The notes under the pieces were generated by a model. It did no database searches. It was not told where the DNA came from and was given only the letters and a program-made list of their open reading frames with translations. A DNA stretch of 64,000 bases. Source: Eledone cirrhosa (taxonomy: Eukaryota). The stretch covers positions 5,518,001 to 5,582,000 of the forward strand of contig OZ024763.1 of assembly GCA_964016885.1 (NCBI GenBank), given 5' to 3'. The translations under genes and the position numbers were made by a program. This document shows positions 1-64,000 of the stretch, one piece after another. How positions within the stretch are numbered: position 1 is the first letter of the stretch; each line of letters starts with the position of its first letter.

Positions 1-1404
1 AGCAGCTAATAGTGGTATAAGCTCTCTGAACTTTTTCCAACCAGTTCTGACTCTAGCTACAGTACTTTCAGAGCACCCTCCCCCACTGCTGATTTTATCG
101 CCCAGGTAACGGAAGCTGTCCACTATTTCCATAGAACCCTCTGCGCAATTGAAAGAGAACAAGACTGTTATTGCTCCAACCAGTCTATTTACCTTTGATA
201 ACTATCCTAAATATAAATACACCTATACCATACATACATATACCATATATGTTTTTGATGCCGTGGTATAGCAGAGATAAGCAAGAAGAGAGAAGAAAAT
301 GAAAAGGAGAAAAAAAGAGAAGTAAGAAGTTGGGGGAGGGACAGACACATCACCCCAGTCTAAGTGGTCCCTCAGACGCAACCCGTGGAAGAAACGTAAA
401 AGCGTTACCTCAGAGCAAGGCCAGAGACACCTGCTACAATAGTCGCCCCTCCTCACGAGGCTTCTGCCGTATTTCCTCCCGACTTTATGGAGGAAATCAG
501 CAGTATGGAGACCAAGTATGGCAGAAGTCTCAATGGAGTGGAAGAGGTGAGTCAGGCCTCGGTACGATCTTACTCTCCTCTGCATTGCGGGGTGTGGAGC
601 CTAGGTTTGTGGCTATAGCGATATTTGAACTTTTATATGAAATTTCAATTTTATATTTTTCACATCTTAAAACTTAATCTTACTCTTTTGCAGCTCATCT
701 TGTTTCATCTCGCAGCACACGATGTGGGAACCAAGACATAAAAACTATTTCAAGGGATCGACATCTGTAAAAAGGCTGAAAAACGCTGCTCAATGTTCTT
801 TGGTTTTTGTTCACCTTTAAATAATCATGTATAAACTATCGGGTGTTATCTTACAGGGACTAGCTCCAATTGAGAGTTGTACCAATTCCCACTAAACTCA
901 AAACTCCTGGACAATATATATATATCTTTATAAGTTCCTGTGTATTGTGTCGCTGTATAATGAAAGATAAACATATACCATGCATATCAATCAGGTTGGA
1001 ACTCACTATATTTGGTGTTTTATAGATATAATTTGTTTGTTAAAATAATTGATTAAATAATAACTAAATAAAATTAATTCTACAATCCTGGGTAGGGAAT
1101 GAACTTATAACTTCATAATAGAAGCCACATATTTAAGCAGTCTTGCCAACTAAGCCACCAGGTTACTTACAGAACTTCATTCAAATATAAAGTATTTTAA
1201 TTTAAATAAATAGATACTTATTTATATGATTGTCAATATAAATGCCGCAGAACATACATGCACACATATATGAAAGCAAGCTTGTTTTGAAACCGCAATC
1301 GAAGTTTTAAACAAATTATGACTATATATCGCCAGACATAGTGAGTTCGAATCTTACTGACTAGTTGGTCATTGTCCCAGCCAACAGTTTAAATCGCCAA
1401 CTGG

Positions 1405-1571
1405 TAGGTGATATCGACTAGGTTGAGAAAACTTGGTTAAGTAGCTCCAGTTATTGCTACGTTAGACATATTCAAGACTTATCGACCCCGAATGGTAGAA
1501 AGGTAAAGAACTGGAAAAAATACTGCAAAGAATTCTATCTGATGTTCTAACAATTCTACCAAATTACCTTA
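1405..1571 (-). mobile_element. Decayed, internally deleted tRNA-derived SINE
   Basis: Minus-strand head AAGGTAATTTGGTAGAATTGTTAGAACATCAG and CCTTTC..TTCGGGGTCGATAAG segment resemble the SINE at 14715. Confidence 0.55.
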
Positions 1572-1590
1572 TATATATATATTTATATCT

Positions 1591-1790
1591 AGAGATAAAA
1601 AAAAAAAAAAAAAAGCATGAAACCCTATATGTAACCCCTGACCAGAATTGAACCCCAAACAAGGACTACCACCATCTCTGGTATCTCACACCAGACCATC
1701 AGGAATGCTACAAAAATCTGCTGAATTTAATATTTATAAGCCTACTTTCAATATTAAAGTAATTAACATGTGGTGTTGTTCATGCCTTTC
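1591..1790 (-). mobile_element. Solo (half) copy of the palindrome-forming tRNA-like element
   Basis: Aligns to the right arm of 5995-6590 (ATATTTATAAGCCTACTTTC, TGTTCATGCC); minus strand has B-box-like GGGGTTCAATTCTGG and ends (T)n-ATCTCT, like the palindrome centre. Confidence 0.6.
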
Positions 1791-2212
1791 TTAATGTTAT
1801 TGGTAAAAATTAAAGTACTCAAATATCTTTACTTATGTAATTATAAATGTTGCAGAATACACACACATATATATATGTGAAAATATTCAGGACCCCAACG
1901 GCTGTGCTAGTGCCGTTTCGACATTTATATATATATCTTTTAGTCCTAGGCTCTTTCAGTGCAGAAAGAATTCTCCAATGATCACAACCAGCTAATGGTG
2001 CTCAGTGGAAGCACTTTAGTCTAATTATAACCCCAACGATTACGATTAGCGGCGGCTTTTCCGAGTCTGTGCCAAGTGAGGTTGACTGCCATGTATATAT
2101 ATATATATATATATATATAATACATACATGCTAGAATCCCGGAGAACAATAGAAAAATGCTGAGTTCAGAGTTTAAAAAACAACAGAAAGAAGGGCATAA
2201 ATAAATATATAT

Positions 2213-2546
2213 CAGTGGTTTAAAACCTTCTCTGCACCATGCCCCACCTCAACATTTAAAATATGTTTATGTCCCCCTTTAATATAAAAACAATCCGAGT
2301 CTTGTGAAAGTGTTATTACTGCAATATAAAGTAGAAACCCTTTATTTAAACAAAGCTGCGATGCAGCGATGATCAAAGCAAACCCCAAAATGTAAACAAA
2401 CTTCTCGTAGTTGCTGCCAGATACACGATAGCATGTCTAGACGAAGTGTAACAGGTGGTTGGGTCGTATTATATCACTTTCAAATTGACCCCTATTATAT
2501 TCAAATTGTTCCCCGTGAGGTGTGCACCCCACGTTGAGAATCCCTC
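2213..2546. mobile_element. Decayed hAT/Charlie-like MITE
   Basis: Ends CAGTGGTTTAAAACC and GTTGAGAATCCCTC approximate a CAGTGGTTCTCAAC-type TIR; no convincing TSD. Confidence 0.5.
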
Positions 2547-2576
2547 TTAAATAAATATATGTGAGTGAGTTGCTAT

Positions 2577-3544
2577 GACTGCTATTTCTAGCAGGTTTAC
2601 TGCTGTCCTGTAGACGCACAAGAAAAACCGGAAGTGGTAGACATTAAAAAACTTTGGCTTAAAATCAGGCAAAAGTTTTTAAACAATAGAAAATTTAATG
2701 TAAACAAACCAGGGTGTTTTTGCCAAGAAAGATAACTCTTGTCTTACTTAATGGCAAAAATCGAGACAAAAATGTTGTGTGTGTGTCTGTGTGTTATGTA
2801 TACAAGATATAGACGCCATTTTGAAGCCCGTACGTGGTCGGTCGACTTACTCGAAATAGTAGTCAAAAAGAGGAGATTTTTTTTTCACCAGATACAAAAA
2901 GTAGGTTTATAAATATTAATTTTCACTATATTTTTAAGGTGGTCTCGTTGGCCGAGTGGTACGGTGCGTTGAGTCTGCTGAGATACTGGTTGGGGGTTCG
3001 ATTCCGGCCAACGTCTACACATAGCGGGTCTTATTAAACTTTTTCACTTTTTATTTTATCTCTTAGTATAAAAAGTGAAAAAGTTTAATAAGACCCCCTA
3101 TGTGTAGACGTTGGCCGGGATCGAGACCCCGACCAGTATCTCAGCAGACTCAACGCACCGTACCACTCGGCCAACGAGACCGCCTTAAAAATATAGTGAA
3201 AATTAATATTTATAAACCTACTTTTTGTATCGGGTGAAAAAAAATCTCCTCTCTTTGACTACTATTTCGAGTAAGTCGACCGACCACGTACGGGCTTCAA
3301 AATGGCGTCTATATCTTGTATACATAACACACAGACACACACACAACATTTTTGTCTCGATTTTTGCCATTAAGTAAGACAAGAGTTATCTTTCTTGGCA
3401 AAAACACCCTGGTTTGTTTACATTAAATTTTCTATTGTTTAAAAACTTTTGCCTGATTTTAAGCCAAAGTTTTTTAATGGCTGCCTCTTCCGGTTTTTCT
3501 TGTGCGTCTACAGGACAGCAGTAAACCTGCTAGAAATAGCAGTC
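2577..3544. repeat. ~970-bp near-perfect palindrome (arms ~478 bp, 13-nt loop 3055-3067) with two convergent tRNA-like units
   Basis: 2577-3054 is the reverse complement of 3068-3544 with few mismatches; each arm has an A box TGGCCGAGTGG, a B-box-like GGTTCGATTCC/GGTCTCGATCCC and T-runs next to the loop. Confidence 0.95.
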
Positions 3545-4490
3545 TTTGGCTACTATTTCGAGCAAGTCGACCGACAACGTAGGGGGGTTCCCATATCTTA
3601 TATACATAACACACAGACACACACACATTTATGTGTTTTATTTAAAGTTTTTCAAAACTCCTCATCGGTTTATAGTTGATTCGAACTTACAATTGGCCAT
3701 CTACAGTCTTCTTGTTGACGTCTATATCTAGTATAGTTATATATAACACACAGACACACACACATTTATGTGTTTTATTTAAAGCTTTTCAAAACTCCTC
3801 ATCGGTTTATAGTTGATTCGAACTTTCAATTGGCCATGTACAGTCTTCCTGTTGACGTCTATATCTAGTATATAAATACATAACACACAGACACACACAC
3901 ATTTATGTGTTTTATTTGGTCGTCCTTGTGAGCAAGTCGAGCGGTTACATATGGGTTCCATGTTACCTACACAAGTTCATATCTCATTGAACTAACGTTG
4001 ATTTCAACTTCGAATATTTGAACATACAATATGTAGTTACAGATGCTTCATAAATACAACTCCTGTCATTGCGCCATTCCTATACAAAGGGTGTGTTTGT
4101 GTGAGAAAGGGAGATCCGTGTTTATATCTAGTATAGTTATGCATTACACAGACACACACACAAGTATGCCTTTGATTATATTAAGACATTTTCAGACTTT
4201 TTTTGTTAACAGTTTAATGTTTATTGGAAACCACAACGTGATTGACAGTAATTCGAATATATTTGATCATATAGTATGTAGTTACTTCATAACTACAATA
4301 CCTATATACATAGGAATGCGTGAAAACGTGTGTATGTGAGATAGTTTAAAAAGGGAAATTAGTGTTTATATCTAGTATAGTTACACATAACACACACGAA
4401 TGTGCTTTTTAATATATTAAGACATTTTCAAACTTTCTTCTTAACAGTTTAGTGTTTATTCGATGCCACAACGGGATTGGCAGTACTGCA
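3545..4490 (+). repeat. Degenerate tandem repeats (~138-bp core) derived from the palindrome arm
   Basis: 3545-3630 repeats 3252-3350; two near-identical ~138-bp units at ~3600-3910; motif TATATCTAGTATAGTTA...CACACAGACAC recurs to ~4400. Confidence 0.8.
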
Positions 4491-4558
4491 CTAATGTATC
4501 GTAAATTAAATTTGCCATGCGTCATTCATATATATGTATATATATATATATATATATA

Positions 4559-4640
4559 TAACAAAGGAGTTATGGTAAGGAACTAGATGGACCATAACGC
4601 ACCAGAGTACTCAATACTTAGGGTAATAGGAGATGTGTGT
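4559..4640 (-). mobile_element. Fragment of the same (TA)n-associated repeat family
   Basis: AACAAAGGAGTTATGGTAAGGAACTAGATGGACCATAACGCACCAGAGTACTCAATACTT is a diverged reverse complement of 6942-7003 and also abuts (TA)n. Confidence 0.6.
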
Positions 4641-4876
4641 TTGTAGTAGGCTAAATATAAAGTCGGACATTTATTCACCATGCCTTCCTATTTCATATTG
4701 ACAACGTATAATAATCGGGATAATATCATAGATTTTCTACACGAACATAATGTCATCTCTATAACTACGAATTGTGAATAAACTTGTAAATGTTAATACA
4801 TTATTCGAAAAGAAAGTGTAAATCTAAAGAGGAAGTGACTATTTGGCTGCTTATAAGAAATATTGATTTCTACAAT

Positions 4877-5045
4877 AGGCACAAGGCCAGCAATTTTGGG
4901 GGGGGAGGGAAGTCGATTAAATCGATCCCAGTGCGTTACTTCAACTTTATTTTATGGACAGCTTAAAGATGAAAAGCAAAGCTAACCTCGGCGGGATTTG
5001 AACTCAGAATTTAAAGAGACGTAACTCCACGCCGCGAAGACACTA
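4877..5045 (-). mobile_element. tRNA-derived SINE, 5'-truncated (repeated in each unit)
   Basis: Minus strand TTCTGAGTTCAAATCCCGCCGAGGTTAGCTTTGCTTTTCATC ... TTGCTGGCCTTGTGCC; same family as 14715-14896. Confidence 0.75.
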
Positions 5046-5994
5046 AGGGACGTAACTCTAAGACACTAAATACATCAGAAACTTTCAACAAAATCATAAT
5101 GTAAACGTAAATCATTGAAAATATATATCTGCAGCATATGTATGATTAAAATAGATATGAGCAAATAAATTGTGAATCATTAAACTCTACTTTTGTGGCT
5201 TTATTTATATCGTGAAATGTTGTCAGACATTAAATTGTGGCTATGATTGTCTTTACATTAGAGTGTTTGATTCAAATCTTTTTGTGTGTGAGTGTTGTAG
5301 ATTTGATGCTATGGAGGTCTGTTCAGCAATAATGAAACTTTAATCGTTTTTTTTTTTAAGAACATTAACTTATTTAAAAAAATTCTTTTTAGATTATTCG
5401 TACCTCCTGAATATGGTTACTTTCGATACTGACTCCCTGCCTTGATTATTGGTTCTGGCATTGCTGTTGTGGGCGGCTTAAATTTAATCCATAAGATCAC
5501 AAGAATCTAAAAATGAAATGTTGCATACAGACAGACGTTACGTTTATCCTAGGTATTTTGACAAATGTCTCGATGTCCATTGTTTTGAAAAATAGTACAA
5601 TAAAGAAATGCCATCATCTAGTAATCCTTGATAATAATCCAGTTTCGTTGCAGCCATGGTAAATGGTAAGAAAAAACAAAAATAAAAGACACATTCAGCA
5701 GTTAATGCAGTAAAACAAACAATAAAAATATCATTACTAAATAAAAATAATTCCTTACTTTCATTCATTTGTTTTTGTTATCGTTTTTAAATATAATTAA
5801 AATTTGTTTAATAAGTTATTTTTCATTACAATTATATACATATTATAATTATATGTCTATTATATTATATAGGAATCAGGTTTATCAATTTACGAGAACG
5901 TCGCATCAAGTTCAAATCTTTCTCCCACACAATACTTAGGTATGGCAGATTTGAAGTTAGTAGAGATTATTGCAGGTAGTCAATGTAGGTTCAA

Positions 5995-6590
5995 ATAAAC
6001 CCTAGAGCTATGAATAACAAAAGCAAGTTATAATTTATCAAAGTTCCAGTGGGATGAAAGACAAGGTCGACCCCTTTGTTGCGAGACTAACAGAGACGGG
6101 AAAGCCATGAAGGCCACCACGTCAATTTCGCTTCGAAACAGAAAGTAGGTTTATATATAATAATATGTAGTCGGTTTTCAAAAGCGCCTTGGTGGCGTAG
6201 TGGTAAATATAAGAGATGGTGGGAAATTTGGCCGGGGGTTTAAGCTTGGTCCACAACTACATTTAGAGGATGTTATTAATTGTTAATATTTTTTTTATCT
6301 TATGAGACAAACAATTAAAATGTTCAGTGTAGATCTTACCCGAGATTGAACTCCAGACCAGGATCTCCACCGTCTCTGACACCACTTGGCTACCGAGACA
6401 ACTTCAAATACATACTGACAATTAATATTTATAAACCTACTTTCTATTTCAAAGCAAAAATTACGTGGTGATGTTCATGGCATTCTCCGTCTAATTCATA
6501 TTACAAAAGGGGTCAACATTGGGTTTTAATTATCTGGGGCTTTGATAAAACATAGCTCGATTCAATTTGTCATCTTTTAAGGGTTGATTT
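5995..6590. repeat. Older degenerate palindrome of the same tRNA-like family (also at about 21357-21952, 37359-37950, 53381-53972)
   Basis: Symmetric word pairs GAAAGTAGGTTTATA/TATAAACCTACTTTC, GCCATGAA/TTCATGGC, TTTATCAAAG/CTTTGATAAA and GAGCTATG/CATAGCTC around a centre near 6300; arms align to the arms of 2577-3544. Confidence 0.8.
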
Positions 6591-6711
6591 CCTTGATTTC
6601 ACAACAATCTGATCTGCCGTGCCCCTAAATATATACGTGTGTGTTGTAGAATTGATGCTACAGTGATGTGCTCAGCAAATATTTCTCCACAATTCTGTCA
6701 TCCCACAATCA

Positions 6712-6713
<2 letters not shown>

Positions 6714-6796
<83 letters not shown>
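6714..6796. repeat. (CT)n(TA)n microsatellite, representative of many (TA)n/(TG)n tracts
   Basis: Visible directly; length differs among the four units. Confidence 0.95.
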
Positions 6797-6800
<4 letters not shown>

Positions 6801-7001
6801 GGAACCAGTAAGACCCCGACAGCTGAGCTCAAGCCGTTTCGACGGCTAATTCTGGACTGAATTAAGTCCAGAATTAGCCGTCGAAACGGCTTGAGCTCAG
6901 CTGTCGGGGTCTTACTGGTTCCTACTACCCACTCTACTACCTCAAGTATTGAGTACTTTGGTGCGTTATGGTCCACCTGGTTCCTTACCACATTTCCTTC
7001 G

Positions 7002-7003
<2 letters not shown>
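6797..7003 (+). mobile_element. (TA)n-embedded insertion with a perfect 132-bp hairpin containing a hammerhead 3' half (Penelope-like relic); unit 1 only
   Basis: 63-bp arms (6796-6858 / 6865-6927), loop GAATTA; contains CGAAAC-GGCT-TGAGCTC-AGCTG-TC; tail is homologous to the reverse complement of ~4560-4625; absent from the matching TA tract in units 2-4. Confidence 0.7.
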
Positions 7004-7040
<37 letters not shown>

Positions 7041-8264
7041 GTGTGTGTGTGTGTGTGTGTGTGTGTACACATACGTGAGTAAGTGTGTGTCTGTATGATT
7101 TAAACGTACAACAACGCTATATACATCATATCTCTGTTAACAATTAAATAATTAAATAAAAGTAATTCTACAATCCCAGCTAAAGATGGAAACACACACT
7201 ACACATTATAGCAATAACCACGACATAACAGTTTCTTGTTAAATATAGCCTATTGCAATTGTTGGTAGCGCTTGAAACCCTGTCACTATGTCTCACTGCT
7301 GAATCATGAAGGACAGGTCCTCGGAAAATGTTGGGGAGGGGAAAAAAAGAGTAATATATCCAGGTTTGGTTCATCTCTCCGATTTACACGGTATATAAAT
7401 GATGTTTACCACTGTCGAGTACTTACCAGTCTTACTAAACACCGTCAGTTAGCTTTGTGCAGCGGTTAAAGAAAGTTGTGTTATTTTTTTCCCCTTCACA
7501 TACATTTTTTATACAACAGATAACAATACACACGAGAAAGAATCACACAGAATGTAAGTCTTTGAAAATAAAAATGTTATTACATTAGAACAAAATCCTA
7601 AATTATTATAGAACGTGGAATGAACGAAGCAACAAAATGAATTAATTTGAGACAAGCTGGTGATTATAAGGACAAATGACTTCATCTTCAACAGTATACA
7701 ATTGAAATTAGAAATTGATTGAAATGGAACCTTTACAGAGACATCTAGCAGTAATATTTGGAATATAAGACAAACCAAATTTTGAAGAAAAATGTCTGAT
7801 GTGTTAATATATCAAATTTAACCTGTTTACAACAAAAGTGTCAACACCAGTAAATAAAGCGGTGTCTTAATCAAACGTAGACACACGGACGAGTTACGAA
7901 TAATATAAACTTATTGATATATTTTGGGGCAATATGAGGACAGCATGACCTTCCCCGAATATAACAATATCTCTTTCAACACACGATTTCATATTTAAAA
8001 AAAAACCTTCAAAATAAATAACGCCGTTAATCTAAATTTAGTTTTATAAAAAGTAAACAATATTTGAAGAAAAACAAACAGTATTAAATGATTTGAAACA
8101 AACAGACGAAAGCAAAGACAATCACAGCCATATTTTAATGTGTGACGATAGCAGTAAACAAGGCAATGTCTTAATTAAACGTAGACACACACAGGTTACG
8201 AATATTCTAAACTTAATGTTATATTTTGGGAGGGTCATCTTGTCCTAATATTGCGAAAAAATAG

Positions 8265-8558
8265 GACCTGCGAAGATTGGAAAGAAATGAAGCCTCCATA
8301 CTTCGATGGATGTGTAATAGCAATATACGCAAATGACAAAACATTAATGAAATACGCGATAAATTAGACATAAGAGGGATCAGATGTTGTGTGCAGGAGA
8401 GGAGATTGTGTTGGTAAGGATATGTGATGCGTATAAAGGATGCCAACTGTATAAAAAGATGCAGAGTACTTAAAGTTGGTGGTAGCCATGGAGTAGGCAG
8501 GCCTAGGAAAACTTGGGATGAGGTAATAAGAGCTGACCTTTCACAATTACACCTCACA
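8265..8558 (+). mobile_element. RTE-clade LINE, 3' ORF fragment (also ~23359, ~39374, ~55396)
   Basis: Translates with stops to DLRRLERNEASILRWMCN...RRLCW*GYVMR...GVGRPRKTWDEVIRADL, the typical RTE C-terminus. Confidence 0.88.
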
Positions 8559-8810
8559 GGACCGTCACCTCTGGTGTTGTGAAGTATTACAGAAGACCCG
8601 CCCTCTATACTTAGCTGGCAACGCCATTCCCTACCATCTCTCCTCTCATAAACCTCTTTTGTACCTACGTCCCCAAGTTCCCAAAGCATATTCTCTACCC
8701 CTCCCAAGTTTCCCAACTCCTCTATAAAGTGATCCCCCACCCCTGGAGTCACACCAAAAGAGCCCAGCCCACACTGTAGTGGTCATATAGGTGTCATGAC
8801 AAAAGTGAGC

Positions 8811-9350
8811 GTCCAGTCTACACTGTAAAGTGGTCATGTAGGTGAGCAGCAAAACATACCCAGTACACACTGTAAAGTGGTCGTGTAGGCGAGCAGTAAA
8901 AAACACCCAGTACATACTGTAAAGTGGTCATGTAGGTGAGCAGCAAAACATACCCAGTACACACTGTAAAGTGGTCGTGTATGTGAGCAGTAAAAACATA
9001 CCCAGTCTACACTGTAAAGTGGTCGTGTAGTTGAGCAGTAAAACATACCCAGTACACACTGTAAAGTGGTCGTGTAGACGAGCATCAAAACATACCCAGT
9101 ACACACTGTAAAGTGGTCGTGTAGACGAGCATCAAAACATACCCAGTACACACTGTAAAGTGGTCGTGTAGACGAGCATCAAAACATACCCAGTACACAC
9201 TGTAAAGTGGTCGTGTAGGCGAGCAGCAAAACATACCCAGTCTACACTGTAAAGTGGTCGTGTAGGCGAGCAGCAAAACACACCCAGTACACACTGTAAA
9301 GTGGTCATGTAGGTGAGCAGTAAAAAACACCCAGTACATACTGTAAAGTG
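8811..9350 (+). repeat. 47-bp minisatellite (also 23905-24350, 39920-40458, 55942-56480)
   Basis: Unit CCAGTACACACTGTAAAGTGGTCGTGTAGGCGAGCAGCAAAACATAC; ~11 copies (~9 in unit 2). Confidence 0.95.
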
Positions 9351-9590
9351 GAACACGGAACTTTTCTATGGATGTCACTGGATTACTCGCCATCAGATTA
9401 CATTGAGTTCTATCTACGGTACGGACCCTACCACCAGGGGTAGACCACATAAAAAAATAAATATATCTATATATATATCTATATATATATATATATATAC
9501 TATATATCGATTCGTTTAATACATTATACAAGGGATATATAGTATGTCAACCGTTGTATTACTCTATATATCCACCCCACTATATTTCAG

Positions 9591-9730
9591 CATGGTTGGT
9601 TCAATATTTCCCCTACCCAGGGTGGTATATGCCATGGCAGAGGACCGAATCATCTTTGGTCAACTCTCAGGTGTGTCCGAAAGATTCAAGACCCCTGTTT
9701 TAGCAACACTGGTAGCTGGATTGTTTTCAG
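9591..9730 (+). CDS. SLC7/CAT cationic amino-acid transporter exon A, copy 1 (coding or pseudo-exon)
   Basis: ttcAG|...|GT; encodes (S)MVGSIFPLPRVVYAMAEDRIIFGQLSGVSERFKTPVLATLVAGLFS(G), matching the CAT motif GSxFPxPRVIYAMAEDG...TPxxAT; 140 nt, phase 2 to 1. Confidence 0.85.
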
Positions 9731-9934
9731 GTCATTCCATTTCTTTTGTTCCTTTAGGGCCATATCTGTCTGTCTGTCTGTCCGACTATTTGTTTGTCTG
9801 CTTAGATGTCCATCTGTTTGTCTCTCAGTCTATCTGATTAGCTATCTGTCTGTCTGTCTGTCTGTGTGGTTGGCTGCCTGTCTGCCTGCCTCTTTACACC
9901 ACTACAACCTTTCTCTGTGATCTTGTGGCTCTAA

Positions 9935-10050
9935 GTTCAGCACAGCATCTCTCTACTCGTCACGGTCCTTCGTCATCTCCACCATGAGCTTCAATGATCT
10001 GAGGTCATTTCTCACCACCTCCGCCCATGTTGTTCGTGGTTTACCCCCCC
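9935..10050 (-). mobile_element. RTE LINE 3'-terminal fragment
   Basis: GKPRTTWAEVVRNDLRSLKLMVEMTKDRDE(W)RDAV matches the RTE GRPRKTW...DRxxWR motif. Confidence 0.82.
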
Positions 10051-10058
10051 CCCCCATT

Positions 10059-10455
10059 CCCTGTAACATTGTGATCCCAACTTTAATACAGTTCCCCCCT
10101 TCTCTGTAACATTGTGATGCCAACGTTAATACAGTCCCCCCCCTTCTCTGTAACCTTGTGACCCCAACTTTAATACAACCCCCTTCTCTGTAACCTTGTG
10201 ACCCCAACTTTAATACAGCCCCCTTCTTTGTAACCTTGTGACCCCAACTTTAATACAACCCCCTTCTCTGTAACCTTGTGACCCCAACTTTAATACAGCC
10301 CCCTTCTCTGTAACCTTGTGACCCCAACTTTAATACAGCCCCCTTCTCTGTAACCTTGTGACCCCAACTTTAATACAATCCCCCCTTCTCTGTAACCTTG
10401 TGACCCCAACTTTAATACAGCCCCCTTCTCTGTAACCTTGTGACCCAACTTAATA
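10059..10455 (+). repeat. 40-bp minisatellite, ~10 copies, in the intron between exons A and B
   Basis: Unit CCCCTTCTCTGTAACCTTGTGACCCCAACTTTAATACAGC. Confidence 0.95.
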
Positions 10456-10504
10456 TCAAACTTTCTCTCTTTGTTCTACCTCACCCAAAACACCATCAAT
10501 GTAG

Positions 10505-10604
10505 GTTTGACAGCTCTCATGTTTGATCTCACTGAACTGGTGAATATGATGTCTATAGGAACCCTTCTAGCCTACACATTTGTGGCCAAGTGTGTCATCT
10601 TACG
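10505..10604 (+). CDS. SLC7/CAT exon B, copy 1
   Basis: tgtAG|...|GTGAGT; (G)LTALMFDLTELVNMMSIGTLLAYTFVAKCVIL(R), matching CAT FDLxxLVDxMSIGTLLAY; 100 nt, phase 1 to 2; missing from the ORF track. Confidence 0.88.
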
Positions 10605-11358
10605 GTGAGTATATCTATATATGTATATAGGTATATATGTATGTATGGTCTCATATATATATATATACATACATATACATATATCATCATCGTCCTCATC
10701 ATTTTTGTGTCTGTTTTTCCACGCTTGCATGGGTTAGATGGGTACTTTTAAGCACAGCATCTCTCTACTCGTCACATTCGTACATCATTTATTCTCCGAG
10801 AGAGTAAACTAACAAGAAAATGGAACTTTAGCATCATCTGAATCATCAGCTTCCTACAATACTTTACATTTTTATCTATCTACTTATTTTGTCTCTTTTT
10901 CTCTCCTTCACTCTATCTATTTTTGTATTTTCCACTGTCGCCTCCCTTTCTTTTTGCCACTGTTGCTACTGTTACTTCCGCTTTCTTATCACCTACTGCA
11001 ATCACAGCAAGCAATCACAGACATTTAGTAATATAGAGATAGATTGGCTCTTAACGTCCTGTCCCACATGAAACCACATTAGCAAAATATTGCTTAAACA
11101 TATAAAACAACATTATTACTGTATCACATTAATAAATATTGAAGTTTTTACTTTTATACAACAAATTTTCGCAATGATCTGTACCCTAGTAAAGATGCTA
11201 TAAACATTTGAATTAACAAACCACATAAACCCCATTAGCAAGACATTCTTGAAAAGTAGAAAACAGTATTATGATAGCATGACATTAAATATTAAAGTCT
11301 TTATTCTATCACTGCAAATATTCACAATGATCTATCCACTAGTAAAGATAGTGTAAAC

Positions 11359-11695
11359 CAGAGGTTGTCAAACTGTTTGGGCCACTACCCCGCCCCCTCA
11401 CGGTCATGTAATACACTCAGCACGTCCCCAACCCTATTTACAGAGAGACTTACCTACACACAAATTGTAAATAATATATAATAAATGAAATCGTTAATTT
11501 ATATATAATAATATAATATAATATATACTATGTATAAATAGATATTATATATTTTATATTTTACTATATTTATATATAATATGTATCATTTGATATTTAA
11601 TATACTATTATATCATATCTACCGCCACTGTAGGCCCCAGCGTCCACTCAGACCTTCTCAATGTCCCCACTTAGTGCCCATTTTGAGAACCTCTG
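11359..11695. mobile_element. hAT-type MITE (also 27366-27702, 43391-43727, 58549-58885)
   Basis: TIRs CAGAGGTTGTCAAA / TTTGAGAACCTCTG; 8-bp TSD GTGTAAAC/CTGTAAAC; an upstream duplicate (~11130-11225) shows the empty site. Confidence 0.85.
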
Positions 11696-11834
11696 CTGTA
11701 AACATTCGAATTAACAAACCTCTTTATAGATATTTTCTGACTAAATCATTAGAGGAGGTGAAGATCTTGTTTTCTCTTGTTCATTATATTTTCTTGTTTC
11801 TTTGTGTCTCTTGTTTTGTTTTCTGGAGTTTTAG

Positions 11835-11903
11835 ATATAAAGTCAAGGCTTTCAAAGGTGAGGAAACTGAGATAAAACCAGAAGGTGATAATGGGGATTT
11901 CAA
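11835..11903 (+). CDS. SLC7/CAT exon C, copy 1
   Basis: Long polypyrimidine tract, tttAG|...|GTAAGT; completes the conserved LR|Y junction: (R)YKVKAFKGEETEIKPEGDNGDF; 69 nt, phase 2 to 2. Confidence 0.72.
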
Positions 11904-12089
11904 GTAAGTTGACAGATTTCTCAGATTTGTGGAATTGTTGTGGGATTTGGCAAGGTTTTTGTAGGATTTTTGTGGAATTTTTGTGGGATTTTTGTAAATC
12001 TTTCTGGATCTGCCTTGATTTTGTAGATTTTGTGGATCACAAAAATATTGTACAACTGTATAATAACAATAGACATACACATATTCTAA

Positions 12090-12206
12090 TAAATGCAATA
12101 CTTGTACTTAATTCAGTCTCCTTGCTTCCATCACTCATGAACACAGCCCCGAGGTACTTGAACTTCTCTTTCTGCTTCAGTGAAACTCCATTCACATGTA
12201 GAACAT
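12090..12206 (-). mobile_element. RTE LINE reverse-transcriptase fragment
   Basis: LHVNGVSLKQKEKFKYLGAVFMSDGSKETELSTSI contains the FKYLG motif. Confidence 0.8.
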
Positions 12207-13084
12207 TATGATTTTTTTTTTTTTTTTGGTGGGGGGAGAATGATTGAAATGCCAGACGGGTCCTAAAATATATAAAAGCCTTGGTGACCCCAGTATGGGT
12301 TAGTATGCCCTTCACTACTCTAATGTCCATGACGGTCTGATAGGGAAGGAGTAAATGCTATATACCCCAGCCTCATTCCCATGAAAAGCTGATTAAGGAA
12401 GCACCAATCCTCTCTGCCCCCCCCCCCCCCCCACACACACACACACACACTTTTTCCTTGACAGCTGATGAGTCTTTAATAAAAATTGAAACTAATCAGA
12501 TTGATCTTTTATTATTATTATTATCATTATCCAGAGCCATAATAAATCAAATGAAAAATATATATGTATATATAGAGAGAAAGAGCCATATACCTTAGAG
12601 GAAACATAGTATATTGTATATGTACTAAATATATATTTCAGATAGGAATATGTACTTACGGTGGAGTCATTAGAGAGACCTTATAGCACTATTTCATATT
12701 CTGTAGAGTGTGGTTGAAAATCAATCTATGTAATCGATCATCGAAGACAAACTATCAATTATAATTAAACCACAGGAGACTCAGAATTATCATCAGAGGT
12801 TATAGTCTCAGAATTCTAAGAGAAATATAGAATCAAAATACAATATACTTGCCAATATCCATAGAGACTGCTAACGTAACCACCATGTTGAAGACCACAT
12901 GGTGTCATCATCATCATTTTACATCTGCTTTTCCCTGCATTCTTTCCACTAGAGATAGGTGTGGAAATTATAGTCACCCCATCTCAACAAGAGATTTGGA
13001 GCTGTTATATACAAATGTAATGATTCAAAACATCAAATATGTTAGAATTTTGTGTTTCTTGATAAACAAGCTCAATATATATAA

Positions 13085-13290
13085 ATCATCATCATCATCA
13101 CCATTTTACGTCCGTTCTTCCACGCTAGCATGGGATAGATGGGTTGTCCTGTTGTGGGCAGTGTCCGGTCGGCTGACCATGCCTTGCTCATACGGGAACT
13201 GATTCTGGCTTGATTACTACAGCTGGATGCCCTTCAAACACCAACCTCATTTACAGTGAGTGTTGGTTGCTTTTTTTCCGTGGTGCCTAT
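13085..13290 (-). mobile_element. RTE-type 3' UTR / RTE-dependent SINE tail with (CAT)n end (related pieces at ~10683-10780 and ~12904-12940)
   Basis: (CAT)n followed by TTTTACGTCCGTTCTTCCACGCTAGCATGGG...CTACAGCTGGATGCCCTTC; the motif recurs three times per unit. Confidence 0.6.
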
Positions 13291-13309
13291 ACGTCATATA
13301 TATATATAT

Positions 13310-13614
13310 AGTGGCAGACTGGGTCTAAAAATATTGGTTCGCAGGAGATAAAGGGGACCCACCCACATATAGAATGCTATCATTTAATTTTAATAATGAA
13401 TAAATAACATTTTCAAAAAATACATCAGTGAAAACAAAACATTGCAATCAAATTTTTGCAGGAAAGAAATGTGTATTTTTTACTAATTATAGTGTATATA
13501 TACTGTACATATTACTGGTAGTATACAGCAAACCACTCGTGTTGGATGCCACTTGCACCGACACCTTCTGCAGCCGCAACCTGGTGCAGTCTGCGACTGA
13601 CCCAGGTTCTGCTG
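13310..13614. mobile_element. Probable DNA transposon end fragment
   Basis: Begins AGTGGCAGACTGGG directly after (TA)n, resembling a CAGTGGCGGACT-type terminus; no partner end in the window. Confidence 0.35.
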
Positions 13615-15480
13615 CATCATGGTTGTGTTGGTTCTGAGCCTCATTAGGTAATGCATTATTCGTTACTTCTATAGATGTACAATCATGCCCTATGTAACAT
13701 ATTTAAAGAGGTATTTGACACTTTTTACAGAAGGGCAAACTTCAACATTAATATGTGCACAATATTTCTTAAGCAAAAAGGCATAAAATGGAACAACATT
13801 CCTGTTATCTACTGTATGTCATCCAATTTACACTGCAGTTCCTGTCTTGCACCTCCTGTACTCTGGGTATCCATTTAGGTTCAATAATGTTTTCCTTCTG
13901 TAGGTTTTTGGATAGTTCTTTTGGAAAAATCCATTTTGTATAAATGGGGAAAAAGGGTTTCCAGAACCACATGGCCCGTGGATCATAAACTTTTAAACCT
14001 GCTCATGTAGTACTGGATCATCTTCCAATGCAGGTATTTCTGCTGACACGATTCTGTCAATGTCTTCTCTCTTTCTTATCTTGTCTTCATTTCTTAAGGC
14101 TCAGTGTTATCATCTGTTTAGATAATTCATTAAACCATTATACTCATCCACTCACAATTGGGCTTGATTGTTCCTCAAATATTGAAGCCTGCATCCCTCT
14201 ACTTTCATATAGGCATCCACTAAATACTGCTAAAATAATTTGCCTGCCCTATATATCGCACTAAATCCTCCTCTATATGCTATACAGTATATGTAATACT
14301 CCTGCATTGTCAGTCTATTGCAAAGACAGGTCCTGCATTCCTCTCCATGTCACTATGTCACCAAAATTCACCATTATGGGTCGGTCATGAGGTCCAAGTG
14401 GCATGAATTATGTGGTATTTTCTGAGGAGGATGGTCTTTAGGAAAGATGATAATATCTCTTTGTATAGGTGGTGTGCCCTCAATCCCCCACAAAACAACA
14501 GCTATCATTACTAGTTGGTAAATTATAGCAGCTCATATCTGATCCTCTTCTAAATCTTAATTCACAGTTCTGTACACAACAATTTTCTCTTCTGGCTCTT
14601 TGCTGTTTGATGCCATGCATTGTATTATACACTTCGACATATGGATTACATTCATGCAACACCTCTCTTATCATAGTCATTTTTTGTGGTGAGCAGTCAT
14701 TATTTGTTGGTACTAGGGCGGTGGATTGGCAGTATCGGTAGAGCGTCAGACACCATGCTTTGCAGCATACGGTTATGGCCCTTTACGTTCTGGGTTCAAA
14801 TCCCTCCAAGGTTGACTTAGTTTTCATCCTTATGAGGTCGATAGAATAAAGTATCAGTAATACACTGGAGTAATTGCTGGCCTTGTGCCAGAAACAATTA
14901 TTTGGTGGTACTTCCAATCTGTGCTACACAGCTTCATTCCCATCAATAATATATAACTGGCCATATTGTAGTGTATTTTCTGCAGGTTACAGAGGTGGGG
15001 TGTAGTGATATGTTTGACCCTGAATATGAAAGCTATACGGGCCTCTGCCGGGTGGTAAGGCAAGTTTAACACCAAATGAAGTGAAAGAAATGTAGTTTTA
15101 ATTGCAGATGTTTCTGTGAAATCAACTGCTTCCTGGTCCCTTTCAAAGAGATTTCTCAATCTCTCAGGGTATATTTGCAATGGAGGCAACACAACCTTTC
15201 CTTTATTACAACAGTTACAATTTTCATTTCTAAATCTCAAAGCTCCACAGTGATCACACGAAACATTCATATCACTAATATGAAATTCTTCTACATTTCC
15301 ATTAATATTAATTGCTGGGCAATTTCTCCTACGACGTTCATTATCCATTCTTCTCTGTCTGAATGTTTTCCATTCTAAGTCTATTTGCATGGATTAATTA
15401 TATTCTGTTGTTTATTATGTAATTAAATAGCTCTGTACAATACATAGAGAACTCTTCTTTTCTTTACCTTTTCTATGGAA
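13615..15480 (-). mobile_element. Helitron Rep fragment (N-terminal Zn finger to Rep), decayed
   Basis: Minus strand: MNVSCDHCGALRF..CNCCNKGKVVLPPL; GKLF*QYLVDAYMKVE..RLQYLRNNQ; IVSAEIP..MIHGPCG..NP..GYPEYRR; HINVEVC..VKSVKYLFKY. Confidence 0.93.
14715..14896 (+). mobile_element. tRNA-derived SINE inserted in the Helitron (also ~30717-30898, ~46742-46923)
   Basis: A box TGGCAGTATCGG, B box GGTTCAAATCC; 16-bp target-site duplication ATTATTTG(T/G)TGGTACT at 14699-14714 and 14897-14912. Confidence 0.88.
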
Positions 15481-17458
15481 ATACAAGCACAAACATATAT
15501 ATATATATATATGTATATACATAAACAAGACTGTTATTGCTCCAACCAGTCTATTTACCTTTGATAACTATCCTAAATATAAATACACCTATACCATATA
15601 TGTTTTTGATGCCGTGGTATAGCAGAGATAAGCAAGAAGAGAAAAGAAAATGAAAAGGAAAAAGAAGTAAGAAGTCGGGGGAGGGACAGACACTTCACCC
15701 CAGTCTAAGTGGTCCCTCAGCCGCAACCCGTGGAAGAAACGTAAAAGCGTTACCTCGGAGCAAGGCCAGAGACACCTGCTACAATAGTCGCCCCTCCTCA
15801 CGAGGCTCCTGCCGTCTTTCCTCCCGACTTTATGGAGGAAATCAGCAGTACGGGGACCAAGTATGGCAGAGGTCTCAGTTGAGTGGAAGAGGTGAGTCAG
15901 GCCTCAGTACTATCTTACTCGCCTCTGCATTGCGGGGTGTGGAGCCTAGGTTTGTGGCTGTAACGATATTTGAACTTTTATATGAAATTTCAGTTTTATA
16001 TTTTTCACATCTTAAAACTTAATCTTAGTCTTTTGCAGCTCATCTTGTTTCATCTCGCAGCACACGATGTGGGAACCAAGACATAAAAACTATTTCAAGG
16101 GATCGACATCTGTAAAAAGGTTGAAAAACGCTGCTCAATGTTCTTTGGTTTTTGTTCACCTTTAAATAATCATGTATAAACTATCGGGTGTTATCTTGCA
16201 GGGACTAGCTCCAATTGAGAGTTGTACCAATTCCCACTAAACTCGAAACTCCTGGACAATATATATATATCTTTATAAGTTCCTGTGTATTGTGTCGCTG
16301 TATAATGAAACATAAACATATACCATGCATATCAGTCAGGTTTGAACTCACTATATTTGGTGTTTTATAGATATAATTTGTTTGTTAAAATAATTGATTA
16401 AATAATAACTAAATAATATTAATTCTACAATCCTGGGTAGGGAATGAACTTATAACTTCATAATAGAAGCCACATATTTGAGCAGTCTTGCCAACTAAGC
16501 CACCAGGTTACTTACAGAACTTCATTCAAATATAAAGTATTTTAATTTAAATTTAAATTAAAATAAATAGATACTTATTTATATGATTGTCAATATAAAT
16601 GCCGCAGAACATACATGCACACATATATGAAAGCAAGCTTGTTTTGAAACCGCGATCGAAGTTTGAAACAAATTATGACTATATATCGCCAGACATAGTG
16701 AGTTCGAATCTTACTGACTAGTTGGTCATTGTCCCAGCCAACAGTTTAAATCGCCAACCGGTAGGTGATATCGACTAGGTTGAGAAAACTTGGTTCAGTA
16801 GCTCCAGTTATTGCTACGTTAGACATATTCAAGACTTATCGACCCCGAATGGTAGAAAGGTAAAGAACTGGAAAAAATACTGCAAAGAATTCTATCTGAT
16901 GTTCTAACAATTCTACCAAATTACCTTATATATATATATTTATATCTAGAGATAAGAAAAAAACAGGAAAAAAAAAAAAAGCATGAAACCCTATATGTAA
17001 CCCATGACCAGAATTGAACCCCAAACAAGGACTTCCACCATCTCTGGTATCTCACACCAGACCATCAGGAATGCTACAAAAATCTGCTGAATTTAATATT
17101 TATAAGCCTACTTTCAATATTAAAGTAATTAACATGTGGTGTTGTTCATGCCTTTCTTAATGTTATTGGTAAAAAATAAAGTACTCAAATATTTTTACTT
17201 ATGTAATTATAAATGTCGCAGAATACACACACACATATATATATGTGAAAATATTCAGGACCCCAACGGCTGTGCTAGTGCCGTTTCGACATTTATATAT
17301 ATATCTTTTAGTCCTAGGCTCTTTCAGTGCAGAAAGAATTCTCCAATGATCACAACCAGCTGATGGTGCCCAGTTGAAGCACTTTAGTCTAATTATAACC
17401 CCAACGATTACGATTAGCGGCGGCTTTTCCGAGTCTGTGCCATGTGAGGTTGACTGCC

Positions 17459-17500
<42 letters not shown>

Positions 17501-17954
17501 CATACATGCTAGAATCCCGGAGAACAATAGAAAAATGCTGAGTTCAGAGTTTAAAAAACAACAGAAAGAAGGGCATAAATAAATATATATCAGTGGTTTA
17601 AAACCTTCTCTGCACCATGCCCCACCTCAACATTTAAAATATGTTTATGTCCCCCTTTAATATAAAAACAATCCGAGTCTTGTGAAAGTGTTATTACTGC
17701 AATATAAAGTAGAAACCCTTTATTTAAACAAAGCTGCGATGCAGCGATGATCAAAGCAAACCCCAAAATGTAAACAAACTTCTCGTAGATGCTGCCAGAT
17801 ACACGATAGCATGTCTAGACGAAGTGTAACAGGAGGTTGGGTCGTATTATATCACTTTCAAATTGACCCCTATTATATTCAAATTGTTCCCCGTGAGGTG
17901 TGCACCCCACGTTGAGAATCCCTCTTAAATAAATATATGTGAGTGAGTTGCTAT

Positions 17955-18922
17955 GACTGCTATTTCTAGCAGGTTTACTGCTGTCCTGTAGACGCACAAG
18001 AAAAACCGGAAGTGCTAGACATTAAAAAACTTTGGCTTAAAATCAGGCAAAAGTTTTTAAACAATAGAAAATTTAATGTAAACAAACCAGGGTGTTTTTG
18101 CCAAGAAAGATAACTCTTGTCTTACTTAATGGCAAAAATCGAGACAAAAATGTTGTGTGTGTGTCTGTGTGTTATGTATACAAGATATAGACGCCATTTT
18201 GAAGCCCGTACGTGGTCGGTCGACTTACTCGAAATAGTAGTCAAAGAGAGGAGATTTTTTTTTCACCCGATACAAAAAGTAGGTTTATAAATATTAATTT
18301 TCACTATATTTTTAAGGTGGTCTCGTTGGCCGAGTGGTACGGTGCGTTGAGTCTGCTGAGATACTGGTCGTGGTCTCGATCCCGGCCAACGTCTACACAT
18401 AGGGGGTCTTATTAAACTTTTTCAGTTTTTATTTTATCTCTTAGTATAAAAACTGAAAAAGTTTAATAAGACCCCCTATGTGTAGACGTTGGCCGGAATC
18501 GAGACCCCGACCAGTATCTCAGCAGACTCAACGCACCGTACCACTCGGCCAACGAGACCACCTTAAAAATATAGTGAAAATTAATATTTATAAACCTACT
18601 TTTTGTATCGGGTGAAAAAAAATCTCCTCTCTTTGACTACTATTTCGAGTAAGTCGACCGACCACGTACGGGCTTCAAAATGGCGTCTATATCTTGTATA
18701 CATAACACACAGACACACACACAACATTTTTGTCTCGATTTTTGCCATTAAGTAAGACAAGAGTTATCTTTCTTGGCAAAAACACCCTGGTTTGTTTACA
18801 TTAAATTTTCTATTGTTTAAAAACTTTTGCCTGATTTTAAGCCAAAGTTTTTTAATGGCTGCCTCTTCCGGTTTTTCTTGTGCGTCTACAGGACAGCAGT
18901 AAACCTGCTAGAAATAGCAGTC
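17955..18922. repeat. Long palindrome, unit 2 copy
   Basis: Same structure as 2577-3544. Confidence 0.95.
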
Positions 18923-21900
18923 TTTGGCTACTATTTCGAGCAAGTCGACCGACAACGTAGGGGGGTTCCCATATCTTATATACATAACACACAGACACAC
19001 ACACATTTATGTGTTTTATTTAAAGTTTTTCAAAACTCCTCATCGGTTTATAGTTGATTCGAACTTACAATTGGCCATCTACAGTCTTCTTGTTGACGTC
19101 TATATCTAGTATAGTTATATATAACACACAGACACACACACATTTATGTGTTTTATTTAAAGCTTTTCAAAACTCCTCATCGGTTTATAGTTGATTCGAA
19201 CTTTCAATTGGCCATGTACAGTCTTCCTGTTGACGTCTATATCTAGTATATAAATACATAACACACACACATTTATGTGTTTTATTTGGTCGTCCTTGTG
19301 AGCAAGTCGACCGGTTACATATGGGTTCCATGTTACCTACACAAGTTCATATCTCATTGAACTAACGTTGATTTCAACTTCGAATATTTGAACATACAAT
19401 ATGTAGTTACAGATGCTTCATAAATACAACTCCTGTCATTGCGCCATTCCTATACAAAGGGTGTGTTTGTGTGAGAAAGGGAGATCCGTGTTTATATCTA
19501 GTATAGTTATGCATTACACAGACACACACACAAGTATGCCTTTGATTATATTAAGACATTTTCAGACTTTTTTTGTTAACAGTTTAATGTTTATTGGAAA
19601 CCACAACGTGATTGACAGTACTTCGAATATATTTGATCATACAGTATGTAGTTACTTCATAACTACAATACCTATATACATAGGAATGCGTGAAAACGTG
19701 TGTATGTGAGATAGTTTAAAAAGGGAAATTAGTGTTTATATCTAGTATAGTTACACATAACGCACAGACACACACACGAATGTGCTTTTTAATATATTAA
19801 GACACATTTTCAAACTTTCTTCTTAACAGTTTAGTGTTTATTCGATACCACAACGGGATTGGCAGTACTGCACTAATGTATCGTAAATTAAATTTGCCAT
19901 GCGTCATTCATATATATATAACAAAGGAGTTATGGTAAGGAACTAGATGGACCATAACGCCCCAGAGTACTCAATACTTAGGGTAATAGGAGATGTGTGT
20001 TTGTAGTAGGCTAAATATAAAGTCGGACATTTATTCACCATGCCTTCCTATTTCATATTGACAACGTATAATATTAATCGGGATAATATAGATTTTCTAC
20101 ACGAACATAATGTCATCTCTATAACTACGAATTGTGAATAAACTTGTAAATGTTAATCCATTATTCCAAAAGAAAGTGTAAATCTAAAGAGGAAGTGACT
20201 ATTTGGCTGCTTACAAGAAATATTGATTTCTACAATAGGCACAAAGCCAGCAATTTTTTGGGGAAGGGAAGTCGATTAAATCGATCCCAGTGCGTTACTT
20301 CAACTTTATTTTATGGACAGCTTAAAGATGAAAAGCAAAGCTAACCTCGGCGGGATTTGAACTCAGAATTTAAAGAGACGTAACTCCACGCCGCGAAGAC
20401 ACTAAGGGACGTAACTCTAAGACACTAAATACATCAGAAACTTTCAACAAAATCATAATGTAAACGTAAACCATTGAAAATATATATCTGCAGCATATGT
20501 ATGATTAAAATAGATATGAGCAAATAAATTGTGAATCATTAAACTCTACTTTTGTGGCTTTATTTATATCGTGAAATGTTGTCAGACATTAAATTGTGGC
20601 TATGATTGTCATTACATTAGAGTGTTTGATTCAAATCTTTTTGTGTGTGAGTGTTGTAGATTTGATGCTATGGAGGTCTGTTCAGCAATAATGAAACTTT
20701 AATCGTTTTTTTTTTTTTAAGAACATTAACTTATTTAAAAAAATTCTTTTTAGTTTATTCGTACCTCCTGAATATGGTTACTTTCGATACTGACTCCCTG
20801 CCTTGATTATTGGTTCTGGCATTGCTGTTGTGGGCTGCTTAAATTTAATCCATAAGATCACAAGAATCTAAAAATGAAATGTTGCATACAGACAGACGTT
20901 ACGTTTATCCTAGGTATTTTGACAAATGTCTCGATGTCCATTGTTTTGAAAAATAGTACAATAAAGAAATGCCATCATCTAGTAATCCTTGATAATAATC
21001 CAGTGTTGTTGCAGCCATGGTAAATGGTAAGAAAAAACAAAAATAAAAGACACATTCAGCAGTTAATGCAGTGAAAACAAACAATAAAAATATAATTACT
21101 AAATAAAAATAATTCCTTACTTTCATTCATTTGTTTTTGTTATCGTTTTTAAATATAATTAAAATTTGTTTAATAAGTTATTTTTCATTACAATTATATA
21201 CATATTATAATTATATGTCTATTATATTATATAGGAATCAGGTTTATCAATTTACGAGAACGTCGCATCAAGTTCAAATCTTTCTCCCACACAATACTTA
21301 GGTATGGCAGATTTGAAGTTAGTAGAGATTATTGCAGGTAGTCAATGTAGGTTCAAATAAACCCTAGAGCTATGAATAACAAAAGCAAGTTATAATTTAT
21401 CAAAGTTCCAGTGGGATGAAAGACAAGGTCGACCCCTTTGTTGCGAGACGAACAGAGACGGGAAAGCCATGAAGGCCACCACGTCAATTTCGCTTCGAAA
21501 CAGAAAGTAGGTTTATATATAATAATATGTAGTCGGTTTTCAAAAGCGCCTTGGTGGCGTAGTGGAAAGTATAAGAGATGGTGGGAAACTTGGCCGGGGG
21601 TTTAAGCTTGGTCCACAACTACATTTAGAGGATGTTATTAATTGTTAATATTTTTTTTATCTTATGAGACAAAAAATTAAAATGTTCAGTGTAGATCTTA
21701 CCCGAGATTGAACTCCAGACCAGGATCTCCACCATCTCTGACACCACTTGGCTACCGAGACAACTTCAAATACATACTGACAATTAATATTTATAAACCT
21801 ACTTTCTATTTCAAAGCAAAAATTACGTGGTGATGTTCATGGCATTCTCCGTCTAATTCATATTACAAAAGGGGTCAACATTGGGTTTTAATTATCTGGG

Positions 21901-22075
21901 GCTTTGATAAAACATAGCTCGATTCAATTTGTCATCTTTTAAGGGTTGATTTCCTTGATTTCACAACAATCTGATCTGCCGTGCCCCTAAATATATACGT
22001 GTGTGTTGTAGAATTGATGCTACAGTGATGTGCTCAGCAAATATTTCTCCACAATTCTGTCATCCCACAATCATT

Positions 22076-22137
<62 letters not shown>

Positions 22138-24584
22138 GTGTGTGTGTGTGTGTGTGTGTGTACACATACGTGAGTAAGTGTGTGTCTGTATGATTTAAAC
22201 GTACAACAACGCTATATACATCATATCTCTGTTAACAATTAAATAATTAAATAAAAGTAATTCTACAATCCCAGCTAAAGATGGAAACACACACTACACA
22301 TTATAGCAATAACCACGACATAACAGTTTCTTGTTAAATATAGCCTATTGCAATTGTTGGTAGCGCTTGAAACCCTGTCACTATGTCTCACTGCTGAATC
22401 ATGAAGGACAGGTCCTCGGAAAATGTTGGGGAGGGGAAAAAAGAGTAATATATCCAGGTTTGGTTCATCTCTCCGATTTACACGGTATATAAATGATGTT
22501 TACCACTGTCGAGTACTTACCAGTCTTACTAAACACCGCCAGTTAGCTTTGTGCAGCGGTTAAAGAAAGTTGTGTTATTTTTTTGCCCTTCACATACATT
22601 TTTTATACAACAGATAACAATACACACGAGAAAGAATCACACAGAATGTAAGTCTTTGAAAATAAAAATGTTATTACATTAGAACAAAATCCTAAATTAT
22701 TATAGAACGTGGAATGAACGAAGCAACAAAATGAATTAATTTGAGACAAGCTGGTGATTATAAGGACAAATGACTTCATCTTCAAAAGTATACAATTGAA
22801 ATTAGAAATTGATTGAAATGGAACCTTTACAGAGACATCTAGCAGTAATATTTGGAATATAAGACAAACCAAATTTTGAAGAAAAATGTCTGATGTGTTA
22901 ATATATCAAATTTAACCTGTTTACAACAAAAGTGTCAACACCAGTAAATAAAGCGGTGTCTTAATCAAACGTAGACACACGGACGAGTTACGAATAATAT
23001 AAAGTTATTGATATATTTTGGGGCAATATGAGGACAGCATGACCTTCCCCGAATATAACAATATCTCTTTCAACACACGATTTCATATTTTAAAAAAAAC
23101 CTTCAAAATAAATAACGCCGTTAATCTAAATTTAGTTTTATAAAAAGTAAACAATATTTGAAGAAAAACAAACAGTATTAAATGATTTGAAACAAACAGA
23201 CGAAAGCAAAGACAATCACAGCCATATTTTAATGTGTGACGATAGCAGTAAACAAGGCAATGTCTTAATTAAACGTAGACACACACAAGTTACGAATATT
23301 CTAAACTTAATGTTATATTTTGGGAGGGTCATGTTGTCCTAATATTGCGAAAAAATAGGACCTGCGAAGATTGGAAAGAAATGAAGCCTCCATACTTCGA
23401 TGGATGTGTAATAGCAATATACGCAAATGACAAAACATTAATGAAATACGCGATAAATTAGACATAAGAGGGATCAGATGTTGTGTGCAGGAGAGGAGAT
23501 TGTGTTGGTAAGGATATGTGATGCGTATAAAGGATGCCAACTGTATAAAAAGATGCAGAGTACTTAAAGTTGGTGGTAGCCATGGAGTAGGCAGGCCTAG
23601 GAAAACTTGGGATGAGGTAATAAGAGCTGACCTTTCACAATTACACCTCACAGGACCGTCACCTCTGGTGTTGTGAAGTATTACAGAAGACCCGCCCTCT
23701 ATACTTAGCTGGCAACGCCATTCCCTACCATCTCTCCTCTCATAAACCTCTTTTGTACCTACGTCCCCAATTTCCCAAAGCATATTCTCTACCCCTCCCA
23801 AGTTTCCCAACTCCTCTATAAAGTGATCCCCCACCCCTGGAGTCACACCAAAAGAGCCCAGCCCACACTGTAGTGGTCATATAGGTGTCATGACAAAAGT
23901 GAGCGTCCAGTCTACACTGTAAAGTGGTCATGTAGGTGAGCAGCAAAACATACCCAGTACACACTGTAAAGTGGTCGTGTAGGCGAGCAGTAAAAAACAC
24001 CCAGTACATACTGTAAAGTGGTCATGTAGGTGAGCAGCAAAACATACCCAGTACACACTGTAAAGTGGTCGTGTATGTGAGCAGTAAAAACATACCCAGT
24101 CTACACTGTGAAGTGGTCGTGTAGTTGAGCAGTAAAACATACCCAGTACACACTGTAAAGTGGTCGTGTAGACGAGCATCAAAACATACCCAGTACACAC
24201 TGTAAAGTGGTCGTGTAGACGAGCATCAAAACATACCCAGTCTACACTGTAAAGTGGTCGTGTAGGCGAGCAGCAAAACACACCCAGTACACACTGTAAA
24301 GTGGTCATGTAGGTGAGCAGTAAAAAACACCCAGTACATACTGTAAAGTGGAACACGGAACTTTTCTATGGATGTCACTGGATTACTCGCCATCAGATTA
24401 CATTGAGTTCTATCTACGGTACGGACCCTACCACCAGGGGTAGACCACATAAAAAAATAAATATATCTATATATATATCTATATATATATATACTATATA
24501 TCGATTCGTTTAATACATTATACAAGGGATATATAGTATGTCAACCGTTGTATTACTCTATATATCCACCCCACTATATTTCAG

Positions 24585-24724
24585 CATGGTTGGTTCAATA
24601 TTTCCCCTACCCAGGGTGGTATATGCCATGGCAGAGGACCGAATCATTTTTGGTCAACTCTCAAGTGTGTCCGAAAGATTCAAGACCCCTGTTTTAGCAA
24701 CACTGGTAGCTGGATTGTTTTCAG
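24585..24724 (+). CDS. SLC7/CAT exon A, copy 2
   Basis: As copy 1, with QLSS instead of QLSG; splice sites intact. Confidence 0.82.
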
Positions 24725-25048
24725 GTCATTCCATTTCTTTTGTTCCTTTAGGGCCATATCTGTCTGTCTGTCTGTCCGACTATTTGTTTGTCTGCTTAGA
24801 TGTCCATCTGTTTGTCTATCAGTCTATCTGATTAGCTATCTGTCTGTCTGTCTGTGTGGTTGGCTGCCTGTCTGCCTGCCTCTTTACACCACTACAACCT
24901 TTCTCTGTGATCTTGTGGCTCTAAGTTCAGCACAGCATCTCTCCACTCGTCACGATCCTTCGTCATCTCCACCATGAGCTTCAATGATCTGAGGTCATTT
25001 CTCACCACCTCTGCCCATGTTGTTCGTGGTTTACCCCCCCCCCCCCAT

Positions 25049-26458
25049 TCCCTGTAACATTGTGATCCCAACTTTAATACAGCCCCCCCCCCCCTTCTCT
25101 GTAACATTGTGATCCCAACTTTAATACAGTCCCCCCTTCTCTGTAACCTTGTGACCCCAACTTTAATACAGCCCCCCCCTTCTCTGTAACCTTGTGATGC
25201 CAACTTTAATACAGTCCCCCCCCCTTCTCTGTAACCTTGTGACCCCAACTTTAATACAACCCCCTTCTCTGTAACATTGTGACCCCAACTTTAATACAGC
25301 CACCTTCTCTGTAACCTTGTGACCCCAACTTTAATACAGCCCCCTTCTTTGTAACCTTGTGACCCCAACTTTAATACAACCCCCTTCTCTGTAACATTGT
25401 GACCCCAACTTTAATACAACCCCCTTCTCTGTAACCTTGTGACCCCAACTTTAATACAGCCCCCTTCTCTGTAACCTTGTGACCCCAACTTTAATACAGC
25501 CCCCTTCTTTGTAACCTTGTGACCCCAACTTTAATACAACCCCCTTCTCTGTAACCTTGTGACCCCAACTTTAATACAGCCCCCTTCTCTGTAACCTTGT
25601 GACCCCAACTTTAATACAGCCCCCTTCTCTGTAACCTTGTGACCCCAACTTTAATACAGCCCCCTTCTCTGTAACCTTGTGACCCCAACTTTAATACAGC
25701 CCCCTTCTTTGTAACCTGTGACCCCAACTTTAATACAACCCCCTTCTCTGTAACCTTGTGACCCCAACTTTAATACAGCCCCCTTCTCTGTAACATTGTG
25801 ACCCCAACTTTAATACAGTACCCCCTTCTCCGTAACCTTGTGACCCCAACTTTAATACAGCCCCCTTCTCTGTAACCTTGTGACCCCAACTTTAATACAG
25901 CCCCCTTCTCTGTAACATTATGACCCCAACTTTAATACAGCCCCCTTCTTTGTAACCTTGTGACCCCAACTTTAATACAACCCCCTTCTCTGTAACCTTG
26001 TGACCCCAACTTTAATACAGCCCCCTTCTCTGTAACCTTGTGACCCCAACTTTAATACAGTCCCCCCTTCTCTGTAACCTTGTGACCCCAACTTTAATAC
26101 AGCCCCCTTCTCTGTAACCTTATGACCCCAACTTTAATACAGCCCCCTTCTTTGTAACCTTGTGACCCAACTTTAATACAGCCCCCTTCTCTGTAACCTT
26201 GTGACCCCAACTTTAATACAGCCCCCTTCTTTGTAACCTTGTGACCCCAACTTTAATACAACCCCCTTCTCTGTAACCTTGTGACCCCAACTTTAATACA
26301 GCCCCCTTCTCTGTAACCTTGTGACCCCAACTTTAATACAGTCCCCCCTCCTCTGTAACCTTGTGACACCAACTTTAATACAGCCCCCTTCTCTGTAACC
26401 TTGTGACCCCAACTTTAATACAGCCCCCTTCTCTGTAACCTTGTGACCCAACTTAATA
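25049..26458 (+). repeat. 40-bp minisatellite, ~35 copies
   Basis: Same unit, expanded. Confidence 0.95.
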
Positions 26459-26507
26459 TCAAACTTTCTCTCTTTGTTCTACCTCACCCAAAACACCATC
26501 AATGTAG

Positions 26508-26607
26508 GTTTGACAGCTCTCATGTTTGATCTCACTGAACTGGTGAATATGATGTCTATAGGAACCCTTCTAGCCTACACATTTGTGGCCAAGTGTGTCA
26601 CCTTGCG
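26508..26607 (+). CDS. SLC7/CAT exon B, copy 2
   Basis: As copy 1, ends CVTLR; splice sites intact. Confidence 0.84.
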
Positions 26608-27841
26608 GTGAGTATATCTATATATGTATATATGTATATATGTATGTATGTATGGTCTCATATATATATATATACATACATATACATATATCATCATCGT
26701 CCTCATCATTTTTGTGTCTGTTTTTCCACGCTTGCATGGGTTAGATGGGTACTTTTAAGCACAGCATCTCTCTACTCGTCACATTCGTACATCATTTATT
26801 CTCCGAGAGAGTAAACTAACAAGAAAATGGAACTTTAGCATCATCTGAATCATCAGCTTCCTACAATACTTTACATTTTTATCTATCTACTTATTTTGTC
26901 TCTTTTTCTCTCCTTCACTCTATCTATTTTTGTATTTTCCACTGTCGCCTCCCTTTCTTTTTGCCACTGTTACTACTGTTACTTCCGCTTTCTTATCACC
27001 TACTGCAATCACAGCAAGCAATCACAGACATTTAGTAATATAGAGATAGATTGGCTCTTAACGTCCTGTCCCACATGAAACCACATTAGCAAAATATTGC
27101 TTAAACATATAAAATAACATTATTACTGTATCACATTAATAAATATTGAAGTTTTTACTTTTATACAACAAATTTTCGCAATGATCTGTACCCTAGTAAA
27201 GATGCTATAAACATTTGAATTAACAAACCACATAAACCCCATTAGCAAGACATTCTTGAAAAGTAGAAAACAGTATTATGATAGCATGACATTAAATATT
27301 AAAGTCTTTATTCTATCACTGCAAATATTCACAATGATCTATCCACTAGTAAAGATAGTGTAAACCAGAGGTTGTCAAACTGTTTGGGCCACTACCCCGC
27401 CCCCTCACGGTCATGTAATACACTCAGCACGTCCCCAACCCTATTTACAGAGAGACTTACCTACACACAAATTGTAAATAATATATAATAAATGAAATCG
27501 TTAATTTATATATAATAATATAATATAATATATACTATGTATAAATAGATATTATATATTTTATATTTTACTATATTTATATATAATATGTATCATTTGA
27601 TATTTAATATACTATTATATCATATCTACCGCCACTGTAGGCCCCAGCGTCCACTCAGACCTTCTCAATGTCCCCACTTAGTGCCCATTTTGAGAACCTC
27701 TGCTGTAAACATTCGAATTAACAAACCTCTTTATAGATATTTTCTGACTAAATCATTAGAGGAGGTGAAGATCTTGTTTTCTCTTGTTCATTATATTTTC
27801 TTGTTTCTTTGTGTCTCTTGTTTTGTTTTCTGGAGTTTTAG

Positions 27842-27910
27842 ATATAAAGTCAAGGCTTTCAAAGGTGAGGAAACTGACATAAAACCAGAAGGTGATAATG
27901 GGGATTTCAA
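27842..27910 (+). CDS. SLC7/CAT exon C, copy 2
   Basis: As copy 1, with ETDIK; AG/GTAAGT intact. Confidence 0.7.
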
Positions 27911-29616
27911 GTAAGTTGACAGATTTCTCAGATTTGTGGAATTGTTGTGGGATTTGGCAAGGTTTTTGTAGGATTTTTGTGGAATTTTTGTGGGATTTTT
28001 GTAAATCTTTCTGGATCTGCCTTGATTTTGTAGATTTTGTGGATCACAAAAATATTGTACAACTGTATAATAACAATAGACATACACATATTCTAATAAA
28101 TGCAATACTTGTACTTAATTCAGTCTCCTTGCTTCCATCACTCATGAACACAGCCCCGAGGTACTTGAACTTCTCTTTCTGCTTCAGTGAAACTCCATTC
28201 ACATGTAGAACATTATGATTTTTTTTTTTTTTTGGTGGGGGGAGAATGATTGAAATGCCAGACGGGTCCTAAAATATATAAAAGCCTTGGTGACCCCAGT
28301 ATGGGTTAGTATGCCCTTCACTACTCTAATGTCCATGACGGTCTGATAGGGAAGGAGTAAATGCTATATACCCCAGCCTCATTCCCATGAAAAGCTGATT
28401 AAGGAAGCACCAATCCTCTCTGCCCCCCCCCCCCCCACACACACACACACACTTTTTCCTTGACAGCTGATGAGTCTTTAATAAAAATTGAAACTAATCA
28501 GATTGATCTTTTATTATTATTATTATCATTATCCAGAGCCATAATAAATCAAATGAAAAATATATATGTATATATAGAGAGAAAGAGCCATATACCTTAG
28601 AGGAAACATAGTATATTGTATATGTACTAAATATATATTTCAGATAGGAATATGTACTTACGGTGGAGTCATTAGAGAGACCTTATAGCACTATTTCATA
28701 TTCTGTAGAGTGTGGTTGAAAATCAATCTATGTAATCGATCATCGAAGACAAACTATCAATTATAATTAAACCACAGGAGACTCAGAATTATCATCAGAG
28801 GTTATAGTCTCAGAATTCTAAGAGAAATATAGAATCAAAATACAATATACTTGCCAATATCCATAGAGACTGCTAACGTAACCACCATGTTGAAGACCAC
28901 ATGGTGTCATCATCATCATTTTACATCTGCTTTTCCCTGCATTCTTTCCACTAGAGATAGGTGTGGAAATTATAGTCACCCCATCTCAACAAGAGATTTG
29001 GAGCTGTTATATACAAATGTAATGATTCAAAACATCAAATATGTTAGAATTTTGTGTTTCTTGATAAACAAGCTCAATATATATAAATCATCATCATCAT
29101 CACCATTTTACGTCCGTTCTTCCACGCTAGCATGGGATAGATGGGTTGTCCTATTGTGGGCAGTGTCCGGTCGGCTGACCATGCCTTGCTCATACGGGAA
29201 CTGATTCTGGCTTGATTACTACAGCTGGATGCCCTTCAAACACCAACCTCATTTACAGTGAGTGTTGGTTGCTTTTTTTCCGTGGTGCCTATACGTCATA
29301 TATATATATATAGTGGCAGACTGGGTCTAAAAATATTGGTTCGCAGGAGATAAAGGGGACCCACCCACATATAGAATGCTATCATTTAATTTTAATAATG
29401 AATAAATAACATTTTCAAAAAATACATCAGTGAAAACAAAACATTGCAATCAAATTTTTGCAGGAAAGAAATGTGTATTTTTTACTAATTATAGTGTATA
29501 TATACTGTACATATTACTGGTAGTATACAGCAAACCACTCGTGTTGGATGCCACTTGCACCGACACCTTCTGCAGCCGCAACCTGGTGCAGTCTGCGACT
29601 GACCCAGGTTCTGCTG

Positions 29617-31482
29617 CATCATGGTTGTGTTGGTTCTGAGCCTCATTAGGTAATGCATTATTCGTTACTTCTATAGATGTACAATCATGCCCTATGTAAC
29701 ATATTTAAAGAGGTATTTGACACTTTTTACAGAAGGGCAAACTTCAACATTAATATGTGCACAATATTTCTTAAGCAAAAAGGCATAAAATGGAACAACA
29801 TTCCTGTTATCTACTGTATGTCATCCAATTTACACTGCAGTTCCTGTCTTGCACCTCCTGTACTCTGGGTATCCATTTAGGTTCAATAATGTTTTCCTTC
29901 TGTAGGTTTTTGGATAGTTCTTTTGGAAAAATCCATTTTGTATAAATGGGGAAAAAGGGTTTCCAGAACCACATGGCCCGTGGATCATAAACTTTTAAAC
30001 CTGCTCATGTAGTACTGGATCATCTTCCAATGCAGGTATTTCTGCTGACACGATTCTGTCAATGTCTTCTCTCTTTCTTATCTTGTCTTCATTTCTTAAG
30101 GCTCAGTGTTATCATCTGTTTAGATAATTCATTAAACCATTATACTCATCCACTCACAATTGGGCTTGATTGTTCCTCAAATATTGAAGCCTGCATCCCT
30201 CTACTTTCATATAGGCATCCACTAAATACTGCTAAAATAATTTGCCTGCCCTATATATCGCACTAAATCCTCCTCTATATGCTATACAGTATATGTAATA
30301 CTCCTGCATTGTCAGTCTATTGCAAAGACAGGTCCTGCATTCCTCTCCATGTCACTATGTCACCAAAATTCACCATTATGGGTCGGTCATGAGGTCCAAG
30401 TGGCATGAATTATGTGGTATTTTCTGAGGAGGATGGTCTTTAGGAAAGATGATAATATCTCTTTGTATAGGTGGTGTGCCCTCAATCCCCCACAAAACAA
30501 CAGCTATCATTACTAGTTGGTAAATTATAGCAGCTCATATCTGATCCTCTTCTAAATCTTAATTCACAGTTCTGTACACAACAATTTTCTCTTCTGGCTC
30601 TTTGCTGTTTGATGCCATGCATTGTATTATACACTTCGACATATGGATTACATTCATGCAACACCTCTCTTATCATAGTCATTTTTTGTGGTGAGCAGTC
30701 ATTATTTGTTGGTACTAGGGCGGTGGATTGGCAGTATCGGTAGAGCGTCAGACACCATGCTTTGCAGCATACGGTTATGGCCCTTTACGTTCTGGGTTCA
30801 AATCCCTCCAAGGTTGACTTAGTTTTCATCCTTATGAGGTCGATAGAATAAAGTACCAGTAATACACTGGAGTAATTGCTGGCCTTGTGCCAGAAACAAT
30901 TATTTGGTGCTACTTCCAATCTGTGCTACACAGCTTCATTCCCATCAATAATATATAACTGGCCATATTGTAGTGTATTTTCTGCAGGTTACAGAGGTGG
31001 GGTGTAGTGATATGTTTGACCCTGAATATGAAAGCTATACGGGCCTCTGCCGGGTGGTAAGGCAAGTTTAACACCAAATGAAGTGAAAGAAATGTAGTTT
31101 TAATTGCAGATGTTTCTGTGAAATCAACTGCTTCCTGGTCCCTTTCAAAGAGATTTCTCAATCTCTCAGGGTATATTTGCAATGGAGGCAACACAACCTT
31201 TCCTTTATTACAACAGTTACAATTTTCATTTCTAAATCTCAAAGCTCCACAGTGATCACACGAAACATTCATATCACTAATATGAAATTCTTCTACATTT
31301 CCATTAATATTAATTGCTGGGCAATTTCTCCTACGACGCTCATTATCCATTCTTCTCTGTCTGAATGTTTTCCATTCTAAGTCTATTTGCATGGATTAAT
31401 TATATTCTGTTGTTTATTATGTAATTAAATAGCTCTGTACAATACATAGAGCACTCTTCTTTTCTTTACCTTTTCTATGGAA
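29617..31482 (-). mobile_element. Helitron Rep fragment, unit 2 copy
   Basis: As 13615-15480. Confidence 0.93.
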
Positions 31483-33957
31483 ATACAAGCACAAACATAT
31501 ATATATATATATATATGTATATACATAAACAAGACTGTTATTGCTCCAACCAGTCTATTTACCTTTGATAACTATCCTAAATATAAATACACCTATACCA
31601 TACATACATATACCATATATGTTTTTGATGCCGTGGTATAGCAGAGATAAGCAAGAAGAGAAAAGAAAATGAAAAGGAAAAAGAAGTAAGAAGTCGGGGG
31701 AGGGACAGACACTTCACCCCAGTCTAAGTGGTCCCTCAGCCGCAACCCGTGGAAGAAACGTAAAAGCGTTACCTCGGAGCAAGGCCAGAGACACCTGCTA
31801 CAATAGTCGCCCCTCCTCACGAGGCTCCTGCCGTCTTTCCTCCCGACTTTATGGAGGAAATCAGCAGTACGGGGACCAAGTATGGCAGAGGTCTCAGTTG
31901 AGTGGAAGAGGTGAGTCAGGCCTCAGTACTATCTTACTCGCCTCTGCATTGCGGGGTGTGGAGCCTAGGTTTGTGGCTGTAACGATATTTGAACTTTTAT
32001 ATGAAATTTCAGTTTTATATTTTTCACATCTTAAAACTTAATCTTAGTCTTTTGCAGCTCATCTTGTTTCATCTCGCAGCACACGATGTGGGAACCAAGA
32101 CATAAAAACTATTTCAAGGGATCGACATCTGTAAAAAGGTTGAAAAACGCTGCTCAATGTTCTTTTGTTTTTGTTCACCTTTAAATAATCATGTATAAAC
32201 TATCGGGTGTTATCTTGCAGGGACTAGCTCCAATTGAGAGTTGTACCAATTCCCACTAAACTCAAAACTCCTGGACAATATATATATATCTTTATAAGTT
32301 CCTGTGTATTGTGTCGCTGTATAATGAAAGATAAACATATACCATGCATATCAGTCAGGTTTGAACTCACTATATTTGGTGTTTTATAGATATAATTTGT
32401 TTGTTAAAATAATTGATTAAATAATAACTAAATAATATTAATTCTACAATCCTGGGTAGGGAATGAACTTATAACTTCATAATAGAAGCCACATATTTGA
32501 GCAGTCTTGCCAACTAAGCCACCAGGTTACTTACAGAACTTCATTCAAATATAAAGTATTTTAATTTAAATTTAAATTAAAATAAATAGATACTTATTTA
32601 TATGATTGTCAATATAAATGCCACAGAACATACATGCACACATATGAAAGCAAGCTTGTTTTGAAACCGCGATCGAAGTTTGAAACAAATTATGACTATA
32701 TATCGCCAGACATAGTGAGTTCGAATCTTACTGACTAGTTGGTCATTGTCCCAGCCAACAGTTTAAATCGCCAACCGGTAGGTGATATCGACTAGGTTGA
32801 GAAAACTTGGTTCAGTAGCTCCAGTTATTGCTACGTTAGACATATTCAAGACTTATCGACCCCGAATGGTAGAAAGGTAAAGAACTGGAAAAAATACTGC
32901 AAAGAATTCTATCTGATGTTCTAACAATTCTACCAAATTACCTTATATATATATATTTATATCTAGAGATAAGAAAATAACAGGAAAAAAAAAAAAAGCA
33001 TGAAACCCTATATGTAACCCATGACCAGAATTGAACCCCAAACAAGGACCTCCACCATCTCTGGTATCTCACACCAGACCATCAGGAATGCTACAAAAAT
33101 CTGCTGAATTTAATATTTATAAGCCTACTTTCAATATTAAAGTAATTAACATGTGGTGTTGTTCATGCCTTTCTTAATGTTATTGGTAAAAAATAAAGTA
33201 CTCAAATATCTTTACTTATGTAATTATAAATGTCGCAGAATACACACACACATATATATATGTGAAAATATTCAGGACCCCAACGGCTGTGCTAGTGCCG
33301 TTTCGACATTTATATATATATCTTTTAGTCCTAGGCTCTTTCAGTGCAGAAAGAATTCTCCAATGATCACAACCAGCTGATGGTGCCCAGTTGAAGCACT
33401 TTAGTCTAATTATAACCCCAACGATTACGATTAGCGGCGGCTTTTCCGAGTCTGTGCCATGTGAGGTTGACTGCCATGTATATATATATATATATATATA
33501 ATACATACATGCTAGAATCCCGGAGAACAATAGAAAAATGCTGAGTTCAGAGTTTAAAAAACAACAGAAAGAAGGGCATAAATAAATATATATCAGTGGT
33601 TTAAAACCTTCTCTGCACCATGCCCCACCTCAACATTTAAAATATGTTTATGTCCCCCTTTAATATAAAAACAATCCGAGTCTTGTGAAAGTGTTATTAC
33701 TGCAATATAAAGTAGAAACCCTTTATTTAAACAAAGCTGCGATGCAGCGATGATCAAAGCAAACCCCAAAATGTAAACAAACTTCTCGTAGATGCTGCCA
33801 GATACACGATAGCATGTCTAGACGAAGTGTAACAGGAGGTTGGGTCGTATTATATCACTTTCAAATTGACCCCTATTATATTCAAATTGTTCCCCGTGAG
33901 GTGTGCACCCCACGTTGAGAATCCCTCTTAAATAAATATATGTGAGTGAGTTGCTAT

Positions 33958-34924
33958 GACTGCTATTTCTAGCAGGTTTACTGCTGTCCTGTAGACGCAC
34001 AAGAAAAACCGGAAGAGGCAGCCATTAAAAAACTTTGGCTTAAAATCAGGCAAAAGTTTTTAAACAATAGAAAATTTAATGTAAACAAACCAGGGTGTTT
34101 TTGCCAAGAAAGATAACTCTTGTCTTACTTAATGGCAAAAATCGAGACAAAAATGTTGTGTGTGTGTCTGTGTGTTATGTATACAAGATATAGACGCCAT
34201 TTTGAAGCCCGTACGTGGTCGGTCGACTTACTCGAAATAGTAGTCAAAGAGAGGAGATTTTTTTTCACCCGATACAAAAAGTAGGTTTATAAATATTAAT
34301 TTTCACTACATTTTTAAGGTGGTCTCGTTGGCCGAGTGGTACGGTGCGTTGAGTCTGCTGAGATACTGGTCGTGGTCTCGATCCCGGCCAACGTCTACAC
34401 ATAGGGGGTCTTATTAAACTTTTTCAGTTTTTATTTTATCTCTTAGTATAAAAACTGAAAAAGTTTAATAAGACCCCCTATGTGTAGACGTTGGCCGGGA
34501 TCGAGACCCCGACCAGTATCTCAGCAGACTCAACGCACCGTACCACTCGGCCAACGAGACCACCTTAAAAATATAGTGAAAATTAATATTTATAAACCTA
34601 CTTTTTGTATCGGGTGAAAAAAAATCTCCTCTCTTTGACTACTATTTCGAGTAAGTCGACCGACCACGTACGGGCTTCAAAATGGCGTCTATATCTTGTA
34701 TACATAACACACAGACACACACACAACATTTTTGTCTCGATTTTTGCCATTAAGTAAGACAAGAGTTATCTTTCTTGGCAAAAACACCCTGGTTTGTTTA
34801 CATTAAATTTTCTATTGTTTAAAAACTTTTGCCTGATTTTAAGCCAAAGTTTTTTAATGGCTGCCTCTTCCGGTTTTTCTTGTGCGTCTACAGGACAGCA
34901 GTAAACCTGCTAGAAATAGCAGTC
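33958..34924. repeat. Long palindrome, unit 3 copy
   Basis: Same structure; left arm homogenised to the right arm around 34012-34025. Confidence 0.95.
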
Positions 34925-37900
34925 TTTGGCTACTATTTCGAGCAAGTCGACCGACAACGTAGGGGGGTTCCCATATCTTATATACATAACACACAGACAC
35001 ACACACATTTATGTGTTTTATTTAAAGTTTTTCAAAACTCCTCATCGGTTTATAGTTGATTCGAACTTACAATTGGCCATCTACAGTCTTCTTGTTGACG
35101 TCTATATCTAGTATAGTTATATATAACACACAGACACACACACATTTATGTGTTTTATTTAAAGCTTTTCAAAACTCCTCATCGGTTTATAGTTGATTCG
35201 AACTTTCAATTGGCCATGTACAGTCTTCCTGTTGACGTCTATATCTAGTATATAAATACATAACACACACACATTTATGTGTTTTATTTGGTCGTCCTTG
35301 TGAGCAAGTCGACCGGTTACATATGGGTTCCATGTTACCTACACAAGTTCATATCTCATTGAACTAACGTTGATTTCAACTTCGAATATTTGAACATACA
35401 ATATGTAGTTACAGATGCTTCATAAATACAACTCCTGTCATTGCGCCATTCCTATACAAAGGGTGTGTTTGTGTGAGAAAGGGAGATCCGTGTTTATATC
35501 TAGTATAGTTATGCATTACACAGACACACACACAAGTATGCCTTTGATTATATTAAGACATTTTCAGACTTTTTTTGTTAACAGTTTAATGTTTATTGGA
35601 AACCACAACGTGATTGACAGTACTTCGAATATATTTGATCATACAGTATGTAGTTACTTCATAACTACAATACCTATATACATAGGAATGCGTGAAAACG
35701 TGTGTATGTGAGATAGTTTAAAAAGGGAAATTAGTGTTTATATCTAGTATAGTTACACATAACGCACAGACACACACACGAATGTGCTTTTTAATATATT
35801 AAGACACATTTTCAAACTTTCTTCTTAACAGTTTAGTGTTTATTCGATACCACAACGGGATTGGCAGTACTGCACTAATGTATCGTAAATTAAATTTGCC
35901 ATGCGTCATTCATATATATATAACAAAGGAGTTATGGTAAGGAACTAGATGGACCATAACGCCCCAGAGTACTCAATACTTAGGGTAATAGGAGATGTGT
36001 GTTTGTAGTAGGCTAAATATAAAGTCGGACATTTATTCACCATGCCTTCCTATTTCATATTGACAACGTATAATATTAATCGGGATAATATAGATTTTCT
36101 ACACGAACATAATGTCATCTCTATAACTACGAATTGTGAATAAACTTGTAAATGTTAATCCATTATTCCAAAAGAAAGTGTAAATCTAAAGAGGAAGTGA
36201 CTATTTGGCTGCTTACAAGAAATATTGATTTCTACAATAGGCACAAAGCCAGCAATTTTTTGGGGAAGGGAAGTCGATTAAATCGATCCCAGTGCGTTAC
36301 TTCAACTTTATTTTATGGACAGCTTAAAGATGAAAAGCAAAGCTAACCTCGGCGGGATTTGAACTCAGAATTTAAAGAGACGTAACTCCACGCCGCGAAG
36401 ACACTAAGGGACGTAACTCTAAGACACTAAATACATCAGAAACTTTCAACAAAATCATAATGTAAACGTAAACCATTGAAAATATATATCTGCAGCATAT
36501 GTATGATTAAAATAGATATGAGCAAATAAATTGTGAATCATTAAACTCTACTTTTGTGGCTTTATTTATATCGTGAAATGTTGTCAGACATTAAATTGTG
36601 GCTATGATTGTCATTACATTAGAGTGTTTGATTCAAATCTTTTTGTGTGTGAGTGTTGTAGATTTGATGCTATGGAGGTCTGTTCAGCAATAATGAAACT
36701 TTAATCGTTTTTTTTTTTTTAAGAACATTAACTTATTTAAAAAAATTCTTTTTAGTTTATTCGTACCTCCTGAATATGGTTACTTTCGATACTGACTCCC
36801 TGCCTTGATTATTGGTTCTGGCATTGCTGTTGTGGGCTGCTTAAATTTAATCCATAAGATCACAAGAATCTAAAAATGAAATGTTGCATACAGACAGACG
36901 TTACGTTTATCCTAGGTATTTTGACAAATGTCTCGATGTCCATTGTTTTGAAAAATAGTACAATAAAGAAATGCCATCATCTAGTAATCCTTGATAATAA
37001 TCCAGTGTTGTTGCAGCCATGGTAAATGGTAAGAAAAAACAAAAATAAAAGACACATTCAGCAGTTAATGCAGTGAAAACAAACAATAAAAATATAATTA
37101 CTAAATAAAAATAATTCCTTACTTTCATTCATTTGTTTTTGTTATCGTTTTTAAATATAATTAAAATTTGTTTAATAAGTTATTTTTCATTACAATTATA
37201 TACATATTATAATTATATGTCTATTATATTATATAGGAATCAGGTTTATCAATTTACGAGAACGTCGCATCAAGTTCAAATCTTTCTCCCACACAATACT
37301 TAGGTATGGCAGATTTGAAGTTAGTAGAGATTATTGCAGGTAGTCAATGTAGGTTCAAATAAACCCTAGAGCTATGAATAACAAAAGCAAGTTATAATTT
37401 ATCAAAGTTCCAGTGGGATGAAAGACAAGGTCGACCCCTTTGTTGCGAGACGAACAGAGACGGGAAAGCCATGAAGGCCACCACGTCAATTTCGCTTCGA
37501 AACAGAAAGTAGGTTTATATATAATAATATGTAGTCGGTTTTCAAAAGCGCCTTGGTGGCGTAGTGGAAAGTATAAGAGATGGTGGGAAACTTGGCCGGG
37601 GGTTTAAGCTTGGTCCACAACTACATTTAGAGGATGTTACTAATTAATATTTTTTTTATCTTATGAGACAAAAAATTAAAATGTTCAGTGTAGATCTTAC
37701 CCGAGATTGAACTCCAGACCAGGATCTCCACCGTCTCTGACACCACTTGGCTACCGAGACAACTTCAAATACATACTGACAATTAATATTTATAAACCTA
37801 CTTTCTATTTCAAAGCAAAAATTACGTGGTGATGTTCATGGCATTCTCCGTCTAATTCATACTACAAAAGGGGTCAACATTGGGTTTTAATTATCTGGGG

Positions 37901-38074
37901 CTTTGATAAAACATAGCTCGATTCAATTTGTCATCTTTTAAGGGTTGATTTCCTTGATTTCACAACAATCTGATCTGCCGTGCCCCTAAATATATACGTG
38001 TGTGTTGTAGAATTGATGCTACAGTGATGTGCTCAGCAAATATTTCTCCACAATTCTGTCATCCCACAATCATT

Positions 38075-38175
<101 letters not shown>

Positions 38176-40692
38176 ACACATACGTGAGTAAGTGTGTGTC
38201 TGTATGATTTAAACGTACAACAACGCTATATACATCATATCTCTGTTAACAATTAAATAATTAAATAAAAGTAATTCTACAATCCCAGCTAAAGATGGAA
38301 ACACACACTACACATTATAGCAATAACCACGACATAACAGTTTCTTGTTAAATATAGCCTATTGCAATTGTTGGTAGCGCTTGAAACCCTGTCACTATGT
38401 CTCACTGCTGAATCATGAAGGACAGGTCCTAGGAAAATGTTGGGGAGGGGAAAAAAAGAGTAATATATCCAGGTTTGGTTCATCTCTCCGATTTACACGG
38501 TATATAAATGATGTTTACCACTGTCGAGTACTTACCAGTCTTACTAAACACCGTCAGTTAGCTTTGTGCAGCGGTTAAAGAAAGTTGTGTTATTTTTTTG
38601 CCCTTCACATACAGTTTTTGTTCAACAGATAACAATACACACGAGAAAGAATCAAACAGAATGTAAGTCTTTGAAAATAAAAATGTTATTACATTAGAAC
38701 AAAATCCTAAATTATTATAGAACGTGGAATGAACGAAGCAACAAAATGAATTAATTTGAGACAAGCTGGTGATTATAAGGACAAATGACTTCATCTTCAA
38801 CAGTATACAATTGAAATTAGAAATTGATTGAAATGGAACCTTTACAGAGACATCTAGCAGTAATATTTGGAATATAAGACAAACCAAATTTTGAAGAAAA
38901 ATGTCTGATGTGTCAATATATCAAATTTAACCTGTTTACAACAAAAGTGTCAACACCAGTAAATAAAGCGGTGTCTTAATCAAACGTAGACACACGGACG
39001 AATTACGAATAATATAAACTTATTGATATATTTTGGGGCAATATGAGGACAGCATGACCTTCCCCGAATATAACAATATCTCTTTCAACACACGATTTCA
39101 TATTTTAAAAAAAACCTTCAAAACAAATAACGCCGTTAATCTATATTTAGTTTTATAAAAAGTAAACAATATTTGAAGAAAAACAAACAGTATTAAATGA
39201 TTTGAAACAAACAGACGAAAGCAAAGACAATCACAGCCATATTTTAATGTGTGACGATAGCAGTAAACAAGGCAATGTCTTAATTAAACGTAGACACACA
39301 CAAGTTACGAATATTCTAAACTTAATGTTATATTTTGGGAGGGTCATGTTGTCCTAATATTGCGAAAAAATAGGACCTGCGAAGATTGGAAAGAAATGAA
39401 GCCTCCATACTTCGATGGATGTGTAATAGCAATATACGCAAATGACAAAGCATTAATGAAATACGCGATAAATTAGACATAAGAGGGATCAGATGTTGTG
39501 TGCAGGAGAGGAGATTGTGTTGGTAAGGATATGTGATGCGTATAAAGGATGCCAACTGTATAAAAAGATGCAGAGTACTCAAAGTTAGTGGTAGCCATGG
39601 AGTAGGCAGGCCTAGGAAAACTTGGGATGAGGTAATAAGAGCTGACCTTTCACAATTACACCTCACAGGACCGTCACCTCTGGTGTTGTGAAGTATTACA
39701 GAAGACCCGCCCTCTATACTTAGCTGGCAACACCATTCCCTACCATCTCTCCTCTCATAAACCTCTTTTGTAACTACGTCCCCAATTTCCCAAAGCATAT
39801 TCTCTACCCCTCCCAAGTTTCCCAACTCCTCTATAAAGTGATCCCCCACCCCTGGAGTCACACCAAAAGAGCCCAGCCCACACTGTAGTGGTCATATAGG
39901 TGTCATGACAAAAGTGAGCGTCCAGTCTACACTGTAAAGTGGTCATGTAGGTGAGCAGCAAAACATACCCAGTACACACTGTAAAGTGGTCGTGTAGGCG
40001 AGCAGTAAAAAACACCCAGTACATACTGTAAAGTGGTCATGTAGGTGAGCAGCAAAACATACCCAGTACACACTGTAAAGTGGTCGTGTAGTTGAGCAGT
40101 AAAACATACCCAGTACACACTGTAAAGTGGTCGTGTAGACGAGCATCAAAACATACCCAGTACACACTGTAAAGTGGTCGTGTAGACGAGCATCAAAACA
40201 TACCCAGTACACACTGTAAAGTGGTCGTGTAGACGACCATCAAAACATACCCAGTACACACTGTAAAGTGGTCGTGTAGGCGAGCAGCAAAACATACCCA
40301 GTACATACTGTAAAGTGGTCGTGTAGGCGAGCAGCAAAACATACCCAGTACATACTGTAAAGTGGTCGTGTAGGCGAGCAGCAAAACACACCCAGTACAC
40401 ACTGTAAAGTGGTCATGTAGGTGAGCAGTAAAAAACACCCAGTACATACTGTAAAGTGGAACACGGAACTTTTCTATGGATGTCACTGGATTACTCGCCA
40501 TCAGATTACATTGAGTTCTATCTACGGTACGGACCCTACCACCAGGGGTAGACCACATAAAAAAATAAATATATCTATATATATATCTATATATATATAT
40601 ACTATATATCGATTCGTTTAATACATTATACAAGGGATATATAGTATGTCAACCGTTGTATTACTCTATATATCCACCCCACTATATTTCAG

Positions 40693-40832
40693 CATGGTTG
40701 GTTCAATATTTCCCCTACCCAGGGTGGTATATGCCATGGCAGAGGACCGAATCATTTTTGGTCAACTCTCAAGTGTGTCCGAAAGATTCAAGACCCCTGT
40801 TTTAGCAACACTGGTAGCTGGATTGTTTTCAG
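40693..40832 (+). CDS. SLC7/CAT exon A, copy 3
   Basis: Same variant as copy 2 (QLSS). Confidence 0.82.
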
Positions 40833-41158
40833 GTCATTCCATTTCTTTTGTTCCTTTAGGGCCATATCTGTCTGTCTGTCTGTCCGACTATTTGTTTGTC
40901 TGCTTAGATGTCCATCTGTTTGTCTATCAGTCTATCTGATTAGCTATCTGTCTGTCTGTCTGTGTGGTTGGCTGCCTGTCTGCCTGCCTCTTTACACCAC
41001 TACAACCTTTCTCTGTGATCTTGTGGCTCTAAGTTCAGCACAGCATCTCTCCACTCGTCACGATCCTTCGTCATCTCCACCATGAGCTTCAATGATCTGA
41101 GGTCATTTCTCACCACCTCCGCCCATGTTGTTCGTGGTTTACCCCCCCCCCCCCCCAT

Positions 41159-42483
41159 TCCCTGTAACATTGTGATCCCAACTTTAATACAGCCCCCCCC
41201 CCCTTCTCTGTAACATTGTGATCCCAACTTTAATACAGTCCCCCCTTCTCTGTAACCTTGTGACCCCAACTTTAATACAGCCCCCCCCCCTTCTCTGTAA
41301 CCTTGTGACCCCAACTTTAATACAGCCACCTTCTCTGTAACCTTGTGACCCCAACTTTAATACAGCCCCCTTCTTTGTAACCTTGTGACCCCAACTTTAA
41401 TACAACCCCCTTCTCTGTAACATTGTGACCCCAACTTTAATACAACCCCCTTCTCTGTAACATTGTGACCCCAACTTTAATACAGCCCCCTTCTCTGTAA
41501 CCTTGTGACCCCAACTTTAATACAGCCCCCTTCTTTGTAACCTTGTGACCCCAACTTTAATACAACCCCCTTCTCTGTAACCTTGTGACCCCAACTTTAA
41601 TACAGCCCCCTTCTCTGTAACCTTGTGACCCCAACTTTAATACAGCCCCCTTCTCTGTAACCTTGTGACCCCAACTTTAATACAGCCCCCTTCTCTGTAA
41701 CCTTGTGACCCCAACTTTAATACAGCCCCCTTCTTTGTAACCTGTGACCCCAACTTTAATACAACCCCCTTCTCTGTAACCTTGTGACCCCAACTTTAAT
41801 ACAGCCCCCTTCTCTGTAACATTGTGACCCCAACTTTAATACAGTACCCCCTTCTCCGTAACCTTGTGACCCAACTTTAATACAGCCCCCTTCTCTGTAA
41901 CCTTGTGACCCCAACTTTAATACAGCCCCCTTCTCTGTAACATTATGACCCCAACTTTAATACAGCCCCCTTCTTTGTAACCTTGTGACCCCAACTTTAA
42001 TACAACCCCCTTCTCTGTAACCTTGTGACCCCAACTTTAATACAGCCCCCTTCTCTGTAACCTTGTGACCCCAACTTTAATACAGTCCCCCCTTCTCTGT
42101 AACCTTGTGACCCCAACTTTAATACAGCCCCCTTCTCTGTAACCTTGTGACCCCAACTTTAATACAGCCCCCTTCTTTGTAACCTTGTGACCCAACTTTA
42201 ATACAGCCCCCTTCTCTGTAACCTTGTGACCCCAACTTTAATACAGCCCCCTTCTTTGTAACCTTGTGACCCCAACTTTAATACAACCCCCTTCTCTGTA
42301 ACCTTGTGACCCCAACTTTAATACAGCCCCCTTCTCTGTAACCTTGTGACCCCAACTTTAATACAGTCCCCCCTCCTCTGTAACCTTGTGACACCAACTT
42401 TAATACAGCCCCCTTCTCTGTAACCTTGTGACCCCAACTTTAATACAGCCCCCTTCTCTGTAACCTTGTGACCCAACTTAATA
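41159..42483 (+). repeat. 40-bp minisatellite, ~33 copies
   Basis: Same unit, expanded; shares variant monomers with unit 2. Confidence 0.95.
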
Positions 42484-42532
42484 TCAAACTTTCTCTCTTT
42501 GTTCTACCTCACCCAAAACACCATCAATGTAG

Positions 42533-42632
42533 GTTTGACAGCTCTCATGTTTGATCTCACTGAACTGGTGAATATGATGTCTATAGGAACCCTTCTAGCC
42601 TACACATTTGTGGCCAAGTGTGTCACCTTGCG
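42533..42632 (+). CDS. SLC7/CAT exon B, copy 3
   Basis: Same variant as copy 2 (CVTLR). Confidence 0.84.
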
Positions 42633-43866
42633 GTGAGTATATCTATATATGTATATATGTATATATGTATGTATGTATGGTCTCATATATATATATATAC
42701 ATACATATACATATATCATCATCGTCCTCATCATTTTTGTGTCTGTTTTTCCACGCTTGCATGGGTTAGATGGGTACTTTTAAGCACAGCATCTCTCTAC
42801 TCGTCACATTCGTACATCATTTATTCTCCGAGAGAGTAAACTAACAAGAAAATGGAACTTTAGCATCATCTGAATCATCAGCTTCCTACAATACTTTACA
42901 TTTTTATCTATCTACTTATTTTGTCTCTTTTTCTCTCCTTCACTCTATCTATTTTTGTATTTTCCACTGTCGCCTCCCTTTCTTTTTGCCACTGTTACTA
43001 CTGTTACTTCCGCTTTCTTATCACCTACTGCAATCACAGCAAGCAATCACAGACATTTAGTAATATAGAGATAGATTGGCTCTTAACGTCCTGTCCCACA
43101 TGAAACCACATTAGCAAAATATTGCTTAAACATATAAAATAACATTATTACTGTATCACATTAATAAATATTGAAGTTTTTACTTTTATACAACAAATTT
43201 TCGCAATGATCTGTACCCTAGTAAAGATGCTATAAACATTTGAATTAACAAACCACATAAACCCCATTAGCAAGACATTCTTGAAAAGTAGAAAACAGTA
43301 TTATGATAGCATGACATTAAATATTAAAGTCTTTATTCTATCACTGCAAATATTCAAAATGATCTATCCACTAGTAAAGATAGTGTAAACCAGAGGTTGT
43401 CAAACTGTTTGGGCCACTACCCCGCCCCCTCATGGTCATGTAATACACTCAGCACGACCCCAACCATATTTACAGAGAGACTTACCTACACACAAATTGT
43501 AAATAATATATAATAAATGAAATCGTTAATTTATATATAATAATATAATATAATATATACTATGTATAAATAGATATTATATATTTTATATTTTACTATA
43601 TTTATATATAATATGTATCATTTGATATTTAATATACTATTATATCATATCTACCGCCACTGTAGGCCCCAGCGTCCACTCAGAGCTTCTCAATGTCCCC
43701 ACTTAGTGCCCATTTTGAGAACCTCTGCTGTAAACATTCGAATTAACAAACCTCTTTATAGATATTTTCTGACTAAATCATTAGAGGAGGTGAAGATCTT
43801 GTTTTCTCTTGTTCATTATATTTTCTTGTTTCTTTGTGTCTCTTGTTTTGTTTTCTGGAGTTTTAG

Positions 43867-43935
43867 ATATAAAGTCAAGGCTTTCAAAGGTGAGGAAACT
43901 GACATAAAACCAGAAGGTGATAATGGGGATTTCAA
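43867..43935 (+). CDS. SLC7/CAT exon C, copy 3
   Basis: AG/GTAAGT intact; YKVKAFKGEETDIKPEGDNGDF. Confidence 0.7.
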
Positions 43936-44448
43936 GTAAGTTGACAGATTTCTCAGATTTGTGGAATTGTGGGATTTGGCGAGGTTTTTGTAGGATTTTT
44001 GTGGAATTTTTGTGGGATTTTTGTAAATCTTTCTGGATCTGCCTTGATTTTGTAGATTTTGTGGATCACAAAAATCTTGTACAACTGTATAACAACAATA
44101 GACATACACATATTCTAATAAGTGTAATACTTGTACTTAATTCAGCCTCCTTCCTTCCATCACTCATGAACACAGCCCCGAGGTACTTGAACTTCTCTTT
44201 CTGCTTCAGTGAAACTCCATTCACATGTAGAACATTATGATTGGTTGTTTTTTTTTTGGTTGGGGGGAGAATGATTGAAATGCCAGACGGCTCCTAAAAT
44301 ATCTAAAAGCCTTGGTGACCCCAGTATGGGTTAGTATGCCCTTCACTACTCTAATGTCCATGAGGGTCTGATAGGGAAGGAGTAAATGCTATATACCCCA
44401 GCCTCATTCCCATGAAAAGCTGATTAAGGAAGCACCATTCCTCTTTGC

Positions 44449-44479
<31 letters not shown>

Positions 44480-45648
44480 ACTTTTTCCTTGACAGCTGAT
44501 GAGTCTTTAATAAAAATTGAAACTAATCAGATAGATCTTTTATTATTATTATTATCATTATCCAGAGCCATAATAAATCAAATGAAAAATATATATGTAT
44601 ATATAGAGAGAAAGAGCCATATACCTTAGAGGAAACATAGTATATTGTATATATACTAAATATATATTTCAGATAGGAATATGTACTTACGATTGGAGGC
44701 ATTAGAGAGACCTTATAGCACTATTTCATATTCTGTAGAGTGTGGTTGAAAATCAATCTATGTAATCGATCATCGAAGACAAACTATCAATTATAATTAA
44801 ACCACAGGAGACTCAGAATTATCATCAGAGGTTATAGTCTCAGAATTCTAAGAGAAATATAGAATCAAAATACAATATACTTGCCAATATCCATAGAGAC
44901 TGCTAACGTAACCACCATGTTGAAGACCACGTGGTGTCATCATCATCATTTTACGTCTGCTTTTCCCTGCATTCTTTCCACTAGAGATAGGTGTGGAAAT
45001 TATAGTCACCCCATCTCAACAAGAGATTTGGAGCTGTTATATACAAATGTAATGATTCAAAACATCAAATATGTTAGAATGTTGTGTTTCTTGATAAACA
45101 AGCTGAATATATATAAATCATCATCATCATCACCATTTTACGTCCGTTCTTCCACGCTAGCATGGGATAGATGGGTTGTCCTGTTGTGGGCAGTGTCCGG
45201 TCGGCTGACCATGCCTTGCTCATACGGGAACTGATTCTGGCTTGATTTCTACAGCTGGATGCCCTTCAAACACCAACCTCATTTACAGTGAGTGTTGGTT
45301 GCTTTTTTTCCGTGGTGCCTATACGTCATATATATATATATAGTGGCAGACTGGGTCTAAAAATATTGGTTGCCAGGAGATAAAGGGGACCCACCCACAT
45401 ATAGAATGCTATCATTTAATTTTAATAATGAATAAATAACATTTTCAAAAAATACATCAGTGAAAACAAAACATTGCAATCAAGTTTTTGCAGGAAAGAA
45501 ATGTGTATTTTTTACTAATTATAGTGTATATATTACTGGTACATATTACTGGTAGTATACAGCAAACCCCTCGTGTTGGATGCCACTTGCACCGACACCT
45601 TCTGCAGCCGCAACCTGGTGCAGTCTGCGACTGACCCAGGTTCTGCTG

Positions 45649-47507
45649 CATCATGGTTGTGTTGCTTCTGAGCCTCATTAGGTAATGCATTATTCGTTAC
45701 TTCTATAGATGTACAATCATGCCCTATGTAACATATTTAAAGAGGTATTTGACACTTTTTACAGAAGGGCAAACTTCAACATTAATATGTGCACAATATT
45801 TCTTAAGCAAAAAGGCATAAAATGGAACAACATTCCTGTTATCTACTGTATGTCATCCAATTTACACTGCAGTTCCTGTCTTGCACCTCCTGTACTCTGG
45901 GTATCCATTTAGGTTCAATAATGTTTTCCTTCTGTAGGTTTTTGGATAGTTCTTTTGGAAAAATCCATTTTGTATAAATGGGGAAAAAGGGTTTCCAGAA
46001 CCACATGGCCCGTGGATCATAAACTTTTTAACCTGCTCATGTAGTACTGGATCATCTTCCAATGCAGGTATTTCTGCTGACACGATTCTGTCAATGTCTT
46101 CTCTCTTTCTTATCTTGTCTTCATTTCTTAAGGCTCAGTGTTATCATCTGTTTAGATAATTCATTAAACCATTATACTCATCCACTCACAATTGGGCTTG
46201 ATTGTTCCTCAAATATTGAAGCCTGCATCCCTCTACTTTCATATAGGCATCCACTAAATACTGCTAAAATAATTTGCCTGCCCTATATATCGCACTAAAT
46301 CCTCCTCTATATGCTATACAGTATATGTAATACTCCTGCATTGTCAGTCTATTGCAAACACAGGTCCTGCATTCCTCTCCATGTCACTATGCCACCAAAA
46401 TTCACCATTATGGGTCGGTCATGAGGTCCAAGTGGCATGAATTATGTGGTATTATCTGAGGAGGATGGTCTTTAGGAAAGATGATAATATCTCTTTGTAT
46501 AGGTGGTGTGCCCTCAATCCCCACAAAACAACACCTATCATTAGGTAAATTATAGCAGCTCATATCTGATCCTCTTCTAAATCTTAATTCACAGTTCCGT
46601 ACACGACAATTTTCTCTTCTTGCTCTTTGCTGTTTGATGCCATGCATTGTATTATACACTTCGACATATGGATTACATTCATGCAACACCTCTCTTATCA
46701 TAGTCATTTTTTGTGGTGAGCCGTCATTATTTGTTGGTACTAGGGCGGTGGATTGGCAGTATCGGTAGAGCGTCAGACACCATGCTTTGCAGCATACGGT
46801 TATGGCCCTTTACGTTCTGGGTTCAAATCCCTCCAAGGTTGACTTAGTTTTCATCCTTATGAGGTCGATAGAATAAGGTACCAGTAATACACTGGAGTAA
46901 TTGCTGGCCTTGTGCCAGAAACAATTATTTGGTGCTACTTCCAATCTGTGCTACACAGCTTCATTCCCATCAATAATATATAACTGGCCATATTGTAGTG
47001 TATTTTCTGCAGGTTACAGAGGTGGGGTGTAGTGATATGTTTGACCCTGAATATGAAAGCTATACGGGCCTCTGCCAGGTGGTAAGGCAAGTTTAACACC
47101 AAATGAAGTGAAAGAAATGTAGTTTTAATTGCAGATGTTTCTGTGAAATCAACTGCTTCCTGGTCCCTTTCAAAGAGATTTCTCAGTCTCTCAGGGTATA
47201 TTTGCAATGGAGGCAACACAACCTTTCCTTTATTACAACAGTTACAATTTTCATTTCTAAATCTCAAAGCTCCACAGTGATCACACGAAACATTCATATC
47301 ACTAATATGAAATTCTTCTACATTTCCATTAATATTAATTGCTGGGCAATTTCTCCTACGACGCTCATTATCCATTCTTCTCTGTCTGAATGTTTTCCAT
47401 TCTAAGTCTATTTGCATGGATTAATTATATTCTGTTGTTTATTATGTAATTAAATAGCTCTGTACAATACATAGAGCACTCTTCTTTTCTTTACCTTTTC
47501 TATGGAA
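45649..47507 (-). mobile_element. Helitron Rep fragment, unit 3 copy
   Basis: As 13615-15480; ORF 45862-46083 SAEIPALEDDPVLHEQVKKFMIHGPCG is open here. Confidence 0.93.
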
Positions 47508-49476
47508 ATACAAGCACAAACATATATATATATATACATAAACAAGACTGTTATTGCTCCAACCAGTCTATTTACCTTTGATAACTATCCTAAATATAAA
47601 TACACCTATACCATATATGTTTTTGATGCCGTGGTATAGCAGAGATAAGCAAGAAGAGAAAAGAAAATGAAAAGGAAAAAGAAGTAAGAAGTCGGGGAAG
47701 GGACAGACACTTCACCCCAGTCTAAGTGGTCCCTCAGCCGCAACCCGTGGAAGAAACGTAAAAGCGTTACCTCAGAGCAAGGCCAGAGACACCTGCTACA
47801 ATAGTCACCCCTCCTCACGAGGCTCCTGCCGTCTTTCCTCCCGACTTTATGAAGGAAATCAGCAGTACGGGGACCAAGTATGGCAGAGGTCTCAGTTGAG
47901 TGGAAGAGGTGAGTCAGGCCTCAGTACTATCTTACTCTCCTCTGCATTGCGGGGTGTGGAGCCTAGGTTTGTGGCTGTAGCGATATTTGAACTTTTATAT
48001 GAAATTTCAGTTTTATATTTTTCACATCTTAAAACTTAATCTTAGTCTTTTGCAGCTCATCTTGTTTCATCTCGCAGCACACGATGTGGGAACCAAGACA
48101 TAAAAACTATTTCAAGGGATCGACATCTGTAAAAAGGTTGAAAAACGCTGCTCAATGTTCTTTTGTTTTTGTTCACCTTTAAATAATCATGTATAAACTA
48201 TCGGGTGTTATCTTGCAGGGACTAGTTCCAATTGAGAGTTGTACCAATTCCCACTAAACTCAAAACTCCTGGACAATATATATATATCTTTATAAGTTCC
48301 TGTGTATTGTGTCGCTGTATAATGAAAGATAAACATATACCATGCATATCAGTCAGGTTTGAACTCACTATATTTGGTGTTTTATAGATATAATTTGTTT
48401 GTTAAAATAATTGATTAAATAATAACTAAATAATATTAATTCTACAATCCTGGGTAGGGAATGAACTTATAACTTCATAATAGAAGCCACATATTTGAGC
48501 AGTCTTGCCAACTAAGCCACCAGGTTACTTACAGAACTTCATTCAAATATAAAGTATTTTAATTTAAATTTAAATTAAAATAAATAGATACTTATTTATA
48601 TGATTGTCAATATAAATGCCGCAGAACATACATGCACACATATATGAAAGCAAGCTTGTTTTGAAACCGCAATCGAAGTTTTAAACAAATTATGATTATA
48701 TATCGCCAGACATAGTGAGTTCGAATCTTACTGACTAGTTGGTCATTGTCCCAGCCAACAGTTTAAATCGCCAACTGGTAGGTGATATCGACTAGGTTGA
48801 GAAAACTTGGTTAAGTAGCTCCAGTTATTGCTACGTTAGACATATTCAAGACTTATCGACCCCGAATGGTAGAAAGGTAAAGAACTGGAAAAAATACTGC
48901 AAAGAATTCTATCTGATGTTCTAACAATTCTACCAAATTACCTTATATATATATATTTATATCTAGAGATAAGAAAAAAACAGGAAAAAAAAAAAAAAGC
49001 ATGAAACCCTATATGTAACCCATGACCAGAATTGAACCCCAAACAAGGACCTCCACCATCTCTGGTATCTCACACCAGACCATCAGGAATGCTACAAAAA
49101 TCTGCTGAATTTAATATTTATAAGCCTACTTTCAATATTAAAGTAATTAACATGTGGTGTTGTTCATGCCTTTCTTAATGTTATTGGTAAAAATTAAAGT
49201 ACTCAAATATCTTTACTTATGTAATTATAAATGTCGCAGAATACACACACATATATATATGTGAAAATATTCAGGACCCCAACGGCTGTGCTAGTGCCGT
49301 TTCGACATTTATATATATATATCTTTTAGTCCTAGGCGCTTTCAGTGCAGAAAGAATTCTCCAATGATCACAACCAGCTGATGGTGCCCAGTTGAAGCAC
49401 TTTAGTCTAATTATAACCCCAACGATTACGATTAGCGGCGGCTTTTCCGAGTCTGTGCCATGTGAGGTTGACTGCC

Positions 49477-49532
<56 letters not shown>

Positions 49533-49986
49533 CATACATGCTAGAATCCCGGAGAACAATAGAAAAATGCTGAGTTCAGAGTTTAAAAAACAACAGAAAG
49601 AAGGGCATAAATAAATATATATCAGTGGTTTAAAACCTTCTCTGCACCATGCCCCACCTCAACATTTAAAATATGTTTATGTCCCCCTTTAATATAAAAA
49701 CAATCCGAGTCTTGTGAAAGTGTTATTACTGCAATATAAAGTAGAAACCCTTTATTTAAACAAAGCTGCGATGCAGCGATGATCAAAGCAAACCCCAAAA
49801 TGTAAACAAACTTCTCGTAGATGCTGCCAGATACACGATAGCATGTCTAGACGAAGTGTAACAGGAGGTTGGGTCGTATTATATCACTTTCAAATTGACC
49901 CCTATTATATTCAAATTGTTCCCCGTGAGGTGTGCACCCCACGTTGAGAATCCCTCTTAAATAAATATATGTGAGTGAGTTGCTAT

Positions 49987-50944
49987 GACTGCTATTTCTA
50001 GCAGGTTTACTGCTGTCCTGTAGACGCACAAGAAAAACCGGAAGTGGTAGACATTAAAAAACTTTGGCTTAAAATCAGGCAAAAGTTTTTAAACAATAGA
50101 AAATTTAATGTAAACAAACCAGGGTGTTTTTGCCAAGAAAGATAACTCTTGTCTTACTTAATGGCAAAAATCGAGACAAAAATTTTGTGTGTGTTATGTA
50201 TACAAGATATAGACGCCATTTTGAAGCCCGTACGTGGTCGGTCGACTTACTCGAAATAGTAGTCAAAGAGAGGAGATTTTTTTTTCACCCGATACAAAAA
50301 GTAGGTTTATAAATATTAATTTTCACTATATTTTTAAGGTGGTCTCGTTGGCCGAGTGGTACGGTGCGTTGAGTCTGCTGAGATACTGGTCGGGGTCTCG
50401 ATCCCGGCCAACGTCTACACATAGGGGGTCTTATTAAACTTTTTCAGTTTTTATTTTATCTCTTAGTATAAAAACTGAAAAAGTTTAATAAGACCCCCTA
50501 TGTGTAGACGTTGGCCGGGATCGAGACCCCGACCAGTATCTCAGCAGACTCAACGCACCGTACCACTCGGCCAACGAGACCACCTTAAAAATGTAGTGAA
50601 AATTAATATTTATAAACCTACTTTTTGTATCGGGTGAAAAAAAATCTCCTCTCTTTGACTACTATTTCGAGTAAGTCGACCGACCACGTACGGGCTTCAA
50701 AATGGCGTCTATATCTTGTATACATAACACACAGACACACACACAACATTTTTGTCTCGATTTTTGCCATTAAGTAAGACAAGAGTTATCTTTCTTGGCA
50801 AAAACACCCTGGTTTGTTTACATTAAATTTTCTATTGTTTAAAAACTTTTGCCTGATTTTAAGCCAAAGTTTTTTAATGGCTGCCTCTTCCGGTTTTTCT
50901 TGTGCGTCTACAGGACAGCAGTAAACCTGCTAGAAATAGCAGTC
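49987..50944. repeat. Long palindrome, unit 4 copy
   Basis: Same structure; ~10-bp deletion in the GT-rich part of the left arm near 50185. Confidence 0.95.
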
Positions 50945-53900
50945 TTTGGCTACTATTTCGAGCAAGTCGACCGACAACGTAGGGGGGTTCCCATATCTTA
51001 TATACATAACACACAGACACACACACATTTATGTGTTTTATTTAAAGTTTTTCAAAACTCCTCATCGGTTTATAGTTGATTCGAACTTACAATTGGCCAT
51101 CTACAGTCTTCTTGTTGACGTCTATATCTAGTATAGTTATATATAACACACAGACACACACACATTTATGTGTTTTATTTAAAGCTTTTCAAAACTCCTC
51201 ATCGGTTTATAGTTGATTCGAACTTTCAATTGGCCATGTACAGTCTTCCTGTTGACGTCTATATCTAGTATATAAATACATAACACACACACATTTATGT
51301 GTTTTATTTGGTCGTCCTTGTGAGCAAGTCGACCGGTTACATATGGGTTCCATGTTACCTACACAAGTTCATATCTCATTGAACTAACGTTGATTTCAAC
51401 TTCGAATATTTGAACATACAATATGTAGTTACAGATGCTTCATAAATACAACTCCTGTCATTGCGCCATTCCTATACAAAGGGTGTGTTTGTGTGAGAAA
51501 GGGAGATCCGTGTTTATATCTAGTATAGTTATGCATTACACAGACACACACACAAGTATGCCTTTGATTATATTAAGACATTTTCAGACTTTTTTTTGTT
51601 AACAGTTTAATGTTTATTGGAAACCACAACGTGATTGACAGTACTTCGAATATATTTGATCATACAGTATGTAGTTACTTCATAACTACAATACCTATAT
51701 ACATAGGAATGCGTGAAAACGTGTGTATGTGAGATAGTTTAAAGAGGGAAATTAGTGTTTATATCTAGTATAGTTACACATAACGCACAGACACACACAC
51801 GAATGTGCTTTTTAATATATTAAGACACATTTTCAAACTTTCTTCTTAACAGTTTAGTGTTTATTCGATGCCACAACGGGATTGGCAGTACTGCACTAAT
51901 GTATCGTAAATTAAATTTGCCATGCGTCATTCATATATATATAACAAAGGAGTTATGGTAAGGAACTAGATGGACCATAACGCCCCAGAGTACTCAATAC
52001 TTAGGGTAATAGGAGATGTGTGTTTGTAGTAGGCTAAATATAAAGTCGGACATTTATTCACCATGCCTTCCTATTTCATATTGACAACGTATAATATTAA
52101 TCAGGATAATATAGATTTTCTACACGAACATAATGTCATCTCTATAACTACGAATTGTGAATAAACTTGTAAATGTTAATCCATTATTCCAAAAGAAAGT
52201 GTAAATCTAAAGAGGAAGTGACTATTTGGCTGCTTACAAGAAATATTGATTTCTACAATAGGCACAAAGCCAGCAATTTTTGGGGGAAGGGAAGTCGATT
52301 AAATCGATCCCAGTGCGTTACTGGTACTTTATTTTATGGACAGCTTAAAGATGAAAAGCAAAGCTAACCTCGGCGGGATTTGAACTCAGAATTTAAAGAG
52401 ACGTAACTCCACGCCGCGAAGACACTAAGGGACGTAACTCTAAGACACTAAATACATCAGAAACTTTCAACAAAATCATAATGTAAACGTAAACCATTGA
52501 AAATATATATCTGCAGCATATGTATGATTAAAATAGATATGAGCAAATAAATTGTGAATCATTAAACTCTACTTTTGTGGCTTTATTTATATCGTGAAAT
52601 GTTGTCAGACATTAAATTGTGGCTATGATTGTCATTACATTAGAGTGTTTGATTCAAATCTTTTTGTGTGTGAGTGTTGTAGATTTGATGCTATGGAGGT
52701 CTGTTCAGCAATAATGAAACTTTAATCGTTTTTTTTTTTTTTAAGAACATTAACTTATTTAAAAAAATTCTTTTTAGTTTATTCGTACCTCCTGAATATG
52801 GTTACTTTCGATACTGACTCCCTGCCTTGATTATTGGTTCTGGCATTGCTGTTGTGGGCTGCTTAAATTTAATCCATAAGATCACAAGAATCTAAAAATG
52901 AAATGTTGCATACAGACAGACGTTACGTTTATCCTAGGTATTTTGACAAATGTCTCGATGTCCATTGTTTTGAAAAATAGTACAATAAAGAAATGCCATC
53001 ATCTAGTAATCCTTGATAATAATCCAGTGTTGTTGCAGCCATGGTAAATGGTAAGAAAAAACAAAAATAAAAGACACATTCAGCAGTTAATGCAGTGAAA
53101 ACAAACAATAAAAATATAATTACTAAATAAAAATAATTCCTTACTTTCATTCATTTGTTTTTGTTATCGTTTTTAAATATAATTAAAATTTGTTTAATAA
53201 GTTATTTTTCATTACAATTATATACATATTATAATTATATGTCTATTATATTATATAGGAATCAGGTTTATCAATTTACGAGAACGTCGCATCAAGTTCA
53301 AATCTTTCTCCCACACAATACTTAGGTATGGCAGATTTGAAGTTAGTAGAGATTATTGCAGATAGTCAATGTAGGTTCAAATAAACCCTAGAGCTATGAA
53401 TAACAAAAGCAAGTTATAATTTATCAAAGTTCCAGTGGGATGAAAGACAAGGTCGACCCCTTTGTTGCGAGACGAACAGAGACGGGAAAGCCATGAAGGC
53501 CACCACGTCAATTTCGCTTCGAAACAGAAAGTAGGTTTATATATAATAATATGTAATCTGTTTTTAAAAGCGCCTTGGTGGCGTAGTGGAAAGTATAAGA
53601 GATGGTGGGAAACTTGGCCGGGGGTTTAAGCTTGGTCCACAACTACATTTAGAGGATGTTACTAATTAATATTTTTTTTATCTTATGAGACAAACAATTA
53701 AAATGTTCAGTGTAGATCTTACCCGAGATTGAACTCCAGACCAGGATCTCCACCGTCTCTGACACCACTTGGCTACCGAGACAACTTCAAATACATACTG
53801 ACAATTAATATTTATAAACCTACTTTCTATTTCAAAGCAAAAATTACGTGGTGATGTTCATGGCATTCTCCGTCTAATTCATACTACAAAAGGGGTCAAC

Positions 53901-54096
53901 ATTGGGTTTTAATTATCTGGGGCTTTGATAAAACATAGCTCGATTCAATTTGTCATCTTTTAAGGGTTGATTTCCTTGATTTCACAACAATCTGATCTGC
54001 CGTGCCCCTAAATATATACGTGTGTGTTGTAGAATTGATGCTACAGTGATGTGCTCAGCAAATATTTCTCCACAATTCTGTCATCCCACAATCATT

Positions 54097-54185
<89 letters not shown>

Positions 54186-56720
54186 GTGTGTGTGTGTACA
54201 CATACGTGAGTAAGTGTGTGTCTGTATGATTTAAACGTACAACAACGCTATATACATCATATCTCTGTTAACAATTAAATAATTAAATAAAAGTAATTCT
54301 ACAATCCCAGCTAAAGATGGAAACACACACTACACATTATAGCAATAACCACGACATAACAGTTTCTTGTTAAATATAGCCTATTGCAATTGTTGGTAGC
54401 GCTTGAAACCCTGTCACTATGTCTCACTGCTGAATCATGAAGGACAGGTCCTAGGAAAATGTTGGGGAGGGGAAAAAAAGAGTAATATATCCAGGTTTGG
54501 TTCATCTCTCCGATTTACACGGTATATAAATGATGTTTACCACTGTCGAGTACTTACCAGTCTTACTAAACACCGTCAGTTAGCTTTGTGCAGCGGTTAA
54601 AGAAAGTTGTGTTATTTTTTTGCCCTTCACATACAGTTTTTGTTCAACAGATAACAATACACACGAGAAAGAATCAAACAGAATGTAAGTCTTTGAAAAT
54701 AAAAATGTTATTACATTAGAACAAAATCCTAAATTATTATAGAACGTGGAATGAACGAAGCAACAAAATGAATTAATTTGAGACAAGCTGGTGATTATAA
54801 GGACAAATGACTTCATCTTCAACAGTATACAATTGAAATTAGAAATTGATTGAAATGGAACCTTTACAGAGACATCTAGCAGTAATATTTGGAATATAAG
54901 ACAAACCAAATTTTGAAGAAAAATGTCTGATGTGTCAATATATCAAATTTAACCTGTTTACAACAAAAGTGTCAACACCAGTAAATAAAGCGGTGTCTTA
55001 ATCAAACGTAGACACACGGACGAATTACGAATAATATAAACTTATTGATATATTTTGGGGCAATATGAGGACAGCATGACCTTCCCCGAATATAACAATA
55101 TCTCTTTCAACACACGATTTCATATTTTTAAAAAAACCTTCAAAATAAATAACGCCGTTAATCTATATTTAGTTTTATAAAAAGTAAACAATATTTGAAG
55201 AAAAACAAACAGTATTAAATGATTTGAAACAAACAGACGAAAGCAAAGACAATCACAGCCATGTTTTAATGTGTGACGATAGCAGTAAACAAGGCAATGT
55301 CTTAATTAAACGTAGACACACACAAGTTACGAATATTCTAAACTTAATGTTATATTTTGGGAGGGTCATGTTGTCCTAATATTGCGAAAAAATAGGACCT
55401 GCGAAGATTGGAAAGAAATGAAGCCTCCATACTTCGATGGATGTGTAATAGCAATATACGCAAATGACAAAGCATTAATGAAATACGCGATAAATTAGAC
55501 ATAAGAGGGATCAGATGTTGTGTGCAGGAGAGGAGATTGTGTTGGTAAGGATATGTGATGCGTATAAAGGATGCCAACTGTATAAAAAGATGCAGAGTAC
55601 TCAAAGTTGGTGGTAGCCATGGAGTAGGCAGGCCTAGGAAAACTTGGGATGAGGTAATAAGAGCTGACCTTTCACAATTACACCTCACAGGACCGTCACC
55701 TCTGGTGTTGTGAAGTATTACAGAAGACCCGCCCTCTATACTTAGCTGGCAACACCATTCCCTACCATCTCTCCTCTCATAAACCTCTTTTGTAACTACG
55801 TCCCCAATTTCCCAAAGCATATTCTCTACCCCTCCCAAGTTTCCCAACTCCTCTATAAAGTGATCCCCCACCCCTGGAGTCACACCAAAAGAGCCCAGCC
55901 CACACTGTAGTGGTCATATAGGTGTCATGACAAAAGTGAGCGTCCAGTCTACACTGTAAAATGGTCATGTAGGTGAGCAGCAAAACATACCCAGTACACA
56001 CTGTAAAGTGGTCGTGTAGGCGAGCAGTAAAAAACACCCAGTACATACTGTAAAGTGGTCATGTAGGTGAGCAGCAAAACATACCCAGTACACACTGTAA
56101 AGTGGTCGTGTAGTTGAGCAGTAAAACATACCCAGTACACACTGTAAAGTGGTCGTGTAGACGAGCATCAAAACATACCCAGTACACACTGTAAAGTGGT
56201 CGTGTAGACGAGCATCAAAACATACCCAGTACATACTGTAAAGTGGTCGTGTAGACGAGCATCAAAACATACCCAGTACACACTGTAAAGTGGTCGTGTA
56301 GGCGAGCAGCAAAACACACCCAGTACACACTGTAAAGTGGTCGTGTAGGCGAGCAACAAAACATACCCAGTCTACACTGTAAAGTGGTCGTGTAGGCGAG
56401 CAGCAAAACACACCCAGTACACACTGTAAAGTGGTCATGTAGGTGAGCAGTAAAAAACACCCAGTACATACTGTAAAGTGGAACACGGAACTTTTCTATG
56501 GATGTCACTGGATTACTCGCCATCAGATTACATTGAGTTCTATCTACGGTACGGACCCTACCACCAGGGGTAGACCACATAAAAAAATAAATATATCTAT
56601 ATATATATCTATATATCTATATATATATACTATATATCGATTCGTTTAATACATCATACAAGGGGTATATAGTATGTCAACCGTTGTATTACTCTATATA
56701 TCCACCCCACTATATTTCAG

Positions 56721-56860
56721 CATGGTTGGTTCAATATTTCCCCTACCCAGGGTGGTATATGCCATGGCAGAGGACCGAATCATCTTTGGTCAACTCTCAG
56801 GTGTGTCCGAAAGATTCAAGACCCCTGTTTTAGCAACACTGGTAGCTGGATTGTTTTCAG
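56721..56860 (+). CDS. SLC7/CAT exon A, copy 4
   Basis: Same variant as copy 1 (QLSG). Confidence 0.84.
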
Positions 56861-57196
56861 GTCATTCCATTTCTTTTGTTCCTTTAGGGCCATATCTGTC
56901 TGTCTGTCTGTCTGTCCGACTATTTGTTTGTCTGCTTAGATGTCCATCTGTTTGTCTATCACTCTATCTGATTAGCTATCTGTCTGTCTGTCTGTCTGTG
57001 TGGTTGGCTGCCTGTCTGCCTGCCTCTTTACACCACTACAACCTTTCTCTGTGATCTTGTGGCTCTAAGTTCAGCACAGCATCTCTCTACTCGTCACGGT
57101 CCTTCGTCATCTCCACCATGAGCTTCAATGATCTCAGGTCATTTCTCACCACCTCCGCCCATGTTGTTCGTGGTTTACCCCCCCCCCCCCCCCATT

Positions 57197-57642
57197 CCCT
57201 GTAACATTGTGATCCCAACTTTAATACAGCCCCCCCCCTTCTCTGTAACATTGTGATCCCAACTTTAATACAGTCCCCCCCTTCTCTGTAACCTTGTGAC
57301 CCCAACTTTAATACAGCGCCCCCCCCCTTCTCTGTAACATTGTGATGCCAACTTTAATACAGTCCCCCCCCTTCTCTGTAACCTTGTGACCCCAACTTTA
57401 ATACAACCCCCTTCTCTGTAACATTGTGACCCCAACTTTAATACAGCCACCTTCTCTGTAACCTTGTGACCCCAACTTTAATACAGCCCCCTTCTTTGTA
57501 ACCTTGTGACCCCAACTTTAATACAACCCCCTTCTCTGTAACATTGTGACACCAACTTTAATACAACCCCCTTCTCTGTAACCTTGTGACCCCAACTTTA
57601 ATACAACCCCCTTCTCTGTAACCTTGTGACCCAACTTAATAT
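57197..57642 (+). repeat. 40-bp minisatellite, ~11 copies
   Basis: Same unit; short allele like unit 1. Confidence 0.95.
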
Positions 57643-57690
57643 CAAACTTTCTCTCTTTGTTCTACCTCACCCAAAACACCATCAATGTAG

Positions 57691-57790
57691 GTTTGACAGC
57701 TCTCATGTTTGATCTCACTGAACTGGTGAATATGATGTCTATAGGAACCCTTCTAGCCTACACATTTGTGGCCAAGTGTGTCATCTTGCG
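57691..57790 (+). CDS. SLC7/CAT exon B, copy 4
   Basis: Ends CVILR like copy 1; AG/GTGAGT intact. Confidence 0.86.
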
Positions 57791-59024
57791 GTGAGTATAT
57801 CTATATATGTATATAGGTATATATGTATGTATGTATGGTCTCATATATATATATATACATACATATACATATATCATCATCGTCCTCGTCATTTTTGTGT
57901 CTGTTTTTCCACGCTTGCATGGGTTAGATGGGTACTTTTAAGCACAGCATCTCTCTACTCGTCACATTCGTACATCATTTATTCTCCGAGAGAGTAAACT
58001 AACAAGAAAATGGAACTTTAGCATCATCTGAATCATCAGCTTCCTACAATACTTTACATTTTTATCTATCTACTTATTTTGTCTCTTTTTCTCTCCTTCA
58101 CTCTATCTATTTTTGTATTTTCCACTGTCGCCTCCCTTTCTTTTTGCCACTGTTACTACTGTTACTTCCGCTTTCTTATCACCTACTGCAATCACAGCAA
58201 GCAATCACAGACATTTAGTAATATAGAGATAGATTGGCTCTTAACGTCCTGTCCCACATGAAACCACATTAGCAAAATATTGCTTAAACATATAAAACAA
58301 CATTATTACTGTATCACATTAATAAATATTGAAGTTTTTACTTTTATACTACACATTTTTGCAATGATCTGTACCCTAGTAAAGATGCTATAAACATTTG
58401 AATTAACAAACCACATAAACCCCATTAGCAAGACATTCTTGAAAAGTAGAAAACAGTATTATGATAGCATGACATTAAATATTAAAGTCTTTATTCTATC
58501 ACTGCAAATATTCACAGTGATCTATCCACTAGTAAAGATAGTGTAAACCAGAGGTTGTCAAACTGTTTGGGCCACTACCCCGCCCCCTCACGGTCATGTA
58601 ATACACTCAGCACGTCCCCAACCATATTTACAGAGAGACTTACCTACACACAAATTGTAAATAATATATAATAAATGAAATCGTTAATTTATATATAATA
58701 ATATAATATAATATATACTATGTATAAATAGATATTATATATTTTATATTTTACTATATTTATATATAATATGTATCATTTGATATTTAATATACTATTA
58801 TATCATATCTACCGCCACTGTAGGCCCCAGCGTCCACTCAGACCTTCTCAATGTCCCCACTTAATGCCCATTTTGAGAACATCTGCTCTAAACATTCGAA
58901 TTAACAAACCTCTTTATAGATATTTTCTGACTCAATCATTAGAGGAGGTGAAGATCTTGTTCTCTCTTGTTCATTATATTTTCTTGTTTCTTTGTGTCTC
59001 TTGTTTTGTTTTCTGGAGTTTTAG

Positions 59025-59093
59025 ATATAAAGTCAAGGCTTTCAAAGGTGAGGAAACTGACATAAAACCAGAAGGTGATAATGGGGATTTCAA
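59025..59093 (+). CDS. SLC7/CAT exon C, copy 4
   Basis: AG/GTAAGT intact; YKVKAFKGEETDIKPEGDNGDF. Confidence 0.72.
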
Positions 59094-61339
59094 GTAAGTT
59101 GACAGATTTCTCAGATTTGTGGAATTGTTGTGGGATTTGGCGAGGTTTTTGTAGGATTTTTGTGGGATTTTTGTAAATCTTTCTGGATCTGCCTTGATTT
59201 TGTAGATTTTGTGGATCACAAAAATATTGTACAACTGTATAATAACAATAGACATACACATATTCTAATAAGTGTAATACTTGTACTTAATTCAGCCTCC
59301 TTCCTTCCATCACTCATGAACACAGCCCCGAGGTACTTGAACTTCTCTTTCTGCTTCAGTGAAACTCCATTCACATGTAGAACATTATGATTGGTTTTTT
59401 TTTTTTTGGTTGGGGGGAGAATGATTGAAATGCCAGACGGCTCCTAAAATATCTAAAAGCCTTGGTGACCCCAGTATGGGTTAGTATGCCCTTCACTACT
59501 CTAATGTCCATGAGGGTCTGATAGGGAAGGAGTAAATGCTATATACCCCAGCCTCATTCCCATGAAAAGCTGATTAAGGAAGCACCATTCCTCTCTGCCC
59601 CCCCCCCCCACACACACACACACTTTTTCCTTGACAGCTGATGAGTCTTTAATAAAAATTGAAACTAATCAGATTGATCTTTTATTATTATTATTATCAT
59701 TATCCAGAGCCATAATAAATCAAATGAAAAATATATATGTATATATAGAGAGAAAGAGCCATATACCTTAGAGGAAACATAGTATATTGTATATATACTA
59801 AATATATATTTCAGATAGGAATATGTACTTACAGTGGAGTCATTAGAGAGACCTTATAGCACTATTTCATATTCTGTAGAGTGTGGTTGAAAATCAATCT
59901 ATGTAATCGATCATCGAAGACAAACTATCAATTATAATTAAACCACAGGAGACTCAGAATTATCATCAGAGGTTATAGTCTCAGAATTCTAAGAGAAATA
60001 TAGAATCAAAATACAATATACTTGCCAATATCCATAGAGACTGCTAACGTAACCACCATGTTGAAGACCACATGGTGTCATCATCATCATTTTACGTCTG
60101 CTTTTCCCTGCATTCTTTCCACTAGAGATAGGTGTGGAAATTATAGTCACCCCATCTCAACAAGAGATTTGGAGCTGTTATATACAAATGTAATGATTCA
60201 AAACATCAAATATGTTAGAATTTTGTGTTTCTTGATAAACAAGCTGAATATATATAAATCATCATCATCATCACCGTTTTACGTGCATTCTTCCACACTA
60301 GCATGGGATAGACAGGTTGTCCTGTTGTGGGAAGTGTCCGGTCGGCTGACCATGCCTTGCTCATACGGGAACTGATTCTGGCTTGATTTCTACAGTGAGT
60401 GTTGGGTGCTTTTTTTCCGTAGTGCCTATACGTCATGTATATATATATATAGTGGCAGACTGGGTCTAAAAATATTGGTTGCCAGGAGATAAAGGGGACC
60501 CACCCACATACAGAGGAGGATTTAATGCGATATATAGGGCAGGCAAATTATTTTAGCAGTATTTAGTGGATGCCAATATGAAAGTAGAGGGATGCAGGCT
60601 TCAATATTTGAGGAACAATCAAGCCCAATTGTGAGTGGATGAGTATAATGGTTTAATGAATTATCTAAACAGATGATAACACTGAGCCTTAAGAAATGAA
60701 GACAAGATAAGAAACAGAGAAGACATTGATAGAATCGTGTCAGCAGAAATACCTGCATTGGAAGATGATCCAGTACTACATGAGCAGGTTTAAAAGTTTA
60801 TGATCCATGGGCCATGTGGTTCTGGAAACCCTTTTTCCCCATTTATACAAAATGGATTTTTCCAAAAGAACTATCCAAAAACCTACAGAAGGAAAACATT
60901 ATTGAACCTAAATGGATACCCAGAGTACAGGAGGTGCAAGACAGGAACTGCAGTGTAAATTGGATGACATACAGTAGATAACAGGAATGTTGTGCCATTT
61001 AATGCCTTTTTGCTTAAGAAATATTGTGCACATATTAATGTTGAAGTTTGCCCTTCTGTAAAAAGTGTCAAGTACCTCTTTAAATGTGTTACATAGGACA
61101 TGATTGTGCATCTATAGAAGTAACGAATAATGCATTACCTAATGAGGCTCAGAACCAACACAACCATGATGAAATAAGAACCTATCTTTGTTGCAGGTAT
61201 GTGTCTCAGCCAGAAGCAGTGTCGTGTCTCTAGGAATTTAAGCTTCATGGTACATCACATACAGTATACAGACTAGCCACACACCGGGCGAACAAACAGA
61301 GTTTACTTTCAAAGAGGCAATGCTCAGGTTGCGGTAGAA

Positions 61340-61795
61340 ATGCAGGGTCACCGAGACACTACCCTTGCTGCCTGGTTCAAGCTAAATGAACTTCTGAACT
61401 TGCTTACACCTTCTGGGATGCCGCCTCACAAACTCCAATTAAAAGCAGGATCAATAATAATGCTTCTATGGAATATTTCAATCCAGAACAGATTATGTAA
61501 TGGCACAAGATTAGAAGTAGTGGAACTGCATCAACATGTTATCGAAGCTTCTCATATCTATGGTCCTTTGATGGGCAGGTGTGTTTTGATCCCAAGACTG
61601 AAGTTAGCCCCCAGTGGTGCCAACATCCCTTTTACTTTGGAAAGACCCCAGTTGCCATTAAGACTGTCATATGCCATGACAATCAACAAGAACCATGGTC
61701 AAATATATGATAAAGTGGGTCTGTTCCTCCCTGAACAAGTATTTAACCCTGGACAATTGTATGTTGCTTTTTCAAGAGTTCACAGACAGATGTAA
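61340..61795 (+). pseudogene. Helitron PIF1-family helicase fragment
   Basis: C-terminal PIF1 motifs are present; N-terminal helicase motifs are deleted; the usual SQGQ has degenerated to NHGQ. Confidence 0.9.
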
Positions 61796-61797
61796 AA

Positions 61798-62122
61798 ATG
61801 AATCCTACCAACCCCACCACTCCTACAACTGTTAGCCCACCCCCAGCACCACCCAACCTCCGTTCTAGTCCCACCGTTAGAACCAATGCTGCTTACCTTG
61901 CCTCTTTTACTAGTTCACTCCCTCGCTCGAATTTCAAAGCTGGCCCTCTTCAGCTGGTCGTTGCCAGCTCACCACCTGGTTGTGCTCTCTGTGTCCGCAC
62001 TAGCCGGTACCTAAACACAATAAAATGTCACCTGTGCTACCAAAACTACCACAGGAACTGTGTCGGCATCAGCAAGGCTCAAGCCGAAAGGCTTCAATAC
62101 TAGACCTGTAATCAGTGCCGCT
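61798..62122 (+). pseudogene. PHD-finger-encoding fragment (probably retrotransposon-derived)
   Basis: CALC-x11-CHLC-x4-HRNC-x13-*TCNQC fits C4HC3; the conserved Trp codon reads TAG; P/T/S-rich leader. Confidence 0.75.
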
Positions 62123-62558
62123 TTAGCTCCGACGACCAGCTATCTACCGAGTGTGTCTCGATGGAGGGGACACGAGACCAGCAAAGTCCAAGGAGTGGAG
62201 ACTACTAAATGAGATACGGTCATAGCTATGTTAAGAATATATATAAGAAACATGTTCTATACATTTAAGAAGACAAGAGAAATAAATATTTACCTCTTCC
62301 ATGTAGGTAATATAGCGGTGTTATAAAACTAATTATACGACCGGTGTAACAGTCGGTATAAATGAAAGATGTAGAAATAAAAGCTGCAACATTGACATGG
62401 ATAAAGATAATATGACCAAGAATAAATATTTAATGGAATTAAGTGTAATTTAATAAGAAATAAGTAAAACGGTGAAAGAAACAATAACAAACAAAATGGA
62501 GACAGAAAATTTGTTTTGTCTTTATAAAGCTTATTTTTAGCGCGATTTTCCTTTTAAT

Positions 62559-62870
62559 TCTGTAGCTCAGTTAGTAGCAGCTCCGCTTACTAACCTTAGG
62601 GCTATAACGTTACATGGTTCGAATCTTACACTCTTCTCTATAGTGCCACGCGAGTTATCTCCTAGTCTTTTTATTTAGTTTCACTGTTTAGTGAAAGAGG
62701 GCGCTACGAGCAGTTACTTATGTAGACGGGTGGTTAGCGACTCGGCTTACTAACATTAGCATTATTACGTTACATGGGTTCGAACCCTGTCGGCGCCTCA
62801 ATTTTTCAAATAGAGTTATCCTCCATGGTACTTTAGAGTTTCATTGTTTACTCGAAAGATGGCGCGGCTA
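62559..62870 (+). repeat. Two tandem tRNA-like units (~165-bp period) in the Helitron 3' region
   Basis: TAGCTCAGTTAG...CTTACTAAC...ACGTTACATGGTTCGAATC and GACGGGTGGTTAG...CTTACTAAC...ACGTTACATGGGTTCGAACCC, each followed by AGTTATC..GTTTCAyTGTTTA..GAAAGA(T)GGCGC. Confidence 0.65.
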
Positions 62871-62949
62871 TCAACTTCTACGAGGAATAGTAAAAGACAA
62901 TAATACACGGAAGGAGGAGAAATAGAAAGACAAATATGTGTCACACACA

Positions 62950-63215
62950 CAATTCTCTCACCCTCTCTTTACTTTTATTACTCTATCTACCTCTTATTTC
63001 TCACCCTCTCTTTATTTCTAATACTTTATCTATCTCATATTTCTCACCCTCTCTTTACGCCTATTACTCTATCTACCTCTACTTTCTCGCCCTCTCTTTT
63101 CTTCTATTACACTTTCTTCCTCGTATTTCTCACCCTCTATTTACATCTATTACTCTATCTACCTCAACTTTCTCACCCTCTCTTTACTTCTATTACACTT
63201 TCTTCCTCGTATTTA
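62950..63215 (+). repeat. Degenerate CT-rich minisatellite (~45 bp)
   Basis: Repeats of TTTCTCACCCTCTCTTTAC..CTATTAC.CT.TCT.CCTC. Confidence 0.8.
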
Positions 63216-63771
63216 TACATCTATATGGTTTATTAAAAAAAAAACGCGTGAAAAAAAAAATTTTTCATTTAAATAACTCCACTTACGCGTGGTAGTAATA
63301 CGGAAATAAACGATGTTTTGCTTTCATCGGCTGCTTTCGACTGACAGCTAATAGCGTTGTAGTGCCATATATTATATATAATATATTATATATAATATAA
63401 CATCATATAATATATATCTGTGTGTATGTGTATAATTTTTCACACGACCCTCCCTCCCACACACACATCTGTGCATCAACATTTCATTGTCAGCTGATGT
63501 CACCACCTCTCCAAGTAAGTGTTTCTTTTATGTACCGATCATTCTATTATATTTATTCCATATAACGGTTTGTAATCTCTGCCATAGACAATAGGAACAT
63601 TCTTCTTTCATTAATAGTCGGTTTTTAATTATTATACGTTGTTGGTAAATTAAATTTTCAGCTGTCACTATATATTTATTTATATATATATATTTATATA
63701 TATTTATATATATTTATATATATATATTAATTCAAAATATTAACAAAAATAGACATTCGTGTGATCAAGTA

Positions 63772-63838
63772 TATTTTATTATACATATTTCAGAGGTACT
63801 GAGCTCTCTTCAACAATACGTCCTCATCAGATAAAATA
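63772..63838 (-). ncRNA. Type I hammerhead ribozyme motif (Penelope-like element associated)
   Basis: Minus strand: TATTTTAT-CTGATGA-GGACGTATTG(loop)CAGTACCTCT-GAAA-TATGTA-TA-ATAAAATA; perfect 8-bp stem I, 10-bp stem II with one mismatch, near-palindromic stem III. Confidence 0.75.
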
Positions 63839-63907
63839 AGATGATGCATGACATACCCTGACTAAGTAGATGATTAAAAATCAGTCATGGCAGTGATGTG
63901 TAACCTT

Positions 63908-63909
<2 letters not shown>

Positions 63910-63955
<46 letters not shown>
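63910..63955. repeat. (TA)n microsatellite
   Basis: Visible directly. Confidence 0.95.
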
Positions 63956-63957
<2 letters not shown>

Positions 63958-64000
63958 TTTATCCCGTGTTCAATCGGGGGTAACCACAGTAAGTAAGGTA

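What the first reader, a model, noticed from the sequence alone, without database searches (positions are those of the whole stretch)
2577..3544. Giant palindrome of two convergent Pol III-like units joined tail to tail
Seen: arms of ~478 bp around a 13-nt loop. Each arm has an A box with a D-stem (GCCG-AGTGGTA-CGGT), a B box and oligo-T right at the centre, so both units point inward. The flanks of the boxes pair with each other (CGTTGGCCG...CGGCCAACG), giving a panhandle instead of a cloverleaf, more like vault/VA-type Pol III RNAs. Inference: a fold-back mobile element or small-RNA cassette able to give a ~110-nt Pol III RNA or, by read-through or host pre-mRNA, ~480 bp of dsRNA. That would be an ADAR/Dicer substrate, relevant if the host is a heavily RNA-editing coleoid.
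Basis: partly seen in the sequence, partly recalled or inferred. Interest (0 to 1): 0.75.

Follow-up and report, generated by a model that had tools for sequence, protein, structure and literature searches.

The report
Tail-to-tail Pol III gene pair family
The palindrome is real: it holds two facing copies of a likely RNA polymerase III gene from a large repeat family in this octopus-like genome that I did not find described, and promoter-less copies elsewhere suggest that a sister copy made a ~108-nt RNA in the germ line, whereas the proposed vault-like fold and polymerase III read-through into long double-stranded RNA are not supported.

Summary
Confirmed: 478/477-bp arms (97.5% identical) around a 13-nt spacer, in all four 16-kb repeats of the window; a short-read contig spans the centre. 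The palindrome is composite. A 569-bp core holds two facing units (TATA at -28, A box, B box, T5 stops). The outer 199 bp is borrowed from a flanking fold-back repeat, and there is no target-site duplication. The subfamily has 16 palindromes plus 6 promoter-less solos that mostly end at the first T-run, four fused to dispersed repeats. These look like retro-chimeras, so the RNA was likely made. All 6 match a sister locus on C18, not this copy. The wider family has at least 1,622 promoter-motif hits, and 126 of 178 sampled units face a partner. They sit in macrosatellites, chromosome-end blocks and a hAT MITE. Box residues are conserved (0.83 vs 0.68), but the RNA fold shows no covariation. The panhandle is not predicted, vault RNA lies elsewhere, and terminators oppose read-through. 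Closest model: rodent 4.5SH and primate snaR genes. The scan's earlier notes did not hold this element.

The parts
2577..3544 (.). Whole palindrome: arms 2577-3054 and 3068-3544, spacer 3055-3067
   Evidence: 97.5% arm identity; short-read contig spans 3004-3159
2776..3345 (.). 569-bp core palindrome, found at other loci without one or both outer 199-bp pieces
   Evidence: L003, L009, L010, L012, L028
2898..2925 (+). Family promoter motif with TATAAATA at 2908-2915, -28 from the inferred start at 2936
   Evidence: 32 of 32 subfamily arms; a host U6 gene has TATAAATA at -30; 1,622 exact motif hits, control 0
2936..3044 (+). Left Pol III unit, predicted ~109-nt RNA: A box 2949-2959, consensus B box 2995-3005, T5 terminator 3040-3044
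   Evidence: ends inferred from solo copies L061-L066
3078..3186 (-). Right Pol III unit: A box 3173-3163, B box 3127-3117 with 2 mismatches, T5 at 3082-3078; TATA at 3214-3207
3040..3082 (.). Shared two-way terminator block: three T-runs on +, two on -; predicted transcripts do not overlap (33-nt gap)
2213..2795 (+). One arm of a separate long-TIR fold-back repeat with CAGTG ends (1.2-1.7 kb elsewhere). Its inner part 2577-2775 forms the outer left arm of the palindrome
   Evidence: 88-95% matches that run on leftwards past 2577 in L081-L098
3346..3544 (-). Copy of 2577-2775 in the right arm, likely laid in by arm-to-arm copying or recombination
   Evidence: on both arms in 9 loci (partly in L023), on one arm in 4, absent in 2
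3545..4527 (+). Right flank with 137-bp repeats; forms both outer arms of larger 2.3-3.3 kb palindromes at other loci
6142..6443 (.). Second, older convergent pair of the same family
1611..1748 (-). Unpaired family unit
17955..18922 (.). Copy 2 of the palindrome (copies 3 and 4 at 33958-34924 and 49987-50944)

Best explanation
The palindrome is a tail-to-tail pair of likely RNA polymerase III genes, from a large repeat family that likely spread as DNA, each predicted to make a ~108-nt three-hairpin RNA that stops at a shared two-way T-run terminator, and not a mobile fold-back element of its own. Shown: layout (TATA -28, A box, B box, T5), family size, pairing habit, composite arms, arm-to-arm exchange, and carriage in duplicated blocks and in a hAT MITE. 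Inferred: TFIIIC binds the boxes and TFIIIB the TATA; the C18 sister locus is the main germ-line source of RNA, and retroelement reverse transcriptases captured that RNA as chimeras. The window copy could be transcribed from its left arm, but nothing shows it. The family keeps its promoter residues and not its RNA fold. My preferred reading of what is maintained is therefore Pol III/TFIIIC occupancy itself, as a chromatin punctuation mark in repeat arrays, with the RNA as an abundant 4.5S-like product; this last step is about 40% likely.
For: TATA in 32 of 32 arms, A box in 31, consensus B box in 19. Same TATA word and distance as a host U6 gene; box positions match type 2 promoters as given in PMC7279448 (Introduction). 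All 6 solo copies lack the upstream region; two start at 2936; 5 of 6 end at 3041-3045; 4 of 6 are fused 3' to repeats found at many other loci; one has an 11-bp TSD. This is the layout of template-switch chimeras (PMC2104539, PMC4476161, abstracts). All 6 solos carry the B-box variant seen in only 2 of 32 arms, both at C18. 126 of 178 sampled family units face a partner. Ten box residues are 0.83 conserved vs 0.68 for 50 other columns, permutation p=2e-5, 96 units. Own arms differ by 6.1 vs 8.9 between loci; 16 of 29 shared variants sit in both arms of one locus. The spacer is flipped against its flanks, 7 vs 4 loci.
Against: No direct RNA, ChIP or in-vitro evidence. The solos point to C18, not to this locus. 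The solos lack the consensus B box, so the apparently active lineage has a non-consensus box. 7 of 8 window arms have a damaged B box. L063 and L064 may be one event, and the 3' partners of L061 and L065 had no match in my locus set. The conservation test treats columns as independent and ignores phylogeny, and units were picked by their upstream motif. 52 of 178 units do not face a partner, and head-to-tail arrays exist (L138). The boundary role is untested.
Confidence: 0.7

Rival explanations
1. The RNA itself is a functional lineage-specific small RNA (4.5SH/snaR/BC1-like), and the arrays are dosage amplification of its gene.
For: Solos 95-99% identical to the C18 unit imply expression over a period. 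A hairpin fold is kept in 76.6% of cells vs 32-46% when slid. Rodent 4.5SH genes also sit in hundreds of 4-5 kb tandem units (PMC7279448).
Against: No covariation beyond shuffles (50 of 500). 3' halves and lengths vary widely, 63-150 nt. Mean column identity is 59%.
Confidence: 0.25
2. Selfish or neutral passenger: a tRNA/SINE-head relic, folded back once and amplified by macrosatellite turnover and hAT transposition. Box conservation reflects a bias for transcribed or fragile copies to duplicate, not host benefit.
For: Many decayed copies (B-box motif in 41 of 80 units). Carried by a hAT MITE. Frequent flips and larger fold-back palindromes centred on the pair.
Against: Preferential conservation of box residues across 96 diverged units still needs a cause. 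It is compatible with the best explanation on mechanism and differs only on benefit.
Confidence: 0.3
3. The 968-bp palindrome is a fold-back DNA transposon (MITE) that moves as a unit.
For: Long inverted arms; relatives ride in a true hAT MITE.
Against: No TSD. The left arm continues into another repeat. The outer 199 bp is variable. The 16 copies share flanks and cluster on C24.
Confidence: 0.04
4. The locus is a source of ~480-bp dsRNA for ADAR or Dicer, through a host Pol II transcript running across it.
For: 97.5% arms would pair if co-transcribed. A GTGAGT donor near 548 and an acceptor near 693 hint at a + strand spliced RNA in the 16-kb unit (read, untested).
Against: Pol III read-through is opposed by two or more T5 runs each way. 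No protein-coding host gene was found. The older family pairs have arms only about 65-80% alike, so long perfect dsRNA is not a family property.
Confidence: 0.1
5. It is the vault RNA or a VA-type panhandle RNA.
For: Size, A/B boxes and complementary 9-mers in this subfamily.
Against: No RF00006 match at E<=10. A separate cluster on C3 passes the Vault cut-off, 14 matches up to 43.3 vs 34 bits. Panhandle probability <=0.02; 51.9% paired across the family, no better than a slid control at 54.0%.
Confidence: 0.03

Closest known systems
Rodent 4.5SH RNA genes (PMC7279448; abstract and Introduction part 1 of 2 read)
   Same: ~100-nt Pol III RNA with type 2 A/B boxes plus a -31/-24 box; lineage-restricted; hundreds of genes, each in a 4-5 kb tandem unit.
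   Different: 4.5SH derives from B1/7SL and has a non-canonical TATA-like box. Here the head is tRNA-like, the TATA is canonical TATAAATA, the usual module is a facing pair with a shared terminator, and copies are far more diverged.
Primate snaR family (PMC3045588; passages read)
   Same: Pol III RNA of about 117 nt, spread mostly by segmental duplication in tandem clusters, rapid turnover.
   Different: Alu-derived, about 30 genes; no facing-pair module or DNA-transposon carrier in the passages I saw.
U6/LINE and WEIRD/Mg-SINE chimeric retrocopies (PMC4476161, PMC2104539; abstracts read)
   Same: A copy of a non-coding RNA fused 5' of a SINE or LINE 3' part, marking an expressed RNA.
   Different: Here only 6 copies, with several different partners, one a Penelope-type end (label recalled).
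Helenus TRIMs (PMC10886601; passages read)
   Same: Mobile element carrying a tRNA-like A/B-box sequence; present in molluscs.
   Different: Helenus has direct LTRs, PBS/PPT and 4-5 bp TSDs. Here the units are inverted, and the mobile carrier has 14-bp TIRs and 8-bp TSDs.
Vault RNA (Rfam RF00006)
   Same: Type 2 promoter, similar length, clustered genes.
   Different: No model match, no terminal panhandle; the genome's vault genes are a different cluster on C3.
tRNA-derived SINEs
   Same: A/B boxes, D-arm-like and T-arm-like hairpins.
   Different: Most copies keep upstream DNA and a terminator and have no LINE tail or TSD, so they did not spread through RNA.

Membership tests
Pol III type 2 gene | A box TRGYnnARBGG at about +12 to +22 | tested here: met
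   31 of 32 arms; +14 from the inferred start
Pol III type 2 gene | B box GGTTCRAnYCY at about +54 to +64 | tested here: inconclusive
   Met in the left arm (+60) and in 19 of 32 arms; not met in the right arm or the C18 arms
Pol III type 2 gene | Oligo-T terminator | tested here: met
   T5 at 3040-3044; 5 of 6 solos end at 3041-3045
Pol III type 2 gene | Transcription by Pol III | not testable with these tools
   Only indirect, from solo copies
Vault RNA | Match to RF00006 | tested here: not met
   No hit at E<=10; the C3 cluster passes the cut-off
Vault RNA | 5'/3' terminal stem | tested here: not met
tRNA gene | Cloverleaf with acceptor stem and anticodon arm | tested here: not met
   ARAGORN 0 in the window and in 32 loci; no RF00005 hit
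tRNA-derived SINE | Copies bounded by the transcript, with LINE-type tail and TSD | tested here: not met
   32 of 38 subfamily copies keep upstream DNA and sit in pairs; only 6 are transcript-bounded
MITE / fold-back transposon (968-bp palindrome) | Constant termini flanked by a TSD at unrelated sites | tested here: not met
Non-autonomous hAT (carrier of related pairs, not this locus) | Short TIRs and 8-bp TSD | tested here: met
   Both 14-bp TIRs found in 6 of 36 loci examined; TSD matches 8, 8 (a TA run), 7, 6, 6 and 4 of 8; 4 of the 6 carry both units. The hAT label for CAGTG ends is recalled
Helenus TRIM | Two direct LTRs with PBS and PPT | tested here: not met
   Units are inverted, no LTR pair; PBS/PPT not searched
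4.5SH / snaR (homology) | Descent from B1/Alu (7SL) | tested here: not met
   No SRP/7SL match in Rfam scans; a resemblance in organisation only

The most novel reading that the evidence does not exclude
Octopods have an undescribed class of Pol III genes, over a thousand copies built mainly as facing pairs with a canonical TATA and a shared terminator. It is selected for TFIIIC/Pol III occupancy in macrosatellites and chromosome-end blocks, has been spread by a hAT transposon, and one lineage makes an abundant germ-line RNA with a host function, an invertebrate parallel of rodent 4.5SH.
Probability: 0.25. Interest if true: 0.8.

Novelty: new variant of a known kind. Interest (0 to 1): 0.52.

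Why it matters
Lineage-specific Pol III RNAs amplified in tandem repeats are described in rodents and apes. This would be a candidate parallel in a cephalopod-like genome, with three unusual traits: a facing-pair module with a two-way terminator, a canonical TATA on a type 2 promoter (PMC7279448 says animal type 2 ncRNA genes lack one), and capture by a DNA transposon. Diagnostic bases name one locus (C18) as the likely source of the RNA, so one Northern blot or small-RNA remap can test it. The palindrome also records ongoing arm-to-arm conversion and flipping. The window copy itself is one of 16 near-identical duplicates and may be silent.

Tried and rejected
Rfam at gathering thresholds: no match in the window, in 5 of 6 loci (only the vault locus matched) or in 20 further loci. 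At E<=10 only hairpin-driven miRNA-model hits well below their cut-offs. ARAGORN: none. Sequencing runs: no RNA holder listed. RAD-seq run X4 did not cover the core. Read support for the C18 locus was not obtained, so it rests on the assembly and on 68 X4 reads whose loose ends carry its upstream junction. Metagenome scan for the promoter motif: 0. Pfam on 15 ORFs of the repeat unit and its relatives: nothing above cut-off. A short ORF in the macrosatellite unit recurs in at least 150 places but mostly with stops; unresolved. RNAalifold gave only a 6-pair 5' helix at -1.26 kcal/mol. Helenus/TRIM reading rejected. A PSE-like or octamer element shared with U6 was not seen upstream of the unit. 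Literature searches listed no description of this family. The library lacks most subscription papers, Repbase and Dfam were not available, and I did not open the supplements of the O. vulgaris repeat annotation (PMC13282606; part 1 of 3 of the text read), where the family could be listed as an unknown repeat or MITE.

Full report
Observation. The arms 2577-3054 and 3068-3544 are 478 and 477 nt, 97.5% identical, around a 13-nt spacer. The repeat scores 1592 bits against a best of 44.6 in 30 order-2 Markov shuffles. The window is four tandem copies of a 15-16 kb block at 96-99% identity, and each holds the palindrome. A 156-nt short-read contig spans 3004-3159, across the centre (run X2; it may be the sample behind the assembly). 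With the diverged sister copies, this excludes a long-read fold-back artefact. The genome is 3.0 Gb. An octopus-like host is inferred from recalled repeat types and earlier scan notes, not tested.

The palindrome is composite. A 569-bp core (2776-3345) occurs without one or both outer pieces at other loci. The outer 199 bp on the left is the inner part of an arm of another fold-back repeat that runs on leftwards to a CAGTG end at about 2213. The 199-bp piece is on both arms in 9 loci, partly in one more, on one arm in 4 and absent in 2. The flanks of 2577/3544 show no duplication. At three loci the right flank with its 137-bp repeats forms both outer arms of 2.3-3.3 kb palindromes. These loci share flanking DNA, and the arm end is low-copy. 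So the 968-bp stretch is not a mobile unit; it spread inside duplicated blocks.

The arms exchange sequence. Among 30 arms (C18 locus left out), partner arms differ at a mean of 6.1 sites against 8.9 between loci. Of 29 shared minor variants, 19 occur on both sides and 16 in both arms of one locus; 10 are on one side only. The asymmetric spacer faces one way against its flanks in 7 loci and the other way in 4, which is what crossover between arms gives.

Each arm holds a Pol III-type unit. TATAAATA lies at 2908-2915, the A box at 2949-2959, the B box at 2995-3005 and T5 at 3040-3044; the right arm mirrors them. Of 32 subfamily arms, 32 have the TATA, 31 the A box and 19 a consensus B box; in the window only 1 of 8 arms does. 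One host U6 gene has the same TATA word at -30. Positions match the type 2 promoter described in PMC7279448 (abstract and Introduction part 1 of 2 read). That paper also states that animal type 2 ncRNA genes lack a canonical TATA. Three T-runs on + and two T5 on - lie between the units, the predicted RNAs do not overlap, and both are the same sense. Long dsRNA by Pol III read-through is therefore unlikely.

Evidence for an RNA. A search with the predicted transcript gave 38 matches (22 of 22 candidates scored): 32 arms in 16 palindromes (14 on C24, 1 on C25, 1 on C18) and 6 solos on six different contigs. All 6 solos lack the upstream region. They start at 2936, 2936, 2941, 2945, 2955 and 2963; five end at 3041-3045, in the first T-run, and one ends at 3024 with an 11-bp TSD. 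Four are joined 3' to repeats found at many other loci: a Penelope-type end (16 loci), a full SINE (7 loci; two solos, perhaps one event) and an RTE-type tail (14 loci). Those family labels are recalled. The partners of the other two had no match in my set of 104 loci plus the window unit. This is the layout of template-switch chimeras (PMC2104539, PMC4476161; abstracts), and I infer that the RNA was made in the germ line. All 6 solos carry a one-base-shorter B-box variant found in only 2 of the 32 arms, both at C18 (L099). That locus has three GCGCATGCGC words upstream (NRF1-like, recalled). The evidence is thus for the sister locus, not the window copy. The C24 copies may have multiplied after the chimeras formed, which weakens the contrast.

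The wider family. A 25-nt promoter pattern has 816+806 exact hits against 0 for its control. Units sit in 3.4-5 kb units without a recognised gene in tandem arrays on C15, C22, C24 and C26, in 15-22 kb blocks near chromosome ends, and inside a ~1-1.2 kb element with 14-bp TIRs and 8-bp TSDs. For that element both TIRs were found in 6 of 36 loci, TSD matches were 4-8 of 8, and one end has 258 exact hits. Of 178 sampled units with 700 nt of room, 126 face an opposite unit as next neighbour (39/60, 36/43, 51/75); 52 do not, and one head-to-tail array of 11 exists. The window has a second, older pair at 6142-6443. Among 96 units under 82% identity, ten box-defining residues are 0.83 conserved against 0.68 for 50 other non-CpG transcribed columns (permutation p=2e-5; columns treated as independent, phylogeny ignored).

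RNA structure. The right arm and the C18 unit fold as three hairpins; the left arm's 5' half folds differently. I aligned 36 of the 61 non-redundant units (25 truncated, degenerate or near-redundant ones dropped by eye). The panhandle pairs in 51.9% of cells, no better than a slid control (54.0%). A 5' helix with D-like arm plus a 3' hairpin pairs in 76.6% against 32-46% slid, but covariation does not exceed shuffles (50 of 500), and that structure was drawn from the consensus. The fold looks inherited rather than selected. The unit is not vault RNA: there is no RF00006 hit, while a tandem cluster on C3 gives 14 matches over the cut-off. It is not a tRNA.

How it most likely works. Inferred: TFIIIC binds the A and B boxes, TFIIIB the TATA, and Pol III makes a ~108-nt RNA from each side that stops at the shared terminator. 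The pair arose by a fold-back duplication, is homogenised by conversion and crossover, and spreads by segmental duplication, macrosatellite turnover and, for one branch, hAT transposition. Because promoter residues are conserved and the fold is not, I favour occupancy of the locus (boundary or punctuation in repeat arrays; TFIIIC boundary role recalled, listing only) over a structured-RNA function. A functional 4.5SH-like RNA and a selfish passenger remain live rivals.

Comparison and verdict. It works like rodent 4.5SH genes (hundreds of copies in 4-5 kb tandem units) and primate snaR (spread by segmental duplication; PMC3045588 passages), but is homologous to neither. It fails the tests for vault RNA, tRNA, SINE, Helenus (PMC10886601 passages) and, at this locus, MITE. 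PMC7904556 (passages) confirmed only that vault genes use A and B boxes. Ten literature searches and four look-ups in the scan's notes did not show this family. Repbase, Dfam and the supplements of PMC13282606 (part 1 of 3 of the text read) were not seen and could hold it as an unclassified repeat. New variant of a known kind; interest 0.52.

Noticed in passing
G000:C3:221.18-221.25 Mb (L159-L164): Tandem cluster of vault RNA candidates: 14 matches over the Rfam RF00006 cut-off (best 43.3 vs 34 bits), with terminal stem and T-run. One literature search listed no molluscan vault RNA gene description.
   Followed up: partly
G000:C19:31.78-31.84 Mb (L151-L158): Tandem array of about 33 U6 genes at ~1.8 kb spacing; in some units a SINE-like segment has replaced the upstream octamer-like region.
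   Followed up: no
L195-L200, L206 (ends of C13, C8, C10, C6): 15-22 kb repeat blocks shared between chromosome ends, holding family pairs and reverse-transcriptase-like ORFs; orientation is mirrored at the two ends of C13.
   Followed up: partly
L138:4562-6200: Head-to-tail array of 11 family units at ~150 bp spacing, each with promoter and T-run.
   Followed up: partly
window 6798-7003 and 4561-4630: Penelope-type terminal hairpin (label recalled) between (TA)n runs; the same end flanks solo L062.
   Followed up: partly
window 60507-61800 and 13615-14279: Helitron-type Pif1 helicase relic (PF21530, E 3.7e-15); 665 bp of it lies inverted in three of the 16-kb units.
   Followed up: partly
window 13309-13470: One end of the CAGTGGCGGACTGG-type element that elsewhere carries family pairs.
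   Followed up: partly
window 5547-5680 (-) and L146:9176-9352: Short ORF-like segment starting MAAT.. after a possible splice acceptor, found in at least 150 macrosatellite units, often with a ~50-codon open frame; no Pfam match.
   Followed up: partly
window 400-700: Possible spliced + strand transcript: GTGAGT donor near 548, acceptor near 693, short ORF.
   Followed up: no
window 62550-62800: Two tandem tRNA-like A/B-box units of another type; ARAGORN and Rfam did not call them.
   Followed up: no
window 2577-2870: Words resembling ETS (CCGGAAGTG), YY1 and ZNF143/Staf sites upstream of the units (motifs recalled).
   Followed up: no
window 8813-9351 and 10052-10455: 47-bp and 40-bp minisatellites whose copy number varies among the four 16-kb units.
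   Followed up: no

Follow-up and report, generated by a model that had tools for sequence, protein, structure and literature searches.

Four direct copies of a 16-kb block carrying three internal exons of a cationic amino-acid transporter in the octopod Eledone cirrhosa

Exon triplets and the tandem array that holds them

The window, the whole 64-kb stretch of octopod DNA analysed here, contains four successive triplets of exons, A, B and C, from a cationic amino-acid transporter (CAT). Table 1 presents an overview of these exons and of the repeat units and Helitron remnants that surround them. In each triplet, exons of 140, 100 and 69 nt add up to 309 nt running from phase 2 to phase 2, AG precedes and GT follows all 12 exons, and the four triplets joined end to end make 411 codons with no stop. 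The coordinates and this join bear out the first-pass annotation, which had described four intact, stop-free triplets, and the replacements it listed among the copies are found as well: Gly/Ser at a variable loop site in exon A, Ile/Thr in exon B and Glu/Asp in loop 5 in exon C, besides two synonymous changes. It had also stated that the window holds no other CAT exons, and none appeared among the tblastn matches listed for 14 CAT proteins used as queries or when a cephalopod CAT profile was run against the 3487 six-frame peptides of the window; because this profile scored exon C itself at E 3.3-5.5 only, a short variable exon may escape it. The CAT content recognised in the window covers the segment from the end of TM8 to loop 5.

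Table 1. Coordinates of the exons, repeat units, Helitron remnants and inverted arms in the window
Feature	Position	Strand	Remarks
Exon A, copy 1	9591..9730	+	TM8 end, TM8-9 loop, TM9; equivalent of mouse CAT1 344-389
Exon B, copy 1	10505..10604	+	TM10; one codon short near 3' end
Exon C, copy 1	11835..11903	+	First part of intracellular loop 5 (23 codons); weak by profile
Exon A, copy 2	24585..24724	+	G27S
Exon B, copy 2	26508..26607	+	Ile to Thr two residues ahead of conserved Arg
Exon C, copy 2	27842..27910	+	Sequence comparison among copies
Exon A, copy 3	40693..40832	+	G27S
Exon B, copy 3	42533..42632	+	Ile to Thr
Exon C, copy 3	43867..43935	+	Sequence comparison among copies
Exon A, copy 4	56721..56860	+	Sequence comparison among copies
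Exon B, copy 4	57691..57790	+	Sequence comparison among copies
Exon C, copy 4	59025..59093	+	Sequence comparison among copies
Unique left flank	1..157	.	Self-BLAST
Unit 1	158..15523	+	Body 158-13373, junction 13374-15523; self-BLAST and junction sequences
Unit 2	15524..31527	+	Junction part 29376-31527
Unit 3	31528..47540	+	Junction part 45406-47540
Unit 4	47541..60514	+	Without junction part; 8-nt microhomology with Helitron arm at end
Decayed 5' half of Helitron RepHel frame (presumed), inverted, junction 1	13615..15400 (upper end approximate)	-	Translation; also in junctions 2 and 3
Inverted arm 1 (selector-like)	13615..14279	-	665 nt; 1712 nt 3' of exon C1
Inverted arm 2 (selector-like)	29617..30281	-	665 nt; 1707 nt 3' of exon C2
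Inverted arm 3 (selector-like)	45649..46313	-	665 nt; 1714 nt 3' of exon C3
Single complementary arm (dock-like)	60507..61171	+	1414 nt 3' of exon C4; middle of same Helitron
Helitron continuation, PIF1 helicase remnant, unique right flank	61172..61795	+	Pfam PF21530, E 3.7e-15 at 61277-61792

Two observations go beyond the first-pass annotation, namely that the exons sit inside a whole 16-kb repeat and that exon B is one codon short. Self-BLAST of the window resolves this repeat into four direct tandem copies of a 16-kb block (158-60514), about 2% of which consists of exons A, B and C. The copies differ pairwise by 0.56-1.33%, the smallest distance being that between units 2 and 3; as tandem blocks longer than 1 kb and more than 90% identical, they are by definition a segmental duplication. 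Across units 1 to 4, SNPs form tracts whose pattern is 0111 from 0 to 6 kb, 0011 from 6 to 9 and again from 12 to 13 kb, and 0110 from 9.6 to 11 kb, and since these patterns are incompatible with one tree the tracts are mosaic. Private substitutions number 71, 11, 19 and 44 in units 1, 2, 3 and 4, respectively, and are absent from junction 2; transitions and transversions stand at 104:89. At least half of the sequence words recur in three of the eight sequencing runs listed, all three from one sample; since that sample may be the assembly's own source, these runs lend no independent support. Among the sequencing runs listed, no RNA run carries the sequence words.

Both breakpoints of the array are intronic, as in an intragenic duplication in a living gene. 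One octopus gene model is without exactly A and B, and another, set against a related model, is without exactly the C equivalent; such exact gaps indicate that the A+B and C blocks are frame-symmetric in parent genes. The frame symmetry of the triplets was considered as a sign of design and discarded, since it comes from the intron phases of the parent gene.

The units are joined by the inverted half of a decayed Helitron, the remainder of which forms the right flank in forward orientation. The N-terminal and Rep motifs of the inverted part are presumably those of a Helitron RepHel; a Pfam search gave no match for this part. In the junction copy the Helitron frame continues upstream, and in the flank copy it continues downstream; since each break is thus bridged in the other copy, both breaks are derived. 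Where unit 4 meets the Helitron there is an 8-nt microhomology, CATATAGA, with one mismatch in unit 4. This is one of three junction types and the one with microhomology; for the remaining two, the ancestral partner sequences lie partly outside the window. Two exon-like AG/GT stretches at about 14987-15170 were weighed as extra exons and rejected, being antisense of the Helitron frame.

Relatives and condition of the exons

In a protein search, exon A is 91% identical to a CAT of Octopus sinensis (E 1.5e-16), so the CAT identity assigned on first pass holds, at a level of sequence similarity far above chance. Octopods carry several CAT (SLC7) paralogs, at least three of them in O. sinensis. 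Compared with XP_029651496.1 of that species, 42 of 46 residues in exon A and 33 of 34 in exon B are identical; in exon C, 8-9 of 22 residues match XP_029651496.1 or O. bimaculoides XP_014769092.1. These two proteins are also nearest in a tree of the A-B-C peptide, in a placement without support, and with such closest relatives the CAT of the array may be a working ortholog of the species. Other close octopod CAT/SLC7 paralogs are XP_036369485.1, XP_036369481.1 and, from Argonauta, GAB1602137.1 and GAB1602283.1.

XP_029651496.1 aligns to mouse CAT1 at E 2e-184, and exon A aligned to mouse CAT1 holds the equivalents of Ser347 and Glu360. The TM8 serine (mouse S347, in MVGS) and the E-D pair after TM8 (in AEDR) are retained in all four copies; the available text of PMC12855903 and PMC5803215 assigns the serine to cation recognition and also describes a role for the pair. 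Exon A had been equated with the segment that sets affinity in CAT-2A and in CAT-2B; this agrees with the mouse CAT1 alignment and with the affinity residue placed in the TM8-TM9 loop in the available text of PMC5803215. In all four copies this switch position (Arg369/Glu) is the Glu of EDR.

The first-pass annotation took EDR, and likewise the Lys in VAKCV, as marks of decay. Both turn out to be ordinary in the group, since each of the 11 cephalopod CAT proteins spanning the segment has EDR or EDK, and every one of 12 exon-B motifs from cephalopods has K-C. In other animals, the corresponding positions of CATs are DG and a residue that is small or hydrophobic. In the array, just three of the 80 positions of A+B hold residues absent from all 11 cephalopod segments. 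Cephalopods are also known for heavy ADAR editing. Protein searches covering 309 proteins, 11 of them cephalopod-type and none from Eledone cirrhosa, returned neither a product of the array's paralog nor a C-to-A junction, a result that is uninformative on expression because the source species contributes no protein to the set. A metagenome scan for the cephalopod-type exon A motif gave 0 matches, and literature searches on octopus or cephalopod CAT/SLC7 and on octopus Helitron tandem duplication turned up no description of the locus.

Relative to homologs, all four copies lack one codon at the TM10 end in exon B. The spacing from Tyr to Arg at this end is 9 residues in the window, a length shared by none of 296 homolog motifs; 285 of these have 10 residues, 10 are without the Arg and 1 was mis-scored as 8. 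Copies 2 and 3 moreover have Thr two residues ahead of the Arg, a residue seen there in 0 of 286 homologs. Inspection by eye showed no alternative splice site that would restore three bases to exon B. Judged against the homolog motifs, the deletion is a real lesion of the copies; a helix may nonetheless tolerate the loss of one residue where it ends on the cytoplasmic side.

The exons vary at the non-coding rate, with five segregating sites observed and 5.5 expected from the rate over unmasked sites (193/10,886). Three of the changes are replacements and two are silent, on 232:74 sites. Exon intactness is not above chance, the probability of no disabling change being about 0.37 without selection, and two replacements in A+B have a probability of 0.04 at an assumed dN/dS of 0.1, in tests that rest on five sites and have little power. 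Since A+B look healthy apart from the deletion, with Ser347 and the E-D pair retained and the splice sites intact, any decay would be very recent.

Origin of the array

The preferred reading, held at a probability of roughly 0.7, is a recent tandem duplication of a 16-kb block in which three exons from the interior of a single octopod CAT/SLC7 paralog are likely unselected passengers and not a working cassette system. Its observed basis comprises the direct copies, the inverted Helitron half between them, the forward Helitron in the flank, the microhomology, the mosaic SNPs, the TM10 deletion common to the copies and exon variation at the non-coding rate. A template switch during replication would have copied the block, continued backwards through the Helitron and returned to the block start; exit by microhomology into the Helitron would have left two copies in a DUP-TRP/INV-DUP-like arrangement, and unequal exchange may then have raised the number to four. 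We infer this order of events. The host paralog would have lost its TM10 codon beforehand and been redundant among several octopod CATs, which is proposed as the reason why selection did not purge the array. In a host gene that is still transcribed, several cassettes would likely be included by default splicing; the resulting protein, with as many as three additional TM9-TM10 hairpins and their half-TM8 pieces, is predicted to be non-functional. Between an array of cassettes and an amplified fragment, the two options left by the first-pass annotation, the fragment is thus better supported, though not for the reasons of decay given there, EDR and VAKC being normal in cephalopods. As in the DUP-TRP/INV-DUP rearrangements described in the available text of PMC11293582, direct copies are split by an inverted downstream segment and one junction has microhomology; unlike them, no kb-long inverted pair of low-copy repeats was found at the switch point, the inverted piece is present once more, in part, and a later expansion would have led to four copies. 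On this reading the locus is a young structural variant of an ordinary kind, in an octopus gene family with redundant members, and is of use mainly as a clean example of template-switch duplication and as a record of the EDR/EDK and K-C motifs of cephalopod CATs.

Haplotypes laid in tandem by the assembler could account for the four-copy array wholly or partly, but such an artefact is unlikely. Alleles of marine molluscs diverge to an extent that takes in 0.56-1.33%, and junction 2 without a private SNP would fit; however, every unit has private substitutions of its own, and units 2-4 are of one type over 0-6 kb, so that neither unit 2 nor unit 3 is an allelic first copy. Haplotype mixing would at most have turned three copies into four. 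Very unlikely, too, is that a Helitron captured the CAT exons and amplified them head to tail by rolling-circle replication. Helitrons are known to capture genes and to form tandem arrays, and remnants of Rep and PIF1 are present where the units join and in the right flank. Yet inspection of the junction sequences found neither a 5' TC nor a 3' CTRR at the unit ends on either strand, and the element is rich in stops and broken at both derived junctions, with the CAT exons outside its frame.

That an expressed gene yields a functional transporter with two to four repeats of TM8c-TM9-TM10 is the least credible of the alternatives. The four triplets do join in frame, and in a lamprey gene model this region is repeated internally over 214 residues. 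A+B would moreover encode an even number of helices (366-383 and 386-412 in a model of XP_029651496.1 with a low-confidence mean pLDDT of 62, used for helix limits only), so downstream topology is predicted to be kept. The APC fold, however, has a single TM8-TM10 set, the repeats begin in mid-TM8, and the C-to-A join places Asn at the position of Ser343, where S343A and S343V impair mouse CAT1 according to the available text of PMC12855903 and PMC13022406. The copies also show no sign of constraint in the low-powered tests, and no protein with the paralog's sequence or a C-to-A junction came up in protein searches, among whose matches the source species did not appear.

Inverted arms and comparison with known systems

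The three inverted 665-nt arms, each 98% complementary to the single downstream arm, suggest a further possibility in their geometry. If the array lies within a working CAT gene, RNA pairing between an arm and the downstream dock could loop out the later cassettes, with pairing of arm 1 giving a one-cassette mRNA, as a newborn selector/dock system; arm 3, when paired, might also close A4-B4-C4 into a circle (309 nt, one stop-free frame). The predicted duplex is at about -1190 kcal/mol, versus -130 to -145 for self-folding, and an A-B-C circle would be stop-free in one frame in all four copies. Ivanov and Pervouchine put forward this geometry to explain how mutually exclusive exons are born, and downstream docks are described for 14-3-3zeta, Mhc and MRP1 (PMC6071210, available text); inverted intronic repeats promote back-splicing (PMC11263353, available text). 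Such a system is nevertheless quite unlikely here. Arm and dock differ at 12-14 of 665 positions (1.8-2.1%), and since this is no less than the divergence among units there is no sign of maintained pairing. A downstream dock would drop later cassettes only, and nothing was found to skip the earlier ones save self-folding palindromes. Arm 1 lies 46 kb from the dock, versus 12.7 kb from C1 to A2, so splicing would likely come first. The affinity residue is identical across copies, each of which has the TM10 deletion, and host exons were not seen within the window.

In its boldest form, that one rearrangement multiplied the three-exon block and also supplied its splicing control, with three Helitron arms competing for one dock, looping out surplus cassettes and either rescuing a normal-length mRNA or releasing a 309-nt circle, the proposal is a long shot. 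If true, it would represent a selector/dock system at birth, built from a transposon and acting on multi-exon cassettes, in the same TM8-TM9 segment that is alternated in vertebrate SLC7A2. Should the locus be transcribed, the layout of three arms and one dock would offer a direct test of how competing RNA structures are proposed to originate when exons are duplicated, as treated in the available text of PMC6071210. In the selector/dock clusters of that source (Dscam, 14-3-3zeta, Mhc, MRP1), identical intronic arms behind the duplicates likewise face one downstream site; unlike the short conserved elements there, the arms here are 665-nt transposon remnants, distances are 14-46 kb and the units have three exons.

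Exon A also invites comparison with vertebrate SLC7A2, as its borders are presumably those of SLC7A2 exons 7 and 8. These two exons (CAT-2B and CAT-2A) are mutually exclusive according to the available text of PMC12714141 and, like exon A, cover the TM8-TM9 loop with the Arg369/Glu switch (PMC5803215, available text). In SLC7A2, unlike here, one exon is duplicated and not a three-exon 16-kb block, and the alternatives differ at the affinity residue, where the four copies are identical; inclusion of several copies would keep the frame in the octopod array. The convergence with SLC7A2 raised on first pass finds no support, given the 16-kb unit, the same affinity residue in the copies, the lack of any sign of constraint and the inherited frame symmetry. 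With octopod CAT/SLC7 paralogs, finally, the exons share the EDR and AKC motifs and, as implied by the gene-model gaps, the same exon borders; they depart from these in the lost TM10 codon, the divergent exon C and the presence of just three internal exons, four times over.

Cassettes and their parent gene

All twelve exon positions proposed by the first-pass annotation proved correct: each exon is flanked by AG and GT, the A-B-C triplet (140+100+69 nt) runs from phase 2 to phase 2, and translation of the spliced exons joined fourfold gives 0 stops. The copy differences it named (G/S, I/T, E/D) are genuine, and two silent changes accompany them. Its statement that the 64-kb window holds no other CAT exon also stood, both among the tblastn matches listed for 14 CAT queries and with a cephalopod CAT profile; since exon C itself was detected only at E 3-5, short variable exons could escape the profile. 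Introns measure 0.8-1.8 kb (A-B), 1.2 kb (B-C) and 12.7 kb (C to the next A). Just 5' of exon B lies a 40-nt minisatellite with 10, 34, 33 and 11 copies in units 1-4, and a 47-nt minisatellite is situated upstream of exon A.

By mouse CAT1 alignment and a low-confidence model, exon A runs from the last part of TM8 through the TM8-9 loop and TM9, exon B corresponds to TM10, and exon C to the start of intracellular loop 5, described as unresolved in CAT1 structures (PMC13022406, PMC12855903). Octopod CATs rank first in searches with exon A (91% to O. sinensis XP_029651496.1), and such proteins number at least three in O. sinensis and at least two each in O. bimaculoides and Argonauta, with the contigs bearing them sharing one length within each species. 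Octopods have several CAT paralogs; the two squid or cuttlefish-type matches show one. Best residue identities of the window peptide are 42/46 (A), 33/34 (B) and 8-9/22 (C), with no exact match; the nearest proteins, without firm support, are XP_029651496.1 (P0002) and O. bimaculoides XP_014769092.1 (P0004).

EDR and the lysine of VAKC had been taken as marks of decay, a reading overturned by their being standard in cephalopod CATs: EDR or EDK occurs in 11/11 cephalopod proteins holding the segment and K-C in 12/12 exon-B motifs, and Gly is usual only in non-cephalopods (48/61 motifs). Judged by this distribution, both are lineage features and not decay. EDR/EDK together with Lys inside TM10 (AKC/SKC) is common to the cephalopod CAT proteins P0002-P0008, P0031, P0033, P0034 and P0037, is not in the other 298 compared, and may reflect a change near the gate specific to cephalopods. 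Because one automated octopus model lacks precisely A+B in frame (P0032) and another precisely the C-equivalent (P0033 vs P0007), the frame symmetry of the cassette is, on model comparison, inherited from the parent gene. Two automated O. vulgaris models look unreliable: P0031 merges two adjacent CAT genes and P0032 omits exons A+B. A Petromyzon marinus model (P0038, 939 aa) carries a nearly identical 214-residue internal tandem repeat of the same TM8-TM10 region, either a genuine intragenic duplication or an assembly artefact.

The suggested link to SLC7A2, whose exons 7 and 8 are described as mutually exclusive in PMC12714141, holds for the region, as exon A and those alternatives share the TM8-9 loop with the Arg369/Glu affinity switch (PMC5803215). 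It fails at the switch itself, where all four copies, unlike SLC7A2, have the same Glu.

The 16-kb block

Self-comparison shows a 16-kb block repeated four times between unique flanks; the exons make up ~2% of it, and its copies diverge by 0.56-1.33%, tandem repeats left out. A 2.1-kb junction piece closes units 1-3 and consists of 240 nt of other DNA followed, on the minus strand, by a decayed Helitron's 5' half with apparent Rep and N-terminal motifs. Unit 4 passes directly, at an 8-nt microhomology, into the middle of this Helitron on the plus strand, followed in the right flank by a PIF1 helicase remnant (PF21530, E 3.7e-15). The Helitron frame runs on in both copies, upstream for the one in the junction and downstream for the one in the right flank; therefore, both breaks are derived. 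The arrangement is consistent with template switching of the DUP-TRP/INV-DUP type (PMC11293582), with an order of events that we infer. SNP patterns shift along the block from 0111 to 0011 to 0110, which no single tree accommodates and which suggests that unequal exchange or conversion followed the first duplication.

Coordinates of features in the window
Feature	Positions	Basis
Repeat unit 1	158-15523	
Repeat unit 2	15524-31527	
Repeat unit 3	31528-47540	
Repeat unit 4	47541-60514	
40-nt minisatellite upstream of exon B	10052-10455, 25043-26458, 41153-42483, 57190-57641	
Palindrome, units 1-4	2577-3544, 17955-18922, 33958-34924, 49987-50944	
Hairpin in (TA)n tract, unit 1	about 6798-6928	
13-nt inverted match	124-137 (left flank), 15473-15485 (junction-piece end)	by eye
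43-nt tandem repeat, right flank	62956-63214	

Each unit contains a near-perfect palindrome of 968 nt (arms ~477 nt, loop 12-13 nt, 2-11 inter-arm mismatches), whose left arms vary more between units (3-13 differences) than the right (1-3); by eye, the arms appear to include a tRNA-like SINE head. Unit 1 alone has a perfect ~130-nt hairpin, set in a (TA)n tract as part of a 213-nt insertion. Both sites of the 13-nt match lie within ~40 nt of a unit start, possibly a template-switch trace. The 43-nt repeat is pyrimidine-rich.

Exon condition and competing explanations

One defect was overlooked in the first-pass annotation: exon B lacks one codon. The Tyr of GTLLAY and the Arg ending TM10 are spaced by 9 residues in 4/4 copies; the spacing is 10 in 285/296 homolog motifs and 9 in 0/296 (motifs from 293/309 proteins; 10 lack the Arg and 1 was mis-scored as 8). 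Because all four copies have 9, the loss predates the duplication. Copies 2 and 3 have Thr where 286/286 homolog motifs have I, L, V, M or C. Within the exons, 5 sites vary between copies, where the rate at unmasked unit sites (193/10,886) predicts 5.5; 3 changes are replacement and 2 silent, on 232:74 sites. In the absence of selection, copies free of stops, frameshifts and splice lesions are expected with P ~0.37; if dN/dS is assumed to be 0.1, finding two replacements in A+B has P 0.04. Exon variation is compatible with neutrality, five sites giving little power. Against decay, all but 3/80 A+B positions hold a residue found in at least one of 11 cephalopod segments, and therefore the parent gene was, by this measure, under constraint until recently; the window gene may be the working ortholog.

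We favor, at a probability of about 0.7, a recent, unselected partial gene duplication in a paralog that is redundant and was probably damaged beforehand. Were the locus transcribed, the cassettes would likely be stacked by default splicing, and each C-to-A join would place Asn at the Ser343 position and add half of TM8 and a TM9-TM10 hairpin; PMC12855903 and PMC13022406 report that Ser343 loss impairs mouse CAT1. A functional transporter with a repeated segment is highly improbable, and capture of the exons by a Helitron very doubtful. That the four-copy array is an assembly artefact is unlikely: each unit has substitutions of its own and transitions outnumber transversions (104:89), both of which argue for real copies, and haplotype mixing could at most raise three copies to four. 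Only unrelated papers turned up in literature searches for octopus or cephalopod CATs and for octopus Helitron duplications.

Inverted Helitron arms

A 665-nt arm lies 1.7 kb behind each of C1, C2 and C3, each 98% complementary to a single arm 1.4 kb behind C4; the predicted duplex reaches ~ -1190 kcal/mol vs -130 to -145 for self-folding. These are Helitron arms left behind by the rearrangement. Three arms against one downstream arm share the layout, several selectors and one downstream dock, from which mutually exclusive splicing is proposed to have arisen in PMC6071210. Rescue of splicing by such arms is very improbable. Such rescue would presuppose transcription of the locus; moreover, the arms are no better preserved than the rest of the block (12-14/665 differences), arm-to-dock distances are 14-46 kb, and no feature found would skip earlier cassettes, self-folding palindromes apart. 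That a putative selector/dock built by rearrangement is present here as a novel case is very doubtful. If arm 1 paired, a one-cassette mRNA would be restored. If arm 3 paired, A4-B4-C4 would be flanked and a 309-nt circle could be favored, circle formation with arms flanking exons being described in PMC11263353; one frame of that circle is stop-free.
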